Shown piece by piece: positions 1 to 64,000 of a stretch of 64,000 bases of DNA. A program made the translations under genes and the position numbers. The stretch is from the NCBI RefSeq assembly GCF_028641065.1, contig NC_073389.1:27838001-27902000 (forward strand). The letters run 5' to 3'. Positions within the stretch are counted from its first letter, which is position 1. Every line of letters begins with the position of its first letter. This DNA comes from Leucoraja erinacea. Lineage: Eukaryota. A model generated the notes under the pieces. That model was not told the origin of the DNA and did no database searches. It saw nothing but the letters and a program-made list of their open reading frames with translations.

Positions 1-188
1 GTGAGATTTTTGTGCTGAAGGTAATTAGTTTAGAGATACAGCGTGGATGCAGGTCCTTCGGCCCATTGAGTCCACACCGACCATCGATCATCCACTCGCA
101 CTAGTTCAATGCTATCTCACTTCATTGGAGGGGCATCTGTGAAGACAATCACGAGCTGGAAACATATCCTGTGGTGCTCTTTTACAAG

Positions 189-468
189 GGACACAGTGCT
201 GCAGCGGTAGAGAACCCAGATACCTGGGTTTGATCCTAACTACGGGTTCTGACCTATACGGAGTTTTACCTTCTCCCTGTGACCACCTGGGTTTTCCCTG
301 GGTGTTCCGATCCCCCCCAATTAAACATGCTTACAGGTTTGTAGATTAAATGGCTTTTGGTAAAGATTTACAAATTGTGCCTCGTGTATAGGATAGTGCT
401 GTGTACGGGGTGATCCCTGGTCAGCGTGGGCCGAAGGGCCTATTTCCGTGATGTATCTGTAAACTAAT
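189..468 (+). mobile_element. HE1/V-SINE-like tRNA-derived SINE
   Basis: Degenerate A/B boxes, V-domain-like core and the CR1-shared tail GGGCCGAAGGGCC...TATCT.TAAACTAA. Confidence 0.75.
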
Positions 469-1264
469 CTAGTGTATGGGGCGACGGATGGTGGGTGTGG
501 AATCAGTGGGTTGAAAGGCCTATCCCTGCAATGTATCTGTGAACTAGACAAAACAGGCCCATGAAGTATATGGAGGATGGGTCGGCAAACTATCCCGACG
601 GAGAAAGGCAACTAGTTCATTGTAGTAACAGTCACAATGCAGTCACTGCAATGATCGAGAAACAAGATGAAAGAGAAGCGGGGAAGGATGTTCTGCAGCA
701 AGGTCATCTCATGTCAGTCAGATGATGCTGTTGTACTGTGCAAAATAAGTCGTGGGAAAGAATCTGATGACTACAGAGCTTCGGCTGTTTCCTGCACTGA
801 ATGGGGTGAATTGAGGTCGGGCTGGAATGTAGAGACAACTCAAGGAGCTCAGACGTCCCATGAGTGATGGTTTGTTAGATCTGGACGTGTAGACGTCAGC
901 TCCCTGCGTGTGACCAAAGGGAAGGACGGAGAGAAGGCAAAGCCTGTCTAGCTTCAGCTTGAATGTTTACCAGGAGTTTATTCCTTGGAGCGCAGGAGGA
1001 TCAGGGTTGATCCTATAGCATTGTATAAGATCGTGAGGGGAATAGATAAGGTAACTACACATGGCTATGCAGGGAACGGCGGGATATGGATCACGTGTAG
1101 GCAGAGGAGATTAGTTTATCAGCATCATGTTCAACATGGACATTGTGGGTCAAAGGGCCTGTGCTGTGCTGTTCTATGTAGGTCTGAGGCAAAGAAAAAG
1201 ATAATGCTAAGGAATAAAACAGAAGCAGAAACTATAGGAAAGGAAAAAAAACTTGTGACTTTTG

Positions 1265-1700
1265 ATAGATTTCAGAGTAGATTTACAAGGATGTTGCCAG
1301 GACTCGAAGGCCTGAGCTCAAAGAAGAGGTTGGGCAGGATAGGAATTTATTCCTTGGGGTGTGGGAAGCTGAGGAGTGATCTTATAAAATCACAAGGAGA
1401 ATATATAAGAGAATGTACTGAGTGTTTTACCAAGAGCAAGGAAATTGAGAACCAGAGGATATAGGTTTAAGGTGAGGGGGAAAAGATTTAATAGGAACCA
1501 AAGGGGCAACATTTTCCACACAAAAGGTGGTGGAACGAGCTGCCAGAGGAGGTAGTTGAGGCAGGTAATATAACAGTATTTAAAAGGTATTTGAATAGGT
1601 ACATGGGTTTGTATATGTTTAGAGGGATATGGGCCAAACACAAGCAGGTGGGACTAGTGTAGATAGGGCATCTTGGTTGGCATGTTGCAAGTTGGGCCTT
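1265..1700 (+). mobile_element. CR1 3' fragment
   Basis: QSRFTRMLPGLEGLS...RL.R.G.YSL remnant followed by the CR1 3' region (GGAACGAGCTGCCAGAGGAGGTAGTTGAGGCAGG...GGGACTAG). Confidence 0.75.
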
Positions 1701-2095
1701 ATGCCCTAGATTGCTATGTCAGGGTCCATGATGGTGAAAGAACAGAGACACGAGGATGAGGAGCCTCACAAAGGAATTAAAGAAGAAAAATATTTTAGAT
1801 TTATGGTGTTTAGTAACTTAAGTGTGACTGGACGTGCTGTTGTAGTTAATAAGTATTATTAGCCTCATATGATGTCCAGACTGCAGTCGATCTTCAGATG
1901 ATATGTTATACAACATATTTATGGTTACACATAAACCAACAATTGTGCTCCAGGAAGCAAGATGAGAAGGAAAGTGGACTTGGGGGAAGTAAGGTATTGG
2001 AATTATCTCTATTTGCAATGGGTACTTAGAGATTTGAAGTTTAGCTAGTAGGTTAGAATATGGAGATATCTAAAGATGGTTCAGGCCTAGTTAAT

Positions 2096-2665
2096 AACTA
2101 GGGACAGAGTCCCCTGAATCCTCACCTCCCACCCTATCGCCTGTTGCATACAGCACATGATCTCTGCCATTTTCTCCACCTCCAATGGGATCCCACCACG
2201 AGCCACGTCCTTCCATCTCCACCCCATTCCACTTTCTGCAGACACCGTTCCCTCCGCAGCTCCCTGGTTAACTCGTCCCTTCCCTTCCAAACCACCCCCT
2301 CCCCAGGTACTTTCCCCTGCAACCGCAGGAGATGCCTCGCCTATCCCTATACCTCCACCCTCGACTCCATCCAGGGACCCCGACAGTCCTTTCAGGTGAG
2401 GCATAGGTTCACTTGCCCCTCCTCCAACCTCATCTACTGTATCCATTGTGGGCTCCAGCTCTCCTGGGCATCGGTGCCGACTCTGATTTGTTCTGAACCT
2501 TTTCATACCTCTAGTTTCCCTCCCCCCTGACTCTGCCTGAAGAAGGGTCTTCACCCAAAACATCACCAATTCCTTTTCTCCAGAGATTCTGTCTGACCCG
2601 CTGAGTTACTCGAGCGCTTTGTGTTTACCTTTGGTATAAACCAGCATCTGTAATTCCTTCCTACG
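2096..2665 (+). mobile_element. Penelope-like element (Neptune-type) fragment: Cys-rich linker and start of GIY-YIG domain, then 3' terminal repeat
   Basis: ORF 2144-2530 contains RSLRSSLV...PGTFPCNRRRC...I.GP..SFQVRHRFTCPSSNLIYCIHC, characteristic of the PLE RT-endonuclease linker. It is followed in the same orientation by the hammerhead-bearing terminal repeat (2537-2665). Confidence 0.78.
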
Positions 2666-2879
2666 CAACCACAAATATGTTTGGTCTCGGGACCCTAAAC
2701 AGGAGAATGCTAGAACCATGTGATGTATGGATATCTGCAGCAACTTTCCCTTGCATGTGTTTCCCTTTCATCGTTATGTTCCCTGCAGATTTCAATATCT
2801 GTGGGCTTCATGAAATCTATCAAAGTCTTCTTAATCATCTTCAGATTGCACCATCTTTATCATAAAGATGAGGCTACAA

Positions 2880-3210
2880 CAACTGAACAATTCCACTGTC
2901 GCCGGGTGTACGGTGCAGACCATGTGGACTGGTTGCATCATGGCCAGGTCCGGAAACTCAAACGCCCAGGAATGACAGTGGTGGACACTGCCTGGTCCAT
3001 CAGGGGTACAGACATCCCCACCTCTGAAGGGATCTACCGGAGGTGCTGCCTCAAAGGTAGCCAGCATCATCAGAGACCCGTACCACCCTGGCCACACTCT
3101 CCTTTCACTCCTACCAATGGGAAGAAGGCACAAGAGTCTGAAAACCGTGTCCACCAGGTTCAAGAACAGCTTCTTCCCAGCAACCGCGAGGCTCTTGAAC
3201 ACTATCAGCA
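2880..3210 (+). mobile_element. Rex1/Babar 3' fragment (others at ~10560-10840 -, 18760-19140 +, 33155-33355 -, 46945-47085 -, 47370-47585 -, 53940-54400 -)
   Basis: Remnants of VVDTA.SI.GTD.PT.EGIY.R.CLK.A.SII.DP.HPGH....LP.G.RYRSLK..T.RFKNSFFP. Confidence 0.72.
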
Positions 3211-4102
3211 TAGGAAAGGTTTAGAAGTGATATTGGGCAAATGGGACTAGCTTGGATGGGGCATCGTGGTCGGCAAGTGTCTTTGGTTACACAGTGGACT
3301 TCAATTTTGCTCTATTCAGTTCTGCTTCCACTTTTCCTACGCACCAGGGGCAAATTCCCATAAACCAATTAACCTACAAACCCGCACGTCTTTGCTATGT
3401 GGGAGGAAACCGGGGCATCCTGAGGCAGTGGCTCTACCAGCTGCGTCACTGTGCCGTCCCACTTGATACTGGGTTGACTCCCATTACAAATCACATCCAA
3501 ATATTCTCATTTCATTTGACCGAACTGTACCAGTTCTCAGCTGATGAACTTGGCAGCCACACAGCACGATTCAACCTTCTCTCTCACAACAACAGGAAAG
3601 CATGAAAGAATCTCTAAATGCCGCCCACTTCATGGAAACCATGTCTCCTCCGCCCTACCCAGTGCAGAGGCCTCATGTTCAAAGTATGATGGGCACTTCA
3701 GTTAGCTGTCAATGCAGATAACTGGCAAGAGGTTTAGTACCAACAACTATTTCCTTCATTGAAATTTGGGCGACTAATCCACTTTCCCACAATCTAGTTT
3801 CTCACAAATCCAACAAACCCGTGTCTACAAAGCAACCAAATGGATTAACATGTGACAACGTTGTTCATAAGCAGACAGACGTTTAGTGGGTGTCAAGCGG
3901 TGGATTAATTTTAGCTTCAATCCAAAGCAAAAGCAATCAAATAAAACCAAAAAGTCAAATATATGCACAATTTAGCGTCTCCGCATTAAATGTGGGTTTG
4001 CGTTTGTTTTTGAGCATAGCTGAGATTGATTCAGCGAACTTTAGCTTTGTATCACTCTCTTCTTTTGGAAGTGACCCATTTCTAGTAATCAGATCACAGA
4101 TA

Positions 4103-5233
4103 TTAGTTTTGTTTAGAGAAACAGCGTAGAAACATGCCCTTCGGCCCACCGAGTCCATACCGGCCAATCAATCACCCAGTCACACTAGCTCTGTTATCTC
4201 TCTTTCTCATCCGCTCCTTACTCATTGGGGGCAATTTACAGAGGGCCGTTTAATCTACAAACCCGCACTTCTTTGGGATGTGGGAGGAAGCTGGAGCACC
4301 TGGAGAAACCCACTTGACCACAGGGATAACATGTAACCTCCACACACTGACAGCACCCGAGGGCACGATCATAGAAACATAGAAAATAGGTGCAGGAGTA
4401 GGCCATTCGGCCCTTCGAGCCTGCACCGCCATTCAATATGATCATGACTGATCATCCAACTCGGTATCCTGTGCCTGCCTTCTCTCCATACCCCCTGATT
4501 CCTTTAGCCACAAGGGCCACATCTAACTCCTTCTTAAATATACCCAACGAACTGGCCTCAATTACCTTCTGTGGCAAAGAATTCCACAGATTCACCACTC
4601 TCTGTGTGAAAAATGTTTTTCTCATCTTGGTCCTAATTCCCCCTTAACTGTGACCCCTTGTTCTGAACTTCCCCAACATCGGGAACAATCTTCCTGCATC
4701 TAGCCTGTCCAACCCCTTAAGAATTTTGTAAGTTTCAATAAGATCCCCCCTCAATCTTCTAAATTCCATCGAGTACAAGCCGAGTCGATCCAGTCTTTCT
4801 TCATATGAAAGTCCTGCCATCCAGGAATCAGTCTGGTGAACCTTCTCTGTACTCCCTCTATGGGGAACCCTCTCTGTACTCCCTCCATGATCGAATCCTG
4901 CATGGTGGTGCAGTTGCTGCCTCTCAGTGCCAGAGACCCACGTTCGATCCTGACGATGGGGGCTGTCTCTGCGGAGTTGTACGTTCTCCCCATGAGCACA
5001 TGGGTTTACTCCGGGTGCTCCAGTTCCCTTAATGGTCCAAAGACGTGCAGGTTTGTAGGTGAATTAAATTTGGTAAAAATAGTGAATTGTCCCTAGTGTG
5101 TAGAATAGCACTTGTGTACGGGGATCGCTGGTCAGCAAAGACTCAATGGGCTGAAGTTCCTGTTTCTGTGCTGAACTAAACCCAAGGCTCTGGCACTGTG
5201 AGGCAGCAGATCTAGCAGTTGTGTCACTGTGCC
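4103..5233 (-). mobile_element. HE1/V-SINE-like SINE split at its B-box by a CR1 fragment and a second (+) SINE (~4899-5180)
   Basis: Body at 4103-4370 and head at 5180-5233 rejoin as ...GATCGAACCC.GG.CTCTGGC... Confidence 0.72.
4370..4887 (-). mobile_element. Young CR1 3' fragment inserted in a SINE B-box
   Basis: IEGVQRRFTRLIPG remnant and a 3' UTR ending (TTTCTATG)2. GATC flanks both ends. Confidence 0.82.
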
Positions 5234-5412
5234 TCTCACTTAGTGGGATTAAAACGTGAAATAAATAATGGGCACCTTGTATTTATGCCTACAATATTCT
5301 GTTGTGCTGCAGCAATCAAGAATTTCATTGTCCGATCTGGGACGCATGACAATAAACTCTCTTGACTTGACGAGATCAATAATGTGCATGTTACCTAAAT
5401 ATACTATTACAT

Positions 5413-5714
5413 TTTAGTTTTTTTAGTTTAGAGATACTGCCCGGAAACAGGCCCTTCGGCTCACATAGTCCGTGCTGACTGGTGATCCTAGCACTAGCAT
5501 ACACACTAGGGACAATTTGCGATTCTTACTGAAGACAATTAACCTACAAACCTGCATGTCTTTGGTGTGGGAGGAAACCGAAGCACACGGAGAAAACGCA
5601 CACAGTCACGGGGGGAACGTACAAACTCCGTACAGACAGTACCCATGGTCAGGATCGAACCCGGGTCTCTGGCCCTGTAAAGCAGCAACTCTATCATTGC
5701 GCCACCATGCCGCC
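5413..5714 (-). mobile_element. HE1/V-SINE-like SINE, full length
   Basis: A box TGGCGCAATGATAG, B box GGTTCGATCC, conserved core and (TAAAC)n tail. Confidence 0.82.
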
Positions 5715-6379
5715 TGTAATTGCAGTTATTGCTGAGGGACTTTCTGCAGTCCAGCTGTTAACATTCCTGACTGATAGAATTCCCACCAAGCAGCTACTTG
5801 GGAGCATGAATTAATGAATCACAGAGACTTTCTCCAGACTGATATCTCATCGGATCATTTCCTTCTGATTCATCATCCCACAATGAGTCAGACATCAATG
5901 TCAATGAGCCCACAGGCACAAACGTCATGTCTTTAAATAAACAGGCCATTGCTGATACACAATAGCTAGGCTTTTGATAGGATTAATTCTCCCTCTTATC
6001 CAAGGCTCTTTTGATTAGAAGAGTTGAAAATTGTCTCCCTCATTACTAAAGCCAACGGGCCCTTTACCTGCTGAATTACTCCAAATGATCATGGTCAAAA
6101 AGGGTTTTTTGGACATTGATCTTCATAGATACATACAGTCTGAAAATTGTGAGTACCATTGGCCCTTTTAGAACATAGATCACTGATCATCCAACTCAGC
6201 ACAGAAACTGCCTTCTCTCCATACCCTCTGATCCCCTTAGCCACCACACAACTCCCTTTTAGCCAATGCTGAATAGAGATCCAGAGAAATGAAAAAATCA
6301 TCTCGGGTCAAAAGCTGTGTGACCCCTTGTCCTGGACTTTTGGCATCTTGATCTAGCCTGTCCAAACCCTTAAGAATTC

Positions 6380-7197
6380 ATCAGTCAGAGTATTGAGTAT
6401 AGAATGTGTAGAAAGGAACTGCAGGTGCTGGTATACACCAAAGATAGACATAAAATGCTGGAGTAACTCAGCAGGTCAGGCAGCATCTCTGGAGAAAAAG
6501 GATAGGTGAAGTTTTGGGCCAGCGTCTGAAGAAGGATCCTGACCCAAAATGTAATCCGTCCTTTTTCTCCGAAGATGCTGCTGGACCCGCTGAATTACTC
6601 CAGCACTGTGTGTTTATATTGAGTATATGTTCGGATGTCACGCTGCGGTTATGTAAGGCGTTGGTGAGGCCACATTTAGAGTGTCGTGTTCAATTTTGTT
6701 CACCATGTTATAGGAAAGATGGTGTCAAGCTGGAAAGGGCGCAGAGAAGATTTGCGAGAATGTTGCCAAGACCCGAGGGCGTGAGGTATAGGGAGAGATT
6801 GAGCAAGCAAGGACTATTCCTTGGAGCGCAGGACAATGAGGGGCGATCTAATAAAGGTGTATACAATTATGAGAGGAATAGATCAGATAGGCTCACAGAG
6901 TCTCGTGCCCAGAGTAAGGGAAATCAAGAAGCAAAGGACATGGGTTTAAAGTGAGGGGGGAAAGATTAAATAGGAACATGAGGGTTAACTGTTTTTACAC
7001 AAAGGTGTATGGAACTGCCGGAGGTAGTTGAGGCAGGTACTATTGCAACGTTTAAGAAACATTTGGATTAAAAAGGATAGGACAGATTTAGAGGGGTATA
7101 TGGGCCAGACGCAGGCAGGTGTGATTAATGTAGAAGGGGCATGTTGGTTGGTGTGGGCAAGTTGGGCCAAATGGCTTGTTTCCGCGCTGTATGACTA
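6380..7197 (+). mobile_element. CR1 3' fragment interrupted by a PLE fold-back
   Basis: DVTLRLCKALVRPHLECRVQFCSPCYRKD..KLERAQRRFARMLP in ORF 6514-6954; CR1 3' UTR. Confidence 0.82.
6402..6616. mobile_element. PLE terminal-repeat fold-back unit with 11-bp TSD
   Basis: Inverted arms GCTGGAGTAACTCAGCAGGTCAGGCAGCATCT / AGATGCTGCTGGACCCGCTGAATTACTCCAGC. TSD TATTGAGTATA at 6391-6401 and 6617-6627. Confidence 0.8.
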
Positions 7198-7725
7198 CGA
7201 CTCATCTGCCAGTACATGATCCATATCCCTCTATGACTTGCACTGTCTGAAAACCTCTAACACATGGTATCTGCCTCCTCCACCACCCCCGGCAGCACGT
7301 TCCAGGTCCCCACGGCTCTGTTAAAAAAAAAAAAACTTGCCCCATATATCTTCATGAAACTTTCCACTCTTGCCTTATAGCTATGTCCTCTAGCGTTGGA
7401 CATTACTACCTTAGAAAAAAGGTTTTGACGGTCTACCCTATTGATGTCTCTCATCATTTTGCATACTTCTATCGTCTCCCCTCAACCTCTGATGTTCCAG
7501 AGGAACCAACCCAAGTTAGTCCAACCTCTCCGTTCAGCTGCAACATTCTGGTAAACCTCCTCTGCACCCTCTCCAAAGCCTCGACATCATTTCTTGTGAC
7601 GGGGGGGGGGGGGCTTTCTCCCCCCACCCCCACTATAATCGGGGTGGGGGGGAAAGGTCCAGACCTGAAACGTTGTCTGTCCTTCAACAGATGCTGCCAG
7701 ACCTGCTGAGTTCTTCCAACACTTC

Positions 7726-8059
7726 CATTGTTCCCGATGTTGGGGAAGTCCAGGACAAGGGGTCACAGCTTAAGGATAAGGGGGAAATCCTTTAAAACAG
7801 AGATGAGAAGAACTTTTTTCACACAGAGAGTGGTGAATCTCTGGAACTCTCTGCCACAGAGGGTAGTTGAGGCCAGTTCATTGGCTATATTTAAGAGGGA
7901 GTTAGATGTGGGCCTTGTGGCTAAGGGGATCAGGGGGCATGGAGAGAAGGCAGGTACGGGATACTGAGTTGGATGATCAGCCATGATCATATTGAATGGC
8001 GGTGCAGGCTCGAAGGGCCTAATGGCCTACTCCTGCACCTAATTTCTATGTTTCTATGT
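7726..8059 (+). mobile_element. Young CR1 3' end (related copies at 12978-13150 -, 24330-24725 -, 28765-29067 +, 36243-36606 -, 39835-40085 -)
   Basis: FPMLGKSRTRGHSLRI...FFTQRVVNLWNSLPQ..VEA.SL.IFKRELD; 3' UTR ATCAGCCATGATCATATTGAATGGCGGTGCAGGCTCGAAGGGCC...(TTTCTATG)n. Confidence 0.85.
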
Positions 8060-8475
8060 AACACATTATGTTTTATCATGATTCCAGCACCTGCAGTTCC
8101 TTGTGGCTAAATCAAAGTGGTTTTCTCCTGCCAACTTTTCGAACTTGTTCAGAAAGTGCCCCAGCATGTAACAATAGCTGTTGCAGATCAAAGTTTAATA
8201 ATTAAACTCTAATCATGTTATGCATACAGTGGAAGATCTGACTTCATTAAAGCAAATAGTTTTCATCTGTAAGCCAAGCTGGCCTCTAAGTTAAGCTGTC
8301 ATGAACAGCTTTGACAGTGCTAGAGTCACTAGTCTTTGAAATGAATATAAGGAAGCAAATCAAAGAGTGATTTGGCTGGGAATCAGGGATAAGAGGCTCA
8401 TCATCCAAGAAGTTTCACAGACTAATGCTGGGTTGGTTTGTATACCCAGCATTGACAAAAGGATGAGATGCATAT

Positions 8476-8773
8476 GGGTGGCACAGTGGCGCAGCGCTAT
8501 AGTTGCCGCCTTACAGCGCCAGAGACCCAGGTTTAATCCTGACTACGGGTGCTGTCTATACAGAGTTTGTATGTTTCCCCCAGTGGCTGCGTGGGTTTTC
8601 CCCAGGTGTTCCGGTTTCCTTCCACACTCCAAAGATGTACAGGTTTGTAAGTTAATTGGCTTTGGTAAAAATTGTACATTGTCCCTGGTGTGTAGGATAG
8701 TGCTAGTGTACAGGGATCACTGGTCGGCATGGACTCGGTGGGTCGAAGGGCCTGTTTCTGGGCTGTATCTCTA
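8476..8773 (+). mobile_element. HE1/V-SINE-like SINE, full length
   Basis: GGGTGGCACAGTGGCGCAGCG...GGTTTAATCC...CCGGTTTCCTTCCACACTCCAAAGA...GAAGGGCCTGTTTC. Confidence 0.82.
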
Positions 8774-9139
8774 GACCATAGACAGAGTAGGCAGTCAGTG
8801 CCTTTCTCTAGGATGGAGATGTCCAACACTAGAGGGCGTAGCTTTGAGGTGTGAGGGGCAAAGTTGAAAGGCGATGTGCGGGGCAAGTTTTTTTTTTTTT
8901 ACACGGTGGGGGGGGGGGGGGTGCCTGGAACACACTGCCATGGGCGATGGTGGAGGCTGATATGAAAGTGGTATTGTAGAGACTCTTAGATAGGCACACA
9001 GATATACAGGGAATGGATGGATATGGATCACATGCAGGCAGAGGAGATTTGTTCTATCGGGAAAATGAAACTAAGCTTAGATGAGGCATTTTGGTCGGCA
9101 TGGGCAAGGCGGGCTGAAGGGCTCATTTCCATGCTGTCT

Positions 9140-9212
9140 GGCTTTTTGAATTTGGTGTTCATGCCAGCATGTTGAAGGCTACCCAAGCGGAAGATGAGGT
9201 ACGGTTCTTTCA
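9140..9212 (-). mobile_element. PLE GIY-YIG C-terminal fragment
   Basis: E.YLIFRLGSLQHAGMN matches the PLE endonuclease C-terminal E..LI..L..L.P.G.N motif. Confidence 0.55.
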
Positions 9213-9564
9213 GTAGACAGAGCAATGTGTGAAGTAATCACTATTAATAGAAAACTGCTCAAAATCTTTCAACAATTTAATGGAAGAATCTATTGAAGTA
9301 GGCCACCAATCACATGAAGACGGCTTTATCTCAAGATCTAATTCAATAAGCCAATGGAAAAAATAGTTTTAATATAGAATTCCGGATGCCTCAAGCACTT
9401 TACAGTCAATGAAGAACTTTTAGAAGTATAGTCCCTGTTGCAATTTAGGAAATTAGCTTTATTTGTCCTTTTTAACCTCGTAACGTTTAATTCAATGCAT
9501 TGATCATATGTAGCAACATTTTATGATTGGATCGCACATTGGCTTTGAGATGTCCCAAGTGTTT

Positions 9565-9900
9565 CATAGAACAGTAGAGCATAGGAAGAGGCCCTTCGGC
9601 CCACAATGTCTGTGCTTAACATGATGCCAAGTTAATCTTCTGAGGCTGTACCCTCTGGTCCTCAACTCTCCTACTATTCGAAACATCCGCCCCACATCCA
9701 CTCTATCCAGACCTTTCATTATCCGATAGGTTTCAATGAGTTGCCTCCTCATCCTCCTAATTTCCAGTGAGTACAGGCCCAGAGCCATCGAATGCTCATC
9801 ATATGTTAACCCAATCTTGCGATCATTCTTGTAAACCACCTCTGGACCTTATCAGCCAACACATCCTTCCACAGACATGGGGCTGAAAACTGCTCACTGC
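9565..9900 (-). mobile_element. CR1 fragment
   Basis: ALGLYSLE.RRMR..LIETYRIMKGLDRVDV.RMF..VGE.RTRG.SLR (9564-9839). Confidence 0.78.
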
Positions 9901-10914
9901 ACCTACAGTATCTAAAAGCCATTATCATATCTGCCTCTACCATCACCTTGGAATTACGTTCCAAACACACACCACCCTCGGTGTAAAAAAAAAAGACATG
10001 TGCTGCACATTCCTTTAAACTTTGCCTTATCAACCTTAAAGCAATGTCCTCTAGTCTTTGATATTTCCGTCCTGGGGAAAATGGTTTTGACTGTCTGTCT
10101 GTGCCTCTGATAATTTTGTTTATCTATCTATGCCTCCCAATTTATAAACTTCTATCGGGTCTCTGATGCTCTGGAGAAAGCAATCCGAGTCTCTGCTCAT
10201 AACCCCTAATCCAGGCATCCTTGTAAATCTTTTCTGTGCCATTTGCAAACCCTCCACATCCTTTCTGTCAAGAGGTCACCAGAACTGTTTAATTGGCTCA
10301 TGAGTCAAGAGTGTATAATTATCATATGTATTGAAAAACAGAAGAACGATATCCTTACTTGCAGAAGCATAACAGATCTATAAACACATTACACAATGAA
10401 CAAAAAAGTTCAATCTTTTTTTAAAAAGCGATATTACAAAATAAGCCCAAAGTCTCTTGTGCGAACAAGACAATTCATGGTGAGTCACCCATCCTTTTTC
10501 TCCAGTCATGCTGTCCCACCTGCTGAGATACTTCAGCCACATTGTTCATACTTTAGTTGGTGTTTGTATTGTTCAAGAGCCTGATGGTTTTTGGGAAGAA
10601 GCTGTTCGTGAACCTGGAGGTCATGGTTTTCAGGCTCCTGTACCTTCTTCCCAAGTGAAAAGATAGGAATGCAATGAAAGTGTTCCCAGGGTGGTGTGTG
10701 TCTTTTATGATGCTGGCTGCCTTTTTGAGGCAGCGCCTCCTGTAGATCCCTTTGGTGGTGGGGAAGTCAGTAACCATGATAGACCGTGCAGTGTTCACCA
10801 CTCTCTGTAATCTCCCTCATTCCTGTGCGTTCGAGTTGTCCTTGCTGGAATGGAAGGTGCTCCCAACTAAATACTGTTTGCCAGTAACTTCCTGTTCAGC
10901 TAAATGTCTTCAAA

Positions 10915-11410
10915 AGGATGTCACAAGTGGGAAAGGGCACGGAGAAGATTTACGAGGACGTTGCCACGACTTGGGGGCTTGAGCTATGGGGAGAGGTTGA
11001 GCAGACTTGGACTTTACTCCTAGGAGTGCATGAAAAGACAGATGATCTTATATAGGTGTACAAAATCACGAGAGGGTAGATAAGGTGGATGCACAGATTC
11101 TCCTGCCCAGAGTAGGGGAATCAAGAACCAAAGGACATAGGTTTAAGGTGAGGGGGGAAAGATTTAATAGGAACCTGAGGGGTACCTTTTTCACGTAAAG
11201 GGTGGTGGGTGCATGGAACGAGTTGCTGGAGGGGATAGTTGAGGCAGATACTATTGCAACGTTTAAGAAACATTTAGACAGGGACATTGATAGGACAGGT
11301 TTATAGGGATATGGACCAAACGCAGGCAGGTGGGACTAGTGTAGATGGGGCATGTTGGCTGGTGTGGGCAGGTTAGTCCGAAGAGCCTGTTTCTTTGCTG
11401 TATGACTCAA
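10915..11410 (+). mobile_element. CR1 3' fragment
   Basis: Degenerate ORF2 C-terminus and a 3' UTR matching the 1265 and 6380 copies. Confidence 0.75.
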
Positions 11411-11981
11411 TTACTTTAAAGCAAATAATCCTCTTTTATCTTATGTCGAAAATACCATAGAGATACTCAGTTCATCTTATCTTCATAGGCTGTGTTTATT
11501 TTTTAATTATTAAAGGAATGTTTTATGGAATGTCTTAGGCTGCTGAATTAATGTGCATTAGGTAATGCAAAAAATGTGTTGCAATTAATGTGCAGTTGAC
11601 TTACACAGTGATCCATCATGATGGTAATTTTAAGTTTATGTAACACAACTGGCAAATATTCTCCCTGGCCCTGGATGTGTTTTTTTAAAAAAAAGATGAA
11701 GAATTTCTTTAGTCAGAGGCTGGTGAATCTGTGGAATTCATGCTGTGGAGGCCAAGTCAATGGATGTTTTTAAGGTGGAGATTGACAGATTCTGGATTAG
11801 TAAGTGTGCCGGGGGGTTATGGGGAGAAGGCAGGAGAATGGGGTGAGTGGAAAAGGAGGATCTGCCAAGTAGACTTGATGTGTAAGCAGGAACAGCAGAT
11901 GCTGGTTTAAACTAAAGATAGACACAAAAAGCTGGATGAACTCAGCGGGACAGGCAGCATCTCTGGAGGAAGGAATGGGGT

Positions 11982-12017
11982 GACGTTTCGGATCGAGAGT
12001 CCACGACCCTTCTTCAG
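11982..12017 (-). ncRNA. Minimal type I hammerhead ribozyme-like core in a PLE terminal repeat
   Basis: Minus strand reads CUGAAGA-A-GGGUCG-UGGACUCU-CGAUCC-GAAAC-GUC: intact catalytic boxes, 6-bp stem II, palindromic ACGU in place of stem III, and a GUC cleavage triplet. Stem I pairing is poor. Confidence 0.55.
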
Positions 12018-12468
12018 ATGGACTGACGCGCCGAACCCCGACAGTGAGCATCCTCCTCCTCAGCAGCCCGGACCTTCTGATCTGCCGCCTCCCGCTGCCG
12101 GAGTCTGCAGCTCCTGAGTCCGCAGGCTGAGCCGGGCAGAGTCATGGCGTCCCATCAAGCTTCTGCCCCTAGAATTTATGAACTTGTCAGCTCATGCCAA
12201 AGATAGCATCCCCCGCATAAGATGGATACCGGGCTGTACGCTGCTGAAGAGAAGTACAACACATCTTCAGATTACGAATGGTGGGTGCCAAAGATAGCAT
12301 TAAGGTCTAACGATTGAAGAGAAGACTTACGAGGGTGTTGCCAGGACTTGAGGGAAAGGCTGTGCAGGCTCGGACTTTATTCCTTGGAGGGCAGAATAAA
12401 ATCATGATGGGAATTGATAGGGCAAATGTAGAGTCTTCTTACCCAGGGTAGAGGAATCAAAAACCAGA

Positions 12469-12770
12469 GGACACAGTGACACAACCTGTAGAGCCGCTGC
12501 CTCACAGCGCCAGAAACTGGTTCAATCCTAATCTCGGGTGTTGTCTGTGTGGAATTTGCTCATTGTCCCTGTGACTGTGGGTCTCCTCGCAGTGCCTGAA
12601 GACACAAAGACGTGCAGGCTGGTATGTTAATTGGCCGTCTGTACGTTGCCTTCTAGAGTGCAGGGAGTGGATGAGAAAATCGGATAACGTAGAACTAGTG
12701 TGAACGGGTGATTGATGGTCAGCGTGGACTCGGTGGGCCGAAGGGCCTGTTTCCATCTATCTTGAAACTA
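12469..12770 (+). mobile_element. HE1/V-SINE-like SINE inserted in a CR1 fragment
   Basis: SINE head, core and tail; CR1 sequence continues on both sides. Confidence 0.72.
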
Positions 12771-14095
12771 GATGGCATAGGTTTAATGTAAGAGGGACAG
12801 ATTTTAATAGGAAGTTGAGGGGCAATGTTTTTACACAGAGGGTTGTGGGTATGTGGAAGGAGCAGCCAGAGGAGGTAGTTGAGGCAGGTACTATAATAAC
12901 ATTTAAAAGACTCAGATGCATGGATAGTAATGGTTTAGAGGGATATGGGCCAAATGAGGACTAACTTAGATTGTGTTAGAAACATAGAAAATAGGTGCAG
13001 GAGTAGGCCATTCGGCCCTTCAAGCCTGCACCGCCATTCAATATGATCATGGCTGATCATCCAACTCAGTATCCCGTATCTGCCTTCTCTCCATACCCCC
13101 TGATTCCTTTAGCCACAAGGGCCACATCTAGCTCCCTCTTAAATATAGCAAGAGGGAGTTAGATGTTCTTGAATGAGTTGGGCAGAAGGGCTTGTTTCCC
13201 AGCTCTATGTCTCAATATTCTTGCTTTATGCTCATAAATCTTAAATCTATTCCCAGCCATATTGTTAGACAATCCACTCACCACGCAGCAACTATCAATA
13301 TAGTGAACCTATAAGGGAATGGCAAGGTTGAGAGGGAGATCCTAGTAACATCGTGCACAGAAACAGGCCCTTCAGCCCACAATGCCTGTGCCGAGCATGA
13401 TGCCAAGTTAAACTAATCTTCTTTGACTGTAACAAATCCAAATCCCTGCATATCCATGTGCCTATCTAAAAGTCTCTTAAACATCACTATCGTATCTGCC
13501 TCCACCACCACCCCTGGCATCATGTTCCAAACACCCACCAGCCTCTGTATAAAAATAAACTTGCCCCGTACTTCTCCTTTAAACCTTGCCTCTCTCACCT
13601 TAAAGCTATGCCCGCTAGACTTTGGTAATTCTACCCAGAGGAAGACGGTTCTGATTGTCCACCCTATCTAAGTCTCGCATAATTTTATACTGTACCTCTA
13701 TAACCTCGTGGGCAAAGTGTTAAAAATCAATTGAAGGAATTGTATTGCTTAATTTTTGTTTTAAATAACATTTTTGCATCTTTTTCGCTGAAAGCAAATG
13801 ATCTTGTGGGATATTTTAAAATGAAGAACTTTTACTTTGGCTACTAAAAGAAATCTGTGGGATTCGGATTGGTTTGGGGAGAGCTTTATCTGAATCTGAA
13901 TGATTCCAATAACGCCCATCTTGTAAATTGTGGACACAAATGATTGCAATGAAGAAAGATGTTGTCTTCCCATCTGGTGAAAACAAGACAAGAGACTGCC
14001 CCTTGAGAATTAGTGGCTATTTTGGTGTAGGTATGCAATTATCATGTGTGCCTAGATACAGTGAAAAGCTTTTGTTTGCGTGCTATGCGTGCAAG

Positions 14096-14505
14096 GGTGG
14101 CACAATGGCACAGCTGGTAGAGCTGCCACCTCACAGCGCCAATGACCCGGGTTCGATCTTGACCTCCGACGCTGCCGGTGTGGAGTTTGCACGTTGTCCC
14201 TGTCACCGTGTGAGTTTCCTCCGGGGGCTCCAGTTTCCACCCACATCCCAAAGACGTGCGGGTTTTTAGGTTAATTGGCTGTCTATAAATTGCTGCGAAC
14301 TTTGTGTCTTTTTTTTTGTAAACCAGCATCTGCAGTTCCTTGCTTCTACTTTTCACTGTACCTTGGTACATGTGCCAATAATAAACCTAACATATCGAGT
14401 GTGGAGAGTGGACAGGAAAGTGGGATAACATAGATCTAGTGCGAACATGTGATTGACGGTCAACATGGAATCGGTGGGCCGAAGGGCCTGTTTCCATGCT
14501 GTGTC
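14096..14505 (+). mobile_element. HE1/V-SINE-like SINE (interrupted ~14295-14395)
   Basis: A box TGGCACAGCTGG, B box GGTTCGATC, core and tail. Confidence 0.72.
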
Positions 14506-15097
14506 ATTCACTCATTAATTTATTAATTTTGAATTATTGATTTAAAAAATAATTTTATTGTATGTTATGTATGTGTATCATGTTTACAGCCCTGTTAAGC
14601 TGCAGCAAGTAAGAATTTCATTGTTCTGTTGTCGGTACATATGACGATTAAAACATTCTTGACTTGACTTCAAATCAAATTGTACTATGCATGAGTACAA
14701 TCAAGCTACGTACAAATACAACAGGCAAAGCAAAGAGAAAAATACCAGAGTGCAGAATATAGTGTTACAGTGTTGTAGTGCTACTGTTATAGAGGGAAAA
14801 GTCCAAGGTCCTCAATGGGATAAGTTGGTATTGATTTATTATTGTCACGTGTGCTGAGATACACTGAAAAGCTTTGTTTGCATGCTGACCGATTAAATCT
14901 ACATGGGTACAATCAAACCATACACAAGTACACAGAGAACGCAAGGAGCAAAGTACCAAAATATAAAGCAAAACACAAAATGTCGGAGGAACTCCAAGGT
15001 CAGGTCATAGGAGCAGAATTAGGTAATTCAGCCCATCGAGTTTGAATCTAGTCCACAGATCATCTGTGGAGAGAATGGGTAGGCAACATTTTAGGGC

Positions 15098-15384
15098 TAG
15101 TTTACTTTAGTTTGGAGATAAAGCACGGATACAGGCTCGTTGGCCCACCAAGGCTGCGCCAACCAGCGATCCCCGCACACTTACACCATCCTACACACAC
15201 TAAAGGACAATTTACAATTATACCAAGCCAATTAGCCTACAAACATGTAAGTTGTTAGAGTGTGGGAGGATACTGGATAAAACCCACGCAGTTCATGGGG
15301 AGAATGTACAAACTCGGTACAGACAGCACCCATAGTCAGGATCTAACACGTCTTTGGCGCTTCTGCTGCACCACTGTGCCACCC
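15098..15384 (-). mobile_element. HE1/V-SINE-like SINE
   Basis: Reverse-complement match to the family core and tail. Confidence 0.7.
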
Positions 15385-16518
15385 TTCTTCCATGCAGAGT
15401 ATAGTTTTGCAGGATGGAAGATTTGCAGAATTAATTTGGCCACTCGCCTCCACATCCCCCCCCACCACCATTTAGTACGATCATGGCTAATCTATTTGCA
15501 ACCTAATTTCCACATTCCCATCTACCCTTGTAATCTCACTGCCCTTTGCTTATCTCAAATCTATCACTGCCTTAAAAATAGTCAAAGGCACTAAGGTAGA
15601 ACGGTGTGGATGGGAAAGGCTCACAGGGATATGTTTAGTTTAGTTTATTGTCGCATGAGGAATATGGATTCAGTGCATCATGCTCGACCAGCTCAATTGT
15701 AATGTATTGTCTTTCCACTGACTGGTTAGCACGCAACAAAAGCTTTTCACTGTACCTCGGTACACGTGACAATAAACTAAACTAAACAAAACATTGTGGC
15801 TGAAGGGCCTGTTCTTGTGCTGTATTGTTTCATGTTCTATTAACAGTGAATATTAAAAGAGTATTTACTGTTAAACATGTTTGCAGACTTATTTTTGTGC
15901 CGATCTATGTTTAGGAAAACCTTAAAGGGAAATGGGTCGAATGTGGGCAAATGGGATTCGCTTAGATGGGGCATCTTGGTCGGCGTGGACAAGTTGGGCC
16001 TGTTTCCGTGCTGTATCTCTAAACAATACTAAGTTAAAATAACACAAATAAAGATTGCTAGAGTAACTCTGTGGATCAGGAAGCATCCCTGGAGAAAATG
16101 ATGGGCGACGCTTCGGGTCTGGACACTTCTTCAGACTACAAAAGGAATACTTGTGGTCTCGCCAGTGTTCGATATAACTGAAGCATTGCCTTCGTACTTT
16201 TGTATTCACCTCCTCAAGCCATAAACATAACATGTTGCCTTTCCTAATTAGTGCTGTAATGGCTTTTCTAATTACCTGCAAACGAGCCTTTTGCAAATCG
16301 TGTACTATGAAACACAGATCTCGCAAATCTCAGCCGTTTCTCATCATTTAGCTCATTATGCTTCTCACCCAGAGTAGGGAAATCACGAAACAGAGGTCAC
16401 ATGTTTAAGGTGAGAGGGGAAAAATATAAAAGGAAAGTGAGAGGCAACCTCTTCACTCAGAGGATGGCAGGTAAATGGAATGAGCTGCCAGAGGAGGTAG
16501 TTGAGGGAAGTATTATAA

Positions 16519-17110
16519 TCTATATCTATCTATATCTTATAACTATTAAATCTCTGATCTTGGATGTGTGTGTGTGTGATCATACTGCTCGAAAAAAGCG
16601 ATGCTCTGACGGTAACATTTTTACTAATTCCTGTAGTGTTTTATCCCGTGAAGTCAAAAATCGGCTTGCCTGAAAATTTTGAGCTTTATTTCTTGAGTTA
16701 TTTATGAAAATGTTAAAAAATGTCAAATATTTTGAGCTGATGATGTCACCATGGGTCTGCTCACGCCGCCTGCTGCGCACTGTTTTACACGCGCTGTGAG
16801 TTGCGTCACTCCCCCCCCCCCCCCCCCCCCCCGACTCGCAGTGATTTAGTCGCCGCCCGCTCGAAGTCGACTCCCACTCGGCCGCCCTGCCGTGCCCGCA
16901 GCCCAGCCGCCTCCCCCCCCCCCCCCCCCCCCCCGGGCTCTGGATTGAAGCCGCTGAACATACAGTAATTTGGTTGACACGCGCCCCGCTGACCGCTGCC
17001 TGCCCCTTCTTCCACTCCCCGCTCGCTTTTCACGGCCTGCTCGCTGCGCTGTGAGTGAAGAACGAGCAAGTCGGGCCCTGCCCCAGATATCTCTCTCTCT
17101 CTCTCTCTCA
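16519..17110 (+). mobile_element. Putative Helitron-like non-autonomous element, 5' portion (related inverted copy ~40095-40665)
   Basis: Begins TCTATATCTATCTATATCTTATAACTATTAAATCTCTGATCTTGGATGTGTG; the reverse complement of 40631-40666 matches this start. No 3' hairpin/CTAG seen, so the class is tentative. Confidence 0.35.
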
Positions 17111-17467
17111 CACACAATGTCTGTTCCAAACATGAAGCAAAGACTATCACGTATCTACCTGCACATATCCAATATCCCTCCATTCCCTGCATATCCATGT
17201 GCCTCTCTAAAACCCTCGTAAACACCACTATCCTATTTACCTCCACTGCCGCCCCTGACAGCGGGTTCCAGGCACTCGCAACGTCCTGTGTAAAAGAGAA
17301 ATGTCCCTGCACATCTGCTTTCAACTTTGTCCTTCTCACATGAAAGCAATGTCCTCTAGTAAATATGGTTTGCAAGATAAAACTCGGGTTTACACGTGAC
17401 TGTAATAATTTAAATATAAAATTGATATTATTTGACGGATCAGTTCTAATAAATTATTACAGATTTA

Positions 17468-17768
17468 GGGCAGCACAGTGGCGCAGCAGCTAGAACCGCT
17501 GCCTCACAGCGCCAGAGATCCAGTTGACGATCCTGACCTTGAGTGCTGTCTGTGTGGAGTTTGTATGTTCTCCCTGTGACCACGTGGGTCTCCTCCAGGT
17601 GCTCCAGTTTCCCTCCCACATCACAAAGATGTGTGGATTTGTGGGTTAATTGGCTGTCTGGAAATTGCCCCTCGTGTGTAGGGAGTGAATGAGATAATGG
17701 GATAACATAGAACTAGTGTGAATGATGGTTTGTGTGGATTCAGTGGGCATGTATCTCTGAAACTAAAA
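17468..17768 (+). mobile_element. HE1/V-SINE-like SINE
   Basis: GGGCAGCACAGTGGCGCAGC head, core and tail. Confidence 0.75.
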
Positions 17769-19515
17769 AACACATTTTACAAAAATTTGAGCTTGAAAAA
17801 TGTTTACAGTGTAACATCAAAAATATTCACCTCGGCCTCGTTGTTTTGCTTGTTATAGTGTTAAAAACCAGAGTGCAAACCCAACACTTGTACAAATTCC
17901 AGTGGGCAGCTTCACGTTGATGTAATACAGAGGTTCATTGGAGCAAGATGGCTCATTTGCATCTTTTATTTTTAAGCAGACCATCTGTTCGAAATTGGCA
18001 TGAATTAAGTCAAAGCACTGGCATATCCAAATGTAACACTGTGAACCCAGTCAAAGCTTGAAGCTGAATAGCCAGGCCTTGGGGATAAGGACTATCACTG
18101 CTAAAAACCTGAGCTGGGAGCCAAAAGCCAATTAAAAATTCCTGCTGCCACCTTCCATCAGCGGTACGCAGAGGTGGGGAGCTTGGGTGTCGGGAATATT
18201 TGTGGGGTGGGTGAATTCAATAAGAGATGCTGCCTGACCTGCTGAGTTACTCCAGCACTTTGTGTTTATCTTTGGTTGAAACCATAGTCTGCAGTTCCTT
18301 TGTTTCTACATATAGGTTGGTGTAATGTTAAAACAGGCTTGCCAGCGAAAATTGAGTTGTCTTCTAACAGTCCTTATGTGAACAGGTACATGAATAGGAT
18401 AGGTTTAGATGGATATGGGCCAAATGCACACAGGTGGGTCTAGTGTAGGTTGACTAATGATATGGGACAAAATCGGGCAAATGGGAGTAACTTTGATGGA
18501 GCATGTTGGTCGGCATGTGCAAGTTGGGATGAAGGGCCTGTTGCCATGCTGTACGACTCGATAAACGGTACACTCTACATTAAACTTAATTTTAAACGAT
18601 GTTCAACATTTGTAACCTTGCATAAATTAGCCGGCGTTGAAGATCTGCCAATTGCCTGCAGGCTGTGAGCAAATTATGAAAAGGATTCTTCTTTGAATAA
18701 CATTCAATGGCAAGCTCGCTGCTCATTTGTACAGATATCCCTAGAAGAATGGGAAAGCCCAGACCATCACACAAACCAACCTCCCTTCCATTGACACCAT
18801 CTACACCTCACGCTGCCTCGGCAAGGCCAGCAGCATAATCAAGGACGAACCACAATCCAGTCACTCCCTCTTCTCTGAAAGAGAATGCTACTTCTTCTTC
18901 TGCTGTGAAAACTCACACCTTTGCATTCAGCGACAGTTTCTTCCCAGCTGCTATCAGGCAACTGAACCATCTTATCAACAATTTAGAGAGTGGTCCTGAG
19001 CTACTATCCACCTCACTGGAGACCCTCAGGCTATCTTTGATCGGACTTTACTAGATTCTATCGCACTAAACATTATTTGTGTTATCCCCTTTATTCATGT
19101 ATCTGTACACTGTGGATGGCTCAATTGTAATTGTGTACCTCTGTATTGTCACCTCACAATAAATTAAACTCTACAATAGTCAAAAGCCCCGAGCAATATC
19201 ACCAAGCTGATTGTCACTTGTGCTGACAGGCGGAGTAGTGACTGTGCTCTTTGTTGGTCTGTTCCCCGACCTACAAGCATTGCATCTACAGCGTCACCAC
19301 TGTATGTAATGGGCACGTGCCTGACACACCTGGTCTCCCTCGAGGGTGAGAAGTCCCATTCTCCAAGCAAGTAATTCCAGTCCGTCAAATTTCCAGGGCA
19401 AATCCTGAATGCTTCCAGCACGTTAAAGGCCCATTTATTTTAATGCCCAATTGCTGCTAAAACGTCTCCACTTCTGTTTTTGATGAAGGGCCCTGACCTG
19501 AAACATCGCCTATCA

Positions 19516-19858
19516 GGCGGCACAGTGATGCCGTGATAGAATTGCTGCCTCATAACCAAAGACACTAGGCTCATACCACCACAGACCCGGGTTCGTCCAC
19601 AGACTACGCGTGCTGTCTGCACGGAGTTGTTACATTCTCCCTGTGACCGCGTGGGTTTTCTCCGCGTGCTCCGGTTTCCTCCCACATCTCAAAGACCTGT
19701 GGGTTTGCAGGTTAATTGGCTTCTGTAAATTGCCCCTAGTTTTTAGGGAGTGAATGTGAAAACGGGATAATGTAGAACTAGTGTGAGTGGGCGATCGATG
19801 GTCAGCACAGACTCGGTGAGCCGAAGAGCCAGTTTCCAGGCTGCATCTCTAAAGCTAA
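19516..19858 (+). mobile_element. HE1/V-SINE-like SINE
   Basis: Head with GGTTCG, core and tail. Confidence 0.75.
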
Positions 19859-19865
19859 TCCTAAT

Positions 19866-20492
19866 ATTATCCATGTTCTCCAGGGATGTTGCCTGACCCC
19901 CTGAGTTACTCCAGCACTTTGTGTCTTTTTTGGTATGAACCAGCTTCTGGGGTTCCTTGTGACTTCACTTTTGTTTATATCCATCTACATCTTCCACCAA
20001 TATTCCTCCCTCCGTCTTTGCAATTCACTCCTTCTTCTCTCGTTTGCCCTTTTATCTCCTTTTCACCTCCAGCCTTTGTCACTCGCTCCACCCATCTGCC
20101 AATCAACCCCCCCCCCTCCCCCTCCCCAGTAACCATTTATCACATGCCAGGGTTTGTCCCACCCCCACTGTGATTACTCTTCCAGCTTTGTTTTCCAATC
20201 CCCCTCATCCACCCTACGATCAGTCTGAAGAAGTGCTGACCTGAACCGTCACCTATCCACGTTATCCAGAGGTGCTACCAGGCCCGATGAGTCAAAGGCT
20301 TTGGTGGACCGAGCCAAAAGGTCACCAAGTCTACGTTTGGTCTTGCCAATGTACAGGAAGCCATATCGGGATCACCGCTCAGTCTGCCACGTCGCACTCG
20401 GTCCACCAAGATTTGCTAGATCTCCCGGTTGCCAACCCTTTCAACTCCCCTTCATATTCACACGCTGAACTTCCTGTCCCGAGCCTCCTCCA
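19866..20492 (+). mobile_element. PLE remnants: terminal repeats plus GIY-YIG fragment
   Basis: DLPVANPFNSPS.SH..L.V..LL at 20391-20490 (PLE endonuclease region). Pyrimidine-rich 3' region and degenerate hammerhead at 20225-20250. Confidence 0.6.
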
Positions 20493-20967
20493 AAACCTCG
20501 GGCTGAAAGGTCGGTGAGGGAGTGGGAAGAGGAGTCAGTCAGCAACCGGGAGATCCAGCAGGCCTCGGCAAACCACGGCTCGTGACACTATTGAATGTAA
20601 AGACACTGAGAACGTGTGAAGGGTTTTTGCACAGTTTTTGTCGTATATATTTTTTATTCTGCACAAAGTACATTTTTGGAAAATATACCAGTCCGACAGA
20701 AAACAACTAGGCCACAGATATAGAGATACAAACAACTATAGAAACACCAGGACAGGCAGCATCTCTGGAGAAAATGGATGGGTGACTTTCCAGGTCGAGA
20801 CCCTTCTTCAGATTGATTCAAAAATACTCTGCCTCACCATTATGCCCACATATACCATCATTTCCACCCAGTATTTAAATTCTAGAGTTTATAATCTATT
20901 TTTCAATTTTTTAAAAAAAATCCTTTTTACTGCTATTATGGATCTTAATGAAACTTTCCAAAGAAAG

Positions 20968-21222
20968 GGAGCAGCATGGTGGCAGAGCGGTAGTGTTGCT
21001 GCCTTACAGCACCAGAAACCCTGGGTTCAATCCTGACGGCGGGTGCTGTCTTTATGGAGTTTGTATGTTCTCTCTGTTTTCTTTCCTTCCACACTCCAAA
21101 GCCGTGCAGGTTTGTAGATGAATTGTAATTGTCCCTAGTGTGTAGGATAATGCTGGTGTACGGGGTGACCGATGGATGGTGTGGCTTGGTGGGCCCGTTT
21201 TTACACTGTATCTATAAAGTAT
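20968..21222 (+). mobile_element. HE1/V-SINE-like SINE (internally deleted)
   Basis: A box, GGTTCAATCC B box and tail. Confidence 0.7.
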
Positions 21223-21734
21223 AAAGAAAGAAACAGATTTAATAGGGAATCTGAGTTGGAAACAGAAAATACAGCAAAGTAGGAGATCTGGGGGAGAGGA
21301 ATGAAGATGATTTGCTAATGTATTGAGACCGAGATCCTTTCAATGTCGGGCTGAGAGTAATCAAGCAAGCTGCTACATTAAGCAAAGCAGACGGGAAAGA
21401 GAGAGAGCCAACAGATGCTGCACAATATGTGGGTGGAAGCAAGCATAAACTGATTAATCGGGAGCTGGGAGTTGATTAAAAATATTGTTTTTGTGCTAGC
21501 AGATGAGTAGAACAGTACAGCACAGGAACAGGCCCTTCGACCCACAATGTCCATGCTGAACATGATGCCAAATAAAATTAATCTCCCCTATCTGAGGGGT
21601 CCCAACCTGAAACATTACCTATCCATGTTTTTCAGTCTAAAGACGGGTTCAAACATAAAATGTCACCCATCTTTTTCTCCAGAGATGATGCCTGACCTGC
21701 TGAGTTACTCCAGCACTTGTGTCTTTTTTTTTGG

Positions 21735-22050
21735 TGGTGAGGCTGGTGAAGCTGCTGCCTCACAGCGCCAGAGACCCAGGTTCGATCGTGACCTCGGGTG
21801 CTGTCTGTGTGTGGAGTTTGCACGTTCTCTCTGTGACCGTGTGGGTTTGCTCCGGGTGCTACGGTTTCCTCCCACATCACGAAGATGCGCGGGTTTGTAG
21901 GTTAATTGACCTTCTGTAAATTGCCCCCTAGTGTGCAGGGTGCGGATGAGGAAGTGGGATAACTTAGTACTAATGTGAACGGGTGATTTATGGTCGACGT
22001 GGATTTGGTGGGTTGTAGGGCCTGTTGCCATGTTGTATCTCTAAACAAAA
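21735..22050 (+). mobile_element. HE1/V-SINE-like SINE
   Basis: GCTGCCTCACAGCGCCAGAGACCCAGGTTCGATC, core and tail. Confidence 0.78.
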
Positions 22051-22053
22051 CTA

Positions 22054-22701
22054 CTGTATATATATCCCAGCAATAAATACGCAATTTTTTACCCTAAAAC
22101 AAGGCTAAAAAATGTACCTGCAGGGGAGGGGTAAGAGTTCCTTCCACAGCGTGTGGGGAGTCTGGCCCGGGTCAGCACGGCTAGGCCACCAGGGATAAAG
22201 TTGCAGGGAGGGCAGGAGCGTTGAGAAAGAGGGGGTCGGGGATCATGCCAGCAACTCACTCAGTAGCTCGGGTGGCTGCGAGCAGCCGCCGGCACCGGAC
22301 AGCGGAACCGGTCGCCACCTCAGCGCCTTTTGCCAGCCGGCAGCCAGCAACGGTGTCCTTCGACACAGGCGCAACTGGTGGAGGTGGTGGTGGTTGGCAG
22401 GTAGCTACTAGGCGGAAGTCTGGCTGCCCCGTCCCTGGCTCTCTCTCTCTCTCTCCCCGTTATGTGATCTCCCTGAGCCAGGAAGTCCCCGTCCCTCAGA
22501 CGTGAACCGCACAGTGCATTGTGGGGCAGGCGAAGATGGAGGCTCCCCGGTCATTGCCTCCATGAAGGCGTCTCACATCTTCCTTTCTACTGACTAAACC
22601 AAACCTTTGATCCTAGCCCGCCAGCCTTTTATAAAAATTTCGTGACTCAAAATGGGGGTGCATCTTCAACGCAGGTGCGTCTTCATTGCTGGGAGATACG
22701 G
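22054..22701. mobile_element. Non-autonomous Tc1/mariner-superfamily (CCGTA-type, Tc2/pogo-like) MITE
   Basis: Left TA|CTGTATATATATCCCAGCAATAAATACGCA versus right (reverse complement) TA|CCGTATCTCCCAGCAATGAAGACGCA. TA TSDs; GC-rich interior. Confidence 0.7.
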
Positions 22702-22808
22702 TATATTAGATAGACACAGTGTGTAGAAAGGAACTGCAGATGCTGGTTTATGTGGTGTAGATAGACACAAAGTGCTGGAATAACTCACTGGAATAACTCA
22801 CTTTTTAC

Positions 22809-23252
22809 AGTTACAGAGAAAGGTTGAACAAGTTAGGGCTTTATTCTTTGGAGCGCAGAAGGTTAAGGGGGGACTTGATAGAGGTTTTTAAAATGATGAG
22901 AGGGATAGACAGAGTTGACGTGGAAAAGCTTTTCCCACTGAGAGTAGGGAAGATTCAAACAAGGGGACATGACATGAGAATTAAGGGACTGAAGTTTAGG
23001 GGTAACATGAGGGGGAGCTTCTTTACTCAGAGAGTGGTAGCTGTGTGGAATGAGCTTCCAGTGAAGGTGGTGGAGGCAGGTTCGTTTTTATCATTTAAAA
23101 ATAAATTGGATAGTTATATGGATGGGAAGGGAATGGAGGGTTATGGTCTGAGCGCAGGTAGATGGGACTAGGGGAGATTATGTGTTCGGCACGGACTAGA
23201 AGGGTCGAGATGGCCTGTTTCCGTGCTGTAATTGTTATATGGTTATTTGGTT
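22809..23252 (+). mobile_element. CR1 3' fragment (same subfamily as the 59.2-60.9 kb copy) inserted in a PLE terminal repeat
   Basis: Nearly identical to 60421-60860. 8-bp TSD ATAACTCA (22793-22800, 23253-60). The host PLE repeat resumes after the insert. Confidence 0.88.
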
Positions 23253-23543
23253 ATAACTCAGTGGGTCAGGCACCATCTCTGGAGAAAAATATGGGTGACG
23301 TTTTGTGTTTGAACTCTTTGGACTGAAAGTAGAGGGGAGAGAAAAGGCCAGAACAAATCCTTAATTTGCCTTTGTAAATCACCCCTAGGGTGTAGGAGTG
23401 GATGAGAAAGTGGGATGACATGGAACTAATGTTAACGGGTAATTGCTGGTCGGCTTGGAGCCGATGGGCTGAAGAGCCTGTTTCCATGCTGCATCTCCAA
23501 ACAAAACTAAACTAGTGTCTTTATCTAACTTCATATTTCACAG

Positions 23544-23921
23544 GTTTGTGCAGAGCTCAAAGGCAGGTGCAGATGCAGGAAGGACCCCTGATCAGATCGG
23601 AAGGATACCACACAACCATTTGGTGCAACGTATCCGGGTATTCCGGAACTACGGAGCAGAACTTTGAGTGGTCGATCTACCTGCCTTCTGCCCCGACCCG
23701 ACAAATCCAGATCATCAGCACCAACGACCCTGGCTATCCCTACACCATGTACGGGGACAGGGTGCAGAATAAGGAGGTGTACGTGGAGAGGATTGACCGT
23801 GACTCGGCCCAGTTGCACATTACCAACCTCAAGCTGGGAGATGCCGGGGAATATGAATGCCACACTCCCAACACCGAATCCACCTACTGGGGATCGTACA
23901 ATGCCAAGGGGAATCTGACAG
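23544..23921 (+). CDS. IGSF3: Internal coding exon: end of signal peptide plus first Ig V-type domain of an EWI-family protein (immunoglobulin superfamily member 3-like)
   Basis: Acceptor ...tcatatttcacag|GT at 23541-43 and donor G|gtacgt at 23922 give 378 nt, phase 1-1, typical of Ig-domain exons. Translation GLCRAQRQVQMQEGPLIRSEGYHTTIWCNVSGYSGTTEQNFEWSIYLPSAPTRQIQIIST...DAGEYECHTPNTESTYWGSYNAKGNLT closely resembles the IGSF3 N-terminus as I recall it (QRQVTVQEGPL.R.EG...IWCNVSGY.G..EQNFQWSIYLPS.P...DAGEYECHTP). B-strand Cys, C-strand Trp and DxGxYxC are intact. Paralogues CD101, IGSF8 and PTGFRN are less similar but not excluded without a search. Confidence 0.88.
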
Positions 23922-24485
23922 GTACGTGACTCTTGACTTCACATTGCTAGCTATTGTTAATGCCACACAAACTTGTCTGGATTGGCACAGCGGCACAGCA
24001 GGTGGAGCTGCTGCCTCCAAGCTACAGGCCACATGACTTTAGACACAAGGTGCTGGTGTAACTCAAGGGGTTCGGCAGCATCTCTGGAGAACATGGATTA
24101 GTGATGTTTTGGGTCGGGACCTATATCTTTTCTCCAGGGCTGCTGCCTGACCCGCTAAGTTACTCCAGCACTTTGTGTCTATCTTCAGTGTGAACCAGCA
24201 TCTGCAGTTCCTTCTTCCATGGACTTTTATTTTTATTTTTTTATTTTATTTATTAGAAGTAAGTACAATACAATGGTACCTTTTTTCAGGTGCCAAATAT
24301 ATGTTGACATGATACATTCTCTGTACATTGAAACATAGAAAATAGGTGCAGGAGTAGGCCATTCGGCCCTTCGAGCCTGCACCGCCATTCGATATGATCA
24401 TGGCTGATCATCCAACTCAGTATCCCATCTCCATACCCCCTGATCTCCATTGATCCCTGATCCCTTCTCATACCCCCATACTGAT

Positions 24486-24645
24486 NNNNNNNNNNNNNNN
24501 NNNNNNNNNNNNNNNNNNNNNNNNNNNNNNNNNNNNNNNNNNNNNNNNNNNNNNNNNNNNNNNNNNNNNNNNNNNNNNNNNNNNNNNNNNNNNNNNNNNN
24601 NNNNNNNNNNNNNNNNNNNNNNNNNNNNNNNNNNNNNNNNNNNNN
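24486..24645. other. Assembly gap (160 N) inside a CR1 3' fragment
   Basis: N run; the left flank is a stuttered version of the CR1 consensus seen at 36340-36400. Confidence 0.98.
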
Positions 24646-24927
24646 CTCCCCTCCCTCTTAAATATAGCCAATGAACTGGCCTCAACTACCTTCTGTGGCA
24701 GAGAATTCCACAGATTCACCACTCTTCATTTTTTATTTTTTTTCAAAGAAAGAAATGAAAAAGATAATAGAGAGTAGAAGAACGTGTAGTGTGTATAAAA
24801 AAGAAAGAGATAGTGAGAAAGAAAAGTAAGAAAGAATAAGGAGCAAGAGAGAGATTAGCAAATAGGAGATAGAGATGAGTTTCTATATTGTTGACCATTT
24901 TTCACCCAGACCTGAAACAGTTGTTTT

Positions 24928-25687
24928 TTACGATTCTGTTGCACCACATGAATTCAAGAAGTCAATAAATGGAGACCAACTCGTTAAGAATTGGTCTGGT
25001 TTATCTATTAGGAGGAATCGCATTTCTTCAAGATGTGCTGTGTCCAACATATTTATAATCCACATTTTGAGCGTTGACATGGTTGTATTTTTCCAAAATT
25101 TAAGTATAAGTTTTTTTGCTATTATTAACCCATAATTAAATGAATTTTGGCATGTGTTTAATTTGTTCCCGTCTCCGGTTACTCCAAATAAAATCAATTC
25201 AGTATTAGGTTCAATTTTTGTCTTGAATAGATTTGTGAATATATCAAAAATATCACACCAAAATTTATGAAGTTGTATACAGGAAACAAAAGAGTGTGTA
25301 ATATTGGCATTTTGAGATAGACATTTATCACAAATGGGAGAAATATTTGGATAAAAGTTATTCAGCCTAGTTTTTGGGTAATATAGTCTATGTAGTATTT
25401 TGAATTGAATTAAGTTGTGTCTTACATTAATCAAACATTTATGTATATATATCAAATACTTTTCCCATGTTTCTTTCGAGATTTTTATCATTAATTCTCG
25501 TTCCCAGTCTTCTCTAAGTGCCTCTGTTGATGGTAATTCTCTATTTAAAATACTATTATATAGATATGATATTAATTTTTGTGAGTCAGCCCTAATATTC
25601 ATTGATTCTTCCAGTGGGTCTAAAATTATAATTTGAAATCTTTGTATATATTTCTTCATAAAATCACAGATCTGTAAATATTTAAAG
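24928..25687 (-). pseudogene. L1-type ORF2 C-terminal region with Cys/His zinc-knuckle-like motif
   Basis: YFKYLQI...QFKILHRLYY...CDKC...HSFVSC..L.KFW...IAKKLILKFWK...W is typical of fish L1/Tx1 ORF2 C-termini. It is cut at 25688 by the TIR insertion. Confidence 0.8.
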
Positions 25688-25794
25688 TACAGGTGCACAA
25701 CCTTTTATCCGAAAGCCTTGGGACCCGACACCTTTCGTAATTCAGAATTTGTCGGTCTTCGGAATGGAATTTTTTTTGCGTAGATTTTAATGGC

Positions 25795-25859
25795 TGGCTC
25801 AGTGGTAGAGTGCTCGGCTCATATCCGCAAGGTCGCGAGTTTGCGCCTTGATCCCGGCA
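25795..25859 (+). pseudogene. tRNA-Met(CAT)-like segment inside the TIR element
   Basis: D arm GCTC-AGTGGTA-GAGT; anticodon arm CGG-CTCATAT-CCG (CAT at 25820-22); variable region AAGGTC; T arm CGAG-TTTGCGC-CTTG; 3' strand TCCCGGCA. The 5' acceptor strand is missing and the T-loop is degenerate. Confidence 0.55.
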
Positions 25860-25864
25860 GAAGA

Positions 25865-27194
25865 AGTTGGAGCGGGGCTGGGCTGGGCTGGGCTGCTGCT
25901 GGCTGTGGGTCTCTCGGTTCTCCGTGCTTGCGGTGGGCCTGGTGGTCGACGTCCAATTGGTCCTGACGTCTCCGGTGACTGCACAGACCTGCAGCCATCG
26001 CCGTCGTGAAGACAGTACAAAGCCCCCACGCCGGTGCAATGAGCGGGGAGCTGGAGAGGGGAGGGAAGGGGTCACACACATGGCCGGGAAGCAGAGGGGT
26101 GTAGGTGGGGTGAAACTGAAGGGAGCGACAATTTGCTGCTGCCTGCACGCTGAGTTTAAAAGTTCCCACGCAAGACTCACGATACACTGTGTATCGTGTC
26201 TACCGTGGGACCTTTTTAACTCAGCGGGCAGGCAGCAGCATATTGTCAATTATTAACCCTCCCGCGCAATATACTCTCACCTTCTCTTTTATGAATGGTG
26301 ATTTAGTTCCCCTTTCTTCGAGGACCGACCGGAGGTTCCGCTGTCACCTCTGCGGGCCGCCCTCGGTGAACGTCCTGTCTCCCTGTCCCTGGGATAGTAG
26401 GGGGCGATCAAACAGCACAATATCCCACTCCCCCTCCAACGCGACCCCAAGAACAAGAAGTACCTTCCACACTATCAGCTTCTGCCCATACACTGCGTGT
26501 TCCTCTGAAGTTGGAACGGGGCTGGGCTGGAGTTGCTGATCTGGGATCTCCGTGCTTGCAGTGGGCCTGGGGGTCGGTGTCCCGATGAGAGGGCGCAGCT
26601 CGGGCTGTGGGCGAACTACCACTTGTCGCCGTAGCGGCCCATCGGGGAGCAGCTTCTGGTGGTCCTGACGTCTCCGGCCAGTTTGCAGTTTTCCTCTGGA
26701 GTTGGAACGGGGCTGGGCTGCTGCTGGCTGTGAGTCTCTGGGATCTCCGTGCTTGTGGTGGGCCTAGGGGTCGGTGTCCCGTTGGTCCTGACGTCTCCGG
26801 TGACTGCACTGCGCTGCTAGAATCGCCGACGTGAAGACAGTGCAAAGCCCCCGCGCCGGTGCAATGAGCGGGGAGCTGGAGAGGGGAGGGAAGGGGTCAC
26901 ACACATGGCCGGGAAGCAGAGGGGTGTAGGTGGTGTGAAACTGAAGGGAGCGACAATTTGCTCTGCCTGCACGCTAAGTTTAAAAGTTCCCACGCAAGAC
27001 TCACGATACACTGTGTATCGTGTCTACCGTGGGAACTTTTTAACCCAGCGGGCAGGCAGCAGCATATTGTCAATTATTAACCCTCCCGCGCAATATACCC
27101 TCACCTCTTTTATGAATGGGGATTTAGTTCCCCTATCTTCGAGGACCGACCGGAGGTTCCGCTGTCACCTCTGCGGGCCGCCCTCGGTGAACGT
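25865..27194 (+). repeat. Internal direct repeats of the TIR element (~25865-26373 and ~26700-27194, partial third copy ~26509-26680)
   Basis: Near-identical blocks, e.g. GCAATGAGCGGGGAGCTGGAGAGGGGAGGGAAGGGGTCACACACATGGCCGGGAAGCAGAGGGGTGTAGG and GACCGACCGGAGGTTCCGCTGTCACCTCTGCGGGCCGCCCTCGGTGAACGT, each present twice. Confidence 0.9.
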
Positions 27195-27839
27195 TTTCAA
27201 GGACCTTTCTTCAAGGACCGAAAAAATGTCGCTATTCGGAGGTTTTCGTTATTTGGATCGTCGGATAAAAGGTTGTGCACCTGTATTGCCAAGTCAAGTC
27301 AAGTCAAGTTTATTTGTCACATACACATACGAGATGTGTAGTGAAATGAAAGTGGCAATGCTCGCGGAACAACAAAACAACCAAACAAATTATAAACACA
27401 TAGTTGTCATTCAGCCTTAATTTTAATTGTTGGAATGATAACAGATTTCCCATTTCATACATGTCGCCTACCCTTTTAATTCCCATTCTTTCCCATTGTT
27501 TGTATGTTTTATCACTATTGGCGTTAGCACTGATGGGTTTCTTAATTTTAAAGTTAATTTTATTTGTTTCCAAATTCATATTGTATTATGGATAATTGGA
27601 TTCTTCTTATATATTGTGTTGTTCAGTTTTATCGGGGAGAAGAGGATCGCTCCTATATCACAAGGAGAACAATCCTCTTTCTCCATCCTTATCCATTTCG
27701 TCTGTTGGGGAGAGCTGTCCAACCAATAAATTATATTCCTCATATGCACTGCCCACTAATAATAATACAAAAAATTAGGAAGTGAGAGTCCCCCAACATC
27801 TTTGGGTTTACACAGATGTTTTTTTTTAATTCTATGTGA

Positions 27840-28646
27840 TCAATAGTCCCAAATAAAGTTGGTAATATTAGAATCTAGTTTTTTTAGTTTTTTTTTAAAT
27901 GTTTTGGTATATATATAGATATAGATATGGATTGAAATATGTATAGTATTTGTGGTAAAAAAAATCATTTTTATAGCATTTATTCTGCCTATTAATAACA
28001 ACGGGAGAGTTTTCCAGAATTTAATCAAGGCATTCAATTTATTTAATAATGGCATAAAATTAGCGTTAAATAATGATTTGTATCTTCTAGTAATTTGAAT
28101 ACCCAAATACTTAAATTTTTCTGTTGCAATTTTAAAGGGAAATTTTAATAAATGAGTTGCTTCATGAGGCTTTAATGACATCATTTCACTTTTATTCCAG
28201 TTTACTCTATATCCTGAAAAATACCCGAATTCCTCTATTAAATTTAATAAGGTCGGAATACTCATTTGTGAATTTGTAATATATAAAAGTATATAATCTG
28301 CATATAATGAGATTTTATTATTTGAGTCTTTAGTATTATATCCCTGAATATTCGGATGAATTCTTATCCTTTCAGCCAAAGGCTCTATCATAAGGGCAAA
28401 TAGCAGGGGTGATAATACACATTCCTGCCTATTGCCCCTCGTTAATTGGAATTTTGGTGATAACATATTATTAATTAATATTCTTGCCGTCAGTTTATCA
28501 TATAGTAATTTTACCCATATAATGAAATTCTCTCCCATATTTTTGGAGTCTACCTGATCAAATGCTTTCTCTGCATCCAGAGAGACAACTGATATATCTT
28601 CTTTTCCCGTTTTATGTGAGTACATTATATTAAATAGGCGTCTCAA
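27840..28646 (-). pseudogene. L1-type ORF2 reverse transcriptase domain (disrupted)
   Basis: RT motifs SLDAEKAFD, RGNRQECVLSPLLF, SLYADYILLY (YADD degenerate), SGYRVNWNKS and FKYLGI. The frame is broken downstream. Confidence 0.88.
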
Positions 28647-29185
28647 ATTATTAAATGATCATCTTTTAGGTATAAACCCCGTTTGGTCTGGATTTATCAA
28701 TTTATTAATATATTTACTCAATCTTCTTGCTTCCATGGACTTTAAACTTTACTTTATCCAGAATCCAGAACAAGGGGTCACAGTTTAAGGATAAAGGGGA
28801 AATCTTTTAGGACCGAGATGAGGAAAACTTTTTTCACACAGAGTGGTGAATCTCTGGAATTCTCTGCCACAGAAGGTAGTTGAGGCCAGTTCATTGGCTG
28901 TATTTAAGAGTTAGATATGGCCCTTGTGGCTAAAGGGATCAGGGGGTATGGAGATAAGGCAGGAACAGGATACTGAGTTGGATGATCAGCCATGATCATA
29001 TTGAATGGTGGTGCAGGCTCGAAGGGCCGAATGGTCTACTCCTGCACCTATTTTCTATGTTTCTATGAATGGCCTAATTCTGCTCTTATGAAATATTATA
29101 TTATTTTAAAATGTCAGTATGCGCACGCTGTGTATGTTGAAATCATGAGGGGAATAAATAGGACGGATGCACAGAGTCTTTCGCC

Positions 29186-30200
29186 TATAAATCCATGCTG
29201 ACTTTGTCCAATGAATTCACCACTTTCCAAATGTGCTGCTATCCCATCTTTAATAACTGACTCTAGCAGTTTCCCCACTACTGATGTTAGACTAACTGGT
29301 CTGTAATTCCCCGTTTTCTCTCTCCCTCCCTTCTTAAAAAGTGGGGTTACGTTTGCTACCCGCCAATCCTCAGGAACTACTCCAGAATCTAAAGTGTTTT
29401 GAAAGATTATTATTAATGCATCCACTATTTCTGGAGCTACTTCCTTAAGTACTCTGGGATGCAGCCTATCTGGCCCTGGGGATTTATCGGCCTTTAATCC
29501 ATTCAATTTACCCAACCCCACTTCCCGGCTAACCTGGATTTCACTCAATTCCTCCAACTCCTTTGACCCGCGGTCCCCTGCTATTTCCGGCAAATTATTT
29601 ATGTCTTCCTTAGTGAAGACGGAACCAAAGTAGTTATTCAATTGGTCCGCCATATCCTTGTTCCCCATGATGAACTCACCCGTTTCTGACTGCAAGGGAC
29701 CTACATTTGTTTTAACTAATCTCTTTCTTTTCACATATCTATAAAAACTTTTGCAGTCAGATTTTATGTTCCCGGCCAGTTTTCTTTCATAATCTATTTT
29801 TCCTTTCCTAATTAAGCCCTTTGTCCTCCTCTGCTGGTCTCTGAATTTCTCCCAGTCCTCTGGTATGCTGCTTTTTCTGGCTAATTTGTACGCATCATCC
29901 TTCGCTTTGATACTATCCCTGATTTCCCTTGTTATCCACGGATGTACTACCTTCCCTGATTTATTCTTTTGCCAAACTGGGATGAACAATTTTTGTAGTT
30001 CATCCATGCAGCCTTTAAATGTCTTCCACTGCATATCCACCGTCAACCCTTTTAGAATTAATTGCCAGTCAATCTTGGCCAATTCACGTCTCATACCCTC
30101 AAAGTTACCTTTCTTTAAGTTCAGAACCATTGTTTCTGAATTAACAATGTCACTCTCCATCCTAATGAAGAACTCAACCATATTATGGTCACTCTTGCCC
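29186..30200 (-). mobile_element. CR1 ORF2 internal fragment (end of APE endonuclease, linker, start of RT)
   Basis: Uninterrupted frame: GKSDHNMVEF (APE SDH motif), WITREI, K.F..YVK.KR, LNNYFGSVFTKED, KSPGPD.LHPRVLKE, VPEDWRVANVTPLFKKG, NYRPVSLTS and SQHGF. Confidence 0.92.
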
Positions 30201-30224
30201 ATGGCTGATCATTATTTGTTGTTG

Positions 30225-30775
30225 GATAGATACAGCGTGAAAACAGATCCTTCAGCCCACCGAGTCCACGCCGATCATCGATCACCCCATCACACTAGAT
30301 CAATGTTATCCCAGTTGCTCATCCACTCCCGACACGCTAGGGGCAATTTACAGAGGATTAATTAACCTACAAACCCGCACGTCTTTGGGATGTGGAAGGA
30401 AACTGGACCACCCGGAGGAAACCCTGGCGGTCACAGAGAGAACAACACAGATACATAGACAGGATCGAACCATGTATAGTTTAGTTGAGTTTAGAGATAC
30501 AACACGGAACAGGCGCTTCGGCCCACCGGGTCTGTGCCGACCATTGATTCCAGTACACTAGCATTATCCAACACATTATGGACAATTTACAATTTTTATC
30601 GGCTAATTAACCTACAAACTTGCAGGTTTTTGGAGTGTGGGAGGAAACCAGAGCACCCGGAGAAAACCCACACAGTCACGGGGAGAATGTACAAACTTTG
30701 TACAGACGACACTTGTAGTGAGGATCGGACCTGGGTCTCTGTCGTTTTGAGGCAGCAGCTCTACCCGCTGCGTCC
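30225..30775 (-). mobile_element. Two adjacent HE1/V-SINE-like SINEs (30225-30470, 30478-30775)
   Basis: Two successive tail-core-head units on the minus strand. Confidence 0.75.
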
Positions 30776-31331
30776 AGTGTAGCTGGTTCTGTCTATGTTA
30801 TTGACTGTATCTGTTGTCAAACTACAATGAAATAGGTATGGAGTTAGGGCTTTATAATGAATCTCAGACATGATACATAATTCAAGCAGTCGGTGGCAAT
30901 GGTATTGTGCATGGTTGGAGTCTGTAAGATGTGTTTGATGTTGTGTCAGTATTACCACAAAGCCATCTCTAATGTGAAAAGCATGTGAAGATTAAAAACA
31001 AAATCCCGTTTCATTTTCCTGACTGCAAAGAGTGATGGACAGATGTACATGAGTACTCCACAGCTTTGTTCTTGAGCAGTCGATATTTGTACACTCACAG
31101 CTACATGTTTACAGTGGGACAAATAATGTAAGACTCTTCCAGATGGGATGGATTGCCGTTTCCATTCTACAGTACAAGCTTCATGTTTTGAAATAATTCT
31201 CTCTAGCTTAGCCTTTAGTGTCTTTAAATTTCAGTCCAAGATGATATAGTCATAGAGCTCTACAGTACAGGAACAGGCCCTTCAGCCCATAATGTCCATG
31301 CCCAGCATGATGCCAAGTTCAATTTTTTTAT

Positions 31332-31617
31332 ATAGAGATCCAGTGCTGAAACAGACCCCTCGGCCCCACTGGAACCGTGATGACCAGCGATCCCCGCACA
31401 CTGACATTATCCCACACACACTTTGGACAATTTACAATTTTACCGAAGCAAATGAATCTACAAACCTGTATGTCTTTGGATTGTGGGAGGAAACCAGGGC
31501 ACCCGGAGAAAACTCACATGGTCATGGGGAGAACATAAAACTCCGTACAGACAGCAGCTGTAGTCGGGATCAAACCCGGGTCTCTTGCTCAGTAAGGTAG
31601 CACCTCTACCGCTGTGT
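31332..31617 (-). mobile_element. HE1/V-SINE-like SINE
   Basis: Family core and B-box remnant. Confidence 0.72.
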
Positions 31618-31881
31618 TGCATCTCTGAAATCTAAAGTAAAGTCTAAAGATTACATGTCCTACATTACTCTTTTTCTACATACACTCTTTGTATCTATAT
31701 CTCTGTCTAATTGTCTTTTAAAAGTTGCCATTATGTCCACTTCTATAGCTTCCTCTGGTAGCTCATTCCAGATACAGACTACCCTCTGAATGGAAAAAGT
31801 TGCCCCTTTGGTCCCATCTAAATATTTTTCCATTTTGTTGAATTGGAACAAAATCAAACCATAAACCAAAATTCTTGTTTC

Positions 31882-32770
31882 CAAGAGTCAAGAGTCAAGA
31901 GAGTCAAGAGTCAATTTAATTGTCATTTGGACCCCTAGAGGTCCAAACGAAATGCCGTTTCTGCAGCCATACATTACACACAAATAGACCCAGACACAAC
32001 ATAATTACATTTTACATAAACATCCATCACATAGCTGTGATGGAAGGCCAAAAAAAACTTATCTCTCCACTGCACTCTCTCCCCCCCCCCCGATGTCAGA
32101 GTCAAAGTCAAAGCCCCCGGCTGGCGATGGCGATTGTCCCGCGGCCATTGAAGCCACGCCGGGTGGTGCGAGGTCGCACACCGGGTCTTGGTGTTGGAGC
32201 CCCCGGTGTGCGCTCGCAAAGTCCCGCGGCCATTCCAGCCGCGCGGGGCAGTGGTGTCAGGCCCCGCTCCAGGAGCTCTTCAACCCCGCAACACGGGCGG
32301 GAGAATTCGCCGTTGCAGGAGCCCCGAAAAGCGGTCTCTCTCCAGGGATCCGCGGGCTCCCGGCGCCGCTGTCCGCAGACCCGCAGCAGCAGCCTCCGAC
32401 TCAGCAGCGGCATCGGCAGCAGCAGCAGCAGCAGCAGCGGCAGCGGCAGCAGCGCTCGCTCCTCCACCGCTCCAACCGCTCCGGACTCGGCCAGCCCCGC
32501 GACGGCGACGGTGAGTAGCACCAGAGTCCCCGGCTTCTTCCTGTTGGAGGCCGCTCCTCGTTGCGGCCCCAACGACAACGGAAACCCGACGAGAAAAGGT
32601 CGGGTCTCCAGTGCAGGGAGAGATTTAAAAAGTTTCCCCCCCCCTCCCACCCCCCCCCACACACACACCCCAACAAAAAATAACAAAAACTACATTAAAA
32701 CACAGACAGAAAATAATAAAAACGCGGACAGACTGCAGAGGCCGCTGCTGGCCAGAGCCGCGCCGCCTAC
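31882..32770 (-). mobile_element. GC/CpG-rich non-autonomous retroposon with LINE-type 3' stem-loop and (TTGACTC)n tail
   Basis: 3' hairpin TTTGGACC-CCTAGA-GGTCCAAA and a microsatellite tail at 31882-31912. The 3' part recurs at 55275-55450. Related to the 37.1 kb and 42.1 kb elements. Confidence 0.65.
32383..32452 (+). repeat. Interrupted (CAG)n trinucleotide tract
   Basis: GCAGCAGCAGC...GGCAGCAGCAGCAGCAGCAGCAGCGGCAGCGGCAGCAGC. Confidence 0.85.
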
Positions 32771-34142
32771 AAGCTGTAACTCTAAACGTTCACCTTAAGC
32801 CTCTACCCTCTAGTTTTAGAATCTTCTACCATGGGGGGGGGTGGAAAGGCATTCACTTTATTCATGCCCCTCATGATCCTGTACACTTCAATAAGGTCAC
32901 TCCTCAGCCTCCTATGCTCTAAAGTAAAATATCCCAGCCTGTCTAACCTTTCTCTATAATTCAAGCTCACAATCCAGATTTGGTTTAATTTAGTTTAGAT
33001 ACAACATGGAAACAGGCCCTTCGACCCACCAAGTCTATGGCAATCATCGATCACCCATTCACACTAACTAGCTCCACATTATCCCATCATTTTCTCATCA
33101 ATCCCTGCACATTAGGGGCAATTTACAGGGGTCAATTAAACTATACATTGCACATGAACCTGGTGGTCATGGTTTTCAGGCTTTCTGCACCCTTTTCCCA
33201 ATGATGGGAGAGAAAAGAGAGCACGGCCAGGGTGGTCAAGGTCTTTGATGATGCCTTCTGTTGACCCCTTTGATGATGGACCCCATGATAGGACAGTTCA
33301 CCACTCTCCATAATCATTCCTGGGTGTTCAAGTTGCTGAACCAGGCCGTGATGCAGTCTGTGTAGGAAGGAACTGCAGATGCTGGTTTACACCAAAGATA
33401 GACAAAAAGCTGGAGTAACTCAGCCGGTTAGACAGCGTCTCTGGAGAAAAGAAATGGGTGACGTTTTGAATCGAGACCGTTCTTCTGAATGAGACCCGGG
33501 GGAGAGGGAATCCAGAGATATGAAAAGGTACATAGAACAAATTAATGAAAGATAATACAAAAAGACAGATCAAAGCCAGCAATGATTATCAATGAAAGGT
33601 GGAGCCCTCAATGGTCTATTGTTGGCTATGGGGAAGGTGACAATGAGTAATACAAACAGTGTAAATGGAGTCTATTGTAAATCCTCCTCCCAATCTGTTT
33701 CTGACCAATATTTATGAGCCAACCTACTGACTGGGTCTCCTCGCACAAGGTGTAGATGCAGATTGCCTTCAGTCGGCATGCAGCATTTATGCGTGTGGCA
33801 CTCCAGGCTTATCCAAATCCACCCACAAATTCATTCTCAATTCAGAATTTTAGCTTTCCACTAATACCTAGGGCTTCAATTGTACAGAGAAGCCTCTTAT
33901 TTAATACCTCAGCAAAAGCCTTCTGAAAGCTGCATTTGTATATGTGATAACTGCACAAAATTCGAAAGTCGGTTGCTATATTTATGTTAGTGCCGTATTC
34001 ATAAATGGAATTTCCATTTCTGCATTTTTCTACTATTGTTAGTTTATATGCCCTCTATGCTTGTCATTTATTTGATAATCTTTCACACTGTATGTAGCAA
34101 TCAATATGATATTGCCATGATATAGCAACTTTCAATATAATG

Positions 34143-34448
34143 TTTAGTTTAGAGATACAGCGCAGAAACAGGCCCTTTGGCCCACCGAGTCTGTGCCAAC
34201 CAGTAATCCCCGCACATTAACACTAGCCTACACACACTCGGGACAATGTACTTATAACAAGCCAATTTACCTACAAACCTGTACGTCTTTGGTGTGTGGG
34301 AGGAAACCAAAGATCTCGGAGAAAACCCACGCGGACACGGGGAGAACGTACACTCCGTACAGACAGCACCGTAGTCCGGATCGAACCCGGGTCTCGGGCG
34401 CCTCAAGCGCTGTAAGGCAGCAACTCTACATCTGCGCCACCGCGCCGC
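34143..34448 (-). mobile_element. HE1/V-SINE-like SINE, CpG-rich (young)
   Basis: GGCGCGGTGGCGCAG A box, GGGTTCGATCC B box and (TAAAC)n tail. Confidence 0.82.
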
Positions 34449-34700
34449 ACTACTTATCATTTTTAAAGCTTACTTTTTCTAAAGAAAACAGTGAGAATAT
34501 TTCCCAATCAAGATGTTTTTATCTGATATACATCGTTGTTATCTTTAAACTCGTCATGTCATAGAGCCATACAGTGAGGAAACAGGCCCTTCGGCCCAAC
34601 CTGGCCACACTGACCAACATGTCCCATCTACACTAGTCCCACCTGCCTGCATTTGGTCCATATACCTCTAAACCTGTCCTATCCATGTACATGTCTAAAT

Positions 34701-34946
34701 GTTTAGTTTAGTTTAGACATACAGCGCGGAAACAGGCCCTTCGGCCCACCGGGTCCGTGCCGACCTGCCATCCACACACATTAACACCATCCTACACACA
34801 CCAGGGACAATTTACCTTTATACAAAGCCAATTAACCTACAAACCTGCACGTCTTTGGAGTGTGGGAGGAAACCGAAGATCTCGGAGAAAACCCACGCAG
34901 GTCATGGGGACAAAGTGCAAACTCCGTACAGACAGCACCAGTAGTC
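34701..34946 (-). mobile_element. HE1/V-SINE-like SINE (5'-truncated) inside a CR1 tail
   Basis: Core and tail; CR1 3' UTR on both sides. Confidence 0.75.
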
Positions 34947-35382
34947 GGGTGCTTCCAACTTTCAGGTGCAATGTTTCTTAAACGTTGCGATAGTACCTGC
35001 CTCAACTATATTCTGCACTCTGTATCTTCCCCTTCGCTCTACCTATTATACTAAGTTTGACTTTGTTTATGAGTTTTGTTCTATTATCTGATCCGATTGG
35101 ATAGCATGCAAATCAAAGCTGTACCTTGGTACACATGACAATAATAAACAAGAACCTAAACAAATTTGTACGAAGGAACAGCAGATATTCTTTTTATCAT
35201 TCGTATAGTTTTCAACGGGCCCGATATTCACACCGCCTTTGTGCTGCTCGCTCTCTCCGCTCCTGCAACCGGAAGCTCCCGCCACGTTGGGTGCAACGGG
35301 AGCCTTGGTCCGCTATAACCAAAATCCGATATATAGGTTATATCCGATGTATAGGTTATATCCGTTTGAGGGTTTACAGAAT

Positions 35383-35410
35383 CTGAAGAAGGGTCTCAAC
35401 CTGAAACGTC
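35383..35410 (+). ncRNA. Minimal hammerhead ribozyme-like core in a PLE terminal repeat
   Basis: CUGAAGA-A-GGGU-CUCA-ACCU-GAAAC-GUC with core nucleotides intact, on the same strand as the host pre-mRNA. Stem I is weak. Confidence 0.5.
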
Positions 35411-37059
35411 ACCTATTCTTTTTTTCCAGAGATGCTGCCTGACCCACTGAGTTGCTCCAGCGTTTTGTGTCTATCAGTTATAGAGCGGTTCGTTATTGCA
35501 AGGATTTGCTGTATTGGATGAACCACTTTGGTGACGTACACCTAGAGAGAGATTGAAGAGCGTTAATGTTTTTTTTATTAGCTGACATCCGCATAAGGCA
35601 GGACTGACTAGTTCCTGTAAATTGCCCTCCGTCTGAGACGGCTGTCTGGTCCCACTGTCTATCCAATTCCGTATGCTGGAGTAATGTCTTCTTTTGATGA
35701 ATAGATTGTCATAATGACAGTAAATTGCTGCTCCGGCAATGACTTTTTTTCCCCAGACCTTCTTGCAAAGACAACACTACAATTAATGCTGTTACACAAA
35801 ATTCTTTCTCGTTCTGGTAAACATAGCTGGAGGCTGGGTAAATTCCACACAATACTATGTATCAAGTGTTGGTTTTAGATTGTGCTCTTTGCGTAAGGAG
35901 TATTGGCATCTGTTACCAGAGTAGATGGGTGTACAGTAGCAACACAATGGAGCAGCGGGTAGAGCCACTGCCTTACCACACCAGAGACCCAGGTTCGTTC
36001 CTGTCGGTGTGTGTGGAGTTTGCATGCTCTCCCAGTGACCACATAGGTTTACTCCTGATGCTCCGGTTTCCTCCCACCTCCCAAAGACATGCAGGTTTGC
36101 TTTTCACAATGCAAATAGAACTGCAAGTAAAATGTATTTGTTCTGTTTTGGTGCATATTGACTCTTGAACTAGTGCGAACAGGTGATCGCTGGCCAGTGT
36201 GGGGCCCGTTTCCTTGCTGTATCTCCAAACTAAATAGATACATAGATATGTAGAAAATAGGTGCAGGAGTAGGCCATTCGGCCCTTCGAGCCTGCACCAC
36301 CATTCAATATGATCATGGCTGATCATCCAACTCGGTATCCCGTACCTGCCTTCTCTCCATACCCCCTGATCCCTTTAGCCACAAGGGCCACATCTAACTA
36401 ACTCCCTCTTAAATATAGCCAATGAACTGGCCTCAACTACCCTCTGTGGCAGAGAGTTCCAGAGATTCACCACTCTCTGTGAAAAATGTTTTTCTCATCT
36501 CGGTCTTAAAGGATTTCCCCCTTATCCTTAAGCTGTGACCCCTTGTCCTGGACTTCCCCAACATCGGGAACAATCTTCCTGCATCTAGCCTGTCCATCCC
36601 CTTAAGATTAAAATGTAAATATCACTCTCTGAATCAGAAGTATTAAAGGAAAGTCCAAAAGCTCAAGAAAATTCCACGCCCTTTGTTTGAAGGTGAGGAG
36701 GGCAAGATTTAGCAGGAAACTGAGGGGCAACTTTGATTAGTACAGGTGACAGGAATTATGGGGAGAAGACTGTCAAGTGTCATGCTCGGTATTGGAAAGC
36801 AGCCAACAGCTTAGTCACTGTGTAGTAAGGAACTGCAGATGCTGGTTTACACTGAAGATAGACACAAAATGCTGCAGTAACTCAGCGGGTCAGGCAGCGT
36901 CTCTGGAGAAAAGGAATAGGTGATTTTGGGTCGAGATCCTTCCTCAGACTGAGAGTCAGGGGAGAGTGGAACTAGAAATATGAAGAGGTCCAACCGTTTC
37001 GGCTCAATAACCTTCCTCGGGCTGAGAGAACTTTAGGCCGAAGGACTTGTTTCTGTTAT

Positions 37060-37682
37060 TTTTAGTGCGTCTTAATGTATGTTTTAATGTTTTTCGGTAT
37101 GTTTGATGTGGGGTGTTGCGGGACGGTGGTGGGGGGGGATATAGGGGGAAACCGTTTTCAGTCACTTACCTCGACGAGTTGCGACTTTTCTCCTTGTCGC
37201 ATCTTCGCCCCCCTCACGGCCTAACACCTGGTTTGGTGCGGCCTCTCCAGACCAGAGACTGGTCCAGAACTTCGGCAGCAGGCGCGGTGCGGACTTACCA
37301 TCACAGAGCCTGGGGTCCCTTGCCGGGGATCGCCAGAAGAAGTGCTCCGACCGCTGGCGATCTTTAACATCATGAAGTCGCAGTCTCCGGTAAGAAGCGG
37401 CCGATTCAGGAACTCCAAGCCGCGGAGTGTGTTCTAATCCATCCCGATGTCGGAGTTTCGATCATCCCGACAAGAGGGCTTGTACATCGGGCCGTCCGTA
37501 ACGGCGACTGCGGAGGGTCAAGGCTCCGACCACAGGTGAACAAAGGAGGAAGATTGACTGAATTTATCGCCTTCCATCACAGTGAGGAGTGCTGATTCCA
37601 CTGTATGTCTGTATGTTAACTGAAATATCACTGTACCTTAATTTATGCATGTGACAATAAATGTCAACTTGAACTTGAACTC
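37060..37682 (+). mobile_element. GC-rich non-autonomous retroposon
   Basis: Colinear with the reverse complement of 42075-42895 (e.g. CCAGAAGAAGTGCTCCGACCGC, GAAGCGGCCGATT, GGCGACTGCGGAGGGT). Ends GACAATAAA...(CTTGAA)n. Confidence 0.65.
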
Positions 37683-38149
37683 TGTCTCTAAACTAAACTA
37701 ACTGCTGTGAATTTGGTGTTTGAACCGATTTGGGTGGAAGTTAAATCATGTTCTTCAAAGTGAAAGTCGAGTCGCTGCAGAAATGTAATCCTCCTGACTG
37801 AAACTTGATCCCAGGCTCAGTTTAATTCAAACCCATCTGTCCTTAAAGGCAGAAAGAGCCGAGATATTTCAGTCAGCATTATTCTAATCCCAGCTGTGAT
37901 GCATTATGCTGTAAGACATTGCCGATGAAGCAAATGAACCTTAACCATTAACCTGTTTCATTTGCAGATGCTGATTGAGTATTATTTGACTTACACGATT
38001 TTCTGCTTCTGTTTCAAGCTTACAATTTTTACTTTTGTTTAATGAAGATAATGGAGAATAGATAGGGTGAATCAGTGGGCCAAAGGACCTGTTTCCACAT
38101 TGCATCTCTAAACTAAACTAAGAACTAAACAACAAGGTGGTGACCCTCA

Positions 38150-38905
38150 TAAGTTCAAGGAGCAGAACTACGCCATTGACCCATCAAATCTACTACTCAA
38201 TCATGGCTGATCTATCTTTCCCTCTCAACCCCATTCCCCTGCCTTCTCCTCATAACCTCTGACACACGTACTAATCAAGAAATGTATCAATCGCCACCTT
38301 AAAAATATGCATCGACTTGGTCTACACAGCCATCTGTGGCAATTAATTCAACCAGATTCACCACCCTTTGATTAAAGAAAGTGCTCCTTGTCTCCTTTCT
38401 AAAGGTACGTCCTTTTATTGTGAGACCATGGCCTATGTTCCTTGACTCTCCCACTAGTGGAAACATCCACTCCACATCCACTCTATCCAGGCCCTTCATG
38501 ATTTGGTAAGTTTCAATGAGGTGTCCCCTCATCCTTCTAAATTCCAGCGAGTACAGGCCCAATGCCTTTCAAATGCTTCTCGTACATTAATCCAATCATT
38601 CCTGGGATCATTCTCGTAAATTCCCTCTTGTCCCTCTCCATCGCCAGCACATCCTTCCTCAGATACGGGGCCCAAAACTGCTCACAAATGTGGTCTGGCC
38701 AGTACTTTTTAAAGCCTCGGCGTTACAATACTGTTTTTTTGTATTCTAGCCCTCTTAAAATAAATGCTAATGTTGCATTTGCCTTCCATACTTCAACTTG
38801 CAAGTTCATTTTTTGGGAATCCTGCACTAGCACCCCTAGGTTCCTGTGCACCTCAGATTCCTGAATTCTCTCCCCATTTAGAAAATAGTCTATGCCTTTA
38901 TTCCT
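38150..38905 (-). mobile_element. CR1 3' fragment
   Basis: LGLYSLEFRRMRG.LIETY.I.KGLDRVD...FPLVGESR..GH.L.IKGR.FRKE.R..FF.QRVVN (38299-38562). Confidence 0.82.
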
Positions 38906-39475
38906 TGGGGATGGGGCAAGGGGTGAGTAATGTACAGGTAGAAAAAATAAAATAAAGAATTGAGACCATTGAAGTGAAAATATTTATGGATATTTATTAC
39001 CATCTCCTTTGCACTGAGGCAGATGCATCGCACATTTCACTGGTTTATGAAACGGCGATTTATCTCCATTCTAAATTGATTTGAAAATCCATTGAAACCT
39101 GGAACCGGCTGTAATGTAATGTATGTAACAGAATGATGCTTTTGTACAGACTCCAATTATTTGAAAGCCCAGATTTCCTAAGCTCATTAAAGATTGTGTT
39201 TCCTACACAAAGAAATAAACAATCAGTTCTATATTGTTTTATAGAATAATTTGAAATCCTTTTAAATGTATTTGTCATACATTAATAGGTAAATAAATAA
39301 ATGCCATTGTCAGTGTATGTGGAGATTAAGTAATTTATTCAATGCCATCCCCTTAATTTGCACCGTTTGCCATTGGTGATTTGTATGCACTGTGCCAACT
39401 GGTATAACAGCGCATCATGCAAAAATGAAAACGGTATCCAGGGTTGGAACTTTCACCAGTCAGTGAAGAGTCATG

Positions 39476-39784
39476 TTTAGTGTAGAGATACATCATGGAA
39501 ACAGGCCCATTGAGTCCACGCTGACCATTGATCACCCCTTCACACTAGTTCTGTTATCCCACTTTCTCACCCACTCCCTACACACTTAGGGTAATTTACA
39601 GAGCACAAATTAACCAACAAACCTCACGCGTCTTTGGGATGTGGGAGGAAATTGGAGCACCACAGAACGGGCAAAGGGAGAACATGCAAACTATACTCGC
39701 AGACAGCAACCAAGGTCAGGATCGAACCCGGGTCTCTCACGCTGTGAGGCAGTGGCTCTACCCGGTGCGCCACTGTGCCACTGT
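39476..39784 (-). mobile_element. HE1/V-SINE-like SINE
   Basis: A/B boxes, core and tail. Confidence 0.78.
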
Positions 39785-40689
39785 TGTCCCGTGTAACTGG
39801 AGGAACGAAACCCATTATTAGAAACAAAGAAGCATAGAAAATAGGTGCATCAGGCCATTTGGCCCTTCAAGCCAGCACCGCCATTCAATGTGATCATGGC
39901 TGATCATCCACAATCAGTAACCGGTGCCTGCCTTCTCCCCATATCCCTTGATACCGCTAGCCCCTTGAGCTCTATCTAACTCTCTTTTAAATCCATTAAA
40001 GGCCTCCACTGCCTTCTGTGACGGAGAATTCCACAAGTACACAACTCTCTGGGTGAAAAATATATATTTTTTCTCATCTCAGTTTAAAATGGCCACACAC
40101 ACACACACACACACACAACTCGCAGGCTCGGCTAGACCGGGGGCAGGAGCAGAGGGAGGGCGGGGGAGGCAGAGTGGGAGGGGGTAGAGTTTGAGGGGTG
40201 GGAAGGGGACATGCAGCGTCACAGGGGAGGGCTGGTTCTCGAACGCAATATTCCCTCATTCCAGCCTGCTCAAGGCGCCAGAGCGAGGCCAGGGAGTGGG
40301 GAGATTGTTCAGCTTTGGTCTTCAGTCCACAGCCTGACTTGCTTGTTCTTTGTGTGTCTCTTTTGAGTAACGAGGTGGGGGGGGGCGTCACTCGCTGCAC
40401 TTGGAAGAAGGGCAGGCACGGAGATCCATTGTGATGTCATCATCGAGAGACAGACGTTTTTTTTACAGATTTTTGTACATTTTCATTAATAACTGGAGAA
40501 ATAAAGGATGAATTTTTCAGGTAAAGCGATTTTGGACTCCAGGGGGAATATCTCCACCGGAACATGTAAAAGTGTAATCATTAGCGCGTCATTTTTTCAA
40601 GAAGATGTGATTATACACAAACAAATAAACACACATCCAAGATCAGAGGTTTAAGCATATAAGATATGTTTCTATAAGACCCCCTCTCT

Positions 40690-41625
40690 GCAAATTTGCT
40701 AGTGTCACTTTTAATTCGATCATCTAAATCATTAATGCACTGTAAATAGTTGCGCCCTCAGCACCGAACCTTGCAGCACTTCACTCGCCACTGCCTGCCA
40801 TTTTGATAGGGACCGGTTTATTCCTACTTTTTGTTTCCTGTCTGCCAACCAATTCTCTATCCATATTAATACCCTACCCCCAATACCATGTGCTCTAATT
40901 TTGCCCACTAATCTCCTGTGTTGGTCCTTATCAAGGGCTTTCTGAAAGTCCAAATACACCACATCCACTGGCTTTCCTTCATACATTTTATTTGTTTCAT
41001 CCTCAAAAAATTCAAGAAGAAGTGCTGGCTCGAAGGGCCAAATGGCCTACTCCTGCACCTGTTGTCTATTAGTCAAGCATGATTTCCCGTTCATAAATCC
41101 ATACTGACTTGGACCAATCCTTTTACTGCTATCCAAATGCGCCATTATTACTTCTTTAATAATTGACTCCAGCATCTTCCCCACCATGGATGTCAGGCTA
41201 GTTGGTCTATAATTCCACGTTTTCTCTCTCGCTCCGTTCTTGAAAAGTGGGATAACATTAGCTACCCTCCAATCCACAGGAACTGATCCTGAATCGAGAG
41301 AACATTGGAAAATTATCACCAATTAGTCCACAATTTCTAGAGCCACCTCCTTGAGTACCCTGGGATGCAGACCATCAGGCCCTGGGGAATTATCAGCCTT
41401 CAGTCCCATCAGTCTACCCAATATTATTTCTTGCCTAATGCAAATTTCTTTCAGTTCCTCTGTCTCCCTAGATCCTCTGTCCTCTAGTACATCTGGGAGA
41501 TTGTTTGTGTCTTCCTTAGTGAAGACAGAACCAAAGTACCTGTTCAACTCTTCTGCCATTTCCTTGTTCCCCATAATAATTTCACCTGTTTCTGCCTTCA
41601 AGGGACCCACATTTACTAATCTTTC
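40690..41625 (-). mobile_element. CR1 ORF2 fragment with stop codons
   Basis: Consecutive ORFs 41323-41610, 41047-41322 and 40732-40986 carry FGSVFTKED, SPGPDGLHPRVLKE, NYRP.SLTS, GKSCLTN, YLDFQKA.DK and QGSVL. Confidence 0.88.
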
Positions 41626-42074
41626 CCCCCCAGATATGTAGCATTTACGAAGCTTTTAGAGAGGCACTTGGATATGTAGGGGATGCAGGCATATGAATCA
41701 GGTGAAGGCAGAGGAGTGTAGGAAGAAACTGCAGATGCTGGTTTAACCCGAAGATAGATAGACACAAAAAGCTGGAGTAATCCAGTGGGTCAGACAGCAT
41801 CTCTGGAGAAAAGGAATAGGTGACGGAATGGGTCAAGACCCTTCTTCAGACTGAGAGTCAGGGGAAAGGGAAACGAGGGGATTGGTTTATCTTGGCTTCA
41901 TGTTGGGCATGGATATTGTGGGCTGAAGGGCCTGTTCCTGTGCTGTACTGTTCTATGGACTATCGATCTATCTATGGCGTTCACTTCAACTCGGGATTGA
42001 GTGGTGCCATCTGCTTCATGATGTCCTGGTGCTGTGTTAGCCATTCGTCATGATGCAGTTTCACTCATAAGTAA

Positions 42075-42893
42075 ACTAAGCGGATGAGCAGTCTTCTCCT
42101 AGCAAGAAAGAAAGAACACAAACATAACAGAATTCAACATAAAACATAAACATCCACCACAGTTGAACCAGCAACCCCCGCTGTGGTGGAAGACACAAAA
42201 GGTCACTCAATCTTCCTCCTCCATTCGCCCGTGGTTGGGGCCTTGAACCCTCCGCAGTCGCCGCTACGGAAGGCCCGGTGTACAGGCCCTCTCGCCAGGG
42301 TGATCGAAACCCTGACGTCGGGCCGGGGACGGATGGGAACACTCCGCGGCGTGGAATTCCTTAATCGGCCGCTTCCTACTGGAGACCGCGGCTTCATGAT
42401 GCCAAGACCACAGGCCCCGCGGTCGGAGCACTTCTTCTGGTGATCCTTGGCAAAGGATCGCAGGCCGCTCCGCGATGTTACAAGTCCGCGCAGGGCCCGC
42501 GGCTAGAAGCTCCACAGATCCAGCTCCACGATGGTAAAGTCAGCAGGCCCCCCCGAGGTCGGAGCTCCAACCCTGGCGACCCCTGGCAAAGGATCGCAGC
42601 TCCGCGATGTCAAAGTCCTGCAGAAGCTCTGGGTTCTGGGCTGGTCTCCGGTCGGAAAGGCCACACCAATCCAGTCGTTAGGCTGCGAGAGGGGCGAAAA
42701 TGGGACATGGAGAAAAGTCACATCTTCATCGAGGTAATTGCCTGGGAACGGTTTCCCCTATTTCCCCCCCCCCCCCCCCCTCTCTCAGCACCCCCCACAC
42801 CGGGAGACCTACATTCAGACACGCTGAAAACCACAAAAAGTCCAAAGAAACACACGAGCTGCTAGCGAGGCTGCCGCGAGTGGCACCATCTTG
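42075..42893 (-). mobile_element. GC-rich non-autonomous retroposon starting CCAAGATGGTGCC
   Basis: Homologous to 37060-37682, with an internal repeat ACATCGCGGAGC...GATCCTTTGCCA. The 5' CAAGATGG motif resembles LINE internal-promoter starts. Confidence 0.62.
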
Positions 42894-42938
42894 GGAAATT
42901 TGGACCGCTGGTCCTGAAATGCCCAGAAACCAGTCGCT

Positions 42939-43575
42939 GCGTCGCTCTGTGTAAGGTACAACTATTTCTGGATTGTGCATAAGCCTGTCTATCTGGCAAC
43001 ATCAGATATTCTTAGATATGTTTATAACTCTTGATTTTCATGCTGTGAGTGTCTGGGTTACTTATACATTCACATGTGAATGATTCAGATAGTCAGAGGA
43101 TGTGATGACATCAGTGTTGGCAGCATTACATGTTTGTGGATCTTGCAGTTGGAGTAAAGGCACAGTGGCGCGGCGGGTAGAGCCACTCCCTCACAAAGCC
43201 AGAGACCCGAGTTCGATCCTGACCTCAGGTGCTGTCTGTGTGTGTGGAGTTTGCACCATCTCCCCGTGACCGCGTCGCTCTGTGTAAGGTACAACTATTT
43301 CTTGATTGTGCATAGCCTTTCTAATCTGGCAACATTCAGATATTCATATGTTTAATAACTCTGATTCTCATCTGGTCACATGTTCTGATTAGATAGTCAT
43401 AGTGGTCAGTGTTTGGCAGCCTTCATGGTTTTGGTTGGAGCTTTGCAGTTGGAGTCAAGGCACAGTTGGCTCGCGGTAGAGCCCTCCCCACACATAAGCC
43501 AGAGACCCGAGTTCGATCCTGACCTCAGGTGCTGTCTGTGTGTGTGGAGTTTGCACCATCTCCCCGTGACCGCGT
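42939..43575 (+). repeat. Imperfect tandem duplication of ~300-330 bp
   Basis: GCGTCGCTCTGTGTAAGGTACAACTATTTC starts at ~42939 and ~43272. The SINE block 43201-43275 is identical to 43501-43575. Confidence 0.85.
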
Positions 43576-43754
43576 GGGTTTCCTCCGGGTGCTCCGGTTT
43601 CCTCCTACCTCACAAAGACGTGCAGGTTTGTAGGTAAATTGCCTTCTGTAAATTGCCCCTAGTGTGTAGGATAGAACTAGTGTACTGGTGATCGATGGTC
43701 AGCACTGACTCAGTGGGCGGAAGGGCCTGTTTCCATGTTATATCTCTAAACTAA
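43460..43754 (+). mobile_element. HE1/V-SINE-like SINE (5' part duplicated at 43158-43275)
   Basis: GAGTTCGATCC B box, core and tail. Confidence 0.78.
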
Positions 43755-44194
43755 TACGCAATTATCTTTGTTATATCCACTACATTGTGAAAACGTATGA
43801 AAATAATGTTATAGATTTTGCCTTTTATGAATTTGGATCATATCCCAAGGGAGTATTTTGAGTTGTGCACTGATCTATTGACACAGTAGTAAAATATATC
43901 GGGTTCAACATCATTTACGTTAGCTATTTGACAGTGTATAGTACAAGGAGATGTGTAGAACAACTCGTGCACTGTTGACACAAGGAACTGCAGTTGCTGG
44001 TTCACAATCACAGACACAAAGTGCTGGAGTAACTTGGCGGGTTAGGCAACGTCTCTGGAGAACATGGGATAGGTGACGTTTCGAGTTGGGATCCATTGTT
44101 GGGGACTGGAAGGTTATGAATGGTGATGTCTTTAGGGCTTTGGTCTTTGCTACGAGAATTAAAAATAAGCAGTTTGTATATTGTGGTAGAACTG

Positions 44195-44392
44195 TGCAGG
44201 AAGGAACTGCAGACGCTAGTTTAAACCGAAGATAGACATAAAATGCTGGACTGACAGCTGAACAGGCAGCATCTCTGGAGAGAAGGAATGGGTGACGCTT
44301 CGGTTAGAGTAGGGTCTCAACCCGAAAAGTCACCCATTCCCTCTCTCCAGAGATGCTGCCTGTCCTGCTGAGTTACTCCAGAATTTTGTGTC
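44195..44392. mobile_element. PLE terminal-repeat fold-back unit with 13-bp TSD, inserted in a SINE head
   Basis: Arms CAGGCAGCATCTCTGGAGAGAAGGAATGGGTGAC / GTCACCCATTCCCTCTCTCCAGAGATGCTGCCTG. TSD TGTGGTAGAACTG at 44182-94 and 44393-405. Confidence 0.82.
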
Positions 44393-44688
44393 TGTGGTAG
44401 AACTGCTGCCTCTCAGCGCTGGAGACCTAGGTTCGATCCTGACCTCAGGTGCTAACTGTGTGGAGTTTGCATGTTCTCGCTGTGACCTTGTGGGTTTCCT
44501 CCGGGTGCTCCAGTTTCCTCCCTATCCCACAGACGTGTGAGTTTGTAGATTAATTGGCCTCTGTAAATTGTTCCTAGCATGTAGGGAGTGGATGAGAAAA
44601 TGGGATAACAGAGTTAGTGTGAATGGGTGATCGATGGTTAGAGTGGGCTGAAGTGCCTGTTTCCATGCTGTATCTTTCGATCAATCAA
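44393..44688 (+). mobile_element. HE1/V-SINE-like SINE
   Basis: GGTTCGATCC B box, core and tail. Confidence 0.78.
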
Positions 44689-45549
44689 ACATTCCTCCAA
44701 CAGTTGTCATTTGTGGCTTGTGAAAGATTTTGGGGGTATTTAACTAAGTTAAAGACACTATAAATGCAAATTGCTATTATGACACATTAATTTAAATAAT
44801 CATCATCTTTGCTCAATTGTATAATGGTAAATGATTAGGATATGCAAAATTTTGGGGCTAAATTTGCATAACATGCCATTTATGTATAATTACATATCAG
44901 ATTACTTAACATCTGAATGTGCAAAAGATGTTATGATATTTACACTTCATTACCACTTGATCCTGCAAAAATATAAAACTGATCGAAGTAAACCCCTCCT
45001 GTGGCTGCTTCCGTTAAAATAAAGATAATTTAATGATAACTGATCCACTCACTGACCATTACGCTGATATCAGGATTCCTTTATTGCAATACCATAGAAC
45101 AGTACAACACATGAACAGGCCCTTCGGCCCACAATGCCTGTACTAAACATGATGTCTCATTAAACTAATCTCTGCCTGCACGTGTTCCATATCTCTCCAT
45201 TCCCTGCATATCCATGTGCATATCCAAAAGTCTCCGAAACACCACTATTGTATCTGCCTCCACCACCACCCCTGGAAGCATGTTCCACGCACCCACCACT
45301 CTCTGTATATTAAAAAAAAAAGTAATTGCCACACACGTCTCCTTTAAACTTTGCCCCTCTTATCTTAAAGCTATGCCCTCTCGTCTTTGACATTTCTACC
45401 CCGGTAAAAAAGCTTTGACTATCTGCCTTTATCTATGCCTCTCATCACATTATATACTTCTATCAGGTCTCCCCTCAACCTCCCACACTCCAGAGAAAGC
45501 AATCCAACTTGTCTCCTTGTAGCTAACCCAGGCAGCATTCAGGTTAGAC

Positions 45550-46055
45550 TTTACTTCAGACTTTAGAGATACAGCGCGGAAACCGGTCCACCGAGTCCGC
45601 GCCGACTAGCAGTCACCCCGTACACTGGCCCTACACACTAGGGACAATTTACAGAAGCCAATTAACCTGCAGACCTGCATGTCTTTGGAGTGTGGGGGGA
45701 AAGCGGAGTACCCGGAGAAAACCCACACAGTCGAGGAGAACATACAAACTCCGCACAGACAATATCCGTAGTCTGGATTGAACCTGCGTCTCTGGTGCTG
45801 TAAGGCAACAACTCGACCACTGTACTACTGTACCACCTGTTTTGTTAGTCTCTTCTGCACCCTCTCCTACACACTCGGGACAATTTACAGAAGCCAATTA
45901 ACTTACAACCCAGCACGCCTTCAGGATGTGTGAGGAACCCCAAGGTCACAGGGAGAACGGGCAAACTCCGCACACAGACCACATCCGAGGTCAGGATCGA
46001 ACCTGGGCCTCTGCTGCTGTAAGGCAGCAACTCTACTGCTGCGCCATTGTGCCGC
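45550..46055 (-). mobile_element. Two HE1/V-SINE-like SINEs (45550-45836, 45868-46055)
   Basis: Two units with family core and head. Confidence 0.72.
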
Positions 46056-48339
46056 ACAACAGATATGTAAACATAGGCACAAAATGCTGGAGTAACTCAG
46101 TGGGTCAGGCAGCATCTTTGGAGAAAACGGATAGGATGACTATTCTTTCAAAGGGCCCCAGTCTATCCACATTCTCCAGCGATACTGCCTGACCCACTGA
46201 GTTACTCCAGTACTTTGTATCTATCTTTGGTATAAACCAACATCTGCAGTTCCTTTTTATTACAAGCTGTCCCTGAATCGGGATGTTTCACGTTTCAGGC
46301 TCCTCTACCTTCTTCCCAATGGCAGGGGTGAGATGAGAGTGTGGCCCCCGTAACCCTCTTTATGAGGCAGCAACTCCTCAATTGTGATTTCTGGACTACT
46401 TTATATGAACAATATTGACAGTGTGGGGATCATATAGTCAAGCTGCTGCTCTTGTTCAGAGCACTGGATGATCTACACTTTCTCACGATCGGGTTAGGAA
46501 TGATAAATAACACAAATGGCTTTTGCCGTGGTAATCGGAATTAGTCAAATGCTGGTTGCATGAAATCCAGTCAGCTGGTTGCTATGGTGAGCAACAACTG
46601 GCAGCAGCTGGGAAGACGGTCAAGAGAGCTTATAGTTGTCATATACACCGGCCGGATATGAAGCAGAGCAATGACATCCTTACTTGCCGCAGCTTCACAA
46701 GCACATTAGATATAACAAACAGCAACGATAAATGTGCAATAAATGATCAGTTTTTCAAAGTAAACTAGATCATGAAAGTGCAAGAATCAAAGTAGAGTAA
46801 CCATTGTAGTGCAAAGTTATTTGTGTTGAGTTTGGATTGTGTAGGGTTGTGTAAGGTTGATTCAGATTCAGATTCAATTTAATTGTCATTGTCAGTGTAC
46901 AGTACAGAGACAACGAAATGCATTTTCTTGAATGCATTTTGATGCTGTTCTTGAACCTGATGGTCATGGTTCTCGGACTCCTGTACCTTCTTCCTCTTGG
47001 TAGCAGCGAGCAGAGAGGGTGGTCATGGTGGTGTGAGTCCTTGCTATCAGCTGCCATCTTGAGGCAGCATTTGCTGCAGATCCTTTCATAAGTTCACGTT
47101 ATAGGAGCAGAATTAGGCCATTCGGCCCATCCAGTCTACTCCGCCTTGCAATCATGGCTGATCTATCATTTCCTCTCAAGCCCATTCTCCTGCCTTCTCC
47201 CCATAACTCCCGCATTCTAGTCCTTGGAAATAAATGCTAGCATTGCATTTGCCTTCCTTACTACCGATTCGACTTGCAAATTAACTTATTGGGAATCCTG
47301 CACCTGCATTTTCCAAGTCCCTTTGCACCTCCGATTTCTGAATTCTCTCCCCATTTGGAAAATAGTCTTTGATGGTACCTGTGATGGACCGGGCAATGGT
47401 GAGCACTTTCTGCAACCTCCTTCGTTGCTGAACTTGGTGATGCAACCAGCCAGTATGCTCCCTGCCCGTACCGTTGCAGAAGTTTGAAAGACATGCCGAA
47501 TCTCCTCAAACCTCTGAGGAAGTAGGGGCATTGGTGAGCGTTCTTCATGATCGCATCAATGTGCTTGGCCCAGGACAGATCATTGTAGATGCGTCTCTAT
47601 AAGGATCACTCCTCAGCCTCCTGCGCGCCAAGGAATAAAGTCATAGCCTGCTCAACATCTCTATATAGCTTCGACCTTCAAATCCTGGAAACATCCTGGT
47701 AAATCTCCTCTGCACCCATACCACCTGTAACATGATGACCAAAACTGAACACAATACTAAATATACAATTGTACAACTGTAACATGACTTCCCAACTTCT
47801 ATACTTGAGTCCTGACAACACCTTCGTAAACTAGTGATTCATGATTCCATAACTCTTGCTGCAGTGTGGTGTACAAACCCTCTCTTTTTCAGTGAGAATA
47901 TTGAACGTGTGGTGTGAAATTTACCCTTCCTACCTTGGGTTGTAGCTTTGTTGATTGTGCCAGTAATTCCTGACTTGCTGTGATCTTTTCCCTCTTGGTA
48001 CTTGAACATCGACTACAAAAGAACAAGACCCAGTGGCAGCTAAAGGTTAATGTAATATTAAAGCTGTCATTTTGCAGGTTTAATAAAAGTCCACGACTTG
48101 TGCTGAAATAACTCATCCCCAAATTGAAATTTTGCAATCAAAAAATACACCTGCCAACTCCCCAGCCACTTGGTTCGTGTAGGAAATATTGTGGCAATAA
48201 GCAGATAATGAAGAACCATTGGAAAATCCTTCAGTAGCATTTCTTTTCTTTTGCAATGCAATGACTGTTCTCTCTTAGTTGGTGGTAACAGAAATAGCAT
48301 CACTGTTCACTCATTCTGTTGAAGGTGGGTGTATTTCAA

Positions 48340-48765
48340 AGCATGCAGTTAAGCTGGTCAGGGCGCAGAGAAGATTTACAATGATGCTGCCAGTTGAGGG
48401 CCTGAGCTACAAAGAAAGTTTGGGCAGGCAAGGTCTCTATTCCTTGGAGAGCAAGAGGCTGAGCAGTGAACTTTAGTGGTGTACAAAGTCATGAGGGGAA
48501 TACATAGATTGAATGCACAATCTTTTACCCAGGGTAGAGGAATCAAGAACCAGAGAATAGGTTTAAGATAAGCGGGGAAAGAGTTAAAAGGAAGCTGAGG
48601 GTTAATCTTTCCACACAGAGGGTGATGGATATATGGAACGAGATGCCAGAGGAAGTAGTTGAGGCAGGTACTATAACAATATTTAAAAGTTACGTGGATA
48701 CGAACATGGATAGAACAGGTTTAGAGGGATTTGGACTAAATGCCAGCAAATGAGACTAGCTTTGA
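48340..48765 (+). mobile_element. CR1 3' fragment
   Basis: VKL.RAQRRFT.MLP..EGLSY.E.LGR.GLYSLE remnant plus 3' UTR. Confidence 0.75.
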
Positions 48766-50292
48766 TGCTCTATTCATTGAATTTGAAAGCTTATCATCAA
48801 TAAAGATCAATGCTTTTCACTAAACCTTTATCAACAGAAATAATAACTCAATTCCTAGAAAAATAAACTTACGTTATGGATTAAGATCATTAAAATCATA
48901 CATCATATAAAATCTGAATTGATTCATTAAAAATCTAAGATTTCAAGTTCAATGTGATTTATTTTAATTGCAATCAATAAACACATCTGTATTTTTTGTA
49001 GTTTGATTAATAACACTGTTTTCTAAGGAAAATGTTACCAGATGGTGCACATGAATATATGTGAGCATTTGTTTTAGCTACACTCTAGGTACAGTAAGTA
49101 TTATCTAACTTTCGGTCCTTGCCTGAAGAAATGTTTTGTCTAAAGAAAATTTGAAATCAAAGGTGGTTAAAGTTCGAATTGTATTCAAAGCATTTATTCA
49201 GAGGTCAAATCACAAAGTGTTGGAGGAAGGAAGCGGGTCAGGCAGCATCTGTGGAGGCAATGGACCATTGACGTTGCGGGTCAGGACCATTTTTCGAATC
49301 TGAGTCGTGATTAGCAATGTTGCCTGTTCATTCCCTCCACAGATGCTGCCTGCCCCACTGAATTGATAAGTTCAGAAATCATAGGAGCAGAGTTAGGCCA
49401 TTTGGCCCATCGCGTCTCCGCCATTCAATCATGGCTGATCCATCTTTCCCTCTCAACTCCATTGCCTCGTCTTCTCCCTCTAACTTTTTGCCGCCCTTAC
49501 TAATCAAGAACCAGTCAATCTCTGCTTTAAAAATACCCAAGGACTTGGCCTCCACAGCCATCTGTGGCAAAGATTTCCACATATTTACACACTCTGGCTA
49601 AAGAAATTCCTCCTCATCTCCTTTCTAAAACTTCCTCCAGCACTTTGAGTTTTGCTCAAGATTTCTAGCATCTGCAGTCCTTCCCATCTCCATTTATTTT
49701 GCGGAATGTCTTCTTGAAAACACGACGCATTGAACTGCAAAATCCATTTCCAAGCTGTGTTAATACTGTGAAGGTATCATAGCAACATCTCATCTCAAAA
49801 GTGTGATGGCCAATTTTACCACCGCTCTGTGCATTCACTGCATAATTGCGCGGAGCCAAAGCACAATTTATTCAGAGTGCCTGGGCGCTTAATTGCAGTT
49901 TATAAATACCAATAAAGTTGGCAAAGTTTCCAACAATTTCTACTTTTATTTCTGATTTCCAGCAACTTCAATTTGTTCGAGAAACAAGGAACTACAGATG
50001 GTGGATTAGAAAAAAATACCCACAAAGTGCTGGAAGAACTTTACAGGTTAGGCAGCATCTCTGGAGAACATGGATAAGTGACGTTTTGGGTCAGGGACCT
50101 TCTTCAGACTGAAGGAGATGGGTCTGAAGCCGGATAGCCAAAACATTGACTATCTGTATTCTCCAGAGATGTTGCCTGTCCTATTGAGTTACTCCCCGAC
50201 TTGGTGTCTTTACCTTCAGTTTGTCAGTTTGCTTAACATAGAACTGGCCCTACGGCCCACTATGTCTGTGCCGAACATGATGCCAAAACTAA

Positions 50293-50991
50293 AGGGGCTG
50301 TCCCACTGCGGTGACCTAATCTGTGAGTTTAGACGAGTTTGCCCTCAACTCAAACTCGCAGCATGGTCAACACGAGGTCCTAGGAGGTCCTATGATGTCA
50401 CTGGAACTCTCCTTCATGCTCGAGGGAAGTTCCTGAATACTCGTGGCCTCAGCTAGGTTGCGGAGAATTTTTCAGCTGATTGAAAAATTTTCCGCGAGTA
50501 CAATTTGGTCGGCATGGTTCTTTTTGACTCGTAGTGCAGTGGAGTGGGGTCACTATTTAGTTACAGGCAGTCGAGGGCAGCCGTAGGCAACCTCCTTCGC
50601 TGACTGGGCATTTTCATTGGCTCATTAGAGTTATCACGACCAGGGAAAACCGAACAGTAGGTAAAATGCCCGCTAAACTTTATTATACTTTGTAAAAGTG
50701 TCTCCATTCCTTCTCCGCCCCCCCCCGCGCTCTCTAAAGGACATACCGTACATTGTGGCAACCGTCTTTAATCTTCCTGTTCATCGCGGGTGTGAATTTC
50801 AGATAGAGCTCCCCCGCGTTCCCTGGCCCTCGCCTTTGCGATGTGTGTGTGTGTGTGTGTGTGTGTGCGCTCGCGGTTTCAACGCGGACGGTCGATCCAG
50901 CTCGAGGTTTCCAGGCGAGTGCCCTCGAGCTTGAAGGTTGAAAGCACTCTTCTTAACTCACGGATTAGGTCACCGCAGTGGGACAGCCCCT
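50293..50991. mobile_element. Non-autonomous PIF/Harbinger-type MITE (699 bp)
   Basis: TIR AGGGGCTGTCCCACTGCGGTGACCTAATC is identical for 29 bp (about 46 bp with 3 mismatches). TAA TSDs at 50290-92 and 50992-94. The flanks rejoin as one CR1-type tail. Internal (TG)n. Confidence 0.85.
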
Positions 50992-50994
50992 TAA

Positions 50995-51455
50995 CTCTTA
51001 TCTGCCAGCACATGATCCATATCCCTCCACTCCCTGCCTGTGCCTATCTAAAAGCCTCTTAAACACTACAAAACTATCTGCTTCCACCACCACCCCTGGC
51101 AGCACATGCCAGGCACCCATCACCCTCTGCATTAAAAAAAACTTGTATCATTCATCTCCTTCTAGTCTTTGATATTTCCACCATGGGGCAAATGGTTCTG
51201 ACTGTCTACAGTATCTATTCCACTCCTCATATTATAGACTTCTATCAGGTCCCCCCTTAGCCTTTGAAGCTCAGGAGAAAACAATCCAAGTTTGTCCAAC
51301 CTCTCCCTGTAGGTAATACACTCTGATCCAGGCAGTATTCTGGTACATCTCTTCTGCATCCTCTCCAAAGCCGCTACATCCTTCCACTATTTGGGCGACC
51401 AGAACTGTACGCAATACTCCAAATGCAGCCTAACCCAAAGTTCTATAAAGCTGCA
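50995..51455 (-). mobile_element. CR1 3' fragment
   Basis: LERMQKRCTRILPG....YRERLDKLGLFS.E..RLRGDLIEVY (51162-51368). Confidence 0.75.
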
Positions 51456-51539
51456 AGTTTAGGGAGGTCTAAAAAGGTTTGGGTTTTGTTTATTATTGTC
51501 TCTCCCTCCGGCCCTCCGGAGAAAACAATCTAACTTTGT

Positions 51540-51625
51540 CTGAAGAAGGGTCTCGATCCAAAACGTCACCCATTCCTTCTCTCCAGAGCTGCTGCCTGTC
51601 CCGCTGAGTTACTCCAGCATTTTGT
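51540..51625 (+). mobile_element. Solo PLE terminal-repeat fragment starting at the hammerhead core, 14-bp TSD
   Basis: ATCTAACTTTGTCT at 51528-41 and 51626-39. The insert begins CTGAAGAAGGGTCTCGATCCAAAACGTCACC. Confidence 0.78.
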
Positions 51626-51890
51626 ATCTAACTTTGTCTAACCTCTCCCTGTAACCCCGGAAGACCCTGTATTTGAATTGGTTTAAAGGATTAGTTTTTG
51701 ATGTGTAGTTGCAGGTGGAAGTCAAGGACATGAATCGCTGTTCCATAATCTAACTAGAGGGGTACAGGCAACTGCATTGAACATCAGCCTATGAAATAAT
51801 TCTTTGTTTTTCTCCTTTTCTTTGGACTTTCTGTTACACGTTCAGTTGAACCTTCCTAAAAGTAATGGGGATATTGGGGCAGAGCGATTG

Positions 51891-52195
51891 GGATGGCACA
51901 GTGGCGGACTGGTAGAGTTGCCTTGCAATGCCAAAGACTCAAGTTCGATTCTGACTACAGGTGCTGTCTGTACAGAGTTTGTACATTCTCCCTGTGACCC
52001 CGTGGGTTTTCTCCGGGTGTCCCGGTTTCCTCCCACATCCCAAAGACATGCAGGTTTGTAGGTTAATTGGCTTCTGTAAATCGTCAATTGTCCATACTGT
52101 GTAGGGTAGTGCTGGTGTAAGGGATGATCTCTGGTCAGAGTGGACAAGATGGGCCGAAGGGCCTGTTTCTAAGCTGTGCCTCTACACTAAAGTAA
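51891..52195 (+). mobile_element. HE1/V-SINE-like SINE
   Basis: Head, core and tail. Confidence 0.78.
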
Positions 52196-52602
52196 AAATT
52201 ATGGTGATAGCACAAAATGCTGCAATAACTCAGTGGGTCAAGGTCTCTGGAGAAAAGTGACGTTTTGGGGAGAGACCTTTCTTCAGACTGAGAGTCAGGG
52301 GAGAGGAAAACTAGAGGTGTGAATAGACAGAAGAAACAACCATAAAAATGATGGTGGGCAGAATGTGTGGGACGTATCTTTCACTTCCACTTCATCTCCG
52401 AATGTTTCTGTCTCTGAAGATCCAGTCATGTCCTCCATTGTTGACCTTGAGATGATGATTGGCATGAAGGACTTGGGTGTGTGATGTGGGTTGAATGACA
52501 CAATGTTTGTCAGCTCTCTCCTTTGAAATGGGGCCTTATCTCAACGTTATTTCAGACAAACGTCTGAAGTCACATCTGTGCATGATGCACCTCCAGTAAA
52601 TG

Positions 52603-52904
52603 ATTTAGACTTTAGAGATATAGGAAACGGGACATTTGGCCTGCCGAATCCAAACCGACCAACAATCCCCACACCCGAGCACCATCATATACACTGGGCA
52701 CAATTTACACTTTTACCAAAACCAATTAACCCTCAAACCTGCATGTATTTGTAATGAGAGATGAAACCAGTGCACCCAAAGAAAACCCACACAGTCACAC
52801 GGAGAACGTACAAACTCCGTACAGACAGCACCGATAGTCAGGATCGAACATGGGCCCCTGACGGTGTGAGGCAGCAACTCTACCGCAGCGCCACTGTGCT
52901 GCCC
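52603..52904 (-). mobile_element. HE1/V-SINE-like SINE
   Basis: Head, core and tail. Confidence 0.72.
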
Positions 52905-53011
52905 ATTTGTGTGCTGTGCTATCTGTGTTAGGTTTAGGTTTATTATTGCCATGTGTACCAAGGTCCAGTGAAAAGCTTTGTTTTGCATGCTATCCAATCA
53001 AATCAGATATA

Positions 53012-53340
53012 CAGGTCCACCACCGATTTTCCGGCAACTGGGGATCCGGCAACTCCTTTAATCCGGACAAAATTGTTGGAGAGCACTTGAAATTCTCCCC
53101 AGAAGTCCCCTCGAAAATGTGGCACACTGGCCAGGTGAGGCGGTCGACCTCATCGGGACATCCGCGTGCGATCGGCTGGTTGAATCCTGCGATCGGGGCT
53201 CTGGAACTCCGGCCCGGCTGGAGCCTGCAGATCCCGTCCCATTGCTGATTTCCGGGGTCAACTGAGGCAGACCATTCCGTCACCGTTGGACTACTCTCGG
53301 TGATCTCTGTTGGTCCGGAAAAATTGATAATCTGGCAAGG
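53012..53340. mobile_element. Probable truncated Tigger-like TIR element (left end only), interrupted by a Rex1/Babar insertion
   Basis: Starts TA|CAGGTCCACCACCGATTTTCCGG, resembling the CAGGT... TIR at 25690. Repeated ATCCGG subterminal motifs and a CpG-rich body. Right TIR not found. Confidence 0.45.
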
Positions 53341-53342
53341 CC

Positions 53343-53908
53343 TTCTACCGCTCGTCCATCGAGAGCCTGCTGACATACTGCATTACAGCATGGTATGGCA
53401 GCTGCACCATGGCAGACAGGGAGAGGCTTCAGAGGGTAACCAGGACAGCGCAGAGGATCATTGGCTGCCCTCTCCCCTCCCTGATGGACATCTACACCTC
53501 CCGCTGCCTTAGCAGGGCAAAGAAGATCATCAAAGACAGCTCCCATCCTGCGTTTGGACTGTTCGACCTGCTGCCCTCTGGAAGGCGCTATAGGTGCATC
53601 AAATCCAGGACAAACAGACTCAGGAATAGTTGCTTTCCGAGAATTATAACTACTATAAATTCAAATTCACACATGCACTGACTACACCGCCCAACACGGA
53701 CTTCCATCTGTATATATGTATATATGTATGTAGCGCCGCAGAATTTTTGCACCTATTCCCCCCCCCCCCCATTCTACCTTCTGTTTTTTGTTTTTTCTGT
53801 TTCTTGTTTTTTGTGCTAAATTGTATGTATGCACTGAGTACGAGCAGCTTTCAGTTTCACTGTACATGTATAGTGACAATAAATGGCATATCTATAAATG
53901 GCATATCT
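53343..53908 (+). mobile_element. Rex1/Babar-type LINE 3' end (young)
   Basis: In-frame FYRSSIESLLTYCITAWYGSCTMADRERLQRV.RTAQRIIG.PLPSL.DIY..RC...A.KIIKDSSHP...LF.LLPSGRRYR.I.SRT.RL.NS.FP. The 3' UTR has GACAATAAA and a duplicated tail. Confidence 0.82.
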
Positions 53909-54931
53909 AAGGCTAGGAACCAAGAGGGCCATAAAAATAAGTCAAACTCAAGTACAATAGGTAGAGCAGAGGGGAAGATACAGAGTGCAGAATATAGTTC
54001 TCAGCATTGTAGCGCGCCACTTCCAGAGACAAAGTCCAATGTTCGCAATATGGTAGAGGTGAATCGGATAGTACCCTAGCTCATGGAAGGACTGTTCAGA
54101 TGCCTGATGACAGAAGGACAGCAGGTGTTCTTGAGTCTGGTGGTGCGCGTTTTCAAGCTTCTGTACCATCTGCTTGATGGGAGCGGGGAGAAGAAGATAT
54201 GACCAGTGTGGGACAAGCCTTGGATTATGGTGGCTGCTTTTCTGAGGCAGTGTGAAGTGTAGATGGAGTCAGTGGTGGGGGGAGCCTGGTCTGTGTGATG
54301 GACTGGACTAAAATCTCTGCAATTCCTTGCCGTCCTGGACAGTACTGTTCCCAAACCAAGCCGTCATACAATCCGACTAAATGCTTTCTACTGCGCATCA
54401 CTGCTACAAAGACAAATTTCACTCCAGGCACTATTAAGTTGTTCTAATTTGTTATGGTCCAATGCATTGAATTGAGATCTGCATCATGTATATTATACAG
54501 AGCTTGGACAGGTTTACAGCACTTTGATCTGCAGTGGCATTTCCAACACTCCTTGTTTTCTTTACCCTTCTGCCTCAGCAACCAGAAGATTATTGGTTTA
54601 CAGCCCAATCTTTAAATCAATTCTCAGTAAGTGTTGCATTATATTAGAGATGCAGAACTCCCTTTATCTAATCCATGGGATAACATAGAACCACTGTGAA
54701 CGGGCTATCGATGGTCAGCATAGACTCGGTGGGCTAAGGGTCTATTTCTATGCTGTATTTTATGATCAATCACTCAGTCATCTGGGGCGAACACTTAACA
54801 GGAACAAGCCGGCTATTTTACACCTTGGCACCCTGGACAAGGATAGCCGGCACTAACGTTTAAAACGAAAGACACAAAGTGCTGGAGTAACTCAGCGGGT
54901 CAAGCAGCATCTCTGGAGAACATGGATAGGT

Positions 54932-54959
54932 GACGTTTCGGGTCGGGATCCTTCCTCAG
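54932..54959 (-). ncRNA. Minimal hammerhead ribozyme-like core in a PLE terminal repeat
   Basis: Minus strand reads agu-CUGAGGA-A-GGAU-CCCG-ACCC-GAAAC-GUC-acc, with one stem II mismatch. Confidence 0.48.
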
Positions 54960-57520
54960 ACTCTATAAAAGGTTTGAGTGAGGGAGTGTTTAAATGGCAG
55001 CTGATTGCTGGCAAGATGTGTGAGAGTGGGTGAGAGTGTGTGTGTGAAAGAGTGGGTGAGTGTGTGGGAGAGAGAGAGCGCATGCGATTCCCGATCCAAA
55101 ACGTCACCTAGCCAGAGGAAGGAATGTGAGGGGAGGGGAGAATTAGGTGCGAGTCTAGGTGGGGCCCAAGGGAGGTGGGGGATGTTGTGAAGAAAGGGTG
55201 GGGAATGAATATTAATTAACGTTATTTATGTCATTTACTTTGGCACCTTATTCTGTCACATTAATATGTGGTCTAGATTAGATTAGATTAGATTCAATTC
55301 AGTTGTCATTTGGACCCCTTGAGGTCCAAACGAAATGACGTTTCTGCAGCCATACATTACAAACAAATAGACCCGAGACACAACATAATTTACATAAAAC
55401 ATCCATCACATTGCTGTGATGGAAGGCCAAAAAACCTATCTCTCCACTGTCTGAACTTCAGGTTAAGAGAACATCAGAGTAAAATGATTAGAGTCATGGA
55501 GGTGTACCTTGTCCATGGTTGACATACTGGGCTGTTCCCATTTGCCTGCATTTGGTCCATAACCCACTAAACCCTTCCTATCTCCATATCGGTCCAAATG
55601 TTTTTTAAACGTAATTGTATCTGCTTATCATAAGAGCAGATTTGGACCATTAGAGCCATCAAGTCTGTTCCACCATTAGATCGTGGCAGATCTATCTTTC
55701 CCTCACAACACCATTCTCCTGCTTTCTCCCTGTAACCTTACTAAACAAGAAATCAATCTCAGCTTTAAAAACATCCAATGAATTGGCCTCTACTGCCAAC
55801 TGTGTCAATGAATCCCACAGATTCACAATCCTTTAACTAAAGAAATTCCTCCTCCTCTCCATTCTCCATCCTTTTATTCTGAGGCTGTGCCCTCTAGTCC
55901 TGGACTCTTCCACTACTGAAAATATTATTTCCACATTCACTATCCATGACTTTCATTATTTGGTAGGTTTATGCTCTTCTGAAGCTCTGGTAGCTCATTC
56001 CAGATACAGAGTTCCCTCTGAATGAAAGAGTTGCTACTAGAGTTACCTCTCTTAAAACTCTCCCCTTAAGCCCGTGTCCTTCAGTTTTAGAATCCTCCAA
56101 ACTGGGGAAAAAGTATGTGAGCATCTTCCTTTTAATAGAGTTATTCAGCACAGAAATACGGCCATTCGGCCCAACTTGTCTATGCCAATCAAAATGCCTC
56201 ATAGTGTCACCTAAGCCCCAGCCTATGCAACTTCTCCCTGTAACTCAAAGCTGCAAGCCCAGGTAACATCCTGGTGAATCTTCTCTGCGCCTATTTCAAG
56301 ATGAGGGAGGAACAGAGAATATGAGCACAAGGACACAAAGTGCTGGAGTAACTCAGCGGGGCCAGGCAGCATCTCTGGGGGACATCTCGAGTCGGAACCC
56401 TTCTCCAGATCATCAACAACGATTTGTTCAGAGTGAGAATTTCCTAGCAATAGCCGAGAAGCTACTTTTTCTCAAACAGAACTGGAATGTAAATTTGAAT
56501 GTTAACTGTGTTAAGGCAGGAAGCTCGGCAGCTAATTGTTGAGTTGACTGCAGGCTAAATATTAATTAATTACTGTTTTAGAAGCAATAGGCACAAAATT
56601 AGATTTAGAACTGCAGACATTTGATTACATGGTGTACTGAGAATAGGTCGTTCACTATTTTGATTAACATATCATCAAAAACCATGTGTTGGATTAGATG
56701 GAATAGATGGGTAACGTGAATTGAAAGTAAACGTGGATTATTTTCCTGCTTGGTAAAATAAGGACAATTTCAATTCTTTTTATTACCCTCCAGGCATTAA
56801 TGCTTCAGAGATTGCAGATTGATCTATCAATCACATTTCTGCCTGAGTATTGTCATGGTGCTCTTTGTGACCAAGTACCTTACCTTAATAGTCACACAGC
56901 GCAGAAATACAATCCTTCGGCACAACTTGTCCATGCCAACCAAGATGTCCCAAATACATTTGTGCCATCTTCCTGCGTTTGGCCCATATCTCTTTCCTAT
57001 CCATGTTCCTGTCCAAAATGTCTTATACATGCTGTTGCAGTACCTGCCTCAACTACTTCCTCTGGCAGCTCGTTCCATGTACCCACCGCCCTCCGTGTGA
57101 AAAAGTTGCCCTTCAGGTTCATATTAAATCTTTCCCCGATCACCTTAAACCTATGTCCTCTGGTTCTTGATTCCCTACTCTGGAAGAAATTCTCAGTATT
57201 GGCTGGGCGATTAATTAATTCCCTAACCTTTGATTGTTTCTCATTGTTCTTTTTGCACGACCATTAATAATAGGTGACATTTCACATCAGGACGCTTGGT
57301 CAGACTGGTTTAGTTTTTTTTATTAACTTACTTTTTTCCTGGTGGCAATTTTATCTTTATTAGTTTATTTAATATTGTAACATTGCATTGCCATTAGAAT
57401 AAGGAGACAAAATTAAGAAACTTATTACAAGCTTCGATTCTACATTCAGGAGATTAATAGACACAGCAAACAGAAATTCCACACTCAAAAAATATTCCCA
57501 TCAACATTTAGCATGTTTAG

Positions 57521-57835
57521 AGTGGCACAGTGACGTAGCTGGTAGAGCTGCTACCTCACATTACCAGAGACCCAGGTTCGATCCTGACCTCGGGTGCTTT
57601 CTGTGTGTGGAATTTGCACGTTCTCCCTGGGACCGTGTGGGTTTCCACCAGGTGTTCGGGTTTCCTCCCACATCTCAAAGTCATGTAGGTTAATTGGCTC
57701 TCTGTAAATTGGCCCCTAGTGTGTAGGGAGTGGATGAGAAAATGGGATAACATAGAACTGGTGTGAATAGGTGATCGATGGTCGGCATTGACTCCGTGGG
57801 CTAAAGGCCCTGTTACCATGCTGTATCTTTCAATC
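57521..57835 (+). mobile_element. HE1/V-SINE-like SINE
   Basis: A box, GGTTCGATCC, core and tail. Confidence 0.8.
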
Positions 57836-58614
57836 TAAGTCAAAACGATCCTTTACACCAGTTGCTTATTCTTTGATGGATGCAAATTGCTGGAGTAACT
57901 CAGCGGGTCAGGCAGCATCACTGGAATACATAGATAGGTGATGTTTCAGGTTGGAAGAAGGGTCTCAACCTGAAATATCGCCTATCTATGTTCTCCAGAG
58001 ACGCTGCCGGATTCACGGAGTACTCCAGCACTTCATGACCTGGTGTGGAAAGCAGCATCTGCAGTTCTTTGTTTTTACTGCTGATTCTTTGAGCTTTATT
58101 GAACCTAAACGATTTGAATTGTTAGCTTGGGTCTAATTTGGGTATTATGTGAACAGCTGGAATTAATCCCCTGCTTTCTGTGACACAATGGACTGTATCC
58201 ATTTCCAGCAAAGTTTGATGTCTTGCAATCACATCAGCTTTACAAACTGGGATCCTGTCAACTATCAAACAATTCAACCAGTAAACAAATGTCTCCCTTG
58301 AAGGCTGTGTGTGTTTATTCAGTGAGTAGCTATCTGTACCGCACATGCCAGCCAGCCAGCCTTGTGTTCCGAGCTAACAACACCATGCTGGAGTAACTCA
58401 GCCGATCAGGCGGCATCTCTGGAGAACATGGACAGGTGATGTTTCAGGTCGGGATCTGTCTTCAAGCCAAGCTTGTGTTTTTGTGTTGTCCTTTGAGGCA
58501 GGAGTAAGGGTCAAGAGACAAGAGCGTGTACTTGTCTTATGTACCAACAATGATACAATGGCATTTGTACTTGCAGCAGCTTAACAGGCCTGTACACACA
58601 ATGCACATAGATAA

Positions 58615-58925
58615 GTTAGTTCAGTGTAGAGATACGACAGGAAAACAGGCCCTTCGGCCCATCGAGTCCATGCCGACCGTCGATCACCTGTTCACAATAG
58701 TTCTATGTTATTCTACTTTCTCATCCTCTACACAGTAGGGACAATTTAAAGAGGCCAATTCACCTATAAACCCGCACATCTTATGGGTTGGGAGAAAACC
58801 AGAGTACCCAGAGGAAACCCATGTGGTTACAGGAAAATGTGCAAACTCCACATAGACAGCACCCAAGGTCAGTATCGAACCTGGGTGCCTGGCACTGTGA
58901 GGCAGCAACTCTACCGGCTATGCCA
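58615..58925 (-). mobile_element. HE1/V-SINE-like SINE
   Basis: Head, core and tail. Confidence 0.75.
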
Positions 58926-59205
58926 TCGAGTCGCCATATTTTCCTACATTTGGCCCATGTCCCTTTAAATCTCTCCTATCCATGTATCTGTTCAGCGTCT
59001 TTTAATTATAGTAGCTGCCTCAACTACCTCCTCTACCCGCCACTCTCTCAGTGGAAAAAGTTGTTCCTCAGGTTCCTATTAAATATTTCCCCTCTCTCAC
59101 CTCTGGTACTTGAGCTTTCTTTCCTTTGTGATTCTGAAGAAACTAATGAAAACTTTGCTTTACCAGATTGTTGCTATCATTTACTGATACCTTTATCACA
59201 TTAAT

Positions 59206-60862
59206 GTGAGGAAAGGGAAACTAGTAGAGTAGCTATGGATACTATGAGGTTCAAAGTAAAAGAAGTACTGACACTTTTGAAAAATATAAAAGTGGATAAG
59301 TCTCCAGGTCCTGACAGGATATTCCCTAGGACATTGAGGGAAGTTAGTGTAGAAATAGCCGGGGCTATGACAGAAATATTTCAAATGTCATTAGAAACGG
59401 GAATAGTCCCCGAGGATTGGCGTACTGCGCATGTTGTTCCATTGTTTAAAAAGAGTTCTAAGAGTAAACCTAGCAATTATAGACCTGTTAGTTTGACTTC
59501 AGTGGTGGGCAAATTAATGGAAAAAGATACTTAGAGATAATATATATAAGCATCTGGATAAACAGGGTCTGATTAGGAACAGTCAACATGGATTTGTGCC
59601 TGGAAGGTCATGTTTGACTAATCTTCTTGAATTTTTTGAAGAGGTTACTAGGGAAATTGACGAGGGTAAAGCAGTGGATGTTGTCTATATGGACTTTAGT
59701 AAGGCCTTTGACAAGGTTCCTCATGGAAGGTTGGTTAAGAAGGTTCAACTGTTGGGTATAAATGCAGGAATAGCAAGATGGATTCAACAGTGGCTGAATG
59801 GGAGAAGCCAGAGGGTAATGGTGGATGGCTGTTTATCGGGTTGGGGGCAGGTGACTAGTGGGGTGCCTCAGGGATCTGTGTTGGGTCCTATGTTGTTTGT
59901 CATGTACATCAATGATCTGGATGAAGGTGTGGTAAATTGGATTAGTAAGTATGCAGATTATACCAATATAGGGGGTGTTGTGGATAATGAAGAGGATTTC
60001 CAAAGTCTACAGAGTGATTTAGGCCATTTGGAAAAATGGGCTGAAAGATGGCAGATGGAGTTTAATGCTGAGGTGCTACACCTTGGCAGGACAAATCAAA
60101 ATAGGACGTACATGGTAAATGGTAGGGAATTGAAGAATACAGTTGAACAGAGGGATCTGGGTATAACCGTGCATAGTTCCTTGAAGGTGGAATCTCATAT
60201 AGATAGGGTGGTAAAGAAAGCTTTTGGTATGCTAGCCTTTATAAATCAGAGCATTGAGTATAGAAGCTGGGATGTAATGTTAAAATTGTACAAGGCATTG
60301 GTGAGACCAAATCTGGAGTATGGTGTACAATTTTGGTCGCCCAATTATAGGAAGGATGTCAACAAAATAGAGAGAGTACAGAGGAGATTTACTAGAATGT
60401 TGCCTGGGTTTCAACAACTAAGTTACAGAGATAGGTTGAATAAGTTAGGTCTTTATTCTCTGGAGCGCAGAAGGTTAAGGGGGGACTTGATAGAGGTCTT
60501 TAAAATGATGAGAGGAATAGACAGAGTTGATGTGGACAAGCTTTTCCCTTTGAGAATAGGGAAGATTCAAACAAGAGGACATGACTTCAGAATTAAGGGA
60601 CAGAAGTTTAGGGGTAATATGAGGGGGAACTTCTTTACTCAGAGAGTGGTAGCGGTGTGGAATGAGCTTCCAGTGGAAGTGGTGGAGGCAGGTTCATTGG
60701 TATCATTTAAAAATAAATTGGATAGACATATGGATGAGAAGGGAATGGAGGGTTATGGTATGAGTGCAGGCAGGTGGGACTAAGGGAAAAAAAAGTTGTT
60801 CGGCACGGACTTGTAGGGCCGAGATGGCCTGTTTCCATGCTGTAATTGTTATATTATATATG
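59206..60862 (+). mobile_element. CR1 LINE, 5'-truncated, ORF2 RT region plus 3' UTR (young copy with frameshift and point lesions)
   Basis: KSPGPD and NYRPVSLTS (59235-59534), a frameshift, then GRSCLTNL, YMDFSKAFD, GVPQGSVLGP, SKYADY (YADD mutated), RDLG, LVRPNLEY.VQFWSP, ERVQRRFTR and RGNFFTQRVV..WN (59596-60783). CR1-type 3' UTR with a short repeat tail. Confidence 0.93.
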
Positions 60863-60997
60863 TCACAGGTTTTCCAGAGTTAGCATCTCCAATATAATAC
60901 CCATCATCCAAAACTTAGTTTCTAGTTGCTGAGTTACTCCAGCAATCTGTGTCTTTTTTTTTGTAAATTGTTCCTTGTTTCTACATTTTACTCCCAG

Positions 60998-61267
60998 TGG
61001 GTGGCACATGGCGCAGTGGTAGAATTGCTGCCTCACAGCACCAGACCCAGGTGTGTACGTCCTCCCTGTGACCGTGTGGGTTTTCTCCGAGTGGTTTCTT
61101 CCCACATCCCAGAGACGTGCAGGTTTTTGTAGGTTAATTTGCAGGTTAATTGTCTGCTGTAAATTGTCCCTAGTGTGTAGGATAGAACTAGTGTATGGGG
61201 CGATCGCTAGTCGGCGCAGACTCAGTGGGCTGAACGGCCTGTTTCCGCGCTGTATCTCTAAACTAAC
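60998..61267 (+). mobile_element. HE1/V-SINE-like SINE (B-box region deleted)
   Basis: A box, core and tail. Confidence 0.75.
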
Positions 61268-62124
61268 AAAAATGAATATGTGAGGTTTCTTTGCATAACT
61301 GGGTCAAAGGTTGTCTACGACAAGCTCACCTTCGACCAGTTGATTTCTTGACACATGCGAACAATTTCATCTGCAAGAATAATTCATAAGCCTGAAATAG
61401 CAGCAGCGATCTTTGATGTTCAATCTAATTTGACTATCGGTAGACAATGAAATAAAGGGTGCAGTTAACTATTTGGACATTCGAGATGAGCTTCAAAGTG
61501 CTGGTGTGCATCACCAGATGAGAGAGAATGTTAAATGTGGGATGTTGTGTCAGGAATCGCTCCGTCTTTGGAGAAAAATATATCTTTTGATCCTTCAATG
61601 ATGCCAAACCTCAACACAGCACAGTAGGTGATGAATTTTCCCTGAGGCTGACAGCAGAGGTGGTCTGCTGGCTCTGGTTCATGTCCTCTCACTGCCCGGC
61701 TCAATTTATTGGGCAATTGGATGCCCTGAATCACTTGCCCAGAGTAAGGGATTCGAGAACCAGAGGGCATAGGTTTAAGGTAAAGGAGGAAAGATTTTAT
61801 CGGTATTTGAGGGGAAGCTTTTTCACATGAAAGGTGGTAGATGTATGGGACAAGCTGCCAGAGGAAGTAGTTGAGGCAGGGACTATAACAATGTTTAAGA
61901 AGCAATTAGACAGATACATGGATAGAACAGGTTTAGAGGGATATGGGTACAACGCAGGCAGGTGGGACTAGTGTAGATGGACCACATTGATCAGTGCGGG
62001 CAAGTTTCCACACTGTATGACTCTACTATAACTGCATGACATAGGTTTTGGTTTATTATTGTCACGTGAACCAATGTTTTGTATGTTTCCAATCAGATCA
62101 GATAATACCATATGTAGATTTGGA

Positions 62125-62418
62125 ACGGCGCAGTGGTAGAGTCGCTGCCTCACAGTGCAAGAGGCCCAGGTTCGATCCTGACCTTGGGTGCTGTCTGCAC
62201 GTTCTCCCTGTGAACATGTGGGTTTTCTCTGGGTGCTCTGGTTCCCTCCCACACAAGAAGTGCAGATTTGTTGGTTAATTGGCTTCTGTAAATTGCCCCT
62301 AGTGTGTAGGATGTGAAACTGGGACAACATAGAACCAGTGTACGGGTGATTGTTGGTCAGCACAGACAAGGTAGGCTGAAGCCCTGTTTACATGCTGTAT
62401 CCCTAAACTAAACTAAAA
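62125..62418 (+). mobile_element. HE1/V-SINE-like SINE
   Basis: A/B boxes, core and (TAAAC)n tail. Confidence 0.78.
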
Positions 62419-63373
62419 ATGCAATCAAGTCAAAATGTCGACAAACCAGCCACACTTTGTCTTGTCTCTCCTTTCTCCCAGCTTTATTTCCTTCAACCCC
62501 CCACCCCCCCCCTCCCCACACCCTGTCATTCCTGCTACTCTTCTACTCTTTGACCGTGTTCATCTCCAGACTTTGTCCTCCCATTTGCCAATCAAACCCA
62601 CACCCTCAGATGTATTCACTTATCACACGCCAGGCTTTGCCCTGTCCCTTCTCTCATCCAGCTTTCTCCCCTATCCCCACCACCACAATCAGCCTGAAGA
62701 AGGGTATCGATACAAAATGTCCTAACCATATACTCCACAGTTTTATGTTTTGTTTATTGTCAGGTACAGCGAAAAGCTTTTGTTGTTGCGTGCTATCCAA
62801 TCAGCGGAAAGACTATATATGATTATAATCGAGCCTCCACAGCGTACGGATACAGGATAAGGGGAATAGCGTTTCGTGCAAGATAAAGTCCAGTAAAGTT
62901 TGATTAAAGATAGTCGGAGGGTCTCCATTGAGGTAGATGGAAGGTCAGGACCGCTCGCTAGTTGGTGAGAGGATGGTTCAATTGCCTGATCGCCGCCCCA
63001 TTAGGTATGTGGGTATATGAATGCTAAATATATTGATCTAAATTTCTTAATTTGAAAGGGAAGGTGTTGATATCTCTGCTAATAGATTTATGCATTAATG
63101 GATCGATGTTCATGCTGTGGTTTTTAAAGCTTTTTAAAATGAAGAGTGCCAAGTGGTGTGCACAGAAACAGCTCTGTGGGCTGTTTCTCCTCGGGGTAAT
63201 GCAAAATTCCATCTCATCTTTATTTTCCATATGTTTTTCTCGCTTGTTTTCCAAGCCTGCTGTGTAGATCTTTAATCCAAGAACATTGTGTTGAGCGGTC
63301 TCTATAATGAGGTTCAATATGTCGCAAAACCATCTCGCGGAATTAAACATATTTACAAACACAGAACAGTTTT

Positions 63374-63638
63374 GGGTGGCACAGTGGCACAGAGGTAGAG
63401 TTGCGATCCTGACTATGGGTGCTGTCTGTATGGAGTTTGCACGTTCTCCTTGTGACTGCATGGGTTCTCTCCCGGAGATCCAGTTTCCTCCCACATTCCA
63501 AAATGAGCATTTTTTCAGGTGAATTTGCTGCTGTAAATTGTCCCTCGTGTTTAGGGTAGAACTAGTGTACAGGATAATTGTTGGTCAGCGTGACCTCAGT
63601 GGGCTGAAGGTCCTAGTTCCACACTGTATCTCTAAACT
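63374..63638 (+). mobile_element. HE1/V-SINE-like SINE (deleted head)
   Basis: Partial head, core and tail. Confidence 0.72.
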
Positions 63639-64000
63639 TGAGCACCAGCGCTCTTCAGATACTCAAACAGGGGCATGTCATGTCAGCATAATGCGACATC
63701 TTGTGTAAAATCCGCATTGAAATATAGTTATTAAATAATCCGCTGCCAACCCCTCAGTGCCACACAGTATATGTCAGGAGGTCACAGAGAGGTTAAGATG
63801 GGCTAGTGTGTAGGATAGAGCTGGTGTAAAGATGATTGCCGGTCGGCAGAGACATGTCGGGCTGGAGGTCCTTTTTCTGCACGGTATCTAAACTCTAAAG
63901 TAAAAAGTGCAGCACAGAACAAGCCTCCAGCCCACAATGTCTGTGCCAAACATGATGCCAAGATAAACTAATCAGCTTTATGATGGCAGCTCATTGAGTC

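Follow-up and report, generated by a model that had tools for sequence, protein, structure and literature searches.

Minimal type I hammerhead ribozymes are an established feature of Penelope-like elements (PLEs). The main text of Cervera and De la Pena 2014 (PMC4209133) describes them in the terminal repeats (pLTRs) of metazoan PLEs (Xena, Poseidon, and Neptune), so the skate pLTR hammerhead is of a kind already known; the main-text sections of that paper used here contain no mention of cartilaginous fishes. Cleavage of PLE hammerheads as dimers was reported by Lunse, Weinberg and Breaker 2016 (cited through PMC6765202). Craig et al. 2021 (PMC8557442) treated Neptune as a clade of EN+ PLEs and called the role of the hammerhead in PLEs unclear. 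For PAc, a Poseidon element of Anolis carolinensis, Frangieh et al. 2024 (PMC11167929) reported that reverse transcription (RT) has two internal start sites, which define the tail, that both target strands are extended, and that the main template is unprocessed RNA; the PAc hammerhead was active only with the protein, and its mutants left insertion unaffected. A survey of non-LTR retrozymes (bioRxiv 10.64898/2026.07.22.740005) includes one chondrichthyan among the sampled species, and the parts of PMC12602865 used here hold no pLTR content. Literature searches, which were thin on subscription papers, returned nothing on Penelope hammerheads in cartilaginous fishes (examples may be listed in Lunse, Weinberg and Breaker 2016 or in the supplements of PMC4209133), on a transcription start in solo Penelope pLTRs, or on Penelope in the Leucoraja/skate genome.

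The window analyzed here is a 64,000-nucleotide stretch of Leucoraja erinacea (NC_073389.1, positions 27,838,001 to 27,902,000). A preliminary description had placed its recurring motif in introns of IGSF3, and this was borne out. The exon at 23544 to 23921 (plus strand, AG..GT borders), which is the first Ig-domain exon, matched a skate IGSF3-like protein at 100%, and the window begins 29.4 kb downstream of the signal-peptide exon and ends 2.6 kb short of the following exon, placing the whole window inside IGSF3 on the plus strand. The repeat, about 125 nt long, is the pLTR of a Neptune-type PLE and a genuine family, with 44 fragments in the window by a first profile and 42 by a second. A looser family word occurred 16 times, compared with 1.31 expected from first-order Markov simulations. 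All 14 CUGA(A/G)GA sites in the preliminary description were found within 1 nt of their given positions and belong to this one family. The full pattern given there was overstated, as CUGANGA...GAAACGUH is kept at only 3 of the 14 sites (12017-, 35383+, and 54959-). The core was covered by 24 of 42 fragments; all 11 core letters were present in those same three copies, and G12 was replaced by A in 12. A structure descriptor matched three times in the window, compared with a simulated mean of 0.72 (maximum of 3 in 100 runs), so the intact-motif count alone barely exceeds chance. None of the nine matches from an Rfam scan of the window (E up to 1) was a hammerhead, and miRNA-like matches were rejected as inverted repeats scoring under the gathering cut-offs.

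One copy is a pLTR with an upstream pyrimidine tract at 2527 to 2662 (plus strand; core at 2537, G12 to A), joined on the same strand to an ORF remnant at 2102 to 2455. This remnant, which retains the RT thumb end, a degenerate CX4CxxC Cys linker, and the first GIY motif, with the remaining endonuclease absent, was 74% identical over 96 amino acids to the RT plus GIY-YIG ORF of locus L012 from the same genome, confirming the reported association with a Cys-linker/GIY-YIG remnant. Plus-strand stubs with altered cores were found at 20214 to 20293 (broken core), 51531 to 51638 (G12 to A), and 62683 to 62740 (short and decayed, G12 to A). Minus-strand stubs included those at 16047 to 16139 (A15.1 to G), 20720 to 20819 (core site 20811, which fits the pattern only with a shift), 33369 to 33498 (with a pyrimidine tract and a broken core), and 52210 to 52299 (G12 to A, stem II broken), as well as two with tails at 36828 to 36959 (G12 lost) and 41726 to 41861 (GAAA lost). 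Divergent inverted pairs of stubs were found at 6415 to 6627 (plus-strand core 6526 broken), 24036 to 24212 (without the 5' half of the core), 44203 to 44400, 46068 to 46254 (without the core), 49208 to 49364 (decayed), 49988 to 50213 (minus-strand core 50107, G12 to A), and 57859 to 58068. A full set of core letters occurs in a single sense-strand stub, at 35375 to 35483 (motif 35383 to 35410), which has a G10.1-U11.1 wobble and a 1-bp stem I. Two complete-core stubs are antisense to IGSF3, one at 54857 to 54970 (motif 54932 to 54959, one stem II mismatch) and one at 11888 to 12026 (motif 11982 to 12017). The latter, proposed earlier for in vitro cleavage, is a poor choice because of its antisense orientation, an 8-nt insertion that enlarges loop 2, and a 1-bp stem I.

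Elsewhere in the genome, 18 of 20 loci with a long ORF had the motif just downstream of it in the same orientation, in agreement with a PLE terminal repeat as its carrier, and 5 of the 20 held two same-strand pLTRs 3.5 to 3.9 kb apart, as head-to-tail tandem elements. Pfam RVT_1 was matched in three of three ORFs (near or just above the cut-off) and GIY-YIG in two of three (scores under the cut-off), L012 having RVT_1 and weak GIY-YIG matches. Features of EN+ PLEs were found, namely, a single ORF with RT and C-terminal GIY-YIG, partial tandems, inverted truncated copies, and a tail at one end. The Neptune CX2-5CxxC linker between RT and EN is present in L012 (CX4CxxC) and degenerate in the window remnant; since this linker also occurs in Nematis, the element is classed as probably Neptune-type, by linker and host range alone. 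In locus L068, a young element whose pLTR lies at 2477 to 2601, the first ATG is about 165 nt downstream of the core. The cut-site triplet of the youngest subfamily is GUU. The family made up about 3.7% of the sampled DNA.

The core (CUGANGA, GAAA, and UH) was present in young elements and, by one tight pattern, in 30,719 near-consensus motifs, in line with the genome-wide spread suggested earlier. Aligned copies have an extra base between 9 and 10.1, a G10.1-C11.1 pair, and a stem III reduced to the ACGU palindrome, which is the minimal type I architecture that had been described. Features of a canonical type I hammerhead (6-bp stem I, loop 1-loop 2 contact, and an Rfam match) were not found; stem I was 0 to 3 bp in 22 of 22 descriptor matches. 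Subfamily differences in stems I and II were one-sided and preserved pairing (U-A to U-G in both stems). The one double stem change examined occurred 15 times, whereas one of the single changes composing it occurred 451 times, and a candidate compensatory family (L054:5930) was set aside as a rare variant. A search for a separate hammerhead family carrying a position-7 U gave 1,310 matches, and the 100 listed look like the main family.

Loss of G12 through CpG decay was confirmed, at a rate like that of flanking CpG (62 of 147 copies, compared with 58 of 164 for flanking CpG G; P = 0.24), and 20 stretches from other contigs gave similar values (22 of 58 and 21 of 72, respectively). Non-CpG letters were changed less often in the core (83 of 1,193, 7.0%) than in flanks (658 of 6,953, 9.5%; P = 0.005), the flanks including subfamily differences. 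The core is thus largely no better conserved than its flanks in inserted copies, an outcome that the preliminary description had named as counting against it, with non-CpG core letters slightly better kept. Across IGSF3, 61 pLTR copies were sense and 44 antisense (P = 0.12), and no depletion of sense copies was found in any split (61/44, 35/25, and 9/4; all P > 0.1). Decay of G12 at the CpG background and the lack of strand bias suggest that inserted copies decay neutrally, and the stubs in IGSF3 introns likely have no effect on the host gene. For IGSF3 itself, this is the ordinary result of transposon debris in introns.

The CpG-level loss of G12 and the undepleted sense copies give no support to the earlier proposal that scattered copies act as self-cleaving motifs within host pre-mRNA. 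The rival reading in which intact sense copies cleave host pre-mRNA (in IGSF3, at 35410) and affect host transcripts draws on the enclosing plus-strand gene, the complete core letters of 35383+, nine descriptor-passing sense copies in the IGSF3 span, the approximately 30,000 near-consensus motifs genome-wide, and abundant family reads in four RNA runs. Predicted folds disfavor the active form, however. In 35383+, with its 1-bp stem I, stem II had a predicted probability near 0 and the core paired with downstream sequence instead; for a young copy, the lowest predicted energies were -10.6 kcal/mol (monomer) and -29.8 kcal/mol (dimer), whereas the active-like monomer and the active dimer scored -4.5 and -7.1 kcal/mol, respectively. 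The closest descriptor-passing sense copies lie 36 and 42 kb from 35383+, and a single minimal hammerhead gave no detectable cleavage in the experiments described in the main text of PMC4209133. Cleavage of host pre-mRNA by these motifs is thus unsupported, and an effect on host transcripts is very improbable.

Copy boundaries were examined in 265 fragments, of which 233 were scored, with positions relative to C3. Starts were concentrated at -5 to 0 (75 of 233, about 12 per nt), compared with 1.5 to 2.8 per nt at +3 to +26 and 0.25 to 0.6 per nt at -90 to -11. The metazoan initiator consensus is YYANWYY, and the pile-up 0 to 5 nt upstream of the core coincided with an initiator-like TCAGTCT. 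The upstream pyrimidine tract was absent from 99 of 141 core-bearing copies (a set including 30 loci chosen by motif pattern), and in those 99 likeness dropped to background by -6. The 3' ends formed two clusters about 35 nt apart, at about +79 to +99 and +119 to +131, the second being limited by the 135-nt references. Among 186 fragments, there were 35 divergent inverted pairs, with a tail on one copy only in 25 of the 35, and only 2 directly adjacent same-strand pairs. The start pile-up could also be an RT or integration artifact independent of the true RNA 5' end, produced by stalling or cut-off of the enzyme in the tract preceding the core; that tract is very C-rich, and starts are spread over several bases. 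This is unlikely, as starts concentrate at TCAGT, which fits the initiator, and drop sharply within the tract, and the main text of PMC2377424 places the Penelope start and initiator in the pLTR.

Starts were not in excess around the cut, with 2 of 233 falling at +27 to +29. Genome-wide, 352 pattern matches out of 55,436 started at the cut, compared with 256 for a control 3 nt upstream, whose pattern is longer and contains a CpG. Many of the first 30 of the 352 were internal deletions, inverted-pair junctions, or tandem repeats, so that 352 is an upper figure, before correction for the pattern filter. A further control, placed 2 nt past the cut, gave 693 matches and was discarded because 1-nt deletions made up about half of the 100 listed.

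The boundary upstream of the core also resembles a 3' splice site, and short copies might derive from spliced RNA. A pyrimidine tract and then CAG, in the arrangement CAG|T abutting the core, preceded it in 13 of 13 ORF-linked or tract-bearing references, several subfamilies have GT near the ORF stop, and the sections of PMC4209133 and PMC2377424 used here describe a Drosophila virilis Penelope intron that ends at helix I and is 75 bp long, respectively. Splicing would remove the A at -3 and the G at -2, yet most solo copies retain both, and they have no common leader; a skip from the ORF end to the AG was seen in none of the best 15 read joints, with 109 weaker joints besides. This origin is improbable. 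The sharp start by the core, the two end sites, and the lack of cut-site starts indicate instead that the short copies were likely reverse transcribed from the uncut 5' terminus of the element RNA.

The reading that best accounts for these data, to which we assign a probability of roughly 0.7, is that the repeats are terminal-repeat stubs of a PLE family with a minimal hammerhead, likely produced by internal RT start on the uncut 5' RNA end, with about 100 to 130 bases copied and neutral-looking decay since. Element RNA would begin at the A of TCAGTCT, 3 nt ahead of the core, and RT would begin internally at two sites, by analogy with those measured for the anole PLE. The ribozyme, if active, would work solely in the element's own RNP, helped by protein and/or through dimerization between the two pLTRs of a single tandem transcript, and would not work in isolated intronic copies. 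The RT start sites are taken from a Poseidon element, and the skate element is Neptune-type. The better-kept non-CpG core sits less well with this reading, as do a start zone about 6 to 8 nt wide with no single base, the lack of a read pile-up marking the RNA start, and no clear sign of an extra cap G at -4 (8 of 19 non-C cases, counted by eye). A search of sequencing runs with the IGSF3 exon listed no RNA run containing it. In the four raw-read RNA runs, picked by study or species label, reads aligned on the young pLTR-ORF junction were mostly those of other copies (70 to 94% continued into unlike sequence), and no piled-up starts or ends were seen there; this is uninformative on cleavage, because such libraries may lose those ends, and they may likewise be unable to reveal an RNA start. 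Tentatively, and below even odds, the skate's roughly one million pLTR stubs may be run-off cDNAs that record an RNA start 3 nt before the core, with stem I of the 5' hammerhead at most 2 to 3 bp and cut RNA almost never the template; the motif might then be mainly a structural or late-acting RNP signal and not a processing step needed for insertion. The family is useful material, with young copies carrying long ORFs, tens of thousands of near-consensus motifs, and copy ends recording RT start and stop, and it offers a Neptune-type system for testing the role of the hammerhead in PLEs.

Compared with described systems, the skate family shares type I hammerheads from PLE pLTRs with the non-LTR retrozymes of the bioRxiv survey. 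As presented in its consulted parts, retrozymes are tandem arrays with a complete hammerhead per unit, whereas skate copies are solo or in inverted pairs, and a retrozyme identity was rejected on the two direct pairs among 186 fragments. As in the Neptune PLEs described in the main text of PMC8557442, the skate element has RT, a CX2-5CxxC linker, and C-terminal GIY-YIG in one ORF, with partial tandems, inverted 5'-truncated copies, and a tail at one end. It resembles PAc, as portrayed in the main text of PMC11167929, in its tandem pLTR-ORF layout, its hammerhead in the pLTR, its two 3' end sites defining a 30- to 40-nt tail, and the lack of RNA-seq ends at the cut, and it differs in its Neptune/Nematis Cys linker and in a first ATG past the core, not within stem II. 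Like the minimal hammerheads in the main text of PMC4209133, the skate motif has the CUGANGA and GAAA core, the extra base between 9 and 10.1, the G10.1-C11.1 pair, and a palindromic 15.2-16.2, and it lies in pLTRs, mostly as single dispersed copies with some close opposite-strand pairs. Its stem I is only 2 bp, as in D. virilis, compared with 4 to 5 bp in Schistosoma families, and its 4- to 5-bp stem II and the GUU of its youngest subfamily are unlike those hammerheads. The 30,719 skate motifs outnumber the approximately 4,000 in coelacanth and approximately 9,000 in Xenopus reported in that paper, which were counted by a different method.

The exon at 23544-23921 matched the Leucoraja erinacea IGSF3-like protein at 100%, and when this protein was aligned to the window ±100 kb, its N-terminal residues mapped 29.4 kb upstream of the window, with the next exon at 66.6 kb. 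Because both lie outside the window, everything but the exon at 23544-23921 is IGSF3 intron, with the plus strand as sense. A tandem IGSF3/CD101-like paralogue (56 to 67% identity in the first two Ig exons) was found on the same strand 71 to 97 kb upstream of the window (L031 to L033; L-numbers denote comparison stretches of the same genome). All 14 CUGA(A/G)GA sites listed in the preliminary description were present and belonged to one repeat of about 125 to 140 nt, with 42 to 44 fragments in the window. Its count of about 20 motifs agrees with the 24 fragments covering the core, and its report of G12 loss was borne out, with 12 of the 24 reading A at this catalytic position. The sites and the repeat are thus real, but the full motif pattern held less widely, as all 11 core letters were intact in only 3/24 fragments (12017-, 35383+, and 54959-). 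An Rfam scan of the window returned no hammerhead match, and a hammerhead descriptor gave 3 hits versus 0.72 expected; therefore, the case rests on the family and not on the window's intact copies.

The remnant at 2102-2455 shared 74% identity over 96 aa with a same-genome open reading frame (ORF) containing a reverse transcriptase (RT), a CX4CxxC linker, and a GIY-YIG domain. Among 20 loci picked for long open frames, 18 had the repeat immediately after the ORF and in its orientation, and 5 had a second same-strand copy 3.5 to 3.9 kb upstream; the order in L068 was ORF end, repeat, next ORF. This partial-tandem layout and the ORF remnant confirm the earlier identification of the repeat as a terminal repeat (pLTR) of a Penelope-like element (PLE). 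Because CX4CxxC-type linkers are a Neptune/Nematis feature (available text of PMC8557442) and only Neptune and Poseidon were found in vertebrates (available text of bioRxiv 10.64898/2026.07.22.740005), the element is assigned to Neptune by exclusion. L051 to L070 contained numerous near-identical copies of a young PLE subfamily, whose open frames span 750 to 1050 aa; in L063, long copies form a head-to-head pair. Short head-to-tail runs of pLTR pieces were present in two places. At L112:5021-5140, three cores are spaced 42 nt apart, and G12 is kept in one of them; no other natural tandem of cores was observed. The run at L030:2580-2878 comprises four 66-nt units. One tight motif pattern had 30,719 exact matches genome-wide (control pattern, 0). 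Twenty hand-picked 10-kb stretches (20 positions on 18 contigs) contained 79 fragments covering 7,303/200,000 bases, which, if representative of the 2.19-Gb genome, would correspond to ~0.9 million fragments and 3.7% of its length; the 264-kb IGSF3 region was denser (186 fragments).

Start positions were scored for 233 of 265 fragments examined. Starts at -5 to 0 relative to C3 of the core accounted for 75/233, a density of about 12 per base; the corresponding values were <3 per base within the motif itself and <1 per base across the tract upstream. The start site sequence, TCAGTCT, agrees with the initiator consensus, YYANWYY. In Penelope, a transcription start and initiator lie within the pLTR (available text of PMC2377424). 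Fragment 3' ends clustered in two zones separated by about 35 nt, and 25 of 35 divergent inverted pairs carried a tail on one copy only; RT starts measured internally at two sites defining such a tail, with both target strands extended, are described in the available part of PMC11167929. In the simplest account, the fragments were reverse-transcribed from the 5' end of uncut element RNA, with synthesis primed internally and not extending into the element body; from the starts, we infer that the RNA begins 3 nt before the core. Starts were not in excess at the cut (2/233 scored fragments), nor were they enriched there genome-wide in older subfamilies (352/55,436, versus 256 for a control placed 3 nt upstream with a stricter pattern), and many of the first 30 of these 352 matches were deletions or junctions. 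Four RNA runs on the young pLTR junction contained no piled-up ends, to which the libraries may be blind, and no splice into CAG|T among the 15 best-supported read joints. The reading in which fragments record the RNA start, with cut RNA almost never the template, is tentative, at a probability of roughly one in three.

The excess core conservation called for in the preliminary description was not seen at G12, which was lost at the background CpG rate (62/147 copies versus 58/164 for CpG outside the motif, P = 0.24; 22/58 versus 21/72 in twenty 10-kb stretches elsewhere). Pointing the other way, non-CpG core letters were changed slightly less than flanks (7.0% versus 9.5%, P = 0.005); since differences among subfamilies contribute to the flank figure, constraint acting on the source elements is the preferred explanation. 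Within IGSF3, sense and antisense counts did not depart from even for pLTR fragments (61/44), core-covering fragments (35/25), or descriptor-passing fragments (9/4). The window's only intact sense copy, 35383+, had been named as an example of a copy sitting in host pre-mRNA; its stem I is 1 bp, and its nearest descriptor-passing sense neighbors are 36 and 42 kb away. Judged from these sequence features, cleavage of IGSF3 pre-mRNA is unlikely.

Seven inverted pLTR pairs (6415-6627, 24036-24212, 44203-44400, 46068-46254, 49208-49364, 49988-50213, and 57859-58068) would, regardless of which copy is sense, fold into 60- to 100-bp hairpins in IGSF3 pre-mRNA and are possible substrates for editing or small RNAs; some had weak miRNA-like Rfam scores. 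A GC-rich repeat and, at 26130-26243, a long hairpin break up the minus-strand LINE fragments at 24928-28658 (RT and zf-RVT matches), which are presumably L1/Tx1-like. CR1/L2-like LINE fragments with RVT_1 matches occurred at 59205-60783 (plus strand, 421-aa open frame) and 29114-30208 (minus strand, 364 aa). A second abundant short repeat, tRNA-SINE-like (families D3, D5, D14, and D17; 14129-14280, 17528-17633, 21760-21911, and others), resembles HE1, a SINE of sharks and rays. DIRS-like open frames, in which RT and RNase H-like motifs occur, adjoin a PLE at L029:3636-5562.

In young elements, the motif has 2 bp in stem I (U-G/G-C), the sequence CUGAAGA plus a single additional A, and 4 bp in stem II, whose loop is UUCG or CUCG; GAAA and CG come next, then U and, at the cut, either C or U. 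Stem differences between subfamilies were one-sided with pairing kept. True compensatory changes were not found; the one double change examined occurred 15 times, versus 451 for one of its single changes. Predicted folds did not form the active shape, and active-like forms exceeded the predicted energy minimum by 6 kcal/mol as a monomer and by 23 kcal/mol as a dimer. In every folded copy (L068:2482-2545 and window copies), a pyrimidine stretch 5 to 20 nt behind the cut paired with the purine-rich core; in these models, such pairing may represent an off-state that is conserved. The disfavored active folds fit the low or protein-dependent activity of reported PLE hammerheads (available parts of PMC4209133 and PMC11167929), which does not itself demonstrate catalysis in the skate. 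A literature search, with one key paper and supplements outside its reach, found no skate report of such motifs. The motif is not a canonical Rfam hammerhead, nor is the family a tandem retrozyme; the motif corresponds to the minimal hammerhead in the available text of PMC4209133, which likewise has an extra base and a palindrome. By layout and core sequence, this putative ribozyme belongs to the PLE minimal hammerheads, and the skate family is a newly found addition to that known type.
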